Below, piece after piece: positions 1-64,000 of a DNA stretch of 64,000 bases (positions within the stretch are counted from its first letter, which is position 1; the number at the start of each line of letters is the position of its first letter). Below the pieces are notes generated by a model, which was not told the origin of the DNA, searched no databases, and saw nothing but the letters and a program-made list of their open reading frames with translations. The stretch is from Balanoglossus misakiensis (Eukaryota; Animalia; Hemichordata): the NCBI GenBank assembly GCA_040954595.2, contig CM082592.2, forward strand, positions 11,044,017-11,108,016, read 5' to 3'. Made by a program: the position numbers and the translations under genes.

Positions 1-3000
1 AAATTTGGCCGATTTTTGAAAAAATCATGGGTTATAGCTCAGGAAAATCGTCAAAAAATGACAATTTTTCGACTTTGGGGAATTTCAAATTTTGGCCGAT
101 TTTTGAAAAAATCATGGGTTATAGCTCAGGAAAATCGTCAAAAAATGACAATTTTTCGACTTTGGGGAATTTCAAATTTTGGCCGATTTTTGAAAAAATC
201 ATGGGTTATAGCTCAGGAAAATCGTCAAAAAATGACAATTTTTCGACTTTGGGGAATTTCAAAATTTGGCCGATTTTTGAAAAAATCATGGGTTATAGCT
301 CAGGAAAATCGTCAAAAAATGACAATTTTTCGACTTTGGGGAATTTCAAATTTTGGCCGATTTTTGAAAAAATCATGGGTTATAGCTCAGGAAAATCGTC
401 AAAAAATGACAATTTTTCGACTTTGGGGAATTTCAAAATTTGGCCGATTTTTGAAAAAATCATGGGTTATAGCTCAGGAAAATCGTCAAAAAATGACAAT
501 TTTTCGACTTTGGGGAATTTCAAATTTTGGCCGATTTTTGAAAAAATCATGGGTTATAGCTCAGGAAAATCGTCAAAAAATGACAATTTTTCGACTTTGG
601 GGAATTTCAAAATTTGTCCGATTTTTGAAAAAATCATGGGTTATAGCTCAGGAAAATCGTCAAAAAATGACAATTTTTCGACTTTGGGGAATTTCAAAAT
701 TTGTCCGATTTTTGAAAAAATCATGGGTTATAGCTCAGGAAAATCGTCAAAAAATGACAATTTTTCGACTTTGGGGAATTTCAAAATTTGACCGATTTTT
801 GAAAAAATCATGGGTTATAGCTCAGGAAAATCGTCAAAAAATGACAATTTTTCGACTTTGGGGAATTTCAAAATTTGGCCGATTTTTGAAAAAATCATGG
901 GTTATAGCTCAGGAAAATCGTCAAAAAATGACAATTTTTCGACTTTGGGGAATTTCAAAATTTGGCCGATTTTTGAAAAAATCATGGGTTATAGCTCAGG
1001 AAAATCGTCAAAAAATGACAATTTTTCGACTTTGGGGAATTTCAAAATTTGGCCGATTTTTGAAAAAATCATGGGTTATAGCTCAGGAAAATCGTCAAAA
1101 AATGACAATTTTTCGACTTTGGGGAATTTCAAAATTTGGCCGATTTTTGAAAAAATCATGGGTTATAGCTCAGGAAAATCGTCAAAAAATGACAATTTTT
1201 CGACTTTGGGGAATTTCAAAATTTGGCCGATTTTTGAAAAAATCATGGGTTATAGCTCAGGAAAATCGTCAAAAAATGACAATTTTTCGACTTTGGGGAA
1301 TTTCAAAATTTGGCCGATTTTTGAAAAAATCATGGGTTATAGCTCAGGAAAATCGTCAAAAAATGACAATTTTTCGACTTTGGGGAATTTCAAAATTTGG
1401 CCGATTTTTGAAAAAATCATGGGTTATAGCTCAGGAAAATCGTCAAAAAATGACAATTTTTCGACTTTGGGGAATTTCAAAATTTGGCCGATTTTTGAAA
1501 AAATCATGGGTTATAGCTCAGGAAAATCGTCAAAAAATGACAATTTTTCGACTTTGGGGAATTTCAAATTTTGGCCGATTTTTGAAAAAATCATGGGTTA
1601 TAGCTCAGGAAAATCGTCAAAAAATGACAATTTTTCGACTTTGGGGAATTTCAAATTTTGGCCGATTTTTGAAAAAATCATGGGTTATAGCTCAGGAAAA
1701 TCGTCAAAAAATGACAAATTTTCGACTTTGGGGAATTTCAAAATTTGGCCGATTTTTCAAAAAATCGTGGGTTATAGCTCAGGAAAATCGTCAAAAAATG
1801 ACAATTTTTCGACTTTGGGGAATTTCAAAATTTGGCCGATTTTTGAAAAAATCATGGGTTATAGCTCAGGAAAATCGTCAAAAAATAACAATTTTTCGAC
1901 TTTGGGGAATTTCAAAATTTGGCCGATTTTTGAAAAAATCATGGGTTATAGCTCAGGAAAATCGTCAAAAAATGACAATTTTTCGACTTTGGTGAATTTC
2001 AAATTTTGGCCGATTTTTGAAAAAATCATGGGTTATAGCTCAGGAAAATCGTCAAAAAATGACAAATTTTCGACTTTGGGGAATTTCAAAATTTGTCCGA
2101 TTTTTGAAAAAATCATGGGTTATAGCTCAGGAAAATCGTCAAAAAATGACAAATTTTCGACTTTGGGGAATTTCAAAATTTATCCGATTTTTGAAAAAAT
2201 CATGGGTTATAGCTCAGGAAAATCGTCAAAAAATGACAAATTTTCGACTTTGGGGAATTTCAAAATTTGTCCGATTTTTGAAAAAATCATGGGTTATAGC
2301 TCAGGAAAATCGTCAAAAAATGACAAATTTTCGACTTTGGGGAATTTCAAAATTTGTCCGATTTTTGAAAAAATCATGGGTTATAGCTCAGGAAAATCGT
2401 CAAAAAATGACAAATTTTCGACTTTGGGGAATTTCAAAATTTGTCCGATTTTTGAAAAAATCATGGGTTATAGCTCAGGAAAATCGTCAAAAAATGACAA
2501 ATTTTCGACTTTGGGGAATTTCAAAATTTGGCCGATTTTTGAAAAAATCATGGGTTATAGCTCAGGAAAATCGTCAAAAAATGACAAATTTTCGACTTTG
2601 GGGAATTTCAAAATTTGGCCGATTTTTGAAAAAATCATGGGTTATAGCTCAGGAAAATCGTCAAAAAATGACAATTTTTCGACTTTGGGTAATTTCAAAT
2701 TTTGGCCGATTTTTGAAAAAATCATGGGTTATAGCTCAGGAAAATCGTCAAAAAATGAAAATTTTTCGACTTTGGGGAATTTCAAAATTTGGCCGATTTT
2801 TGAAAAAATCATGGGTTATAGCTCAGGAAAATCGTCAAAAAATGACAATTTTTCGACTTTGGGGAATTTCAAAATTTGTCCGATTTTTGAAAAAATCATG
2901 GGTTATAGCTCAGGAAAATCGTCAAAAAATGACAATTTTTCGACTTTGGGGAATTTCAAAATTTGTCCGATTTTTGAAAAAATCATGGGTTATAGCTCAG

Positions 3001-6000
3001 GAAAATCGTCAAAAAATGACAATTTTTCGACTTTGGGGAATTTCAAAATTTGTCCGATTTTTGAAAAAATCATGGGTTATAGCTCAGGAAAATCGTCAAA
3101 AAATGACAATTTTTCGACTTTGGGGAATTTCAAAATTTGTCCGATTTTTGAAAAAATCATGGGTTATAGCTCAGGAAAATCGTCAAAAAATGACAATTTT
3201 TCGACTTTGGGGAATTTTAAAATTTGACCGATTTTTGAAAAAATCATGGGTTATAGCTCAGGAAAATCGTCAAAAAATGACAATTTTTCGACTTTGGGGA
3301 ATTTCAAAATTTGGCCGATTTTTGAAAAAATCATGGGTTATAGCTCAGGAAAATCGTCAAAAAATGACAATTTTTCGACTTTGGGGAATTTCAAAATTTG
3401 GCCGATTTTTGAAAAAATCATGGGTTATAGCTCAGGAAAATCGTCAAAAAATGACAATTTTTCGACTTTGGTGAATTTCAAATTTTGGCCGATTTTTGAA
3501 AAAATCATGGGTTATAGCTCAGGAAAATCGTCAAAAAATGACAATTTTTCGACTTTGGGGAATTTCAAAATTTGTCCGATTTTTGAAAAAATCATGGGTT
3601 ATAGCTCAGGAAAATCGTCAAAAAATGACAATTTTTCGACTTTGGGGAATTTCAAAATTTGGCCGATTTTTCAAAAAATCATGGGTTATAGCTCAGGAAA
3701 ATCGTCAAAAAATGACAATTTTTCGACTTTGGGGAATTTCAAAATTTGTCCGATTTTTGAAAAAATCATGGGTTATAGCTCAGGAAAATCGTCAAAAAAT
3801 GACAATTTTTCGACTATGGGGAATTTCAAAATTTGTCCGATTTTTGAAAAAATCATGGGTTATAGCTCAGGAAAATCGTCAAAAAATGACAATTTTTCGA
3901 CTTTGGGGAATTTCAAAATTTGGCCGATTTTTGAAAAAATCATGGGTTATAGCTCAGGAAAATCGTCAAAAAATGACAATTTTTCGACTTTGGGGAATTT
4001 CAAAATTTGGCCGATTTTTGAAAAAATCATGGGTTATAGCTCAGGAAAATCGTCAAAAAATGACAATTTTTCGACTTTGGGGAATTTCAAAATTTGGCCG
4101 ATATTTGAAAAATTCATGGGTTATAGCTCAGGAAAATCGTCAAAAAATGACAATTTTTCGACTTTGGGGAATTTCAAAATTTGGCCGATTTTTGAAAAAA
4201 TCATGGGTTATAGCTCAGGAAAATCGTCAAAAAATGACAATTTTTCGACTTTGGGGAATTTCAAAATTTGTCCGATTTTTGAAAAAATCATGGGTTATAG
4301 CTCAGGAAAATCGTCAAAAAATGACAATTTTTCGACTATGGGGAATTTCAAAATTTGTCCGATTTTTGAAAAAATCATGGGTTATAGCTCAGGAAAATCG
4401 TCAAAAAATGACAATTTTTCGACTTTGGGGAATTTCAAAATTTGTCCGATTTTTGAAAAAATCATGGGTTATAGCTCAGGAAAATCGTCAAAAAATGACA
4501 ATTTTTCGACTTTGGGGAATTTCAAAATTTGTCCGATTTTTGAAAAAATCATGGGTTATAGCTCAGGAAAATCGTCAAAAAATGACAATTTTTCGACTTT
4601 GGGGAATTTCAAAATTTGTCCGATTTTTGAAAAAATCATGGGTTATAGCTCAGGAAAATCGTCAAAAAATGACAATTTTTCGACTTTGGGGAATTTCAAA
4701 ATTTGTCCGATTTTTGAAAAAATCATGGGTTATAGCTCAGGAAAATCGTCAAAAAATGACAATTTTTCGGCTTTGGGGAATTTTAAAATTTGACCGATTT
4801 TTGAAAAAATCATGGGTTATAGCTCAGGAAAATCGTCAAAAAATGACAATTTTTCGACTTTGGGGAATTTCAAAATTTGGCCGATTTTTGAAAAAATCAT
4901 GGGTTATAGCTCAGGAAAATCGTCAAAAAATGACAATTTTTCGACTTTGGGGAATTTCAAAATTTGTCCGATTTTTGAAAAAATCATGGGTTATAGCTCA
5001 GGAAAATCGTCAAAAAATGACAATTTTTCGACTATGGGGAATTTCAAAATTTGTCCGATTTTTGAAAAAATCATGGGTTATAGCTCAGGAAAATCGTCAA
5101 AAAATGACTATTTTTCGACTTTGGGGAATTTCAAAATTTGGCCGATTTTTGAAAAAATCATGGGTTATAGCTCAGGAAAATCGTCAAAAAATGACTATTT
5201 TTCGACTTTGGGGAATTTCAAAATTTGGCCGATTTTTGAAAAAATCATGGGTTATAGCTCAGGAAAATCGTCAAAAAATGACAATTTTTCGACTTTGGGG
5301 AATTTCAAAATTTGGCCGATATTTGAAAAATTCATGGGTTATAGCTCAGGAAAATCGTCAAAGAATGACAATTTTTCGACTTTGGGGAATTTCAAAATTT
5401 GGCCGATTTTTGAAAAAATCATGGGTTATAGCTCAGGAAAATCGTCAAAAAATGACAATTTTTCGACTTTGGGGAATTTCAAAATTTGTCCGATTTTTGA
5501 AAAAATCATGGGTTATAGCTCAGGAAAATCGTCAAAAAATGACAATTTTTCGACTTTGGGGAATTTCAAAATTTGTCCGATTTTTGAAAAAATCATGGGT
5601 TATAGCTCAGGAAAATCGTCAAAAAATGACAATTTTTCGACTTTGGGGAATTTTAAAATTTGGCCGATTTTTGAAAAAATCATGGGTTATAGCTCAGGAA
5701 AATCGTCAAAAAATGACAATTTTTCGACTTTGGGGAATTTCAAAATTTGGCCGATTTTTGAAAAAATCATGGGTTATAGCTCAGGAAAATCGTCAAAAAA
5801 TGACAATTTTTCGACTTTGGGGAATTTCAAAATTTGGCCGATTTATGAAAAAATCATGGGTTATAGCTCAGGAAAATCGTCAAAAAATGACAATTTTTCG
5901 ACTTTGGGGAATTTCAAAATTTGTCCGATTTTTGAAAAAATCATGGGTTATAGCTCAGGAAAATCGTCAAAAAATGACAATTTTTCGACTATGGGGAATT

Positions 6001-9000
6001 TCAAAATTTGTCCGATTTTTGAAAAAATCATGGGTTATAGCTCAGGAAAATCGTCAAAAAATGACAATTTTTCGACTTTGGGGAATTTCAAAATTTGGCC
6101 GATTTTTGAAAAAATCATGGGTTATAGCTCAGGAAAATCGTCAAAAAATGACAATTTTTCGACTTTGGGGAATTTCAAAATTTGGCCGATTTTTGAAAAA
6201 ATCATGGGTTATAGCTCAGGAAAATCGTCAAAAAATGACAATTTTTCGACTTTGGGGAATTTCAAAATTTGGCCGATATTTGTAAAATTCATGGGTTATA
6301 GCTCAGGAAAATCGTCAAAAAATGACAATTTTTCGACTTTGGGGAATTTCAAAATTTGGCCGATTTTTGAAAAAATCATGGGTTATAGCTCAGGAAAATC
6401 GTCAAAAAATGACAATTTTTCGACTTTGGGGAATTTCAAAATTTGTCCGATTTTTGAAAAAATCATGGGTTATAGCTCAGGAAAATCGTCAAAAAATGAC
6501 AATTTTTCGACTTTGGGGAATTTCAAAATTTGGCCGATTTTTGAAAAAATCATGGGTTATAGCTCAGGAAAATCGTCAGAAAATGACAATTTTTCGACTT
6601 TGGGGAATTTCAAAATTTGTCCGATTTTTGAAAAAATCATGGGTTATAGCTCAGGAAAATCGTCAGAAAATGACAATTTTTCGACTTTGGGGAATTTCAA
6701 AATTTGGCCGATTTTTGAAAAAATCATGGGTTATAGCTCAGGAAAATCGTCAAAAAATGACAATTTTTCGACTTTGGGGAATTTCAAAATTTGGCCGATT
6801 TTTGAAAAAATCATGGGTTATAGCTCAGGAAAATCGTCAAAAAATGACAATTTTTCGACTTTGGGGAATTTCAAAATTTGGCCGATTTTTGAAAAAATCA
6901 TGGGTTATAGCTCAGGAAAATCGTCAAAAAATGACAATTTTTCGACTTTGGGGAATTTCAAAATTTGGCCGATTTTTGAAAAAATCATGGGTTATAGCTC
7001 AGGAAAATCGTCAAAAAATGACAATTTTTCGACTTTGGGGAATTTCAAAATTTGGCCGATTTTTGAAAAAATCATGGGTTATAGCTCAGGAAAATCGTCA
7101 AAAAATGACAATTTTTCGACTTTGGGGAATTTCAAAATTTGGCCGATTTTTGAAAAAATCATGGGTTATAGCTCAGGAAAATCGTCAAAAAATGACAATT
7201 TTTCGATTTTGGGGAATTTCAAAATTTGGCCGATTTTTGAAAAAATCATGGGTTATAGCTCAGGAAAATCGTCAAAAAATGACAATTTTTCGACTTTGGG
7301 GAATTTCAAATTTTGGCCGATTTTTGAAAAAATCATGGGTTATAGCTCAGGAAAATCGTCAAAAAATGACAATTTTTCGACTTTGGGGAATTTCAAAATT
7401 TGGCCGATTTTTGAAAAAATCATGGGTTATAGCTCAGGAAAATCGTCAAAAAATGACAATTTTTCGACTTTGGGGAATTTCAAAATTTGGCCGATTTTTA
7501 AAAAAATCATGGGTTATAGCTCAGGAAAATCGTCAAAAAATGACAATTTTTCGACTTTGGGGAATTTCAAAATTTGGCCGATTTTTGAAAAAATCATGGG
7601 TTATAGCTCAGGAAAATCGTCAAAAAATGACAATTTTTCGACTTTGGGGAATTTCAAAATTTGGCCGATTTTTGAGAAAATCATGGGTTATAGCTCAGGA
7701 AAATCGTCAAAAAATGACAATTTTTCGACTTTGGGGAATTTCAAAATTTGTCCGATTTTTGAAAAAATCATGGGTTATAGCTCAGGAAAATCGTCAAAAA
7801 AATGACAATTTTTCGACTTTGGGGAATTTCAAAATTTGTCCGATTTTTGAAAAAATCATGGGTTATAGCTCAGGAAAATCGTCAAAAAAATGACAATTTT
7901 TCGACTTTGGGGAATTTCAAAATTTGTCCGATTTTTGAAAAAATCATGGGTTATAGCTCAGGAAAATCGTCAAAAAATGACAATTTTTCGACTTTGGGGA
8001 ATTTCAAAATTTGTCCGATTTTTGAAAAAATCATGGGTTATAGCTCAGGAAAATCGTCAAAAAATGACAATTTTTCGACTTTGGGGAATTTCAAAATTTG
8101 TCCGATTTTTGAAAAAATCATGGGTTATAGCTCAGGAAAATCGTCAAAAAAAGACAATTTTTCGACTTTGGGGAATTTCAAAATTTGTCCGATTTTTGAA
8201 AAAATCATGGGTTATAGCTCAGGAAAATCGTCAAAAAATGACAATTTTTCGACTTTGGGGAATTTCAAAATTTGTCCGATTTTTGAAAAAATCATGGGTT
8301 ATAGCTCAGGAAAATCGTCAAAAATTGACAATTTTTCGACTTTGGGGAATTTCAAAATTTGTCCGATTTTTGAAAAAATCATGGGTTATAGCTCAGGAAA
8401 ATCGTCAAAAAATGACAATTTTTCGACTTTGGGGAATTTCAAAATTTGTCCGATTTTTGAAAAAATCATGGGTTATAGCTCAGGAAAATCGTCAAAAAAT
8501 GACAATTTTTCGACTTTGGGGAATTTCAAAATTTGTCCGATTTTTGAAAAAATCATGGGTTATAGCTCAGGAAAATCGTCAAAAAATGACAATTTTTCGA
8601 CTTTGGGGAATTTCAAAATTTGTCCGATTTTTGAAAAAATCATGGGTTATAGCTCAGGAAAATCGTCAAAAAAATGACAATTTTTCGACTTTGGGGAATT
8701 TCAAAATTTGTCCGATTTTTGAAAAAATCATGGGTTATAGCTCAGGAAAATCGTCAAAAAATGACAATTTTTCGACTTTAGGGAATTTCAAAATTTGTCC
8801 GATTTTTGAAAAAATCATGGGTTATAGCTCAGGAAAATCGTCAAAAAATGACAATTTTTCGACTTTGGGGAATTTCAAAATTTGTCCGATTTTTGAAAAA
8901 ATCATGGGTTATAGCTCAGGAAAATCGTCAAAAAATGACAATTTTTCGACTTTGGGGAATTTCAAAATTTGTCCGATTTTTGAAAAAATCATGGGTTATA

Positions 9001-12000
9001 GCTCAGGAAAATCGTCAAAAAATGACAATTTTTCGACTTTGGGGAATTTCAAAATTTGTCCGATTTTTGAAAAAATCATGGGTTATAGCTCAGGAAAATC
9101 GTCAAAAAATGACAATTTTTCGACTTTGGGGAATTTCAAAATTTGGCCGATTTTTGAAAAAATCATGGGTTATAGCTCAGGAAAATCGTCAAAAAATGAC
9201 AATTTTTCGACTTTGGGGAATTTCAAAATTTGGCCGATTTTTGAAAAAATCATGGGTTATAGCTCAGGAAAATCGTCAAAAAATGACAATTTTTCGACTT
9301 TGGGGAATTTCAAAATTTGGCCGATTTTTGAAAAAATCATGGGTTATAGCTCAGGAAAATCGTCAAAAAATGACAATTTTTCGACTTTGGGGAATTTCAA
9401 AATTTGGCCGATTTTTGAAAAAATCATGGGTTATAGCTCAGGAAAATCGTCAAAAAATGACAATTTTTCGACTTTGGGGAATTTCAAAATTTGGCCGATT
9501 TTTGAAAAAATCATGGGTTATAGCTCAGGAAAATCGTCAAAAAATGACAATTTTTCGACTTTGGGGAATTTCAAAATTTGGCCGATTTTTGAAAAATCAT
9601 GGGTTATAGCTCAGGAAAATCGTCAAAAAATGACAATTTTTCGACTTTGGGGAATTTCAAAATTTGGCCGATTTTTGAAAAAATCATGGGTTATAGCTCA
9701 GGAAAATCGTCAAAAAATGACAATTTTTCGACTTTGGGGAATTTCAAAATTTGGCCGATTTTTGAAAAAATCATGGGTTATAGCTCAGGAAAATCGTCAA
9801 AAAATGACAATTTTTCGACTTTGGGGAATTTCAAAATTTGGCCGATTTTTGAAAAAATCATGGGTTATAGCTCAGGAAAATCGTCAAAAAATGACAATTT
9901 TTCGACTTTGGGGAATTTCAAAATTTGTCCGATTTTTGAAAAAATCATGGGTTATAGCTCAGGAAAATCGTCAAAAAATGACAATTTTTCGACTTTGGGG
10001 AATTTCAAAATTTGTCCGATTTTTGAAAAAATCATGGGTTATAGCTCAGGAAAATCGTCAAAAATTGACAATTTTTCGACTTTGGGGAATTTCAAAATTT
10101 GTCCGATTTTTGAAAAAATCATGGGTTATAGCTCAGGAAAATCGTCAAAAAATGACAATTTTTCGACTTTGGGGAATTTCAAAATTTGTCCGATTTTTGA
10201 AAAAATCATGGGTTATAGCTCAGGAAAATCGTCAAAAAATGACAATTTTTCGACTTTGGGGAATTTCAAAATTTGTCCGATTTTTGAAAAAATCATGGGT
10301 TATAGCTCAGGAAAATCGTCAAAAAAATGACAATTTTTCGACTTTGGGGAATTTCAAAATTTGTCCGATTTTTGAAAAAATCATGGGTTATAGCTCAGGA
10401 AAATCGTCAAAAAATGACAATTTTTCGACTTTGGGGAATTTCAAAATTTGGCCGATTTTTGAAAAAATCATGGGTTATAGCTCAGGAAAATCGTCAAAAA
10501 ATGACAATTTTTCGACTTTGGGGAATTTCAAAATTTGGCCGATTTTTGAAAAAATCATGGGTTATAGCTCAGGAAAATCGTCAAAAAATGACAATTTTTC
10601 GACTTTGGGGAATTTCAAAATTTGTCCGATTTTTGAAAAAATCATGGGTTATAGCTCAGGAAAATCGTCAAAAAATGACAATTTTTCGACTTTGGGGAAT
10701 TTCAAAATTTGTCCGATTTTTGAAAAAATCATGGGTTATAGCTCAGAAAAATCGTCAAAAAATGACAATTTTTCGACTTTGGGGAATTTCAAAATTTGTC
10801 CGATTTTTGAAAAAATCATGGGTTATAGCTCAGGAAAATCGTCAAAAAATGACAATTTTTCGACTTTGGGGAATTTCAAAATTTGTCCGATTTTTAAAAA
10901 AATCATGGGTTATAGCTCAGGAAAATCGTCAAAAAATGACAATTTTTCGACTTTGGGGAATTTCAAAATTTGTCCGATTTTTGAAAAAATCATGGGTTAT
11001 AGCTCAGGAAAATCGTCAAAAAATGACAATTTTTCGACTTTGGGGAATTTCAAAATTTGTCCGATTTTTGAAAAAATCATGGGTTATAGCTCAGGAAAAT
11101 CGTCAAAAAATGACAATTTTTCGACTTTGGGGAATTTCAAAATTTGTCCGATTTTTGAAAAAATCATGGGTTATAGCTCAGGAAAATCGTCAAAAAATGA
11201 CAATTTTTCGACTTTGGGGAATTTCAAAATTTGGCCGATTTTTGAAAAAATCATGGGTTATAGCTCAGGAAAATCGTCAAAAAATGACAATTTTTCGACT
11301 TTGGGGAATTTCAAAATTTGGCCGATTTTTGAAAAAATCATGGGTTATAGCTCAGGAAAATCGTCAAAAAATGACAATTTTTCGACTTTGGGGAATTTCA
11401 AAATTTGGCCGATTTTTGAAAAAATCATGGGTTATAGCTCAGGAAAATCGTCAAAAAATGACAATTTTTCGACTTTGGGGAATTTCAAAATTTGGCCGAT
11501 TTTTGAAAAAATCATGGGTTATAGCTCAGGAAAATCGTCAAAAAATGACAATTTTTCGACTTTGGGGAATTTCAAAATTTGGCCGATTTTTGAAAAAATC
11601 ATGGGTTATAGCTCAGGAAAATCGTCAAAAAATGACAATTTTTCGACTTTGGGGAATTTCAAAATTTGGCCGATTTTTGAAAAAATCATGGGTTATAGCT
11701 CAGGAAAATCGTCAAAAAATGACAATTTTTCGACTTTGGGGAATTTCAAAATTTGGCCGATTTTTGAAAAAATCATGGGTTATAGCTCAGGAAAATCGTC
11801 AAAAAATGACAATTTTTCGACTTTGGGGAATTTCAAAATTTGGCCGATTTTTGACAAAATCATGGGTTATAGCTCAGGAAAATCGTCAAAAAATGACAAT
11901 TTTTCGACTTTGGAGAATTTCAAAATTTGGCCGATTTTTGAAAAAATCATGGGTTATAGCTCAGGAAAATCGTCAAAAAATGACAATTTTTCGACTTTGG

Positions 12001-15000
12001 GGAATTTCAAAATTTGGCCGATTTTTGAAAAAATCATGGGTTATAGCTCAGGAAAATCGTCAAAAAATGACAATTTTTCGACTTTGGGGAATTTCAAAAT
12101 TTGGCCGATTTTTGAAAAAATCATGGGTTATAGCTCAGGAAAATCGTCAAAAAATGACAATTTTTCGACTTTGGGGAATTTCAAAATTTGGCCGATTTTT
12201 GAAAAAATCATGGGTTATAGCTCAGGAAAATCGTCAAAAAATGACAATTTTTCGACTTTGAGGAATTTCAAATTTTGGCCGATTTTTGAAAAAAATCATG
12301 GGTTATAGCTCAGGAAAATCGTCAAAAAATGACAATTTTTCGACTTTGGGGAATTTCAAATTTTGGCCGATTTTTGAAAAAATCATGGGTTATAGCTCAG
12401 GAAAATCGTCAAAAAATGACAATTTTTCGACTTTGGGGAATTTCAAAATTTGTCCGATTTTTGAAAAAATCATGGGTTATAGCTCAGGAAAATCGTCAAA
12501 AAATGACAATTTTTCGACTTTGGGGAATTTCAAATTTTGTCCGATTTTTGAAAAAATCATGGGTTATAGCTCAGGAAAATCGTCAAAAAATGACAATTTT
12601 TCGACTTTGGGGAATTTCAAATTTTGGCCGATTTTTGAAAAAATCATGGGTTATAGCTCAGGAAAATCGTCAAAAAATGACAATTTTTCGACTTTGGGGA
12701 ATTTCAAATTTTGGCCGATTTTTGAAAAAATCATGGGTTATAGCTCAGGAAAATCGTCAAAAAATGACAATTTTTCGACTTTGGGGAATTTCAAAATTTG
12801 TCCGATTTTTGAAAAAATCATGGGTTATAGCTCAGGAAAATCGTCAAAAAATGACAAATTTTCGACTTTGGGGAATTTCAAAATTTGGCCGATTTTTGAA
12901 AAAATCATGGGTTATAGCTCAGGAAAATCGTCAAAAATTGACAATTTTTCGACTTTGGGGAATTTCAAAATTTGTCCGATTTTTGAAAAAATCATGGGTT
13001 ATAGCTCAGGAAAATCGTCAAAAAATGACAATTTTTCGACTTTGGGGAATTTCAAAATTTGGCCGATTTTTGAAAAAATCATGGGTTATAGCTCAGGAAA
13101 ATCGTCAAAAAATGACAATTTTTCGACTTTGGGGAATTTCAAAATTTGGCCGATTTTTGAAAAAATCATGGGTTATAGCTCAGGAAAATCGTCAAAAAAT
13201 GACAATTTTTCGACTTTGGGGAATTTCAAAATTTGTCCGATTTTTGAAAAAATCATGGGTTATAGCTCAGGAAAATCGTCAAAAAATGACAATTTTTCGA
13301 CTTTGGGGAATTTCAAAATTTGTCCGATTTTTGAAAAAATCATGGGTTATAGCTCAGGAAAATCGTCAAAAAAATGACAATTTTTCGACTTTGGGGAATT
13401 TCAAAATTTGTCCGATTTTTGAAAAAATCATGGGTTATAGCTCAGGAAAATCGTCAAAATATGACAATTTTTCGACTTTGGGGAATTTCAAAATTTGTCC
13501 GATTTTTGAAAAAATCATGGGTTATAGCTCAGGAAAATCGTCAAAAAATGACAATTTTTCGACTTTGGGGAATTTCAAAATTTGTCCGATTTTTGAAAAA
13601 ATCATGGGTTATAGCTCAGGAAAATCGTCAAAAAATGACAATTTTTCGACTTTGGGGAATTTCAAATTTTGGCCGATTTTTGAAAAAATCATGGGTTATA
13701 GCTCAGGAAAATCGTCAAAAAATGACAATTTTTCGACTTTGGGGAATTTCAAATTTTGGCCGATTTTTGAAAAAATCATGGGTTATAGCTCAGGAAAATC
13801 GTCAAAAAATGACAAATTTTCGACTTTGGGGAATTTCAAAATTTGTCCGATTTTTGAAAAAATCATGGGTTATAGCTCAGGAAAATCGTCAAAAAATGAC
13901 AAATTTTCGACTTTGGGGAATTTCAAAATTTGGCCGATTTTTGAAAAAATCATGGGTTATAGCTCAGGAAAATCGTCAAAAAATGACAATTTTTCGACTT
14001 TGGGGAATTTCAAAATTTGTCCGATTTTTGAAAAAATCATGGGTTATAGCTCAGGAAAATCGTCAAAAAATGACAATTTTTCGACTTTGGGGAATTTCAA
14101 AATTTGTCCGATTTTTGAAAAAATCATGGGTTATAGCTCAGGAAAATCGTCAAAAAATGACAATTTTTCGGCTTTGGGGAATTTTAAAATTTGACCGATT
14201 TTTGAAAAAATCATGGGTTATAGCTCAGGAAAATCGTCAAAAAATGACAATTTTTCGACTTTGGGGAATTTCAAAATTTGGCCGATTTTTGAAAAAATCA
14301 TGGGTTATAGCTCAGGAAAATCGTCAAAAAATGACAATTTTTCGACTTTGGGGAATTTCAAAATTTGGCCGATTTATGAAAAAATCATGGGTTATAGCTC
14401 AGGAAAATCGTCAAAAAATGACAATTTTTCGACTTTGGGGAATTTCAAAATTTGGCCGATTTATGAAAAAATCATGGGTTATAGCTCAGGAAAATCGTCA
14501 AAAAATGACAATTTTTCGACTTTGGGGAATTTCAAAATTTGGCCGATATTTGAAAAAATCATGGGTTATAGCTCAGGAAAATCGTCAAAAAATGACAATT
14601 TTTCGACTTTGGGGAATTTCAAAATTTGGCCGATTTTTGAAAAAATCATGGGTTATAGCTCAGGAAAATCGTCAAAAAATGAAAATTTTTCGACTTTGGG
14701 GAATTCCAAAATTTGGCCGATTTTTGAAAAAATCATGGGTTATAGCTCAGGAAAATCGTCAAAAAATGACAATTTTTCGACTTTGGGGAATTTCAAAATT
14801 TGTCCGATTTTTGAAAAAATCATGGGTTATAGCTCAGGAAAATCGTCAAAAAATGACAATTTTTCGACTTTGGGGAATTTCAAAATTTGTCCGATTTTTG
14901 AAAAAATCATGGGTTATAGCTCAGGAAAATCGTCAAAAAAAATGACAATTTTTCGACTTTGGGGAATTTCAAAATTTGTCCGATTTTTGAAAAAATCATG

Positions 15001-18000
15001 GGTTATAGCTCAGGAAAATCGTCAAAAAATGACAATTTTTCGACTTTGGGGAATTTCAAAATTTGTCTAATTTTTGAAAAAATCATGGGTTATAGCTCAG
15101 GAAAATCGTCAAAAAATGACAATTTTTCGACTTTGGGGAATTTCAAAATTTGGCCGATTTTTGAAAAAATCATGGGTTATAGCGCAGGAAAATCGTCAAA
15201 AAATGACAATTTTTCGACTTTGGGGAATTTCAAAATTTGGCCGATTTTTGAAAAAATCATGGGTTATTGTTCAGGAAAATCGTCAAAAAATGACAATTTT
15301 TCGACTTTGGGGAATTTCAAAATTTGGCCGATTTTTGAAAAAATCATGGGTTATAGCTCAGGAAAATCGTCAAAAAATGACAATTTTTCGACTTTGGGGA
15401 ATTTCAAAATTTGGCCGATTTTTGAAAAAATCATGGGTTATAGCTCAGGAAAATCGTCAAAAAATGACAATTTTTCGACTTTGGGGAATTTCAAAATTTG
15501 GCCGATTTTTGAAAAAATCATAGGTTATAGCTCAGGAAAATCGTCAAAAAATGAAAATTTTTCGACTTTGGGGAATTTCAAAATTTGGCCGATTTTTGAA
15601 AAAATCATGGGTTATAGCTCAGGAAAATCGTCAAAAAATGACAATTTTTCGACTTTGGGGAATTTCAAAATTTGTCCGATTTTTGAAAAAATCATGGGTT
15701 ATAGCTCAGGAAAATCGTCAAAAAATGACAATTTTTCGACTTTGGGGAATTTCAAAATTTGTCCGATTTTTGAAAAAATCATGGGTTATAGCTCAGGAAA
15801 ATCGTCAAAAAAAATGACAATTTTTCGACTTTGGGGAATTTCAAAATTTGTCCGATTTTTGAAAAAATCATGGGTTATAGCTCAGGAAAATCGTCAAAAA
15901 ATGACAATTTTTCGACTTTGGGGAATTTCAAAATTTGTCTAATTTTTGAAAAAATCATGGGTTATAGCTCAGGAAAATCGTCAAAAAATGACAATTTTTC
16001 GACTTTGGGGAATTTCAAAATTTGGCCGATTTTTGAAAAAATCATGGGTTATAGCGCAGGAAAATCGTCAAAAAATGACAATTTTTCGACTTTGGGGAAT
16101 TTCAAAATTTGGCCGATTTTTGAAAAAATCATGGGTTATTGTTCAGGAAAATCGTCAAAAAATGACAATTTTTCGACTTTGGGGAATTTCAAAATTTGGC
16201 CGATTTTTGAAAAAATCATGGGTTATAGCTCAGGAAAATCGTCAAAAAATGACAATTTTTCGACTTTGGGGAATTTCAAAATTTGGCCGATTTTTGAAAA
16301 AATCATGGGTTATAGCTCAGGAAAATCGTCAAAAAATGACAATTTTTCGACTTTGGGGAATTTCAAAATTTGGCCGATTTTTGACAAAATCATGGGTTAT
16401 AGCTCAGGAAAATCGTCAAAAAATGACAATTTTTCGACTTTGGGGAATTTCAAAATTTGGCCGATTTTTGAAAAAATCATGGGTTATAGCTCAGGAAAAT
16501 CGTCAAAAATTGACAATTTTTCGACTTTGGGGAATTTCAAAATTTGTCCGATTTTTGAAAAAATCATGGGTTATAGCTCAGGAAAATCGTCAAAAAATGA
16601 CAATTTTTCGACTTTGGGGAATTTCAAAATTTGGCCGATTTTTGAAAAAATCATGGGTTATAGCTCAGGAAAATCGTCAAAAAATGACAATTTTTCGACT
16701 TTGGGGAATTTCAAAATTTGGCCGATTTTTGAAAAAATCATGGGTTATAGCTCAGGAAAATCGTCAAAAAATGACAATTTTTCGACTTTGGGGAATTTCA
16801 AAATTTGTCCGATTTTTGAAAAAATCATGGGTTATAGCTCAGGAAAATCGTCAAAAAATGACAATTTTTCGACTTTGGGGAATTTCAAAATTTGGCCGAT
16901 TTTTGAAAAAATCATGGGTTATAGCTCAGGAAAATCGTCAAAAAATGACAATTTTTCGACTTTGGGGAATTTCAAAATTTGGCCGATTTTTGAAAAAATC
17001 ATGGGTTATAGCTCAGGAAAATCGTCAAAAAATGACAATTTTTCGACTTTGGGGAATTTAGAAATTTGTCCGATTTTTGAAAAAATCATGGGTTATAGCT
17101 CAGGAAAATCGTCAAAAAATGACAATTTTTCGACTTTGGGGAATTTCAAAATGTGTCCGATTTTTGAAAAAATCATGGGTTATAGCTCAGGAAAATCGTC
17201 AAAAAATGACAATTTTTCGACTTTGGGGAATTTCAAAATTTGTCCGATTTTTGAAAAAATCATGGGTTATATCTCAGGAAAATCGTCAAAAAATGACAAT
17301 TTTTCGACTTTGGGGAATTTCAAAATTTGTCCGATTTTTGAAAAAATCATGGGTTATAGCTCAGGAAAATCGTCAAAAAATGACAATTTTTCGACTTTGG
17401 GGAATTTCAAATTTTGGCCGATTTTTGAAAAAATCATGGGTTATAGCTCAGGAAAATCGTCAAAAAATGACAAATTTTCGACTTTGGGGAATTTCAAAAT
17501 TTGTCCGATTTTTGAAAAAATCATGGGTTATAGCTCAGGAAAATCGTCAAAAAATGACAAATTTTCGACTTTGGGGAATTTCAAAATTTGGCCGATTTTT
17601 GAAAAAATCATGGGTTATAGCTCAGGAAAATCGTCAAAAAATGACAATTTTTCGACTTTGGGGAATTTCAAAATTTGGCCGATTTTTGAAAAAATCATGG
17701 GTTATAGCTCAGGAAAATCGTCAAAAATTGACAATTTTTCGACTTTGGGGAATTTCAAAATTTGTCCGATTTTTGAAAAAATCATGGGTTATAGCTCAGG
17801 AAAATCGTCAAAAAATGACAATTTTTCGACTTTGGGGAATTTCAAAATTTGGCCGATTTTTGAAAAAATCATGGGTTATAGCTCAGGAAAATCGTCAAAA
17901 AATGACAATTTTTCGACTTTGGGGAATTTCAAAATTTGGCCGATTTTTGAAAAAATCATGGGTTATAGCTCAGGAAAATCGTCAAAAAATGACAATTTTT

Positions 18001-21000
18001 CGACTTTGGGGAATTTCAAAATTTGTCCGATTTTTGAAAAAATCATGGGTTATAGCTCAGGAAAATCGTCAAAAAATGACAATTTTTCGACTTTGGGGAA
18101 TTTCAAAATTTGGCCGATTTTTGAAAAAATCATGGGTTATAGCTCAGGAAAATCGTCAAAAAATGACAATTTTTCGACTTTGGGGAATTTCAAAATTTGG
18201 CCGATTTTTGAAAAAATCATGGGTTATAGCTCAGGAAAATCGTCAAAAAATGACAATTTTTCGACTTTGGGGAATTTAGAAATTTGTCCGATTTTTGAAA
18301 AAATCATGGGTTATAGCTCAGGAAAATCGTCAAAAAATGACAATTTTTCAACTTTGGGGAATTTCAAAATGTGTCCGATTTTTGAAAAAATCATGGGTTA
18401 TAGCTCAGGAAAATCGTCAAAAAATGACAATTTTTCGACTTTGGGGAATTTCAAAATTTGTCCGATTTTTGAAAAAAATCATGGGTTATATCTCAGGAAA
18501 ATCGTCAAAAAATGACAATTTTTCGACTTTGGGGAATTTCAAAATTTGTCCGATTTTTGAAAAAATCATGGGTTATAGCTCAGGAAAATCGTCAAAAAAT
18601 GACAATTTTTCGACTTTGGGGAATTTCAAATTTTGGCCGATTTTTGAAAAAATCATGGGTTATAGCTCAGGAAAATCGTCAAAAAATGACAAATTTTCGA
18701 CTTTGGGGAATTTCAAAATTTGTCCGATTTTTGAAAAAATCATGGGTTATAGCTCAGGAAAATCGTCAAAAAATGACAAATTTTCGACTTTGGGGAATTT
18801 CAAAATTTGGCCGATTTTTGAAAAAATCATGGGTTATAGCTCAGGAAAATCGTCAAAAAATGACAATTTTTCGACTTTGGGGAATTTCAAAATTTGTCCG
18901 ATTTTTGAAAAAATCATGGGTTATAGCTCAGGAAAATCGTCAAAAAATGACAATTTTTCGACTTTGGGGAATTTCAAAATTTGTCCGATTTTTGAAAAAA
19001 TCATGGGTTATAGCTCAGGAAAATCGTCAAAAAATGACAATTTTTCGACTTTGGGGAATTTCAAAATTTGTCCGATTTTTGAAAAAATCATGGGTTATAG
19101 CTCAGGAAAATCGTCAAAAAATGACAATTTTTCGACTTTGGGGAATTTCAAAATTTGTCCGATTTTTGAAAAAATCATGGGTTATAGCTCAGGAAAATCG
19201 TCAAAAAATGACAATTTTTCGGCTTTGGGGAATTTTAAAATTTGACCGATTTTTGAAAAAATCATGGGTTATAGCTCAGGAAAATCGTCAAAAAATGACA
19301 ATTTTTCGACTTTGGGGAATTTCAAAATTTGGCCGATTTTTGAAAAAATCATGGGTTATAGCTCAGGAAAATCGTCAAAAAATGACAATTTTTCGACTTT
19401 GGGGAATTTCAAAATTTGGCCGATTTATGAAAAAATCATGGGTTATAGCTCAGGAAAATCGTCAAAAAATGACAATTTTTCGACTTTGGGGAATTTCAAA
19501 ATTTGGCCGATTTATGAAAAAATCATGGGTTATAGCTCAGGAAAATCGTCAAAAAATGACAATTTTTCGACTTTGGGGAATTTCAAAATTTGGCCGATAT
19601 TTGAAAAAATCATGGGTTATAGCTCAGGAAAATCGTCAAAAAATGACAATTTTTCGACTTTGGGGAATTTCAAAATTTGGCCGATTTTTGAAAAAATCAT
19701 GGGTTATAGCTCAGGAAAATCGTCAAAAAATGAAAATTTTTCGACTTTGGGGAATTTCAAAATTTGGCCGATTTTTGAAAAAATCATGGGTTATAGCTCA
19801 GGAAAATCGTCAAAAAATGACAATTTTTCGACTTTGGGGAATTTCAAAATTTGTCCGATTTTTGAAAAAATCATGGGTTATAGCTCAGGAAAATCGTCAA
19901 AAAATGACAATTTTTCGACTTTGGGGAATTTCAAAATTTGTCCGATTTTTGAAAAAATCATGGGTTATAGCTCAGGAAAATCGTCAAAAAAAATGACAAT
20001 TTTTCGACTTTGGGGAATTTCAAAATTTGTCCGATTTTTGAAAAAATCATGGGTTATAGCTCAGGAAAATCGTCAAAAAATGACAATTTTTCGACTTTGG
20101 GGAATTTCAAAATTTTTCTAATTTTTGAAAAAATCATGGGTTATAGCTCAGGAAAATCGTCAAAAAATGACAATTTTTCGACTTTGGGGAATTTCAAAAT
20201 TTGGCCGATTTTTGAAAAAATCATGGGTTATAGCGCAGGAAAATCGTCAAAAAATGACAATTTTTCGACTTTGGGGAATTTCAAAATTTGGCCGATTTTT
20301 GAAAAAATCATGGGTTATTGTTCAGGAAAATCGTCAAAAAATGACAATTTTTCGACTTTGGGGAATTTCAAAATTTGGCCGATTTTTGAAAAAATCATGG
20401 GTTATAGCTCAGGAAAATCGTCAAAAAATGACAATTTTTCGACTTTGGGGAATTTCAAAATTTGGCCGATTTTTGAAAAAATCATGGGTTATAGCTCAGG
20501 AAAATCGTCAAAAAATGACAATTTTTCGACTTTGGGGAATTTCAAAATTTGGCCGATTTTTGACAAAATCATGGGTTATAGCTCAGGAAAATCGTCAAAA
20601 AATGACAATTTTTCGACTTTGGGGAATTTCAAAATTTGGCCGATTTTTGAAAAAATCATGGGTTATAGCTCAGGAAAATCGTCAAAAATTGACAATTTTT
20701 CGACTTTGGGGAATTTCAAAATTTGTCCGATTTTTGAAAAAATCATGGGTTATAGCTCAGGAAAATCGTCAAAAAATGACAATTTTTCGACTTTGGGGAA
20801 TTTCAAAATTTGGCCGATTTTTGAAAAAATCATGGGTTATAGCTCAGGAAAATCGTCAAAAAATGACAATTTTTCGACTTTGGGGAATTTCAAAATTTGG
20901 CCGATTTTTGAAAAAATCATGGGTTATAGCTCAGGAAAATCGTCAAAAAATGACAATTTTTCGACTTTGGGGAATTTCAAAATTTGTCCGATTTTTGAAA

Positions 21001-23068
21001 AAATCATGGGTTATAGCTCAGGAAAATCGTCAAAAAATGACAATTTTTCGACTTTGGGGAATTTCAAAATTTGGCCGATTTTTGAAAAAATCATGGGTTA
21101 TAGCTCAGGAAAATCGTCAAAAAATGACAATTTTTCGACTTTGGGGAATTTCAAAATTTGGCCGATTTTTGAAAAAATCATGGGTTATAGCTCAGGAAAA
21201 TCGTCAAAAAATGACAATTTTTCGACTTTGGGGAATTTCAAAATTTGTCCGATTTTTGAAAAAATCATGGGTTATAGCTCAGGAAAATCGTCAAAAAATG
21301 ACAATTTTTCGACTTTGGGGAATTTCAAAATGTGTCCGATTTTTGAAAAAATCATGGGTTATAGCTCAGGAAAATCGTCAAAAAATGACAATTTTTCGAC
21401 TTTGGGGAATTTCAAAATTTGTCCGATTTTTGAAAAAATCATGGGTTATATCTCAGGAAAATCGTCAAAAAATGACAATTTTTCGACTTTGGGGAATTTC
21501 AAAATTTGTCCGATTTTTGAAAAAATCATGGGTTATAGCTCAGGAAAATCGTCAAAAAATGACAATTTTTCGACTTTGGGGAATTTCAAAATTTGGCCGA
21601 TTTTTGAAAAAATCATGGGTTATAGCTCAGGAAAATCGTCAAAAAATGACAATTTTTCGACTTTGGGGAATTTCAAAATTTGGCCGATTTTTGAAAAAAT
21701 CATGGGTTATAGCTCAGGAAAATCGTCAAAAAATGACAATTTTTCGACTTTGGGGAATTTCAAAATTTGGCCGATTTTTGAAAAAATCATGGGTTATAGC
21801 TCAGGAAAATCGTCAAAAAATGACAATTTTTCGACTTTGGGGAATTTCAAAATTTGGCCGATTTTTGAAAAAATCATGGGTTATAGCTCAGGAAAATCGT
21901 CAGAAAATGACAATTTTTCGACTTTGGGGAATTTCAAAATTTGGCCGATTTTTGAAAAAATCATGGGTTATAGCTCAGGAAAATCGTCAGAAAATGACAA
22001 TTTTTCGACTTTGGGGAATTTCAAAATTTGGCCGATTTTTGAAAAAATCATGGGTTATAGCTCAGGAAAATCGTCAAAAAATGACAATTTTTCGACTTTG
22101 GGGAATTTCAAAATGTGTCCGATTTTTGAAAAAATCATGGGTTATAGCTCAGGAAAATCGTCAAAAAATGACAATTTTTCGACTTTGGGGAATTTCAAAA
22201 TTTGTCCGATTTTTGAAAAAATCATGGGTTATATCTCAGGAAAATCGTCAAAAAATGACAATTTTTCGACTTTGGGGAATTTCAAAATTTGTCCGATTTT
22301 TGAAAAAATCATGGGTTATAGCTCAGGAAAATCGTCAAAAAATGACAATTTTTCGACTTTGGGGAATTTCAAAATTTGGCCGATTTTTGAAAAAATCATG
22401 GGTTATAGCTCAGGAAAATCGTCAAAAAATGACAATTTTTCGACTTTGGGGAATTTCAAAATTTGGCCGATTTTTGAAAAAATCATGGGTTATAGCTCAG
22501 GAAAATCGTCAAAAAATGACAATTTTTCGACTTTGGGGAATTTCAAAATTTGGCCGATTTTTGAAAAAATCATGGGTTATAGCTCAGGAAAATCGTCAAA
22601 AAATGACAATTTTTCGACTTTGGGGAATTTCAAAATTTGGCCGATTTTTGAAAAAATCATGGGTTATAGCTCAGGAAAATCGTCAGAAAATGACAATTTT
22701 TCGACTTTGGGGAATTTCAAAATTTGGCCGATTTTTGAAAAAATCATGGGTTATAGCTCAGGAAAATCGTCAGAAAATGACAATTTTTCGACTTTGGGGA
22801 ATTTCAAAATTTGGCCGATTTTTGAAAAAATCATGGGTTATAGCTCAGGAAAATCGTCAAAAATTGACAATTTTTCGACTTTGGGGAATTTCAAAATTTG
22901 GCCGATTTTTGAAAAAATCATGGGTTATAGCTCAGGAAAATCGTCAAAAAATGACAATTTTTCGACTTTGGGGAATTTCAAAATTTGGCCGATTTTTGAA
23001 AAAATCATGGGTTATAGCTCAGGAAAATCGTCAAAAATGACAATTTTTCGACTTTGGGGAATTTCAAA
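1..23068. repeat. 87-bp tandem satellite DNA array, homogeneous core (~265 units, truncated by window start)
   Basis: Consensus AAATTTG(G/T)CCGATTTTTGAAAAAATCATGGGTTATAGCTCAGGAAAATCGTCAAAAAATGACAATTTTTCGACTTTGGGGAATTTCA repeated head-to-tail without spacers; units usually differ by 0-3 bases; 29-aa periodicity in the ORF track confirms the 87-bp period. Confidence 0.99.
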
Positions 23069-23361
23069 ATTTCTTCGATTTTTGATAAAAATCATGGGTT
23101 ATAGCTCGGGAAAATCGTCAGAAAATGACGATTTTTCGACTTTCCGAAATATCAAAATTTCTTCGATTTTCGATAAAAATCATGGGTTATAGCTCATGAA
23201 AATCATCAGAAAATGACGATTTTTCGACTTTCCGAAATTTCAAAATTTCTTCGATTTTTGATAAAAATCATGGGTTAAAGCTCATGAATTGAAAATCATC
23301 AGAAAATGACGATTTTTCGACATTTTTCATGAGTTATAACCCATGAAAAATGTCAAAAAAT
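23069..23361. repeat. Divergent edge units of the satellite (about 3 copies) ending in a ~50-bp palindrome
   Basis: Units share diagnostic changes absent or rare in the core (CTTCGA, GATAAAAA, CAGAAAA, GACGAT, TTCCGAA). Palindrome 23312-23361 is centred on GTTA|TAAC with 23 of 25 pairs matching. Confidence 0.9.
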
Positions 23362-23951
23362 GACAGATTCTTGTCGTTTTGGCATGTTAATATCATAGGC
23401 ATGGATAATAACTCACACGTGCTCAAAAAATAACGAAAACTTGCATTTGTGAATTCTCGCCATTTTCGCATTTTAATGTCATATACATGGATTATACTCA
23501 TACATCCCATAAACTAAAATAGACGATTGTAAAGACGGACATGCGACAGAAACCCATGAAAAGCATAAAAAGATTTCAAGTTTATAGATGAATACAAATA
23601 TGCAGTTCTTGGTTATCAAATTCCATAGCCTTACATGTAGAATGTTGAGAAAACAGTGTTACAATATTTTCATTTCTTGAAATTATCACAAAATGTGCCA
23701 AAAGAGGTCTGGAGTATTATTGTATGATATAAAGCAAACGCTATGTCACCGCGCTTGATTTGTAATAGAGATCTTCAGATATTTTCACCATGGGAAAACT
23801 ATAGCACTGAGCAAGTAGCACGAGAACTCATTGTTTTCTCTCTATGTTTGTTTTTAACATTCATTGATAAACATTAAGAAAATGACAATATTCTAACTTT
23901 TCTTAAGTAGTCATCTATACTTATTGCATTCATTCTGCTTTTAACTAACAG

Positions 23952-25590
23952 ACGTGACAGCTGTGGTTGTGATGGCGCTGTCTTGTGTTCGGGACAAAAC
24001 AGATCTCTTCGTCGACGACATCTTACAAAGGGCTGTGGAAAAGTTGATCTCTACACAACAAGCTGATGGTTCCTTTGGTAACATTAACACCAATGCGTTG
24101 GTAGCACAGGTAGGGAAAATGAAAATCAAACCATAATTGTGATTAATAGAAATTATGAGGACTAGAACGAATTTAAGGTATTTTCTTACAGAATCGCAAA
24201 TTTTGAGTACTGAAAGCAATGTTTCAAGGAAACTGACATATAAAACCCACTGGCAGACAATATGGATTTAACTTGAAATGTTCTACCTCTACATTACACG
24301 TAGGCCCTCAGTGCAGCTGGTGCAGATCCAACGAACTGGCGATGTTCTGACGTCATGCAGCTGATCTTGGCAGAACAAGACACATCCGGGGCGTTTGGTA
24401 GACCAGTTCTGACAACAATGCAAGTTCTGCCCTCTCTGAATGGTGCAAACTTTGGTCAGATAGACAACTCAGCTTGTCCCGTTGAAGAAGGTATTCACTC
24501 CAGCCGATCTTCCGTTGCAGTTCTCCAGGCACACTAAAAAAGAAGTTACATCAGGCTACAATATCCTTGAAAACAAATGACACCAAGAACACAAACAGAA
24601 TCAAAGTTCTTGATGGTTGATCATGTTTTTATGGGCTTTTTTGTAGTGGTGGAACCGACTGATGTTGCCAGTGACGGTCAACTCATCTCGATGTCGCTGA
24701 CTGTGATTAATAATCAAGAATCGGGTCGTCTGGGGTCGTACCAGACCTCGATAGTCAAGGGCACGAACCTCTACAACGCCATGCTGAAGATCGAGGAGGA
24801 AACAAGCTTTGTGTAAATATCGTAGCTATTGAGAGTAGTGTTGGGGTTAAAGGTCAGATGACAGAGCAGCGCCAAGTGACTCTAAATTCTTTTCTTTCCT
24901 TTGTACGTTTGCGGTTGTCATGTGACATGTGTCTCCTTTATCTTCTGTGGATGTCCTGAATTTCATTCCTCGGCCGCACAGCCAACTCTTTCTCCAGCAC
25001 AACCTGCAAAATTTGGGAAAGTAACAATATGTTTGTATTTACTGGGATGAAGAAGACATTTCGACCATTATATTCCGTATATTCGTGGCCGTTTTAACTT
25101 CTGGTCTTGTAGACTTGTAGAAGCCAAAATGCGGTCCAACGAATGCGGTCATCACAAATGATATTTAAACCCTAACTTTCAATTCATATTTTCAGATTTG
25201 AAGCAGCCGAGAGCGCATGGGGTCACTCCATAGAAATGATCTTTGGTGTCTGGGCAGACCCACAGAATGAGATGTTTTGGGCCATCTACAATTACTCGGA
25301 GCCTTTACAAACAGGTATTTACAGTACTTGTCATATGTTCAAAATCTGTATCATTTTGAACTCCCACTACCACCCCGGCCCCCAACCCAGAGTTTAACCA
25401 ATTACAGCAGTGCTGAGCCGAATTGCCAATTGGAATGCCCGTACTACATGGTAGAAGTGGGAATAAAGTAACTATTTCGTGTGTTTCTTTTCTACTTTTC
25501 TCCGATCCGGCAGGTGTGGATGGTTACATTCCGAGAAACGGTGACAATATTTACTTCAGATACACCAGCTACAGCGACTTCCATCATTAG
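23952..25590 (+). CDS. Cobalamin-binding protein, transcobalamin/intrinsic factor-like, paralog 1; 5'-partial (last five exons, ~235 aa)
   Basis: Exons 23952-24109, 24304-24490, 24647-24812, 25196-25314, 25514-25590 join in frame via GT-AG introns (phases 0,1,2,1). Peptides DVTAVVVMALSC, QQADGSFGNINTNALVAQAL, TMQVLPSLNG fit the alpha6-alpha6 barrel; FEAAESAWGHSIEMIFGV..FWAIY..GVDGYIPRNGDNIYFRY fits the beta (DUF4430-type) domain. Confidence 0.88.
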
Positions 25591-25634
25591 ACTTGAAACC
25601 CTATGGAAGACTGCCCTCAGACGGCTGAGCTACC

Positions 25635-25640
25635 AATAAA
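25635..25640 (+). terminator. Candidate polyadenylation signal of paralog 1 (second AATAAA at 25844-25849)
   Basis: AATAAA 45 nt after the stop codon; the distal copy is followed by a GT/T-rich tract near 25880-25906. Confidence 0.45.
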
Positions 25641-27519
25641 GACAAAAATATCAAAACAACTGCTGGAACAGTGACCATATTTGATATTATACTATAGGTT
25701 TTATTATAATCAAGGATGCAAACTCTGTGGAAGGACGCCCTCGTGCGACCAATAATGAATTTCTGAACCACAGAGCCCGGCACATTCATTTGTATTCGGG
25801 GAAAAAGCTGATGTATTTCACTTATATGTATTCACAATAGACCAATAAAAATGATTATATGAAGAGAACCATTCGTCGATCTTTGTTGCAAAGTTTGTTT
25901 GTTTTTAGGGAGTGAGGAAAGTTCCACGTGAGCCCCACAAAGCCAAGCTGAAACATTTTGCATTTTTTCTGAGGGTCTGTATCAAGATATCAGGGAATAG
26001 GGCTGGAAAATTTTGTACAAAGAAGTTGCCTGCCAACTCAACTGTAAACCACCCCCGCCCCACCTAAATGTAAGTTCTGACAAGTCACATGAGATGCAAG
26101 GTTAAAGTTCAACAGCAATGTGCATTCGACCTCAGCAGGGAATTGAAACCTGTCCGCACTACCATGAGGGAACCACAGAAAAAAAGATTAAAGGCAACCT
26201 TAATATAAAAGGAAATTAGTTTCGCAATTTGCTGTCAATATCATCGCAGGTAATTTTTCTATTTCCGTGCTGCTGTCAATATGAATTATTCATGACTGGT
26301 GTGTTCTTGCTTCCACCTGAGTGCGGGTTTTGTTCATTTTAATATTACTGTCCTGTGACGTCGTAATGGAAGAAAACATTCTGAACGTCAAGTCGATGAC
26401 GTCAGAACTGTGCCACACGACATTGACAAATACTATGAATTGTTCAAGTTATACAACTGTTGTACTTTTCTGACATACAAGTTTGCGCTCATTCTCGATT
26501 TTCTGAATAGAGTTAGTACTATCAAAAATGTGTAAATATTCTTATACAATATATATATATAATGCTGCAGAGAAACTGAGTTAGATTTCATTTTTTTCAG
26601 AACAGATGACCTAGTTAGAATTTTCATTAAAATGATTCAAACGCACAAATCATTATGTCAATAAAGGTAGTTCAATTTTACTAAATTAGTCGTGTGACAT
26701 GACACGGCAGTACTTCATTGATATTCTGCAGACATATCGAAAACGCGTGACATTCTTTTCAACAGAAACGCGGATCTTTTATCATCAACCTTAACAATTA
26801 ACAACCGTTTTGTGTGTGTTTTCATCTCACTCCAGGGTCTATTTTATTTTTTTAGAAAGCTTTGCAAAATAGAACCAGTTGTGACATACCACATACACTG
26901 CGAGAGGACCAATTCTGACGTGTCGCACATTGCCCCGTGTTACGAGAGAAACCTCTTCTGTTCAACAATGGTGTTCGAACGCAGGAAATGGAGCGTGTAT
27001 GTTCTCGTCCGAAAGCCTTTACCGCACCGAGTCTCGCGAGATCAATGCATAAAAGAGGTCGTTGATTGCTCTGGGTATTAAAAGCTCACTGGAAATTATT
27101 TGTTTGTTCCATTTATTGTCATGAAAATTCTTGTCTCCGCGAAGAACTGTCAATAAACCGTGAAGTCACGTCTCAAAAGGGGCGTCTATCGATTGTTGAT
27201 GGCCGCCTATCCGTGTATCCATCGTTTCCATTGTCAGTACGCCTGAGAAATACCAGTAGCTCACGTTCGTGTTCTTGTGACAAGACACCACCTACACGGG
27301 GATCTGGTTGCCAGCGCTTCGGGAACTGACGGACGGGGTCTCCGAAGTTCGAGGACGTTTTAACAGCCGTGAGCTGTCGCGGCGAAAATGCAAATTAACA
27401 TTTATTAGCGAGGAACGGTGTGCGAAACACGGAGTGCTCCGGTGCTGGGGGAAATTACTATCGGGAGACCCGCGCGGAATCCCAGAAAACACGAAAGGTA
27501 ATCGCAAAGATATTCCGCG

Positions 27520-27561
27520 ATGTTGGGTACACGGAAACAGATGAAGGTGGAGAGTTCCAGG
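27520..27561 (+). other. Candidate first coding mini-exon (MLGTRKQMKVESSR), phase 0
   Basis: GC-rich region 27290-27560 ends in a strong donor AGG|GTGAGT; in-frame ATGs at 27520 and 27541. Another frame is also open, so the reading is ambiguous. Confidence 0.3.
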
Positions 27562-30500
27562 GTGAGTAATATTTAAAATCATTCGAAGCTTTTATAACAT
27601 TTTAAGGCAGCCCCACTTTCAATTACTCAATTTTTCTATTTCAGGACACGAGGCCTAATTACTATTTGATGTATAGGCTCTGTCGTTCCCAGTCCAGCTG
27701 GCTTCAGTAAAATAAAAATCTAACATCGGCCTAATTTCTCGATCATTTGACTCAGTGTAAACATAAGCGTAGTGACAGCCTCGCATGTAAAGGTGGTTGG
27801 CTTTTGGGAAGCATTAGGACTTAGCAATAATGATTACAATCACTGCGGTCGAAAGATCTTTTCAGTGCGAGAGTAAACGGGTCAAACGTGGAACAAGCCC
27901 ACATTATCAGCGCAACAGCGGGATATGAAAATATTACAGCGTAGTAGGCAATTTTACATTCCCGCGGCACGATACCACCAGCCCCGTCGATATTTTAAGT
28001 TTGCCGCCATAAATTCCACCTGCCTACCACAACTCCAGTGTCGAATTACTAGTATATAAAAGGGGAAAGCTTTTAACGCGCTAAAAATACATCGTTTTGA
28101 AACATGATTAATCTCGGAATACTCTGAGCGATTGACCCAATAAAACCATCGGAAAATAACAGTTTGCATGTGGTTATAGGATGAGAGATTTACTGTCAGG
28201 TCGAAACGTCATCCATTTAACAGAACTGACCTGGTGTCCCTGAAAATGTCACCGGATAACAATAAAAAATCTACAAGGTATTAATTTTGGTATGCAAAAA
28301 ATTTTAAGAGATTTTTCTCGCTGGGCTTTGTGACCTGTAGGCTACAATATAAAATATTGCGCTGTTGTTGAAAAAGGTCGCAGAAGATATTACGATATTT
28401 ACACACTGAATTATGCATTTTTTCTGTCAGAGTGACGCTAAATATCCAATATAACGTTTGGCAGCTCTCTGGTGTATCACTGAAAACCAAGTATTGTTTT
28501 CCAAGTGCTTTGAAAATGGCACCAGGACAAAATGGAAATGGAACAGAAATGAGTTTCTGATACCCGCGGGAATGGGAACTCTTTCAAATGTCAACGCATC
28601 TGTTTTCTGAGACAAGTCTTTTGGAGAATTGCTGATAAAGGTAGTCTCCAGCGTCCGATGTCGATAAAACACTAATGCATATGGATGCGCGGGACACCGT
28701 GCCAAATAGCGGGTACCACAACCTGTAGAGGGGCCCTTTAATTTGAAATTCATCGACAGAGTCCATCATTGGAATATAATTTTATTTTTTACGACATCTG
28801 TGCCTTAGCAGTGGATCTAGAAATTCAGATGTTCGCTTTCGATGTCGCTTCTCAAAATATACAGGTCTAACTTACGAATGCAGAACTTAATATATTTTAC
28901 TAGATTTGGTCCTCTAATGAAATCTACGCATTTCTAGGCGATTCGACTATATCAACAAACAATTAAAATCATAGTTTATATTGAGATGCTAATGTAACTA
29001 ATTTATTTCATACACTCCGATGTAATATCGTAAAATGCAAGTTGATTTTAAAGGCGTTCATTGTTCATCACTGAGAAAGCTATTTTACAGAAACTCAATT
29101 ATATGGAGGTGACAACGGTTTAATTACTCTCTGATTGATTGATTCAAGTCATTAATGTCGTGACGATTAATTAATGGAGGCGGCCATTTCATTGTGGCTT
29201 TTTTACCTCGCCTACGTTAATTTTCTTGTCCTACAAGGCGAGTGAGGTTTTGTAAATGGATATTACACAGTATACCAGTGGTTCAGGCGGAATATGGTTG
29301 ATAGAAAAGTTTAAGCAGCCTATTCTGCAATTTTTGCGCGTTTCTGGTCGGTCTGTCCAATAAGACCTACTCATAAGGATGCTACACACAAGCACTGAAA
29401 ACGAAGCTGATGGACAGGATGTTGAGTTTTACACCACGTCGATGCGACGGAAGACATTAGCTGACTTTCTAGGCGGGCTTCCAAATTGGGGAATTTGATG
29501 TGGATAATTTTTAAGTGCCCTTGGTGTTATCAGATTCCGTCATCTGGAAAGCTGGGCGGAAGAAGAATGTTCACGTTTGCGGAATTTCAGTCATCTTGTT
29601 GTAATATTCATCAGTACATAAATTAAACGACGCATTTATTGCCGTGACCCGGGCGTCCATCTTTCAGGGCGCACCTGCTAACAAGCAAAGAATGATTTTA
29701 CGTTCCTTCGTTGCTATTAGCCGTTGAAAGCTAACTCACACAGAGGAAATTTGCATGGCAGAAAATAAAAAAGACTAGTATTGGGTTTGAATTTTATCAG
29801 AATTAGGGTTCGTATTCGAAAATGGATTCGCATAACCATGTGACAGAATACCGGAAAGCACTCGCGCCGATAATTGTATACTTTAACTCCACGAGAACTC
29901 AAATTCTGAAGGGAAAACCTGATCTAATTTGTCTCCTCTAAAAGTCTCTTTCGGATATTAAACCTGTCTCCTGTTTTGCACGTTTTGAATTGTTTGGTTC
30001 TATCCAAACACTGAGTAATCATTCGTCCGAGTCACTTTAATACTATCACTCAGACTCTAGCTAAAAGAATCTCAATGTGTCACGCGCACTCAATATGGCG
30101 CGCACGCGCACTCGACACAGCCTAAGCACACTTACCACTACACTTGAAATGCACAAACTCTGAAATGTACAATTTATACTTGATAGGCCCACTGTGTATC
30201 TCAGCCAGGGATCTCGATGAATTCCACCTGATTGAACAAGGTGATGTATTTTACATGACTGTTGCACCCCCGTGTAGTCACGTTTTTTAATGGGAGACAA
30301 AGAGGTATTCAAACCCGTATTCATCGCCAACTATCGATTGACGTAACCTCGACCCAAAACTCGTTGAACATTACGCGTGAGAAGTGGGTGTCATTTCGTT
30401 GCTTTCACGTTTCATTTAAACTTCGAGCTTCACGGAAAAATCACTTAAGCAGTGTCAACATTTCACAGCAATGTAGAAAGTAAGCATTAGCGGCAATGTG

Positions 30501-31259
30501 TGCAGATTTGTGGAATCCGGTACTAGTAGTAGTGGAAAGAGCAAGTCGGCTGCGCGCACATGCGAAAATCTAGGATAAAAGTGACATTTCAGTTGGACGT
30601 TACATAACATAATTAACATTGCATCACAATAATTTGTGAAAGATATGAGACAGACCTAAATCCGTGCATTCAATTTATAAAAGAAAAGAAAAAACGCCCG
30701 AAAAGTCCCAACTATGATTTACATTCCTCTGACGAAAGTGACAGTCTGTTCGTACAGAAAAGAATATCCTTCAGCGACTTCAGAAAGCAAACATTTGTTC
30801 AGCAGTTCTCAGATCACATCACTGAGGTAGCTGGTAAACATTCACAGAAACGAGTTTTCGCGAGATCGGCTAAATGGTTTCATGCTAAAAGCAATTTTAC
30901 GAGACTGAAGCAAAAGGCTTTCATCTGCAGTACAAAAGGAAAGATTAAGGCTCCGAAATTAGTTTTGTTAAACCACACAGAGACCCGTCCATAACATTAG
31001 ACTAGAAGATCACTTAAGTTGAAATTAAATCCTAACAAAAACCTATTTATCATACCTGTAATGGAACATGTTTTTTTCTCCAGCAGTATAAGATCTTGGT
31101 TTATTTACTCCAATGCTTTTTCTTCTCTCTGGGACATTTTCCATTATGGACAATAATAATATTTCATTGTTGTGCGCGTTCAATGCATTTGGTCAAGGTC
31201 GCATATTTCTCGATGTAACTCGTCATATAAACTGCATGTGTTTACTTTACTCTTTCGGG

Positions 31260-31447
31260 TTAAAGGGCCACGAACGTCTTAAGCGCATGTGCCAAATCGG
31301 AGACTCTGGCGACAGAAATTATATACAGTCAAAGCCATAAGGCAGCGTGCAGTACTAACAACAGACAAGATGGCGGCGACCATAGTCTGCGCATGTCATG
31401 TATCCCATGAATCTTTGTTGGTTTCACGGGTCTCACGTGACCTTTGA
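31260..31447. mobile_element. Putative short non-autonomous DNA transposon (MITE-like, TTAA-bounded)
   Basis: Begins TTAAAGGGCCACG and ends CGTGACCTTTGA (imperfect inverted match); its first 50 bp recur at 59014-59063 with 43/50 identity. Confidence 0.4.
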
Positions 31448-33029
31448 GTAAAGTACCGAGCGACCTCTGACTTCCTCGTATCTATTGATTAATTTCTGGT
31501 TACTGACATTTTAGCAGTTTGAATATAATTAATGATCAATAAATAATTGGCTATAATATATTATTAGTACGCACATTTCATTATTAAGACACAGAAATAA
31601 ATTAATGCGTCCCCTTTTTCAATAATTTAGTACAGCAAGAACGATCGTTAAAGAATCTGTCACAACGTAGGCCTATATAGGGTATTTAATTATATAATCA
31701 TATATGGACTGAATATGCTCTCGTGTTTGAAAAAAATATCGACAATATGCAAATTAGAAAATCTTATTTTCATGAAGCTACTCATGTTTTTGAATGCATT
31801 TATGCTGCTATGGGGTCACTCCGCAAGTTACATCATTTTCTATATTATGAATACATGCCTCATCTTTGTTACATATATGCCGCATGCTTTATCCGGTTTT
31901 GGGCAGTAATTTCAAAAACATATCAATGAATGATTACTCTGATTCATTAAATATCCATATTGGAATTCACTGAAAAGACACTATACAAATTGTCTCTGAA
32001 TACAACGATCTAAGCGATGCGAGAGAGTGTCTTCAGGAAGTTTCATCTGCTTTCATCCGGGAACAAAGAATGAGTCACGTGACACTGAAAAATAACGACA
32101 AATGAGTGTCATGTCGTGGCTGTTTACTCAGGAACTAAAATCCACTACCTAGGTCTTTTAATAATCTTGGTAATTTGCCAAGAACATTCTATTCACGATT
32201 ATTCCCGCCTTTCAAACCTTGAGGAACACCTCAGGGAACTGTAGGTGGCTCATCAGTCAGACGTAATACCGTACTTTGTCGCGACTTTATAGCAGCGGGC
32301 GTTAACATGTCTACTATATTTCTTCTGTTCACTATTCCCATGATTATTTCATTTTGAGATATTTTCATGGTACTTTCCTCACGTAAACATGTTTTTAAGA
32401 TATTTGTATATTTTTTAATCTACTAACCCTGCCGAAAACTGTCTATAAAGTATCGCATTATTGAGTACTATGTCGTTTCAGCACGCATTTTTCACATTTA
32501 CACTCTGAAGCAAAAGCTAAATTGTATGTGGTTGGTTGTGATAATGGTTTAATAGGACGCGCACTGGCAACGCTATACTTTTCTCCGCGGAAGACAGAGC
32601 TTCTTAAAAGCGATTAGGAAGTACATGGGGCCATTTTAATCACGGAGACCTGTCTATCAAAATAGTTAATTACAACAGGAATTGATAACAGCTCGACCGA
32701 ATTTCTGTGAAGAATTGCTCATAAAACGTTCTCTATATTTACTGGTGGGGAATTTTGGAAATTTAAAATTCATATCTTGACAATGAGGGCCATGGAACGA
32801 CCGACACTTTTAAAATCCCATCGCCATGACAGCCGGTTGTGATGTCATAGCGTCCGCCTAAATTGCATGGTTACCAGGGCAACTCTTTTGTCGGCGTAGA
32901 TAACATGATGTGTAAAACGAGGTTTAGCCCAGGGACTTTCATTATTCTAACGCGGTTGGTATCTTAGTTCACTTGACAAACTATTACGCATGCTTGAATT
33001 ACTAAGACACGTTCAATAAATAATACCAG

Positions 33030-33080
33030 AGCACGCACGCACAAAAGCACACACGCACACACATACACACATACATACTC
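33030..33080. repeat. Imperfect (CA)n-rich microsatellite
   Basis: GCACGCACGCACAAAAGCACACACGCACACACATACACACACATACATAC. Confidence 0.7.
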
Positions 33081-36000
33081 ACGATGATTAACGCTAGAAG
33101 CATTCTGTGCATAAAGGTATTTTAGTCATTCCATCGACGTAATTTGATACTTGCTGTTATCAATTTCATGAAAAATTGATGAGGGTAGGTATCATTACTG
33201 ATATCTCAAGAGACAATTTCGTCGATGATTGTTATCTGGCGGCAACAACTTCGCTGAAACGTAGCGTCAATGATACTACACTCACATTCCGAGTAGGATA
33301 ATGTATGCTCACATGACTTATACATGTATATGTCAACCTGGGAATGTAACATGCATATTCATGAACTATAATGTTGGACTAGATATTTCCAAATTTACCA
33401 ACATTTGAACTTCAAATTAGAATTCAAAGTCTGTTGGGTTGTTCATCAGGATTTCGTACAAGAAAATTCGGTTAGGCCTAACATGCAAATCAAAATTTCA
33501 GGGGAAAAGTGGAAAAGTTACAGTTAATGGAGCTCCAAGCGGGTACTCTTTGATGTTTATGACCTGACGCGACCTAGACCACAGTGCATCTCTGATTTCC
33601 GTGGTAGGCGTGCACAATATGTCGTCAGAAAAAAATGTAGATGAAAGGAAACGGTTTTCCGATTTGAGACTCTGCTGACGTGTTTCCGGCTTCTGTGCCA
33701 ATCAAATTAGGCCACTTCATCGACTCGGCTTTTTTGGTGTTTACGGGACATAAACAGAAAACGCAAAAATGAGAAAGTAATAAATATGCCAGTCTAATTT
33801 TGTGTACATATAATGAGATCTTATTACCATCAACACAGTGTTAGGCTAGGGGCAGAAACAACAGAGAGTCATACACTTCAGTGAAAATGACTCCACATTT
33901 AGAATGCAGCTGTTGTCTTGCCAGGATAAAATATTTACGTCACAGGCAAGAGTGACAAATAATAGGAGTCTCCTGATTAATCGCCACACAAGGACATTTA
34001 TTGCTATCATGTAAAGGAATATCAAATATATGAATACATGATTAAGTATTCTCATAACTATTTCAGTGTAAAGGTTTGGTGATTGTACAAATAATGATGA
34101 TTCACTGGTTATCGTAAGTTATGGACGCGTCGTACGTTTTGACAATAACTTGCTGAGTAAGGCTGACTTGGGCAGGTGTTCATTATATTGGCCATTCAGG
34201 TCCCGCCATTTTCCTTCAATTTCCTGAAAAATCGATACCAAGCTGCCTGCCTCAATAGAATTGACTGCGATGTATAAGTGCTGCTTTATTTTTACGTTTC
34301 TGTTTATCTTCTTTTCCTAAATTGACATCGCTTGTTTTATTATCGCTCTTGGTTTTTTTTATTGAAACCATCGATTTCATGGGCTGGAGCGTGTGTTGCA
34401 TGCTGTAAATCGTGTGAACGGATGCAAATCATGCGTAGCGCCACCAACGATGTCATCAATTCAACATATGACACATCTAAAAATTGCACTCAAAATATCT
34501 ATTTGCTGTCATATAGTTCTTGAACAAGACTACGTATGTGCCCCTATATTGCTTATTACTCAAAGGTATATCAATATTATCAGTCTCTTGACCCACGTCA
34601 TAAATCACCAACGCCAGTAACTTTTTGACTAAACATTTTTTTGCTTATTTTACATTTAAGTAAATTTTAACAGACCAGAAATACGCCCTAAAATTTGCCC
34701 CAAATTGATAATATACAGTGACATAAATCAATACCATATGTTTACCTTTTGTAATAAAGCATATGCGTCGCCTATTTACGCATGCGCATATGCTCATACG
34801 TGTCAATAATTTTTACCCTAATCAATTTCACATGATTAACATTGAAAGCAATTAGCTTGTCTTGACTAATAAGTGTTCTCATTCATAATATGTCTGTTTG
34901 TTTTGTTCCAATCAGCGATTTCCGCTGAAAGAAGATGAACAAGCACGCAGAGGTTGATTTCAATTCACTGCGTTTTTAAGATCTTTCAGTTCTGACATCC
35001 ATCATTGTGTTTTATGACACCAGTAAAAACGTTTTATTCTTCGTGTAGCGTTGTTTGATTGATGAGAATGAGCAACATACGGTTAGTGACGTACAATGGC
35101 TTTACTCAGAGCCATGACATTATACACAAAGGGGTAAAAAGGATTAGGGACGCTTTAAAATAGGTGAATTTTTCGTTGATGCGCTTCCAGTCGCTTCTCG
35201 TTGTCATATCAAATAATTATTGGCGTTATCAAATGATTGATGACATGATCTACTGCCAAATAGAAGTACGCCCTCTATAGGTAATACATATAATTTCGAG
35301 AATCAGCAAGCATTTCAGGAATATGGCATTTGTTTGGATAAAATGAATTATAGATGTCAGGTTGACCTGGTTATAAATATCAAATCCAAGAATCTAAGAC
35401 AAAAATGGGGATATTGATTATTTGGATCAAGAAGCAACCGTTAAATTTTAAGTCACCGTGTTGAGAACAAAATTTGCTGATTTTGTTAACATACTATAGA
35501 GACGAAACCGCGACATTAAACCGCGGAGTGACAGAGAAACTTGTTCGTTTGATGAACTCCAGTCGTAATGTCACATGCTTCGTGGGTGCAGATGGGCAAA
35601 TTAGCAGAGGTAGACATTTAATGACGAAACGGAAACATCGGTGCGTTATTCACCCGTGGCGCCGCCATCCGCTTATGTGAAGGAAAATGTCGGTGGGGGG
35701 AATCGCGCCAACTCGGTCGCACGGGTCGCTTGGCAACCGCCATTCTACTCGGGATGAGGGAAAAAAAGTGTCAGTGCGTCGAGTTTCCCGCCCAGGCGAG
35801 ATCATAATAAATATCGCATCAGAGTATGTGATGTCATCGCAACGTATAACGCAGATTGACAGAGTATTGACTTGGGGTTCATTTGCATATACATACACAA
35901 ACATAGGTACCTGGTATACCTACGTCGAACGGGGAGCACTGAGGAAGTGTAGAGGGTGATTCCCGGAGCGGGAATGCGACAGAGGGGCCAAGAGGGCTTC

Positions 36001-36091
36001 CGAAAGAGGGCGGGAAAATACCAGAAGAATTTTAACTGTTCAAATTGAGCTGCGGATCCAGTAGAGGATCTCCGAAAACAAATCTGCCAAG

Positions 36092-36148
36092 ATGATGATG
36101 CTGAAACACTACGCCAATAAGAGTGCCGGTCAACAAGACGTCGTACAG
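36092..36148 (+). other. Candidate first coding mini-exon (MMMLKHYANKSAGQQDVVQ), phase 0
   Basis: AAGATGATGATG start, donor CAG|GTGAGG, preceded by a GC-rich region with GGGCGG near 36008. Confidence 0.35.
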
Positions 36149-39100
36149 GTGAGGACATGAGGAGACTTCTAGGCTGGTAACTTTATAGTCTGATGGTGTC
36201 CAAAATCCAAAACCCTCCCTAATTCGTTGAGCTCCACAACTAGCACTCGTGTCATCGCAATATTTGAACCATTCAAAATGCCCGTGCTGTAAGCATCTCG
36301 GTAGCAAGGTTATCGGTGGGAGAGATCAACCAAGGTGAAAGCCATGATAGCAGATTCATTGGCACCTTCATTCAAAACACGGCAGCAACCAAGTATCCTG
36401 ATTTGATTGGTTATGTAACTTTCGATTCAAAAGGAAATTCTCCATTCAGGGATTTCCCTGTGGCTGTGATGCAACCGTGTTGTTGTAGAAGAAGGTTAGA
36501 AGCAAATCTGTTGAAAAAACAGCTCGCTTTATCCTTCTTTTTGTTTATACTAGCGGCAATATACCAGGTGAAATATTCACGATATTCCAAGTGGTTCTTT
36601 TATTGGCCCTGCATTTCTCCGTAGTCGCGGTTTTGCTGTCCGCTATATAGAATTAAATTAAACGTGTCTTGGTTACACACTCGCGCTTGCTGATAAATGT
36701 GTGAACGAAAACACACAATATAACAGTGTAATTTAGACACACGTAATCCGACTCCCGTTAACGCGAGCTGTCGGTGTTTCAGAGTAAATGCCATTGCGGC
36801 TGTCGTTCAATTGTTGCTAAATTTAACAACAGTACTGGGCGCGTAAATAATGCTTAATAAATGAGTTTCGTGGGACGAAACGCTATATTTACATGACGTT
36901 CTAGCTTCTTCTATGCTAAGTAGCACAATTTACTGATACCAATTGCAAGAGTTGAGGCAGAGGTTCCCGTGGGGGCAATTAGAAAAATCCTGTGCTTTCT
37001 TTGCCATATCAAATGTTTAAAACAGTAATTTCTAAACCGTTCATCACAACATTCGGTCGGCCCATGCGATTCGCAAGGACGGACCCATAATACCACAAGA
37101 AAGAGGACAGGTCAGGCCAGTGTTAATCAAAATAAACTGCGCAAACATAATGGTATTTGCCATTTTATTTTCAATTATAATTAAGGCGCTTTCTGTCACA
37201 CGATTGAATGACAGTTCTGTCGATCTTTCGTTCATACTATGCGATTCCATGTTTGCATGAAACGTGTGGCGAGTTTACATAGGGAACTCACTTATTGACT
37301 CATTTCGCTTCGTCAATTGCGAGAGACCTACATAAACACGCACTGGCTGGATTTGATATCAACATGACATTTTGGAATGACAAACACATTTATAGATGTA
37401 CATGTATGTCCAACGAAATAAAAGTTGGCGCGAAGCGTCATCAAGAATGGTGTCTAAAATTGTTACCAAGCCTGAGCGGATTTCGAGACTAAATCGTAAC
37501 ATATGTTTGCTTTATTTAGTCTGAATTGAATTGCACCCGTGCATTACTTGTTTAGAAACTTCAGAAGCAACAGAGTGTACTTGCATCATGCGTAGCAATC
37601 AAAGAAAATCTCGTCAAAGAACTTATAATAGCGTATGGCTTGATACAATAGTGCGAGATTTGAATCCGCAAGAAGCGCGTAGGAAAAGAGTGAGTACGAC
37701 TTATCTGTTTTCTTTTTCTGCAACGCCTTCCCTCCTTCCCTCCGCTGACCAAATTACACTATTAACCTGGGGCCATATTTGACAGTAACCGCGGCGTCGT
37801 TTCTATGTCAGAAAGTCAAAGTTACTGTACAGAGCCAATGGGCTAATCATTTGATGTCAAAGATCCGAGCACTCCAAGGGAAACAAGAAAGACTGTTTAG
37901 TATAGTAGGCTAATAATGCCAAACTATCAGGCAAATCGCACGGCCACTGGAATTAACGATATTACAATCCGACGCATTCTTCATGTGTACCGCCGAAGTG
38001 GCATCAATCACGTGACCTTACTACGCACATGCACACACTACACCCGGTTTGTCAAGTTTGTTTTCATTCCACCTTAGCGGTTATCAATTTTTCACACGAC
38101 CTCTCTTAAAGATATCCATTTTACAATATTTACCACGGGCTACTGACACCTTCATGTTGAGGCGTTTGACCTCGGCTGTATTCAAATAGCGGGCTTACTG
38201 TACACCCGGTTTCCCATAGCTAACAATAGACTTGCATATTTTCTTTATTCAGCGCCAAAATTAGCCAAATTCAATGCCATCCATGTGAAAAAACTCTAAT
38301 AAACACTTCTGTTACCAGCTGAGTTTGGTATTTTGTTCGGAAAGCGATTGGAAGGGATTCGACATGGTGCCCAGCTGCAAGCGCAGATGCTAATCGGTTT
38401 AGTGGAAGAATAGCATTTTTTCAAGAAGCTGACACTAGAATTCTAATTCAACTGGTCTGAGCGGGGAATGAATTGGTATGTGAGAGTGTATGGTTATCAG
38501 GGCTCTGTTCTCATCCCGCTTGGAGATACGGATAGAATACAAAATGACCAAAAGGCGACCTTGTGAAAAATCAATTTCAAGTTAGTTTTCAGGCTCAAAA
38601 CGACTCGAGCAAGCGTAATATAGTTATTAGTAAAATGATTCATATGAACAGCCTCAAACTAATACAGCATAACGCGAACACAAAGACACCCGACGTCTCT
38701 CAGTAATTGGGCCCTCCATTTCATTTCGCTTTGTCATCAGAAAATAATTTTGTATCAGCTTACACGTAGCGATAACCCCGTGACCTGAAATACCCCGTAT
38801 GTAAATTTGTCAAACGAAGTTTCTACAAAACGTATTACGCCCACGTTTGCATAAAAGACACATTTTCAATAACTTTATTCTGTTTGAATAGACTTGTTCT
38901 CATGTCGCCCTGTTCTTTCTATGAAATGATTCACAATGGTTCTCCCTCGGCCAAACTGCTTCATTGATACTCGTCTTAGAAAGTCAGCCACGATTAAAAT
39001 TAGCAATTATACCGCTTGTTCACTTTCAGGTTTTATAAACGCATTCAGCAGACCTGAAAATAAATTTGTCTGCGTTACTTTCCGTGAGTAGAATTGTGTT

Positions 39101-42100
39101 GCAAATCAGTCGCGTTGAGTCCATTTAAATTATCCACATTCATAAGAGTTTGGCTTGTTGTTCAGTCACCATAATAAGTAAAGTATTACTTTTTAATTTG
39201 CGCAAAACCGACAATTTTATTCGTATTGTTTTCGAGTGGCAATACCATTTCTTTACAAAGGGCTTCATTACTCTACATCATATCGGAATGGCCCAATTTT
39301 CCTCATAATTTACGCAGTATGTCATCTCGGTGACAATGCTCTTAATTTGTGTATATTGCGGCAATGCATATTTAAACATCTCTCCAAGTTACTGCTTATT
39401 CGATTTGATAGATACTTCACGAAACAATATTTTATATTTACGAGATTAACGATGCACTGAAAATAGATATAAAAGTAGTTTGCCAGAAAAGGCAAATTGG
39501 GTTACTACCAGAATTTACATAATGCCATGGCAACTGCGTCGTGAAGTGCTACTTTGACGACTGTTTTGTACCTAACGGGGCACTGCTGGTGACAAGGGGC
39601 CTCTACCGGCGTTTGACGTTGAATTTTAAAACCTCAGAATGGACTTGAAGTCGTACACGACATAGACGAATATTAATCTAACCAGTCATTTCAACCCCAT
39701 AATATTTGTGTATAGTAAACGTTTTCTCTTTTAAGGCACATCAATACTTCGCATAGGCCAATCAATTTTAATGATATAAAATTAATATACTTAGCAGTAG
39801 CTCATATGAAGTCCATAATTCGATATGCTCTACCTAGTGTTTCGTTTTGTTTAGTTTAAGTAGTTGTATCCTAAAGTTGTGGTAAAATATATTGAAATGG
39901 CACGCACACCTCATGAGATTTACAAGTTGGTCACATATTCTTTTCTTTGTTAGTTGTGCATGTATATAGAAACGTCTGATTATTTTCTATCTGTTGTTAT
40001 TCAAAAAGGATACAGTATTTCAAAACTAGGAGATTTGTTTAAGTGGTTGTACATTTTTCGACCTTTTCTTGCTGTGTAAACTTGTTGGCTTGGAGTGGCT
40101 TGGAGTCATACTCTCATATAGGTACGGTGTCAGATTGATCAGTACACTCGAGTTAAGAAATTACACGTAGAAAACGGTTCAATCAAAGTGCAAATTATCT
40201 AAAACCAACCAGGGTTCTATTTAAAGATCTTTGTCCGTAATTTCAATTTCCTTAATATCCGCTGTGCCTTTGTCCCGGTTGTGTTCGTTGCATCACGACT
40301 CTTCTCTCCTGAAAGCTGTTTTATTCAGAAACCGGACAACCTCCTGGCTCTAGACGCCCATTAGCAAATTAATGGAATGTAATTTTGAAATGATTTGACT
40401 GATGAAATTTGGTCTGATATTGCAAGTGTGTTGACATTGTCGAGCAAGAGATGACCTATACGTAATCGAGAGATATTCTCTCAATTTCTATCCTTTATGA
40501 TGGGCGGGAGATATTTTCGGTAAAAGCCAATTTAATCGGTGACAACTACAGCTTTAATAGCACACAACGTAAGAACAAATACCTTCTCATTTGCCCAGCT
40601 AATTACACGAGATGTACTCCCCAGCGACACGACTATGAGCGACAGAAAGTCTGGCAACTTAAAAAAAAGTACGGCCGGATGAACCCTCAGATTGATTCAA
40701 ATTGCAGTAAGTGATGATGACAAGGTTTACGTACTCGTAATAAATCTGAAACGTTGAGTGGTATGTAGACGAATTAAGAAAGAATCACGAGTCAAATTCA
40801 TGTTATCCGACCATCAACTCGAAATATTCGCCATCAATTATTACTCACATTTATTTTCTCGATCGGTGACAACAGTAATTCTTTATATAAATGAGATTTT
40901 TTTGTTGCTGTATAAATATAAACCTAGCATTTACTCTGACACTGAAACATGTCTATACGCAAAAACACGACGCAAGAAAACGAGCAAGATTTGTTTGCAA
41001 ATCTCTCACCACAACTGGGCCAGGCCAGCGAAACAATTTCCACGAAGCGACCTTGAAAAGCTACATCAACGATTGCTTGTCTCCTGATAATCAAACCCTG
41101 GCAGCTCATAAATGCAGTCTTTGTGGTTATTTTCAGAGCACTTGGTTGGGCTCTGTGTGAAAGTGGATAAATGAAGGATGCAAACTTAATTAAACTCTCG
41201 ACATTCCAGGTATTCAAAATGCAAATAATTTGATTTCTCTTCATTAGAACCTGAACGCCCCCAACGGTCATCCTTACAGCTTTTATGTCACCTTTTGTCT
41301 GACTAGTCACGCATGCGTAACGAAGAACATGGTTAATGGACACTCAACGAAAGGAATTGAATTTGGTCTAAGCAATCTCGGGATTAATATAAGTCCAATA
41401 TCATAGTCCCATTGTGTTGATAAAATGGTAATACCTCGTCAAATTTAATATTCTTCAATCGAAGAAAATAGGCTAAGAGGCCTATGGTAGTGTAGGAACC
41501 TAATACTTAAAAAGTGTTACCATGAAGGTAGCTTAAATTAGGTCGGCTAAGAAACAGATGAAATTTGCTCAGTGCAGGATAAACAGTTCTTTTGGTTGCG
41601 TCACTGTCTGTGAACATTCTAGGGGAATAAACACCATGTCCGCCATTTTGAATGTTTATACGTTGGCGGCCATATTTGAGTGGAACACCCGTATAAGCAG
41701 CGCAGCACTATACGAGTTCAACGTTCGCACACCTTTGATAAGGTCTTCAAGTGAAAAGGGGTAATTTAGCGAGTTACAAATAGAAAACTGGGTCAGATTT
41801 TTATCTTCAATTTTCCTGTATTACAGTGATACAACCCATTAAATTCCTCAACCACCAAGAATAGCTACAGATAATCATCTAACCTGTCATTTTCAAGAAA
41901 GCAATCAGCAATTTCTTTCGCATTTTCGTTAATCAATACTCTTTTCAGACTGATCTGAGGCAAGTAATTATTAATCAATGTGTCTGGTCACAAAGGGATT
42001 CGCGATCGCACTTGACTGATTGTCTTCTTGTCTTCCTGTATTACGCATTACTAAACCCACCACAAATTGAGTGGGGGATTGAAATTTTTCAAAATAGCAG

Positions 42101-42413
42101 GGACCGAAAATTCACGAAGAGAAATATTTTCAAGTCCAATGTTTCTGGACACCCATGACGTCATATGACAGAAACCTGGGAAGACACTTGCTCTCCAATC
42201 TTAGACACTGTCTCCATGTCGATGACGAAATAAGTAAGACCAACCTTATGTTTCAGTCAGCTCTTTGAATTTCCTATTTTAATAACTAGCATGGCTTTCA
42301 TTGGCAGTGGACAAGGCTCGTGAAATTAAATCAATTACGTCTAATTTTAAATGAACCACCATTTTTAAGATCAGATCACATGACATAAAACGTAGAGAAG
42401 GACAAGTCAGACG

Positions 42414-42497
42414 ATGAGATTTCATTCTGACAACGGGAAGCCGCAGTGGGATTTCCCGCCAACATCAATGGACTCTATCGTATCCGCAGATCTCGAG
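42414..42497 (+). other. Candidate first coding mini-exon (MRFHSDNGKPQWDFPPTSMDSIVSADLE), phase 0
   Basis: 28 open codons from ATG to donor GAG|GTATGT. Confidence 0.35.
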
Positions 42498-45219
42498 GTA
42501 TGTATGTTTGATCATCCTCGAGAACATGGCAGCCATATTCGCGTTGCAACTAATTTATTATTTATATGTTCAATATTTACTTACTTCTGTGTTCACCGCC
42601 AGTGAAAACCATCTGATACTCGCCCTTCGACGAGGCACGTTCACATATGATATTTTTCGTTTGAAAGTAAACTCGTGAAAATAATGTGACAATTTGACTG
42701 CAGTGGGACTTTAACGTTACCAGTATCGATCTAGGCGGAATTATTGGCCTAAAATTTCACTGCCTGCCATCGAACAAGTAATTTATGACGTCAAAGATAT
42801 ACGTGCTTTTATGTGCAGGTTCTTTTCTCCGTTCGGAACGACGAGCAACCATCGATCAAATCGTTTCGATTGATTAGATTTCTTCGGTAGATAATCAACT
42901 ACGTCATACAAAAATGGATTTGCGGAGGCCATGGCGGGGTGTTCAGTCCGACGTGAAATGCGAACTTCATATCATAGACTGGTCACGCGCTGTACATCGT
43001 TCAACTTTGTAAGGACGCCCTCTCTATCGAGAAAATCAAACTGTCGGAAGTAATACATCTACTCAAGTACACATCTGCCATGGACTCTGATAACTATGCA
43101 TTCAGTAGATCAATTAAACAGCTGGGATCAACATCGCAGAATATTCTAAACTTAGGGTAGAGGATAATCAACGGACATTTGATGAACGATGGAGGGTAGG
43201 GTCACAATCATTTTTCGTGCAACATAGGGACGAGGAGAAGGGTTGACAAATAGTGTCAATAAGTACACCCTGAGGATATTGATGGTGTTCCATTGAACCC
43301 CCACCCCACCCCTTTCGTAACAGAGCCCCACATTTATATGCACGCGATGGTTTTTCCACCAGTGTGTTAGAGTATCTAGGGCGCCCTCTCTCAGTATATG
43401 GACAGTGTATCAATAGGCTGTACGTGACACGCGTAAGCTCCGGGGATGATAGAGAGAATAGTTGTGAACATGCTTTATATTCTAAATGAAATAGCAGTTG
43501 TTATTCCAAACGACACCTTTGTATTGGTGCCAGCCATGCATGTATACATGTATTAAGAATACAAACGTTTCTACTTGAAAGCAAATTGGCTTCACAGAAC
43601 TATGCAGACACAGTTGTGAGACTTGGGGTTTGAGAGGAAAAAGGCCTGTCAACTATTAAATGAATTGAAAATCCCGACAGTGAATCTCGACAGTTTTTAC
43701 GTTTGATGTATTGAATGTTATGATTCCCGCACCAGCTGTTGTGTAGCAGCTTTTCTGTGGGTTAAGCCTCTACTGTTCCTGTAATCCGACCTTTGTTGCT
43801 AATATTTATTTTAATTCATATTAATGCAGAAATATTTCCCAAAGCTACGCTGTTTCATTATTAATATGGCGAGTATATGCTGTTCCGATTCATCTTCGGA
43901 ATATTTCACGAACCTGTACAACTAGTACCAATCGAGTAGAGAGAGAAAGTTGTATCGATACATTATCGTCATTTTTGAACTTTTTCGCACTCGGAGATAG
44001 CAACTGGCTGGAAGAGATACAATGAAATGAAAAATTTAATGTATCTCCTAATATCTCAGAGTATCTGTATTTGCAGTTATAATTGATATCAAAAGTCACT
44101 TGAGCGCATTGGATTATCGATTTTAAAAAAAGAGTAGTGACGTGTTTGATTTTCTATCTGCACAGCTATTTTTATCCCGACTTTTCGAATAAAGCGACAT
44201 GGAACAATCTGGTTATGAATAGAGCATTGATGGGTGACGTCATCAGCTGTCAGTGACGTCGTCTCATTAGGATAGCACTACTCGATAAGCGTTTTTAATC
44301 GGGGTGTCTCGACAGTGGAAACTTCTTTCAGCATTTGAATGAAAATGTGGGTTATAGAGAGAGTGTAATGAGAATCCGATATAACTTTGGGGGTGGGGGT
44401 ACAGGGGAACATGAGTTTTTACAAACGGCCGAGTAATTAACAATTGCTCAAATTGTTGCTCGATTTTTCCATGCTGTAATCGAAAAATAAATCCAAAATT
44501 TCCCAAGGCGCTCCCCGCTCACGGATATTAATTCGAGATATAAAGTAACACACACAATCGTGTGAATTAAAATTGAGATGTTATTCAACTAATAAGATTA
44601 CGACCAAATAATCTCAATGATTAGTCGCTGAAATAAAATGAAATAAACCTCGTCAAATCAACGGCAACGACCACGTGAATTAGTTGTCACGAATTTTCAG
44701 GTCCGAGTCAGAAAACCAGAATGGCATATTTTCTGTTTTTAATAGATTTAATAGCATCTACTTCATGGAACGTGCCAGGTTATGAGACCAATCGACCCTA
44801 GGGGTTTTCTCGAGACTCAGTTCGACTCTTTGGAGCTATGAGTTTGTGACTTCCACTAAAAAAAACGTATGTTTTCGGTTTCTGGGCGAGTTTCAAATGG
44901 CGATCAGATTTCAGGATGTCCTCGCATCACAGGGTAGAAATTTGGGCACGGCAACGACGCTGGAATCCTGTGTCTGTTAATAAGTAGACGGAAGATGCTC
45001 AGCTTATGTCAACTTCAGTGCGCTCTTAGGTTAGGTATAAACCAGAAGATACAGGGGTGATAACAGGTATTCCGTGTTTGAATGATAACATCACTTAGTA
45101 ACTGGCGATGATGATAGATACACTGGGATAATATGTAAACGATTTTGTGTGCTGACTTCACAACTACAAACGTGTTGTAAAAAGCAGACCAAAAACTGAA
45201 GGACATCGGAGTCGCGCCC

Positions 45220-45312
45220 ATGGCGGATTTTGGTTCTCTGTCAGACATCGGTAGTTCGGACCAAGAATTGCAGCCTTTGAAAGCCAGCCATAGTCAAACA
45301 TTGCACAGCGAG
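45220..45312 (+). other. Candidate first coding mini-exon (MADFGSLSDIGSSDQELQPLKASHSQTLHSE), phase 0
   Basis: GCGCCCATGG start context, 31 open codons, donor GAG|GTATGG followed by T-rich intron-like sequence. Confidence 0.4.
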
Positions 45313-48300
45313 GTATGGTTTTTTATTCTTTTTTCGATCCTGCTTTTAAAAGAGTTTATACACCAGCTGTGATTATTTGGCGGACAACAAGAGTGGACGG
45401 CCATTTTCAAATACAAGGGCGCTTGTGTTTACCAATGGAGATTCCGAGCGAGAGAAGGTTTTTTAAAGTTTCGCGATTTGCACAACAAAGGCTAGAAAGG
45501 GGAAGCCAATGGGTGAAAGTTACGCGTTGTCGACTGTCGCTGTCATGCGTAATAGCGAAAATTCCGACCCAACGCACACCCTGCATAGCTCACCGCGATC
45601 GAATGTAATTATACCAACACGGTTCTCCAAATGTCAAGCGGTTGTATCTTTTGTCGACCGTAGCACCCGGGCTCGTGGATTTTAAGTATTTCTCGGTCTC
45701 GACGGACAACTGTCGCCGATCAGTGTTCCCTTTTGGCCAGCACCGCGGAGCAAGTCACTTTACCATGTTGTTGTATAGACGGTATGCGCGGTAATACGTT
45801 GTGCCATGTCGTTGATTTGTATGAAGCGTAGAAAGAGTCGTGAAGAGGACTATCGGGTTCGGAACGAAACGGTACGTTCCTTTTAGTTCCCTTATATCAT
45901 ATTGGCATAAGTTCTATACTTCTGGCCCGGTGGTTTCATACGGCTATGGTCGTGATTTTATGCTACCTGCTGTACGTGCCTAAAGGGAAACACCACCATT
46001 GTTTGTGCCGATCGTGGCAGACGTGGTAAATAGGCCACAACCCACTCAGCCGTCCATGTAAATCGGTTTGTTTAATGTCTTTGGTGTCACCGACTGACCC
46101 GGGGTAAGTGTAATCAACATTAGCGCTGGCTGGCGTCTCGTGTTTAACAAGCATTCCCCAAATTCTAACTGGTGAAATAATGGTCGAGTATATAATGTTC
46201 ATTCCAACGAAGCTACATGCAGCGTTTAGTCAGTTTACACCAGCTACCAGTAATGTTGTCAAATCTCTTCAGGGTCAGTCTCACGAGTAAATATTTTGTG
46301 AGACGGGTAAACTGAAAACTTTCAATTATTGGAGTACAATCACGGTCAGTGGAGTGACTGTGGTACAATTAACACACAAAAAACTGCGTCAGCTGAAAAA
46401 TACTTCTCGTCTTACTTAATAGCTATCGGTGAAATGTCGCGAGGTTTTAAATCATCGGTAATGTGGTAGCGGAAGCGTATAACTTATGGTCAGCAGACCG
46501 ACATACATCATGGTCTTGTCAAAAACATGAGCATATACACAGACAAACAATAGCAACCTATGACCTATGAGTGTTTCATTACCCCATGTAAAAGACACCA
46601 GCCTGAAGGTATAGGTTTTCGTTGGGAGTGTGTCTTTCCTTATAGAAACGTATGGAAATTGCTTTTTTTCGTACAAAAATTCTACAAATAGCTGTCAGAA
46701 ACCAGTTATAGTGCTTTTGTCATGAATAATACGCGACTTCTCGCATGCTGTGGACTAGATTGTTACCCTTGTAGTATTCGAATAGCACACGACATAAATG
46801 CAAGTCGTGGTCATCAGTGTCACAGCGGGACAAGCGGCCACATGTCACCATCACAACTCATGAAACCTTGTCACTCTCTTTCGGGTTCCAACATGCCATT
46901 CTGAATCGGTGCCAGAAACTGGCGACCCCAAAATTGTCACAGATATCAGTATTTCCAGTTGCCTATGTGGTGTCATATGCAGCAAGCTAACACGTGCAAA
47001 TAACTACACACCGTCGTTCCTTCCTAATTATCATTTTGACTGCCAGGATGACGTAACTGTTGTATTTATCGCTGTGCTGTACAGATAAGACTGGGTCCGC
47101 TTGTATATAACTCATAATACTCCCCCAGAGATATGTGTATTTTAATTCACAATTTTTAAATGTATTATTCGTAGTTTCTTAATCATATAAAATTGCTGCA
47201 TGCAGTATGAATATAATTGATATTGATATGACCTGGTGGTGGATATGGACGCGGGGTTCCATGTAAATAACACGTGCACATGTGTGACCTGGTTATTTGA
47301 GCCACTGGAAAGACTTTACATTTCGAAGTTCTGCAACTTGACTGATTTTTGAAATATACTCTGGGCGTGCACCATAGTGTGCTCTCTTCAAGACAGTTAT
47401 ATTACGTGTTTACCGGCGTCTTAATATTATCTTGGGGCTTTGTTAGATTATGCGTTGCCATGTATTGTCTGCTGTCATTATGGGATTAACGTTGTTTAAG
47501 GGAGCTATGTGGGGTGGGCGTTTACTTTAAAGAACAGCTGGTAAAGTCAACAGGTTTTTTCTTCTAACCGTTCACAGTTAGTTACAAGTTTCAATAATCA
47601 TTAACTATATCTGACATAAGTGGGGTATGAACTAATATTAGCCTGTATCAATGCATTTAACAATGCGAGTGATGTTGCCTGAAGCTACGAATTCCTTGTA
47701 CATGTATATGATCAATATACCTTCTACGTTATTGTTGGATTCCAGCGTTTAAAAATTCGCTCTTTTCATTGTTTTCTCCAAGGTCTGTCTCTAGTCCAAC
47801 CATGATTATTTTTTACATAACTATTTGTATCCTAACAATTGTACAGGTATTTCATTGCTTTTGCGCCAGTAAACAGAAGCAGAGTACGCCTGCGCATATT
47901 CGAAGAGATTTTCCGCTTGTTTACCAACATGGTGACAACCGTCACCTTTCTCGCGAATATTTATGACGCGTGCATAATTTGATACGATTTTGTGGTGAGG
48001 GCGTGGTCACTTAGCAACCGAGGCGGTTACGATACGAGAAAATACATGATCGTGGAATTTCGCTTACCTAGTTACGAACTGTCACAACTTGATTTCGTCC
48101 ACACGATAGCTGAAAAGTCAGAAGCTTCCGGTCCAGCAATTGACGGGAGTCTGGGAAAAAAGCAGAATCCAATAATTTGTTGAACTAATCGAATCAGATT
48201 AAGACGGAGATGACGGCAAGGGTTCGAAATAACGCTAAAAATTACATTCCAATTTCCCCGCACCGTAACTGACGCGAATTCCTTCAATTACAGAAGTAGC

Positions 48301-50813
48301 GTGTTAACCTCTTGAACACCAGAGATTATCACTGCAGTAAGCCTCGCTCAGATTAAATTGTCGTCCAGGGAAGCTCTTGCTCGAAATTTAAAACCGAATA
48401 CGTAAACCCGCATATATATTTATGCGCAAGGCGGATTTTTGGTTTTAAAAAATTGTATGGTATTTTTATCGATAAAAAACTATTTACATGGATCAGTGAT
48501 CTATAATATAGACGGAACAAATGAATGAAATCGATCCGGTTGTGTATAAATTAATTAATGCGTCCTTGAATCTGCATAATTGCGTCAATCGGTGAAATGG
48601 ATAGGACTTGGGATGATGCGGAGTCCTTACCAACACATGTTATTGTCTGGCTAACGTTGAAGCTAATTGAGGAAGTAAATACTAACAATGTTTGAATGCT
48701 CAGGCCTCATAAATCACATTGTTTTGTCGTTTGTTCACCCAGAAGTCATGGAACGTTTCTCAGATTTCTGACTTCCTGTTGAGCAAATTCAAGCCTCTGT
48801 TCCGCTATCGCCAATACCCGGCATGCATTGCTGCCGTCGCCATCTTTTATTTTGTTGTGTATCCATAAAAAGGGAAGAATTTTCAGAGTGTAGTATAATA
48901 TAAATAATAAAGCCTTTAGAAAGAGAATACTCAAAATACATCTACATTCCTGACAGGATCAGATCGTGATTACTGTCGTTGGAATTGGCGTATTCGGAGT
49001 TTAAAAACCAAGTTATTATGCGAAAGGGAAGTAAGCTGGCCGTCTACTTTGATATTTATGAAACAAATTACAAGCCTGTGTTCGCTTGGCTTATCAGAAT
49101 GTGCATCGTAATCCTACAATATCATTTTATTAACTTCAATCAACCACATGCCTTGACATATAGAACATTACAGTAGTGTGTTGCTTAAAATTAGATAAAC
49201 AGCTTGATCCAGTCTGGTTACATTTCGACCGTGTGGACTTCGTCTGTCGTCTGCTATGGGACAGAACATGGCTAATACAATTAGCCAAAAATGCCAAAAA
49301 CTCTGCAGCTGGAACTTTATATCATTACAAGTTATACTTCCTGCCACACGCAAAAACGCACATACTTGTTTCCATGGCCTTGAGAGATCCAAGAGTCTTA
49401 TTCACATCCGTTTTAGTACGCACACTCTCTCTTATTACACCATCGTAACATCAGAACGGTCGATCGTGTCTCATCATGTTACTGACATAACATCTCTTAT
49501 GAACGACGTGAACGGAATAACTGAACTCCGCGCACCCGGAAAGTACAGACCATCTCGGTTCCCCCCTGTCAAAATCCGCATCGCATGTCGCCCGCCTGGA
49601 ATGGATTGGCTTAGAAAACACCTACGGGACTTCGTGAACTACTTTGTTGGTTCTGGTAAGAGTGACTGTTCGGAGGGCGTCGCCGCCACCAAGCAAGAAA
49701 GCACACCACCATCGGTAACTTGTAAACTTGGCTATATTATTTCAAAGCTGGTGTGGTTCATACGTCACACAAAATTGGTTACAGGGTTGCTTAAATTTAG
49801 AAACTCGACTCAAGTTTATTCTCACATGATTCTCATTTCCATACCTTTGCTCGGATGAGACCCCGGGTCACATCTAAGTATAGGTATGGGTGTGACTTTT
49901 AGTTTGGAACACAATAAGTACATTGTACTATTTTAATAATTTCAATAGGGTTACGTCAAAGAAAACGACCGCGACGTCATTGGGTGAACTTGATTTCAAT
50001 GATGACAGACAATGAAAAAAACATGTTTTCAATCTTCATTTCATCCCAAACAAATGCACACAATACCATAGAGCACTCATAACATTATTAGTTCGTTTCC
50101 TCCAATGCAAGTGAATCAGACACTGATATGAACCAAAAAAACAAGCCAACACATGATCCTCCGAAAATAGACGCCAACTTATCATACGGCGTCCCCTCTC
50201 TAACATAGAAAGCCTCGACGCGACCTTTTGACTTCAATCTAAACAGTGGATACTGCTAGAGTTCGGTACCATCATCTCCGTGGTACCATGGAAAAGGAAC
50301 ATTTCGAAGACTGGCCATGCAGCGAAAACAATGCAATGTGTTCGATGAATGCGCTTCAATTTAGAAGGATTCGCCGTGATGTGCGAGGAAGAGCGAGATT
50401 GGCCGACGATTAGAAACTCTTTTATCTCATTGTCACGGTCGATAAATGTGTCCAAGGAGAGCGGCTGAAAGATTGGGGAATCTTTAGTGGTAGATTCGTG
50501 GTTTGAGCAGACATCTGAGTTGGCGACATGCCTTCATCAACTGCTGTAGATGTAGGTTGACGTCACTGGCATCACGATACGTTGGCAGCTGCGACTTGTG
50601 TGCGCCAAAGCGAGAATATTTGTTTGGTAGACCACGTATATACCATATAGGAAGTCTGTCATTTCGTACTGAAATTAATTTTAAATATTTTCTCTTTTAC
50701 TTCCTCAGAGGGACCATGGACTGTACACAACGAAGATCACCCTTGCACCACACATTCGGCGAGGCGGAGGGTCTGACGGACACGGCGAAAGTCATGGCGG
50801 TGGATTCGATTTC

Positions 50814-53800
50814 ATGGAATCGTATACGGACACAGAGTATAGTTACCAAAGACACAGTACACGAACTATCATAGCACTAATCGTTGCTATAATAATAGTC
50901 GCCGCCATTTTGGGCGCAGTTTTATTTAGTATGTACGTCTTCAACGAAAGTAGCAGTAAGTACGATTTAATGTCTGTCTGCATTTGTTCGTCTGTACCTT
51001 CTCTCTCGAATACATGTAAACACACGCGTTTTCATTCTAAAATAGGCTTGACGCGAAAGTTTTATGACCAACCCCCTTTTTAGTAAATCAAATATAACAT
51101 TTCTCTTGTCCTCGACAAATTCTGTAATACATGTATTTCAGAAAACATCCAATTCATGTGAAGGTCACTATGTCAGGAATTATTGATAAAATAATAATTC
51201 GAATTCTGATTTCGCCGTATAAATTCAGAACACTAGGGAGTATATAGTGATTTCGATTTGACTGGACGGATGAAAGGGTAAAGTGTTGTGTACACGAATG
51301 TTAAATTGGATTTGCTACCAATTGAAACGTTTGACTTCTCCCAGTCGTCGATTTGGGTCTACGAGAGATGCATTTATAGCAAAGCGGAATTACTCTTCTT
51401 GTGTAGGTTTCAAAAAAAGACCCATTACCTCACAGAATTACGGCTCTGTTTTATGAACGCCATGTGGTTGCCATGGTTATGATTGTCGTTGGCGTCGATG
51501 ACGGAAACCAATGCAAGCGACATCCGAGAGAAATTTGGCGTTATCGGCACTCAGAAACTAATTTCTAATGCACCAAACAATTACTCAAAACCTAAAATAC
51601 CGACCAAAATAACTAAACAGTGAAATAACTGAGATTGTGCTTGAAATCTTAAAAACAACCCCGATGCCAACATTATTACAGACTAAACTAAAATTATACA
51701 TAAAATCGTGCTGCTGTCAGCGCGTTCACTCGTAGGCGAAAAAAATATTGCCAAAAATAATGTGATATCATTTGATGAAAAATGAATTGACATTTGTCCG
51801 TATCATGTCAGAGAACAGTTTCTGCGTGGGCGTACCAAATGATGTAATTTCAACACAGACTATACACGCAATCCAAGCGGTATGCTTTCACTATTGTTGA
51901 CGTTGTAAACGACATATGTCCACCCTTTACAATGTCCATGTTTTTAAATATCGAGGGAGTCCCATGAAATAAGTTAACCTCTGAAAAATAGAGTTTTTTT
52001 AACCAAGAGGTAAAGGGAATGCCAAAATGTCTGGGTTATCATTCTGGGTCCAAATATTCTAACCAGATACCATGAAATAGAAATGTGCGATTTTTGGATT
52101 ATACGAGTGTCAGCATACCCACTTAGTGTTCTTTAAATAACCCATGCCCCCATTTTATTCGTCATTGTACGTTTACCCTTTAATTGGTATATATATCTTC
52201 CGGATATTGGCCATTTCACTTGGTAATAAATATAGCACATCGCGATAATGTCATTGTGGATGTCTTTAGCGGACAAATTAACATTTCATTATTTTCTGTG
52301 ACCTTTCACAGATGGGGAACACCATTCGACATGTGCTGTCGCCTAAAGTGGGGTTCTGACACCATCTTGTTGTTAACAGCACAAAGTCTATCGTTTATGA
52401 CTCTACCTTGATGAAAATCTCTTAACCCCTCAACTTGTCAACAATACATTACATTTGTACGGTGTAAAATTCACCCTTTGTAAACACCTAAACGTGTGCG
52501 CTCGGCTGTAACTATACGACGGGGGTTTTATATTGCAATATGGTCAAACGGAATAATCTTAATGTGACATGGCATGTCGTTCTGTTCTGACAAGCCCAAT
52601 CTGTTAAATTGCTATGAGAATTAACATACGCGTGGTCGTGTTTCACTCACTACAATTTACCAGCAAAATAACTAAGCCATTCGTTGAGGGCACCCGCCTA
52701 AGGCCAAACTAACCGCATTCACTAGAGATATTCACGCTAATCTCAATGCAGTAACCCTGTCGAGTCGATTTGCAACTGTCCAAAGCAAAATGGGATTGAA
52801 ATGTCACGATACCACACGGTGTCGGTGGGCGGACGTTATAAAAAAAACTTTTCAATATAAAACTACATTATCGTGCGGCGCCTTTATGAAGGTTTGGCAG
52901 TCGTAAAACTTTCACTGGTTTTGATCAATTTTGACTGTCGTGATAGGAATTGTAGCTGCGTTGGTTTTATTCTGATACCATGCAGCAACACAGGGAAATT
53001 TATTATGAGAGACAGGGTCGATTTCGAATTGCAGCACTTAGCCTACATTCTATAATGACGACTGACGTCACGACAGAAGACAAATATCAAGACTTGATTT
53101 TAAGAGACTAACTTTGATCAAACTCTTTCCAGATATTGAAATACCACCCACCAAGCCACCAGTAATTATTGGAGAAAATTCAACTCTAACAATCGAACAG
53201 TCACTACAGATCACATCCGATTGGCTGCTTTCGCAACGGAACAGCCAATACGGTTGGAGCAGTACACCGCAGGTTCTGGTGGCACTTCGGCTGAGCAGGC
53301 CGGATTGGTTCGTGGACGAGAGTCGAACACCTGGTATTCAGGAAATGAATACGCAACTTAGTATTAAACAGATGAATACAGAACTGTTGGAAGAAATGTT
53401 GCCGGTGGCAGAGTAAGTTTTCTTTGGTCTCAGTCACGGTGCCTTGCATCATAGCTACTGTTAAAGCCCCACTGCCACGTATAGCATATTTGTAATCGAT
53501 AAAACGCTGAATTTTACTATTTTTTCTGTATTTCAGCCGTAAAGATGACGAAGTGCGTTATAAGGACCTACGGATGCCAGCGGGCCATTTAGCCATGTAT
53601 GTAAATGCCCTGGTGTCATCCTGCCAGAATCCGGCGGATTTCCACAAATATGATATGACATACTCGTTGGTGGTGGACATGCAGGTCTTTGCAGATGAAG
53701 GAAACAGCAATTATTACTACAAAAGTTTGGCGCTTATAGCACTTTGCAATTCGGATGCCAGGGTGCTGAATGAAGACATTGCTGACGTCAAAGATGCCCA

Positions 53801-55855
53801 GCTGTCAGATGGAAGCTACCGACATGGAATAGGTTCGTTCACCAGAAATGTTAATGTCACAGAACTATTATGTAATTGTTGATCAGGATGTTTTCACTGT
53901 TTTTGAAACACCTGACACCAATTCTTACAACTAAATATAGTATCTTTCTTTCGTAGATGTTGTAGACGTAAAATTCTGTACATGCGCTCTGGTCAGTCGT
54001 GTTGTTTTCACCATGGAAACCAAGACACCAGTGACTGTGGTATGACACAATGCTAAACCACAGACAAAGGGATGGTTTCTGTAGCAGCACTTTTTTACCG
54101 TTACTAGTAACAGAAAACCATAAATATTAACATAATGTCTCATTTTGTCAAAACAGATGCCACGTCGATGGTTGTGGTGGCGCTGTCCTGTTTGTCTCCA
54201 AACAAGAGGAAGAAGACGGATGTCGACGACACAGTATCCAAGGCTGTCGAATACATCCTAGATCAACAGGGTAGTGATGGCAGTTTTGGGAACGTGATAA
54301 ATACAGCCAATGCAGTGCAGGTGAACTCTTTAGTGATATTTCGTTAACATACTCATCTAATGCTTACTCCCAATGTAGCTACTATTAAACTTAGGTCCCT
54401 GTGCAATTCTTCTCAATTCTAGAACGAACTAATGATGAGACTTTCTTGTAGGCGTTATTGTCCTCTGGGATCGAATCTGACAGCCCAACGATAGAAGATG
54501 CTTTGCAGTGGATTCTAAGGAGACAGAACCAGGACGGTTCTTTTGGGTCCGTGTCGCAAACTGCCCAGGTCTTGCCAGCTCTTGCTAAGAAGTCTTACTC
54601 CGATATTAAGAAAGAAACAACTTGCGTTGGTAAGGAAACAACCTTGAATTTGGTTGGTTCACAAAATGATATGATGCCAGTATACGTGGGGGTGGGGATG
54701 GGATGGATAGATTATCATTAACAATTTTCTTCCTTTGATTTGCAGCGGCCCCAACCATGCCGATAACTGACCTCATCACCGTCTACCTATCCGTGAAAAG
54801 CAACGTCATGGGCGACAATAACGTCACAGAGCCCAAGGCCGTCACTATTCCGGTCACTGTGGAATCTGGGTCAAGTCTGCTCGATGTCATGGACAACGCC
54901 GAACAAGCATATGGCGAGCAATTTACGTATGTATAATGTACCTCAGGGGAGGTTTTAGATATCCCGGTTTTGACTTTTCCGTCAAACTCTCCTACTGTTA
55001 AACTAAACACTGTCCAATCGCTAAGAGACCAAACAGTATAGGTCTACATATTTCTTCAATATCACTTACGTACCCATGGAGTTTATAGTATTTTCTGTAC
55101 AAGGAAAGCGGTCGACTTTCCAACACATTTGTTTCAATGCATATCGTTGACATTCCCTTTGACGTCACATTTTCAGATTTAATGCCAGAGGAGGCAGCTG
55201 GGGATCATTTATCGAGTCAATTAATAACCAGGAAGCAATAGAAGATGAAACGTATTGGGCAATACTTACCACAAAGGATGCAGAAACGTCTTTAGGTACG
55301 TCTGGTTGTCGTTGAGGGCGCTGTGGTGACTCAATGGTGATGTCGCGATGTCCTTGCATGTACAAACGTGGCAAACTACACTACACTTTTCATACTACCA
55401 ACTCATGTTCTAGCTAAAATATGTGCGCTTTCTCACCAGTTCTTCTCCAGAAGGCTGGACCCTGCCTCGGGCATGCTAAATCCTCCCAATGTTAAATGTA
55501 AATCGGGGTTCACAGTCTCCAGAGTCTCTCCCTCGCGTTTTCCGCTCGAGCTCCACGATGCTGCGCAGGTATCGCGCAGGTACCATATGAAGTTGCCGTA
55601 AAATGTCGTAGATTTGCGACGAAATGTTGCGACATTGTCAAAATTTTCCAGCATAGTGGTGAGAACGTGTGAAAAAGCAAAATTGCTCACTCGTTTACTT
55701 TGAATATCCATGCATCATAGAGTGGGTAATTGTTTATACAACTTACAAGTATATTTTTAACCATCTTACGTTTTATTTTTATTTTCTCAGGCGTTGATGA
55801 CATCAGACCACAGAATGGGGACACCATTATTCTTCTATACACATACGTCACATGA
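50814..55855 (+). CDS. Cobalamin-binding protein, transcobalamin/intrinsic factor-like, paralog 2, with predicted N-terminal transmembrane anchor (474 aa from ATG 50814; may extend upstream)
   Basis: Exons 50709/50814-50955, 53133-53412, 53537-53832, 54157-54320, 54452-54629, 54746-54926, 55177-55295, 55791-55855; all phases compatible (1,2,1,0,1,2,1). Family-like motifs GHLAMYVNALVSSCQNPADF, NYYYKSLALIALC, IDATSMVVVALSC, DGSFGNVINTANAVQAL, TAQVLPALAKKSY, SWGSFIESIN..YWAIL..GVDDIRPQNGDTI. The first-exon join rests on phase only. Confidence 0.88.
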
Positions 55856-56478
55856 AGACAACAGCTAGGATATTTGGTGCTTTTATAGATCTTTCCTCTC
55901 ATGTGATATTTCAATTTACAAAATTGTAAAAATTACAGTTCTACACTACATGTATTTCGTAGCCTTTTTGTATGTCATTCAAGTTGCACTGGCTCAAAAT
56001 AGGGGAGAACCAGATTTGATTTCAGGGGGGTGGAGGATGTGCGTATGCATGTCAGAAATTCTTTTTTTCAGCCACTGTTACAGCAACTTTTTGTCAATTG
56101 CCAGTCCATCTTTTTTTCTCAAGATTGCAGAAGAAATTTCCTGTGCACTATCTGTCAGTTCTCATGAAATCTTGATCACTAAAAATGGCTAAATCTTTGT
56201 GGACTGTAAATACTTTGGCTAAATCTATTAATTAGCAAGTTGTATGGAGCAAAAAAACATGGCTAAGTATGCATGTGTGTACGTGCAAGTGTTTGTGGTA
56301 ATATGCTCTGCTGATGTTGCCCTGAAATGCTGGTGATTTTATTCTGAAAAAAAGGAACATTTTAAATATTTATGTGTGCTCTATCATGATTCCTGAACAT
56401 AGTATTTACCCACACTGCCAGTGTACTTAGAAACTCAAGTGTATTTTGTAAATGTTACCTTAAACTTATTGTAAACAT

Positions 56479-56499
56479 ACACACACACACACACACACA
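56479..56499. repeat. (AC)n microsatellite
   Basis: About ten perfect AC units. Confidence 0.9.
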
Positions 56500-58253
56500 A
56501 AGAAACAAACAATATTTTCTACTTTGTAAACTGTGATGACTTTCCAAGGAGGAATGAGCATATATTGGCCATTCTTTAGGTAGTGTAATCATAAATGACC
56601 CTATAACCCAGTTTTCAATTTTCTGTTAGCATCATAAACACAAAAATTATTACTGAAATTCATGTGAATTTGCATATCATTCATTCATTCACCCCAAACC
56701 TATCGTCCTGGGATCATTACAGTGTTCATATACAATACAATTATCTTGTATAGACACAGAATATCGCTTGTGGATGACCCATTTCTCCAAGTCACAGACA
56801 ATTCATAGATATTACCCTTGAGCAGTGTTTGTGTCAAGTTAAACAGGAACATTTTTATGGAAATTTTGTATTGTTCCAAGCACATCAAAAGTGCATGAAG
56901 AATTTCTGATGAATCAGAAAAATCACTGTCCTTGCTATGCATTGTATTATGTAAATATGAGTAGACATTAATGATCATAATTATATCAATGTCAATAATG
57001 ATAGGAATTTTTACAAATCGTGTGTGCTGTTTCTTATGCCACTATGGACACAGAAAATGGTGTTGATTATCCAGATTTACAAGACTTTGTATATTATCAT
57101 TTGCAATAACCTAGAGAGGAGAAACGGGATTAAAACAGGATTAATTTTTTAATAATTTTGTAGCAGTCTTGTTGATTTTTGCCTTGAGTTTTACATGGTT
57201 TAAGTATTTATAGCCACCAACAATTATACAAAGCAAATCACTGTGATGGTATTGTCCATTTACCTGGGAGAGTGGAAAGTTCTTGGCTACACTTGAAAGG
57301 ATTGACCCGAACAAAGATTTCTTCAATCAACAAGGAACGGGTAGGTAGAAAACAAAAGACACGTACCACTATATGGTAGAGGGCGCGCCCCACCTCTCTC
57401 AGTCACAGTGCATGCAGAGAATGGTAACGGCAACAGATAGAATCAAATAATAGTAATGAATCACACAGAAATCAGCGATTGGTCATCATATCATCTTTAT
57501 ATTGAATATTTCATCTTTCATCTTAAACACACAAATATGATTGACAGATAAGAAAATAAAAGAGAATCACAATGCAAATCACATAGAGAATTACAATATA
57601 CATTACACAAATACCATGACACAGACAATAGAAATATATACAACTTACTCTGTGTATATTCACATTATTTTGTAAATATATGCAAACATTTTCAAGGCAG
57701 TATTTAAAAGTGCACACAAGTATAAAGTTGCTACCAAAATATGTATGTGTTCAGTGGTGTCCCTATCTGGTTTGGTCTGAAAGAGTGTTATACGCTGTTC
57801 CATTCTGCTGTGAATGTGAGGGATGGAAGGAGTATATGAATGCATAGTATTTTTAATACAATGGAAAGTGTGTAATAGGTATGTCAAATAAGTGTAAGTA
57901 CTCTCCTAATAAACACACCTTTCAGTTTCAGTTTACAATGTGTCTGCGTACTACAGTGCATCAAAATATTTTCTAGAACTTGACTGATTCTTTGTACTCT
58001 AGGGAATTAACTGTGGAATTCTTTACAGGCTTATATGATTCCGCTCGGGTGATGGGAATCTAAGAAAGTCAAAAACTGTCGCAATAAAAACATTTTAGAT
58101 TCAAAAGCCTATTGCTTATGAAGAAACCTTATTCCCTGAAGAATGCCTGCATTTAAAATATTGTTATGCTGTGTTGTCTTCACCATCAGCATTTCACACA
58201 CATACAGGCCATATTGTCACTGATATCAATTCAACTGTACCCATTGTCAGCTC

Positions 58254-61063
58254 TTAGTACCAGGCAGTCTTGGGTTTTGGGTGTGGCTGTCAAACAAAGA
58301 AGAAAAAGAAAGGCATCAGACGTCAGAAAATTTACAGAGTTCATGATGTTGATAAAATGGGTATGCTTTATCTACAAAAGGGGTCTAACGGTGGTAATAC
58401 AATCACAGGGGAAAGACTTGTCTTTGTAGGTCAAAGGGTAGGTGTCATAATTACCTTGGGTTCATAATCTCGGACAGAGAGTCTTGATGCTTCTTCTCTC
58501 AGCATTTCTTCATACTCCCTCTCAGCCATTTTTTCGGCCTCTAATTCTTCCTCCAGTCTCCTCCTGGCATCTATTTCCCTCTCCCTGCGTTCCGTCACCT
58601 GGCCAGAAATCTCCTCCCGGAACTGCAGTTTCTTCTTCTCTTCATCCTCCTGTTCCCGCTTCGTCAGTTGCTGCGCAATTTCCAACTCTCGGAGGAGTTC
58701 CTCACGCCTCTCCAGAGACTCCTCTTGCTGTATTCGAACGTTCTCCATCTTGTCTTGTATCTGTTCCTGTCTGCCTTGCAATACCTGTCATGTGTAGGAA
58801 CCAAATTCAAGTCATTTCAAACATCAAGATGACACTGACAATTCCAATTATGGATACTCTCATCAATGATATGTAAACAACACATAACAATGCATTTCCC
58901 ACACTCACCTCTGACATCAACCTTTCTCTGGCCGTCTTTTCTCTCTCCCACTCAGCCTCTCTCTTCTGCCACTCCCTGGCTGCTTCATCCCTGTCAGACA
59001 AACACACCAACAGTTAAAGGGCCACGATCATCTTATGCGCATGCGCAAAACCAGAGACTCTGGTTGCAAACACTGCCAATGCAAAGACACAAGAGAATAG
59101 ACTAACTCAGATGCCACCCTTAGAGGGCGCACTACACCTTACCTGTACAACATATCCAACTCGGCTTCCCGAGCCTTCTCTAATTTCAACTGTTCTTCAA
59201 TCACTTGTTTCATCCAGGCAGCATCAGCCCTGGCTTTCTCTCTCCTTGCAGTCTGTATTTCTTGGTCTTCTGTTGCTTTTGCGGCCAGTGCAGCAAGGAT
59301 CTTTCTGTCCAGTTCCTGAGATTAAAAGAAGACAAAGTAAGGCACTTTGTTCTGAAACAAAGATTTTGACCCTTCAACTATTCACGATTTGTGATGAAGT
59401 GTAAAGAAAGATTCTCTTACCAAAGCTTCTTGTACTTGCTGAGACTTCCTTCTGAGTTGAGCCTTATACTGTCTGGTCAGTATTCTTCCCAGCTCACTCT
59501 TCTTTCGCCTCTCTTCCAATTCCCGTCGCTCTGATTCCAGCTCTTCCAACTCCCACTGCTGTTTGAGAAGATCTGCTTCTTGAAGCTTCAACTGCTCTGC
59601 CTGTGATAGTGGAACATACAGTGCAACTATGTCAGTTGAAATGTGTCCTGATTCCCTGATAACTCACAGCCTGACCTTGATATGCACACAGAACAATCCT
59701 TCAAATAAGTACCATCACTCATTGAATGCAAGCCAGATGTCAGACTTCTCATGCTCGTATTGCTGCACATATATGAAAATCATCACATTCAGATCTTTAC
59801 CTCAGCTTCCCTGGCTTTTAACTCCATCATCTGGTCTTTCAGCATCTTGGCAAGTTCCTTCTCTTCTTCTAACTTGGACTCTTGCACTTTTCGTTCTCTG
59901 GCCAAAGCAGCAAGTCGTTCTCTCTCCAGCTCTTCGTCAAATTTCCTCTTCTCTTCCCTCGCTGAGTCCAGCCTTAGTTCCATCTCTTCCACTTGCTCTC
60001 CCCATTTGCCGATGACATATTTCTCATGCTGCTCTGATTCAAGCTACACAGCAAGAAGATTAATATTGTATGTGGGATTTAGTTTGAGCAAAACATGTCT
60101 TATCAGGAGCGTCTCTGGCATTGCGCCTCTGACATTGAAACTGTGAGATTCAATAAATGAAACACATAAATACCTTTCTTAAGTCTGGGTTGTTTTTCTT
60201 CCAGTGCTCATACAGTCTTTGATCAGCTACCTGTAAAGTAGAGAAGATTTCAAGTGAGTCACAAATACTTGCACTTTCAGAGATGAACATGCTCTTAGAT
60301 AATAGGTTATCTGGACATGAATTTTGTGATGATGATGTAACTGTACACATACCTGTTTCCTTGCAGTTTCTTTCTGTGTTTTCAACTCTTCGCTCCTTTC
60401 TCTCATGGAATCTAATCTCTCATAATTATCAACTGATAGCCCCTTCAGTTCTGCCTCATACTGGCGCTTTTCATTCCTTAAAAGTTCCTGTAACCTCAAT
60501 CTCCTTTTTGTCAGGTCTTTTTGTTTGGATTCTTTCTCAAACTGTTTCTTGAATGCATCCATGCTACATTATGGAAATGAAGACAAAATATAAACAGGTG
60601 ACACTTGAAAATTTGGATAATGATGATACACACAAAATCGGTGTGTAGAAAAGAGGCATACACATTACTCATTCTACGCATGTATTCACACTTTATGAAT
60701 AGGTAAAGAACTAGTCTACCTATTCAAAAAAGTTAATAACATGCAACGTGAAATCATGTCACAACTTGCTCTGCCCTAAGCATGCTCCCTCAAAAGTTTG
60801 AAATAAAGATTCAAACCTAGTTTGAGTTTTCTGTAATTTGTCACAAAACAAAAATGAAATGTCTCCTACCTGTCCTGGAAAGATCCATCGGACGTCCAAT
60901 CGCGCTGTTTTGTTGTCTGAATATCAGACTGGTGAAAATATCTGGCGTTATTGGACCATTTCTCTCTGAAATCGTTGTCTTGGTTTCTTCGCGATACAAT
61001 GTTTCGCTCTTGGACGTTCTTGTAACGAGTTTGCCAATAGGACGGGAGGGTTGGAAGGGCCAT
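58254..61063 (-). CDS. TCHP: Trichoplein keratin filament-binding protein (500 aa)
   Basis: Exons (plus coordinates) 60870-61063, 60353-60563, 60174-60230, 59801-60043, 59421-59600, 59143-59315, 58909-58990, 58455-58784, 58254-58286; all GT-AG and in frame, 1503 nt. N-terminus [10 protein letters not shown] and internal [10 protein letters not shown] match vertebrate trichoplein as I recall it; E/R/K/Q-rich coiled coil; ends PKTAWY. Confidence 0.95.
59014..59063. repeat. Dispersed repeat fragment in a TCHP intron, homologous to 31260-31309
   Basis: TTAAAGGGCCACGATCATCTTATGCGCATGCGCAAAACCAGAGACTCTGG versus TTAAAGGGCCACGAACGTCTTAAGCGCATGTGCCAAATCGGAGACTCTGG. Confidence 0.65.
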
Positions 61064-61269
61064 GCTTAATGTTTGTTTCCCTCAAACTGCTTGCTAAACT
61101 TATTTAAAAGTAAAAGTATCAACGTCGAAATAGATTCTTGGACGTATGTCACTGTCAACTCAGAAATGAACAACACTCAACATGATACAGTACAGGGAAC
61201 ACTTGTACTTGCAACTCACAGACACGTCCCATCTGTCTCCTGTCCTTTCCTTTCCCGAGCGACAATTAC

Positions 61270-61846
61270 CTGCTCGTCCACTATGAGCGCTTACAACTTA
61301 TCCTATGAAATCCTAAGAAGAAACCCTGCTAGAATGCAGATGGGACTTGTCTTGACAGCGAACAAAACACCGATCACTTCAATCAAAATACGAAGTCGTT
61401 GATTGACTTTGCGCATGCCCGAAAAAAATGTCTCGATCCAGGCCTTTTCAAAACCGTTTTAATTTTGTTCGGCTCAATCAAAAATTGAATGAGATAATAG
61501 AGTCATAGGTAAATTAATAAGAAAATAAAGTCTAAGTAAAAAATTATATGAATTTAGTAATAAATTTACTAAGATAAATACTGTTGAAATGTACTAATTT
61601 GCGCTGTCGATTGCGGATAAAGTAGCGCATGCGTTTTACGTACATGTGAACTATTGTAAAAACTTCCGGGTATCTCATTCTTATACGTGGTTGATCATCC
61701 TCTTATATAAGTTACATGTTAACAGCATATATCGAGCCGTGTTGAGATCATTACGTGTCCCATCTGCACTGTGATGAGGACATAATAAACAACTCCACAT
61801 ATTTATCTTCATTTACGCTATCCGTCGTTATTCAGGGGACGTAACC
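61270..61846. promoter_or_regulatory. Putative bidirectional promoter shared by TCHP and GLTP
   Basis: Divergent start codons only 783 bp apart; NRF1-like GCGCATGC(G) at 61411-61418 and 61625-61633; ETS/GABP-like ACTTCCGG at 61662-61669; minus-strand donor CAG|GTAATT near 61269 suggests a TCHP 5' UTR exon. Confidence 0.6.
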
Positions 61847-63795
61847 ATGACATTCTTTAAGACCAGAAAGTTTTATTTTCAACCTGTCAGGGAAGACGGT
61901 AAAGTTGAAACGATACCTTTCCTAAAAGCAGCTCAGGATTGTACGATACCATTTCTCGGTAAGTCCGTGTATGTAAATTACGATAGTGAAACAGGATCCA
62001 ACCGCGTTGATTTGCCGAAAGACTGAACAGAAAAATATCAGAACACAAAATGACAGTCAAGTATGAAGATGACACATTCATATTTTGTCATTGTTTCACA
62101 GACATCTTGGGATCTACAGCATTTAGTCCTGTTAAATCAGATATCAATGGTAATGTAACAGTAAGTTGAATATCTATTTTTATCATACTCGAAAAAGTAC
62201 AGGCAATTTTATCTCTCATTATAATTTTTATTTATGTTTTATTATGATTATATAAAAGGTTACTTGTTGTAAATGAAATATACTAGTACATGTAGTACTG
62301 AACCAATACATAATAATACATGTAAAAGTCAGGTGGTACTTGTATAACTTGATCTATATCATAATATGTACCTGTATTGTTTATATAGAAACTAACCAAG
62401 AAGTTTGAACTTGACCCACAAAAGAACAGTACACTGCAAGATATGATAGATGCAGAAATTGAATCAAAAACAACTCAGAACAAAGGCTCAGCCACAGATG
62501 CCCTGGTCTGGTTAAAGCGGTAAGTTCCATGATAAAGAGGAAACGTTTTCTTAAAAGGTTGGATCCCACTAACTTTCTTTGATTCCATTGGTACAGAAGC
62601 TGACCAAGAAATATGAACTGGACCCAGTCAGTCATATTACACTACAAGAAATGGTTGAGAAAGAATTTGACCAAAATAGCGCCCTCAAACGAGGATCTGC
62701 AACAGAAACTCTCATTTGGTTCAAACGGTAGGGCAAAAACTAGAATATGCAAAATTGCATGTTGGTCAAGTTAAAAGTGATAAATTACTGTCTGTAATTT
62801 CAGTGACAATATCATTTATAACCATAGCAATTGGACGACTGTCTGTGTTAATAAAAAATACAAATTAAAAGTAAAGGTTGTATATGTATCCACACATTTT
62901 CAAAAGTGAACTCTAGCCACCTCATGTATGGAAAAACATGAAGGTAGTTCAATATACATATACGTAAGTTGTGACTCTCCTGTTAAAACATTTTCCATTC
63001 AGGTTACCAGAAAACTTTTCCTACAGGATCCACCTGCACCATGCTGTCAAGTACAAAGCACCTCTTCCCTTGTATCCTATTTTCACATCAACATGACATG
63101 TCTCATGTACAACAATGTATGTATCTGCACCCATCTTGACCATTTGAGTACCCTTAAAAACATTCCCATGGAAACTGTGTGTCTTGACAGGATAAATAAA
63201 TTATGTAAATAAAAAATGTAAACCCTTGAGAAATATGATTGAGACTCATTTGAGAAATGAGGAAATTGCCTCATGGCAGTCCTTGGGTTCCTCAGTTATG
63301 CACCAAATGACAATAATGTGACCAAGGTGTTTCTGAAATTGCAGAAAAATGTTTCTCTCCACAGTGCTTTGGAGTTCATTCGAGGAATGTTTCAAAACAT
63401 CCTGGATGGAATTAATGATGGAGAGAACCTAACACCATGTGCCATGAAGTCCTATGAACAGAATCTTAAACCATACCATGGCTGGATGGTACAAAAAATA
63501 TTTAGTGTAAGTGAAAATTAGCTTTGCCAACTGCCAGTGTTACTGTAAATTATTATGTCTAACTTTTAGGAAAGACTAAACTTCAACCATGACTCACTGT
63601 CTTGTTTATCTTTCCCAGCTTCTACTGAAAGCCATGCCATACAGGAAAGACTTGATAAAGGCCTTGGGAAATGGACTTGATGAGGACGAAGTTCTGAAGG
63701 ACATGAAGGATTTTATGGAGTTATATAGCCAAAATGTTGACACAATAGTGGAAATGTACAAATCTAGAAATATAGATATGGAATTCAGGGTCTGA
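61847..63795 (+). CDS. GLTP: Glycolipid transfer protein (GLTP-fold, 206 aa)
   Basis: Exons 61847-61958, 62102-62160, 62389-62519 (or 62597-62727), 63365-63506, 63619-63795. Motifs FSPVKSDINGNVTKL, ATDALVWLKRALEF, YEQNLKPYHGWMVQKIF contain the D, N, K, W and H sugar-recognition residues of the GLTP fold; no PH domain, unlike FAPP2/PLEKHA8. Confidence 0.9.
62389..62519 (+). CDS. GLTP: GLTP exon 3a (131 nt)
   Basis: TAG acceptor, CG|GTAAGT donor; KLTKKFELDPQKNSTLQDMIDAEIESKTTQNKGSATDALVWLKR. Confidence 0.9.
62597..62727 (+). CDS. GLTP: GLTP exon 3b (131 nt), duplicated alternative exon
   Basis: CACTAAC branch site at 62567-62573, CAG acceptor, CG|GTAGGG donor; KLTKKYELDPVSHITLQEMVEKEFDQNSALKRGSATETLIWFKR, same length and phases as 3a. 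Confidence 0.85.
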
Positions 63796-64000
63796 TTGAC
63801 CAATTTACTCAAAAACATCTCTGTTTTTGAAAACATTGTATTTTAAAGTTATTTTCAATATACATGTAGTGACTGGATAATTTTAAATTAGTTACTCAAA
63901 CAACTCATTAATTACTTGTGAATTTTAGAGGCCATTTTACTGACTTCAACTGTTGTCCATCTGCAGCTGTTTTACACAGGGTTGTCATAAAGAGTACTAG

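What the first reader, a model, noticed from the sequence alone, without database searches (positions are those of the whole stretch)
1..25590. A >23-kb satellite array apparently inside an intron of an intact cobalamin-binding gene
Seen: paralog 1 begins abruptly at an internal phase-1 exon (23952) only ~590 bp after the array ends, and I see no equivalent of the preceding exons in that gap. Its five visible exons have intact frames and splice sites. In paralog 2 the same intron is only 324 bp (53833-54156). Inference: the missing exons lie beyond the left edge, so this intron has grown at least 70-fold by satellite expansion and the satellite would be transcribed as pre-mRNA. Satellite-filled giant introns are established for Drosophila Y fertility genes; here a compact paralog 30 kb away is a built-in control.
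Basis: partly seen in the sequence, partly recalled or inferred. Interest (0 to 1): 0.8.

Follow-up and report, generated by a model that had tools for sequence, protein, structure and literature searches.

The report
Satellite-swollen intron in B12-binder gene
A gene of the vitamin-B12-binding protein family, likely from an acorn worm, is intact and spliced into messenger RNA, and a block of at least 268 copies of an 87-base repeat likely fills one of its introns, a likely tolerated passenger of a kind already known from other animals.

Summary
Bases 1-23321 are about 268 copies of an 87-bp unit, followed by five open, correctly phased exons of a transcobalamin/intrinsic-factor-like gene. Run X3 behaves as RNA. 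It splices all four visible introns, and one contig enters exon 23952 from an upstream exon that is absent from the window. That exon matches the Ptychodera ortholog in exact register (6 of 9 residues; 0 of 76,142 random 9-mers score as well). The gene is therefore transcribed and spliced across this intron. That the array lies inside the intron (at least 23,951 bp) is inferred, because the far side could not be read; satellite transcription was not tested. The RNA carries alleles that the window lacks, so it may come from a shorter-array haplotype. Paralog 2 is an ancient, likely membrane-anchored paralog and a weak size control. The scale is about 100-fold below Drosophila Y-loop introns. 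The scan has noted satellite-filled introns before: 16 findings in at least 4 genomes, one an 87-bp case in this genome. Verdict: real, new member of a known kind.

The parts
1..23321 (.). Homogeneous 87-bp tandem array, about 268 copies in one orientation, running off the left edge
   Evidence: mean 1.2 differences per unit; 54 distinct units among the first 264, 30 of them singletons; longest exact repeat 1,122 bp
23327..23570 (.). Degenerate edge units (72%, 62%, 59% identity), including a near-perfect palindrome at 23312-23361
   Evidence: 0, 0 and 3 of 300 shuffles score as well; nhmmer E 3.6e-7 for 23327-23390; I7
23577..23922 (.). Dispersed repeat of about 345 bp, possibly a decayed MITE, separate from the array
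   Evidence: X1 depth 450-2,800 against 22 on the exons; weak inverted ends 23578-23595 / 23907-23922 (7 of 623 random windows score as well)
23923..23951 (+). 3' end of the large intron: pyrimidine-rich tract, CTAAC branch-point-like motif and AG acceptor
   Evidence: sequence; the acceptor is used by a spliced contig
23952..24109 (+). Paralog 1, first visible exon (phase-1 start); PF01122 positions 184-238
   Evidence: loose end of 255 letters entering it in X3
24304..24490 (+). Paralog 1 exon (187 nt); PF01122 positions 241-299
   Evidence: joints in X3 at depth 327
24647..24812 (+). Paralog 1 exon (166 nt), start of the predicted C-terminal beta domain
25196..25314 (+). Paralog 1 exon (119 nt) with the beta-domain WG motif
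25514..25590 (+). Paralog 1 last coding exon, to the stop; AATAAA at 25635 and 25844
   Evidence: X3 cover extends into the 25790-25912 bin
50709..50957 (+). Likely 5' exon of paralog 2: cytoplasmic tail plus a strongly hydrophobic helix (predicted type II membrane anchor)
   Evidence: 82% identical to P0001 residues 5-87; hydropathy 3.37; its splicing was not seen
53133..55855 (+). Paralog 2, seven exons: 53133-53412, 53537-53832, 54157-54320, 54452-54629, 54746-54926, 55177-55295, 55791-55855
   Evidence: four of its six introns are listed as spliced in X3, including the 324-bp one (which leaves 2 joints unlisted)

Best explanation
Paralog 1 is an intact, spliced gene of the cobalamin-binding family, and the 87-bp array likely lies inside the intron before exon 23952, where it likely grew in place and is likely a tolerated passenger that is transcribed and removed by ordinary splicing. 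Shown: open frame, conserved intron phases, splicing of all four visible introns, and an orthologous upstream exon joined to 23952.
For:: X3 joints skip 194, 156, 383 and 199 nt (GT..AG; depth 327, 327, 565, 659). One X3 contig has 255 loose letters before 23947; their last codons match ortholog P0022 in fixed register at 6 of 9 residues (BLOSUM62 39; 0 of 76,142 random 9-mers score as well) and give the expected phase 1; those 30 letters are not in the window (0 matches with up to 3 mismatches). Depth of that path by subtraction is about 90, against 17 for the intron-to-exon contig (my inference from binned means). Overlapping contigs with 0-1 differences chain 23336-23639 (X2), 23460-23656 and 23627-23980 (X3) and 23834-26055 (X1). 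The edge decays gradually from 100% to 59%, as expected of a natural array end (inference). No sign of faster change: 69.7% identity to the P. flava ortholog over 234 aa, against 64.5% for the same part of paralog 2; end branches 0.22 against 0.19. Block duplication: 18 of 40 units are identical at lag 58, against 16% by chance. The array has 0 AATAAA, 0 ATTAAA and 0 GTRAG on either strand, against 22.7, 17.0 and 25.5 expected from nearby DNA.
Against: The far side of the array was never read, so step 1 is inferred. X3 carries alleles that X1 and the window lack (25582, 25614-25634; 57616-57668), so the RNA probably comes from another haplotype whose array length is unknown. All three runs belong to one study, and X1 may be the source of the assembly. 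X1 depth is about 22 on paralog 1 against about 60 at 44.5-64 kb, which is unexplained. The missing signals are not evidence of selection: 61% of shuffled units lack all three. The single-lag counts of rare units (6-7) only reach the top of the null (mean 3.6, maximum 7 in 1,000 shuffles). Only one array orientation is visible, so a foldback origin is untested.
Confidence: 0.68

Rival explanations
1. The array is in the intron but is a length polymorphism. The spliced RNA comes from a haplotype with a short array, and the long-array allele in the window may be poorly expressed.
For: X3 and X2 share alleles that X1 and the window lack (24887, 25614, 25624, 25629, 25634 and two deletions). The array is very homogeneous (1.2 differences per unit), so it is likely young. 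Intronic VNTRs can be polymorphic and linked to lower expression (PMC11118589, abstract).
Against: The X2 haplotype also carries the degenerate edge unit (contig 23336-23639, one difference, depth 153, close to X2's local single-copy depth). The window's allele has no frame break or splice-site loss.
Confidence: 0.15
2. Assembly mis-join or inflated array. The true intron holds only the decayed edge or a short array, and the long homogeneous block belongs elsewhere, or the 5' exons do not lie beyond it.
For: No read evidence across 23005-23336 or across the array. X1 depth falls from about 60 to about 22 towards the array. Related repeats are abundant in the genome (depth 14,000-35,000 in the 23330-23452 bin).
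Against: The divergence gradient at the edge is smooth. There is no N. The longest exact repeat is 1,122 bp and 30 units are singletons, so accurate long reads could resolve the array (inference).
Confidence: 0.1
3. The array is a selected regulatory device, for example an intron-delay timer or a structured RNA scaffold needing special RNA-binding proteins, as proposed for Drosophila Y-loop genes.
For: Three units fold at -76.4 kcal/mol, z -6.1, with 0 of 200 shuffles as stable. Y-loop genes need Blanks and Heph (PMC6508621, abstract and introduction).
Against: The z-score is inflated because shuffling destroys the repetition of a near-palindromic unit (inference). 24-45 kb is about 100-fold smaller than the 4.3-Mb kl-3 locus. 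The array looks young, and earlier notes report such introns in unrelated enzyme genes (unchecked).
Confidence: 0.05

Closest known systems
Ptychodera flava 'cobalamin binding intrinsic factor-like' XP_070571694-6 (P0022, P0026, P0027); family PF01122, with human intrinsic factor, transcobalamin and haptocorrin
   Same: 69.7% identical over 234 aa and sister in the tree (100/100). P0022 aligns to intrinsic factor 2pmv over residues 126-446 (E 5.5e-23).
   Different: Its gene structure and intron lengths could not be read here. B12 binding is untested for either protein.
Giant intronic VNTRs, e.g. the human CACNA1C intron 3 repeat (PMC11118589; abstract and introduction read)
   Same: A long tandem array in an intron of a working gene, with alleles related by large internal duplications.
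   Different: Here the repeat is 97% of the visible intron, in a gene whose other introns are 156-383 bp; CACNA1C intron 3 is 328 kb. Length polymorphism is untested here.
Drosophila Y-loop fertility genes kl-3 and kl-5 (PMC6508621; abstract and introduction read)
   Same: A satellite-filled intron in a spliced gene.
   Different: Megabase introns of short simple repeats, Y-linked, expressed only in spermatogenesis, with dedicated RNA-binding proteins. Here an 87-bp unit and 24 kb to about 45 kb.
Foldback element Tetris and its TIR-220 satellite, D. virilis (PMC4079207; abstract and Discussion part 1 of 2 read)
   Same: Tandem units of a dispersed element amplify in place into long homogeneous arrays.
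   Different: No second arm, terminal domain or 8-10-bp target duplication can be seen here. At least 268 copies, against up to 66 in the assembled Tetris arrays.

Membership tests
Eukaryotic cobalamin-binding proteins (PF01122) | Alpha-domain similarity to the family profile | tested here: met
   two paralog 1 exons hit PF01122 (E 3.3e-5 and 3.3e-4; 23.5 and 20.2 bits, each alone below the 25-bit cut-off for a whole protein); two paralog 2 exons exceed it (32.9 and 30.5 bits).
Eukaryotic cobalamin-binding proteins (PF01122) | C-terminal beta domain with a bulky Trp/WG motif | tested here: met
   The ortholog's WG aligns with that of intrinsic factor and is kept in paralog 1. Three beta-domain exons gave no Pfam hit on their own.
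Eukaryotic cobalamin-binding proteins (PF01122) | Alpha-domain corrin-contact motif (TNYYQ-like; PMC4350170, passages) and signal peptide | not testable with these tools
   Both would lie in the exons outside the window; the ortholog P0022 has an N-terminal hydrophobic stretch.
Eukaryotic cobalamin-binding proteins (PF01122) | Binds cobalamin | not testable with these tools
   Needs a binding assay.
Satellite / giant intronic tandem array | Long homogeneous head-to-tail array | tested here: met
   267.8 copies, 98% matches.
Satellite / giant intronic tandem array | Lies between two exons that are spliced together | tested here: inconclusive
   Splicing into 23952 from an exon outside the window is shown; that exon's genomic place is not.
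Drosophila-type intron gigantism (Y-loop genes) | Megabase introns of short simple satellites | tested here: not met
   87-bp unit; at least 24 kb, and likely at most about 45 kb from an unchecked note; compare.
Drosophila-type intron gigantism (Y-loop genes) | Satellite transcribed; Y-linked, germline-only; special RNA-binding proteins needed | not testable with these tools
   Contigs give no strand or tissue, and no reads were laid on the array.
Foldback transposon (Tetris-like) | Two opposed arms of tandem repeats, terminal domains and an 8-10-bp target duplication | not testable with these tools
   The left end is outside the window. Within it all units face one way, apart from the unit's own near-palindrome.

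The most novel reading that the evidence does not exclude
It swells them 100-fold without harm because its unit lacks poly(A) and donor signals on both strands and folds on itself. Array length would then be a natural allelic series for measuring what intron length costs in transcription and splicing.
Probability: 0.25. Interest if true: 0.55.

Novelty: new member of a known kind. Interest (0 to 1): 0.32.

Why it matters
It adds a hemichordate case, with splice evidence, to the view that long satellite arrays can sit in introns of ordinary expressed genes, outside Y chromosomes and germline genes. One search found no paper devoted to hemichordate satellite DNA (4 listings, none on this subject by title or abstract start). 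In practice such arrays split gene models and hide 5' exons. If the array varies in length between alleles, the locus would allow a direct test of the cost of intron length. The kind of phenomenon is already in print and has been noted repeatedly in this scan.

Tried and rejected
1. Reading the upstream DNA: no whole genome is held, so the far side of the array stays open.
2. Finding paralog 1's own annotated protein: 0 of 116 candidates passed E 0.01, which is weak evidence.
3. No run is on record as RNA. X3 is read as RNA from its exact GT..AG and CT..AC joints at several genes. X3 has no cover at 23330-23452 or 25913-27000; holes prove nothing and are not used. X3 contig depths differ between the paralogs (327-659 against about 5), but the run was found with paralog 1 and contig depth cannot rank genes.
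4. 'The array sits inside a TTAA-type MITE that ends at 23922': not favoured. That repeat has its own weak left end at 23578, where depth steps up. A resemblance of 23866-23900 to the unit is weak (nhmmer E 7.2).
5. 'The palindrome at 23312-23361 is a foldback centre': not favoured; it matches the unit's own near-palindromic core, and no inverted arm follows.
6. 'The unit was selected to lack processing signals': not supported (61% of shuffles lack them).
7. Testing whether the 87-bp repeat of note e1-10617120 is the same family: two sequence look-ups returned nothing, so it is unverified.
8. Further family paralogs at 25.7-50 kb: none by tblastn with the 49 proteins held.
9. I recall that human TCN2 has an intron at the same position and exons of 187 and 166 nt; two searches found no paper to confirm it, so it remains recall.
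10. dN/dS was not run, because no ortholog DNA was available.
11. PMC3087553 (amphioxus 'mirage' minisatellites; abstract only): duplicated intron-exon boundaries, a different structure.
No supplements were opened for any paper.
Full report
Observation. Tandem Repeats Finder gives one array at 1-23321 with period 87, 267.8 copies and 98% matches. GC is 31-32% with a constant skew, and the window has no N. Units differ from the majority by 1.2 positions on average (268 units). At the right edge identity decays from 99-100% through 95, 86, 87 and 89% to 72, 62 and 59% at about 23570; the last three are matched by 0, 0 and 3 of 300 shuffles. Five exons from 23952 to 25590 have AG/GT sites and one open frame of 234 aa. 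Their phases (1 in, then 0, 1, 2, 1) equal those of the second gene at 53133-55855, to which the peptide is 33% identical. Exons of both genes hit PF01122. No upstream exon lies in the gap.

What the gene is. A search with one paralog 2 exon gave 23 relatives. Look-ups named the closest as acorn-worm proteins, so the organism is likely an acorn worm. Paralog 1 is 69.7% identical over 234 aa to Ptychodera flava XP_070571694-6, a 449-451-aa protein with 214 residues before the position where the window's exon starts. In a 16-row tree cut to the shared region, paralog 1 pairs with that protein (100/100), while paralog 2 groups with Ptychodera, Glandiceps and Saccoglossus proteins (100/98) (redundant isoforms and fragments among the 49 proteins held were left out). 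The duplication is therefore old. Paralog 1 shows no sign of faster change: 69.7% against 64.5% for the same part of paralog 2, and end branches of 0.22 against 0.19. The ortholog aligns to intrinsic factor, haptocorrin and transcobalamin structures (8 sequences, best E 5e-23). B12 binding is inferred from family membership only.

Is it spliced across the gap? Three runs of one study hold the region; none is on record as RNA. X3 behaves as RNA: it skips the four paralog 1 introns exactly (depth 327-659), and also introns of paralog 2 and of two neighbouring genes. One X3 contig has 255 loose letters before 23947. Its last 30 letters are absent from the window. In frame they read QNDDGGFTL, against QHEDGGFTI in the ortholog, at exactly the register that puts the split Asp codon at 23952. 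That is 6 of 9 identical, and 0 of 76,142 random 9-mers from the window score as well. The five letters 23947-23951 fit both the intron end and the exon end. By subtraction from binned depth this path has a depth of about 90, against 17 for the unspliced intron-to-exon contig (a rough inference). An orthologous upstream exon therefore exists and is spliced to 23952. Only one such contig is listed; 155 loose-end rows were not shown.

Is the array inside that intron? This step is inferred. Overlapping contigs with 0-1 differences link 23336-23639 (X2), 23460-23656 and 23627-23980 (X3) and 23834-26055 (X1), so the decayed edge is physically tied to the exon. The smooth decay into the homogeneous array is what a natural array end would look like. 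The longest exact repeat is 1,122 bp and 30 of 264 units are singletons, so accurate long reads could resolve the array. No genome is held, so the far side could not be read. If the missing exons lie this side of them, the intron is between 23,951 bp and about 45 kb. Against this reading: no listed contig joins 23336 to the homogeneous units; X1 depth is about 22 on paralog 1 and about 25-39 at 26-27 kb, against about 60 at 44.5-64 kb; and X3 carries alleles absent from X1 and the window, so the RNA probably comes from another haplotype whose array length is unknown. X3 contigs cover the intron from 23460 at depth 17-20, consistent with pre-mRNA, but contigs give no strand. Satellite transcription was not tested.

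How it likely works. Growth: at lag 58, 18 of 40 units are identical against 16% by chance. Rare units recur at lags 10, 14, 48 and 58 (6-7 pairs each), though each count alone only reaches the top of the null (maximum 7 in 1,000 shuffles). This suggests stepwise duplication of multi-unit blocks, as unequal crossing-over would give (established model; discussed in PMC4079207). Tolerance: the 23,321 bases hold no AATAAA, ATTAAA or GTRAG on either strand, where nearby DNA predicts 23, 17 and 26. That removes the obvious risks of premature cleavage and cryptic donors, but 61% of shuffled units are equally clean, so it need not be selected. Three units fold strongly as RNA (z -6.1), a value inflated by the repetition of a near-palindromic unit. 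Between the decayed edge and the acceptor lies a separate dispersed repeat (23577-23922), so only about 30 bases of the visible intron are not repeat-derived. I could not verify that the unit is the same, and only one orientation is visible here, so this origin is a lead.

Comparison with what is known. Drosophila kl-3 spans at least 4.3 Mb, with megabase introns of short simple repeats, is expressed only in spermatogenesis and needs special RNA-binding proteins (PMC6508621, abstract and introduction). This case fails the size and unit tests. It is closer to giant intronic VNTRs such as that of CACNA1C (PMC11118589, abstract and introduction) and to arrays grown from transposon-borne units such as Tetris TIR-220 (PMC4079207, abstract and Discussion part 1). 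The scan holds 16 findings in at least 4 genomes that match the words for satellite-filled giant introns, 8 of them listed, including octopods, a ray and a shark (unchecked). Paralog 2 is a weak control: it is an ancient paralog with a likely 5' exon coding a cytoplasmic tail and a hydrophobic helix. Paralog 1's own introns (156-383 bp) make the point better.

Verdict. The feature is real, the gene is intact and spliced, and the array is likely intronic (about 0.85 across the best reading and rivals 1 and 3). It is a new member of a known kind. Interest 0.32.

Noticed in passing
window 50709-50957 (+) with 53133-55855: Paralog 2 and its relatives in three acorn worms (P0001, P0002, P0024) have a conserved N-terminal tail of about 55-75 aa, with several Tyr residues, followed by a strongly hydrophobic helix (hydropathy 3.3-3.4, against 1.5-2.0 for the signal-peptide-like starts of other family members). 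This predicts a type II membrane-anchored cobalamin binder, possibly a receptor for B12 uptake. One paper search listed 1 unrelated paper. Splicing of this exon was not seen. It may be more novel than the finding itself.
   Followed up: partly
window 23834-27000: X1 depth is about 22 on paralog 1 and about 25-39 at 26-27 kb, against about 60 at 44.5-64 kb; the second allele is at depth 9-10 at 26.3-26.9 kb. Possibly sequencing drop-out beside the array; unexplained.
   Followed up: no
window 23577-23922: A dispersed repeat 30 bases upstream of the acceptor. Other copies end in a TTAA-flanked terminus (loose ends), which recalls T2/Kolobok-type MITEs (name recalled, not tested).
   Followed up: partly
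window about 58290-60570 (-): Spliced gene with trichohyalin-plectin-homology domain hits (PF13868, E about 2e-5); several CT..AC joints in X3.
   Followed up: partly
window about 63100-64000 (+): Glycolipid transfer protein gene (PF08718, E 2.8e-13), spliced in X3.
   Followed up: partly
window 57869-58241 and 48369-48478: Polymorphic indels: 371 bp replaced by 15 letters in an X1 and an X3 contig, and 108 bp skipped in an X1 contig.
   Followed up: no
window 31259-31309 and 59013-59063: A 51-nt repeat, 86% identical, starting at a TTAA, likely the end of another small element; X1 has a loose end at 59013.
   Followed up: no
window 25582: X3 shows C>A in the last codons of paralog 1 (His to Asn at visible residue 233), 32 letters from a contig end; likely an allele.
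   Followed up: partly

What the first reader, a model, noticed from the sequence alone, without database searches (positions are those of the whole stretch)
62389..62727. Duplicated, mutually exclusive exon swaps the ligand-recognition segment of GLTP
Seen: two homologous exons, each exactly 131 nt with phases 0 to 2, both intact and separated by 77 nt. Including both reads CGA AGC TGA (immediate stop); skipping both frameshifts exon 4 to a stop; so only one-of-two gives protein. The branch site of 3b lies ~52 nt from the 3a donor, near the steric limit for splicing them together. Ends are conserved (KLTKK.ELDP, GSAT..L.W.KR) while the middle has diverged, suggesting selection on both. Established: this segment holds the K55 and W96 equivalents that contact the glycolipid headgroup in human GLTP. 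Inference: a splicing switch (ATDALVWLKR versus ATETLIWFKR) producing two transfer proteins with different lipid specificity from one gene. I know of no such arrangement in vertebrate GLTP.
Basis: partly seen in the sequence, partly recalled or inferred. Interest (0 to 1): 0.8.

Follow-up and report, generated by a model that had tools for sequence, protein, structure and literature searches.

The report
Acorn-worm GLTP with two swappable exons
An acorn-worm-type gene for a glycolipid-carrying protein has two old copies of its third exon, only one of which can be used at a time, so it likely makes two versions that keep the same core sugar-binding residues but differ in the loop and pocket rim predicted to tune which lipids or membranes they handle.

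Summary
Two intact 131-nt exons (62389-62519, 62597-62727), 77 nt apart, lie in a five-exon GLTP gene. Either one gives a 206-aa protein; both or neither give an early stop. RefSeq X1/X2 models of Ptychodera flava and Glandiceps talaboti, two acorn-worm families, differ only inside this exon. B exons form one clade (98/93), so the duplication is old and both copies are kept. No RNA run was listed, so use in this species was not seen directly. The interpretation needs a correction: the K55 and W96 equivalents are identical in both exons. The conserved differences sit at the pocket rim and in the helix 3-4 'ID-loop'. A has K89/D94/A95 (human K87/L92/A93); B has K88/E94/T95, and T95 occurs in 0 of 150 family representatives. 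Altered lipid or membrane selectivity is plausible but untested; neutral versus charged is not supported, as both carry an acid at 94. A new lead: one intron site (63022-63036) can pair with sequence before either exon. Verdict: a new member of a known kind (tandem-duplicated mutually exclusive exons), not found described for GLTP in my searches.

The parts
61847..61958 (+). GLTP coding exon 1 (112 nt, ends phase 1)
   Evidence: tblastn to P. flava residues 1-37, 92%
62102..62160 (+). GLTP exon 2 (59 nt, same size as vertebrate exon 2); encodes the D48 and N52 equivalents (D51, N55)
62389..62519 (+). Exon 3a, ancestral-type copy (residues 58-101; K89, D94, A95)
   Evidence: matches RefSeq X1 of P. 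flava 38 of 43 and G. talaboti 35 of 43
62520..62596 (+). 77-nt intron between the two copies; candidate branch A at 62572 (intron position 53)
   Evidence: branch point is a motif match, not mapped
62597..62727 (+). Exon 3b, derived copy (K88, E94, T95)
   Evidence: matches RefSeq X2 of P. flava 30 of 43 and G. talaboti 29 of 43
63365..63506 (+). GLTP exon 4 (142 nt); encodes the H140 equivalent (H139)
63619..63795 (+). GLTP coding exon 5 to the stop codon
62328..62344 (+). Candidate selector arm before exon 3a (predicted RNA pairing only)
   Evidence: -20.3 kcal/mol with 63022-63039; pair probability about 0.9 in an 800-nt fold
62556..62566 (+). Candidate selector arm just before the 3b branch motif (predicted RNA pairing only, weak)
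   Evidence: -15.9 kcal/mol with 63026-63035; pair probability about 0.01; not significant alone
63022..63036 (+). Candidate shared docking site in the intron after 3b (predicted, found post hoc)

Best explanation
The gene carries two homologous copies of GLTP exon 3, kept in at least two acorn-worm families, that are likely spliced one at a time to give two 206-residue transfer proteins predicted to differ in fine lipid selectivity or membrane docking. Shown by sequence: only one-of-two inclusion keeps the frame; the core recognition residues (D48, N52, K55, W96, R99, H140 equivalents) are shared. Shown by comparison: both copies are conserved across species, 3a is the ancestral type and 3b carries its own fixed residues. 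Inferred: transcripts with both or neither exon are removed by nonsense-mediated decay, helped by the short donor-to-branch distance and possibly by two intron arms competing for one docking site. Inferred: swapping helix 3, the helix 3-4 ID-loop and the first turn of helix 4 moves a lysine (89 to 88) and changes D94/A95 to E94/T95 at the rim next to the sugar's 6-position, which would retune cargo preference or membrane contact without changing the basic sugar-ceramide grip.
For: Frame logic. RefSeq X1/X2 in two species differ only here. B exons are one clade, 98/93; holding the window's two exons together is rejected, p-AU 0.003, and P. flava's, p 0.011. dN/dS between the window's two exons is 0.34/1.31. 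Fixed A-versus-B differences at 78, 94, 95; K89 in 4 of 4 A-type and 0 of 3 B; K88 in 3 of 3 B and 0 of 4 A. T95 in 0 of 150 family representatives, where 148 have A, G or S. Numbering from the alignment to human GLTP. A recess between Leu92 and Lys87 holds the 6-O-sulfo group of disulfatide (PMC3606038 passage). The helix 3-4 loop has been implicated in the differing glycolipid specificity of FAPP2 and GLTP (PMC8953657 passages) and holds a PI(4,5)P2 site in CPTP (PMC8091061 passages). The model of P. flava X2 places loop 83-91 between helices 73-82 and 92-114 (pLDDT 96.8; TM 0.90 to human GLTP).
Against: No junction reads were seen for any species; use of both exons rests on RefSeq models. 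No transfer assay exists for either form. K55 and W96 are the same in both, both have an acid at 94, and the net exon charge is 0 in both window exons. The window's B exon keeps a basic residue (R) at 89, so loss of the K87-like charge is not general. Holding the Glandiceps pair together is not rejected (p 0.061) and A-type exons are not recovered as a clade (43 columns only). B copies are less conserved than A copies (25-30 versus 32-38 of 43), which also fits relaxed constraint. The fold model was built on a family alignment and would look like GLTP for either exon.
Confidence: 0.62

Rival explanations
1. Both isoforms are made and carry the same lipids in the same way; the exon swap changes something else, such as a partner surface, dimer contact, stability or tissue-specific turnover.
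For: Every listed recognition-centre and tunnel residue of human GLTP (PMC2262070 passages) except K55 and W96 maps outside this exon, and those two are invariant. Many differences fall on helix 3 and the helix 2-3 loop (positions 68-82).
Against: Two of the three fixed A-versus-B differences (94, 95) and the lysine shift sit beside W96 at the rim named in PMC3606038.
Confidence: 0.22
2. Exon 3b gives a weak or inactive protein, or is kept mainly for splicing control of GLTP level through unproductive transcripts.
For: 3b scores lower against the family profile (49-72 versus 84-101 bits), has the weakest donor of the gene (5 of 9 consensus matches) and a residue (T95) unseen in 150 representatives. 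The strongest predicted helix would loop out both exons.
Against: Length, frame and 24 of 43 residues are invariant among the three 3b copies, including all core residues; regulation alone would not need that.
Confidence: 0.1
3. The second copy is a recent or repeated species-specific duplicate, or a gene-prediction artefact, with no maintained role.
For: No RNA evidence seen here; no B-type protein of Saccoglossus came up in the searches.
Against: Orthologous B copies in two other species, clade support 98/93, species-specific pairing rejected for two of three species.
Confidence: 0.04

Closest known systems
Tandem exon duplication-derived substitutions / homologous mutually exclusive exons (human catalogue, PMC8373072; PMC5740500)
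   Same: Two adjacent homologous exons of equal length and phase, length not divisible by three, conserved over long times, differing near a functional site.
   Different: No GLTP, PLEKHA8 or CPTP entry in either human catalogue's text or held supplements. Here the event is seen only in acorn worms.
Vertebrate GLTP (five exons, PMC2262070)
   Same: Same five-exon plan and phases (103/59/134/151/183 versus 112/59/131/142/177), same D-N-K-W-R-H motif, TM 0.90, neighbour with a TPH-like domain as human GLTP neighbours TCHP.
   Different: Vertebrates list one exon 3. Human has L92 where both acorn-worm copies have an acid, and Y207 where the window gene has F.
FAPP2 (PLEKHA8) GLTP domain
   Same: Best PDB sequence hit for each isolated exon; carries E at the L92 position like exon 3b.
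   Different: FAPP2 is a separate multidomain gene with a PH domain; the window gene is single-domain and closer to GLTP over its length (E 1.6e-40 versus 1.1e-28 for the P. flava orthologue).
Docking-site/selector control of mutually exclusive exons (Dscam, 14-3-3 zeta, Mhc; PMC6071210)
   Same: One downstream intron site complementary to two arms.
   Different: Both arms lie upstream of their exon, so the stronger pairing would enclose both exons; the classical downstream layout (an arm after each exon) was tested and not met (29 of 77 shuffles as good). No conservation test was possible.

Membership tests
GLTP family (glycolipid-type) | Pfam GLTP match | tested here: met
   Exons 3a, 3b and 4 each pass the PF08718 cut-off
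GLTP family (glycolipid-type) | DxxxNxxK...WxxR...H motif (PMC8953657) | tested here: met
   D51, N55, K58, W98, R101, H139 in both isoforms
GLTP family (glycolipid-type) | Two-layer all-helical GLTP fold | tested here: met
   Model of the P. flava B isoform, pLDDT 96.8, TM 0.90 to 2euk; alignment-guided, not the window's own protein
GLTP family (glycolipid-type) | Five-exon plan with vertebrate phases | tested here: met
GLTP family (glycolipid-type) | Glycolipid transfer activity | not testable with these tools
   Needs an assay
Homologous mutually exclusive exons | Adjacent homologous exons, same phase, similar length | tested here: met
Homologous mutually exclusive exons | Only one-of-two inclusion gives full protein | tested here: met
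Homologous mutually exclusive exons | Each exon seen in mRNA, joined reads rare | tested here: inconclusive
   No RNA run listed. RefSeq X1/X2 models in two relatives are indirect support; that such models need transcript support is recalled, not checked
Homologous mutually exclusive exons | Both copies conserved across species | tested here: met
   3 species, at least 2 families
Steric-interference exclusion | Donor to branch point under 50 nt (PMC5740500) | tested here: not met
   Predicted branch A at intron position 53; borderline and unmapped
Docking-site/selector exclusion | One site complementary to two competing arms, beyond chance | tested here: inconclusive
   Summed statistic reached by 1 of 258, 0 of 111 and 0 of 110 controls; second arm alone by 32 of 111 and 39 of 110; layout chosen post hoc
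Docking-site/selector exclusion | Arms conserved with compensatory changes in relatives | not testable with these tools
   No orthologous intron DNA was reachable

The most novel reading that the evidence does not exclude
Acorn worms have kept, possibly for over 300 million years, a splicing switch that swaps the specificity (ID) loop and pocket rim of GLTP, so one gene gives two carriers with different glycolipid cargo or membrane targets, a job vertebrates split between separate genes; the choice is made by two intron arms, each beside a branch region, competing for one downstream docking site that encloses the exons.
Probability: 0.22. Interest if true: 0.72.

Novelty: new member of a known kind. 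Interest (0 to 1): 0.5.

Why it matters
The two isoforms are a natural matched pair: identical outside residues 63-99 and sharing all core sugar contacts. They give a direct test of the proposal that the helix 3-4 ID-loop and the K87/L92 rim set glycolipid selectivity in GLTP-fold proteins. It would also be a case of exon duplication, not gene duplication, diversifying a lipid transfer protein. The kind of event is well known, and the isoforms already sit unremarked in RefSeq for two species.

Tried and rejected
No whole genome is held. No RNA holder was listed, so no reads were laid. The metagenome scan gave 1 locus from 111 pattern matches; it is a chance match inside a non-GLTP open frame and was rejected. 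A search with the three B exons returned only P. flava X2 among 113 candidates (weak negative). A single-sequence fold failed (pLDDT 40.3). Isoforms of Montipora (4 proteins) and Branchiostoma (cluster of 8) differ at the N-terminus and all carry an A-type segment, so no similar switch was seen there; no genome DNA was checked for them. Upstream-docker and classical downstream-docker layouts were not beyond shuffles (44 of 89; 29 of 77). A simple complementarity score found no region pair beyond shuffles (best 236 of 1000), and the two candidate arms' introns are not detectably similar (458 of 1000). The ESM Atlas gave no usable hit for the neighbour gene's first exon. Three look-ups of earlier scan findings returned nothing. 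The FAPP2 structure paper and the GLTP-fold review are not held. A neutral-versus-charged switch through K55/W96 was rejected because those residues are invariant.

Full report
Observation. The window holds a five-exon GLTP gene on the plus strand: 61847-61958, 62102-62160, a third exon, 63365-63506 and 63619-63795. The third exon is present twice, at 62389-62519 (3a) and 62597-62727 (3b). Both are 131 nt, bounded by AG and GT, open in the same frame, and 77 nt apart. They share 86 of 131 bases and 21 of 43 residues, and each passes the Pfam GLTP cut-off alone. Joined in a script, either copy gives 206 residues. Both together stop at 62601-62603 and neither stops at 63413-63415, which are 266 and 91 nt before the last junction; by the usual 50-55 nt rule (recalled) both would be decay targets. 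No second GLTP gene is in the window.

Identity of the gene. Exon sizes and phases match the vertebrate GLTP plan of 103/59/134/151/183 nt (PMC2262070, section 9 read whole). The P. flava orthologue matches human GLTP at E 1.6e-40 and FAPP2 at 1.1e-28. The head-to-head neighbour has TPH-domain matches below the Pfam cut-off; I recognise its start as trichoplein from memory, and human GLTP and TCHP lie in one 130-kb segment (PMC4231109, one table passage). The nearest proteins are from acorn worms: outside exon 3 the window protein is identical to P. flava at 122 of 163 positions and to Saccoglossus at 102 of 163. The window is therefore likely from an enteropneust.

Conservation. RefSeq has isoforms X1 and X2 of this gene in Ptychodera flava (Ptychoderidae) and Glandiceps talaboti (Spengelidae). 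In both, X1 and X2 differ only within the exon 3 span: 21 differences in residues 65-95 and 19 in 63-99. X1 matches 3a and X2 matches 3b. Identity is 32-38 of 43 among A-type segments, 25-30 among B-type and 21-24 between types. In a tree of 21 segments (7 acorn-worm, plus 14 of the 19 other hits; P0007, P0011, P0012, P0020 and P0024 left out by hand), B copies form a clade at 98/93. Pairing the two copies within a species is rejected for the window (p 0.003) and P. flava (p 0.011) but not for Glandiceps (p 0.061), and A copies are not recovered as a clade. Between the window's two exons dN is 0.34 and dS 1.31, near saturation. PMC11175523 (passages) calls the two families sisters and puts the ancestor of P. 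flava and a spengelid at more than 370 million years; I recall that figure coming from a Saccoglossus-Ptychodera comparison, so the true age may be lower. Only an A-type Saccoglossus (Harrimaniidae) protein came up; its genome could not be checked. Coral, amphioxus, echinoderm and priapulid proteins that I held showed no B-type segment: the B motif was in 2 of 223 proteins, the two X2 isoforms.

Expression. No RNA run was listed and no genome is held, so use of both exons in this species was not observed. The RefSeq pairs are indirect support; that such alternative models rest on aligned transcripts is my recollection.

What the swap changes. In a model of P. flava X2 built on 93 sequences (5 acorn-worm, 14 of 19, 74 of 148 picked by hand for single-domain length; pLDDT 96.8; TM 0.90 to human GLTP), the exon covers the end of helix 2, helix 3 (73-82), the loop 83-91 and the start of helix 4. 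From the alignment, window residues 58, 89, 94, 95, 98 and 101 equal human K55, K87, L92, A93, W96 and R99. K58, W98 and R101 are the same in all 7 segments, and D48, N52 and H140 equivalents lie in shared exons. Residues 81-89 all differ between the window's copies. Fixed differences across species are D/E78, D/E94 and A/T95; K89 is in 4 of 4 A and 0 of 3 B, K88 in 3 of 3 B and 0 of 4 A. Among 150 family representatives position 95 is A, G or S in 148 and T in 0; position 94 is D in 65 and E in 21. FAPP2 has E at 94. Exon 3a is thus the ancestral type and 3b the derived one (profile scores 84-101 versus 49-72 bits). In human GLTP a recess between Leu92 and Lys87 holds the 6-O-sulfo group of disulfatide (PMC3606038, one passage). 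The helix 3-4 ID-loop has been implicated in the differing glycolipid specificity of FAPP2 and GLTP (PMC8953657, passages) and carries a PI(4,5)P2 site in CPTP (PMC8091061, passages). The primary FAPP2 structure paper and the GLTP-fold review were not held, and may bear on this. From memory, an acid at the L92 position goes with preference for simple neutral glycolipids in FAPP2 and HET-C2; both copies have one, so a neutral-versus-charged switch is doubtful. Against a large functional change: net exon charge is 0 in both window copies and the window's 3b keeps an arginine at 89.

How exclusion may work. Frameshift with decay is shown at the level of reading frame and is the commonest situation in human clusters (377 clusters, 60%; PMC5740500, passages). 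The predicted branch A of the 77-nt intron is at position 53, just outside that paper's under-50 criterion, so steric blocking may help but is not met. A new lead came from the repeat scan: the site 63022-63036 has as its two best partners, among all 20-nt windows from 62161 to 62994, the stretch 62328-62344 before 3a (-20.3 kcal/mol) and 62556-62566 just before the 3b branch motif (-15.9). With the docking window free to move over the whole intron, the summed energy was reached by 1 of 258 selector shuffles, 0 of 111 docker shuffles and 0 of 110 real GC-matched segment pairs. The first arm drives this (1 of 258, 1 of 111, 0 of 110). The second alone is ordinary (32 of 111, 39 of 110; 84 of 100), and its pair probability in an 800-nt fold is about 0.01 against about 0.9 for the first. 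The layout was chosen after looking, among six region pairs and three layouts; a simpler score saw nothing; and the stronger helix would enclose both exons, unlike the layouts in PMC6071210 (passages). I give it about 0.3 of being functional.

Known and new. Tandem-duplicated exclusive exons are an established class: 236 human cases, mostly ancient, said to cluster near functional sites (PMC8373072, passages). GLTP, PLEKHA8 and CPTP are absent from that paper's held supplement (1 file) and from the 10 held files of PMC5740500; control gene names were found in both. Full-text searches for glycolipid transfer protein with mutually exclusive exon gave 0 papers; the listings, seen as listings only apart from the papers named above, showed no report of this event. 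The library lacks most subscription journals. Verdict: a real, conserved, new member of a known kind, with an untested but well-placed functional difference. Interest 0.5.

Noticed in passing
window 1-23321: A tandem array of an 87-nt unit, 267.8 copies, 98% matches, with steady GC skew near 0.2; a very homogeneous satellite running off the window's start.
   Followed up: no
window about 58431-61063, minus strand: A multi-exon coiled-coil gene head-to-head with GLTP, start codons 784 nt apart; TPH-domain matches below cut-off. Likely trichoplein (name recalled); human GLTP and TCHP are neighbours at 12q24.11, so the pair may be an old conserved linkage.
   Followed up: partly
window 53514-53879, plus strand: An exon-like frame matching the eukaryotic cobalamin-binding protein family (Pfam PF01122, E 6.1e-08), probably part of a gene that includes 53066-53416.
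   Followed up: no
window 63784-63792 (end of GLTP exon 5): The human Y207 position is F in the window protein and in the three other acorn-worm species' proteins; shared by both isoforms.
   Followed up: no
window 62760-62776: A stretch just after the 3b donor is partly complementary to the start of exon 3a, to a part of exon 3b and to the intron before 3a; not beyond shuffles by a simple score (236 and 604 of 1000).
   Followed up: partly
L001:2225-2281: Metagenome contig hit to the exon's first residues is a chance match in an unrelated open frame.
   Followed up: yes
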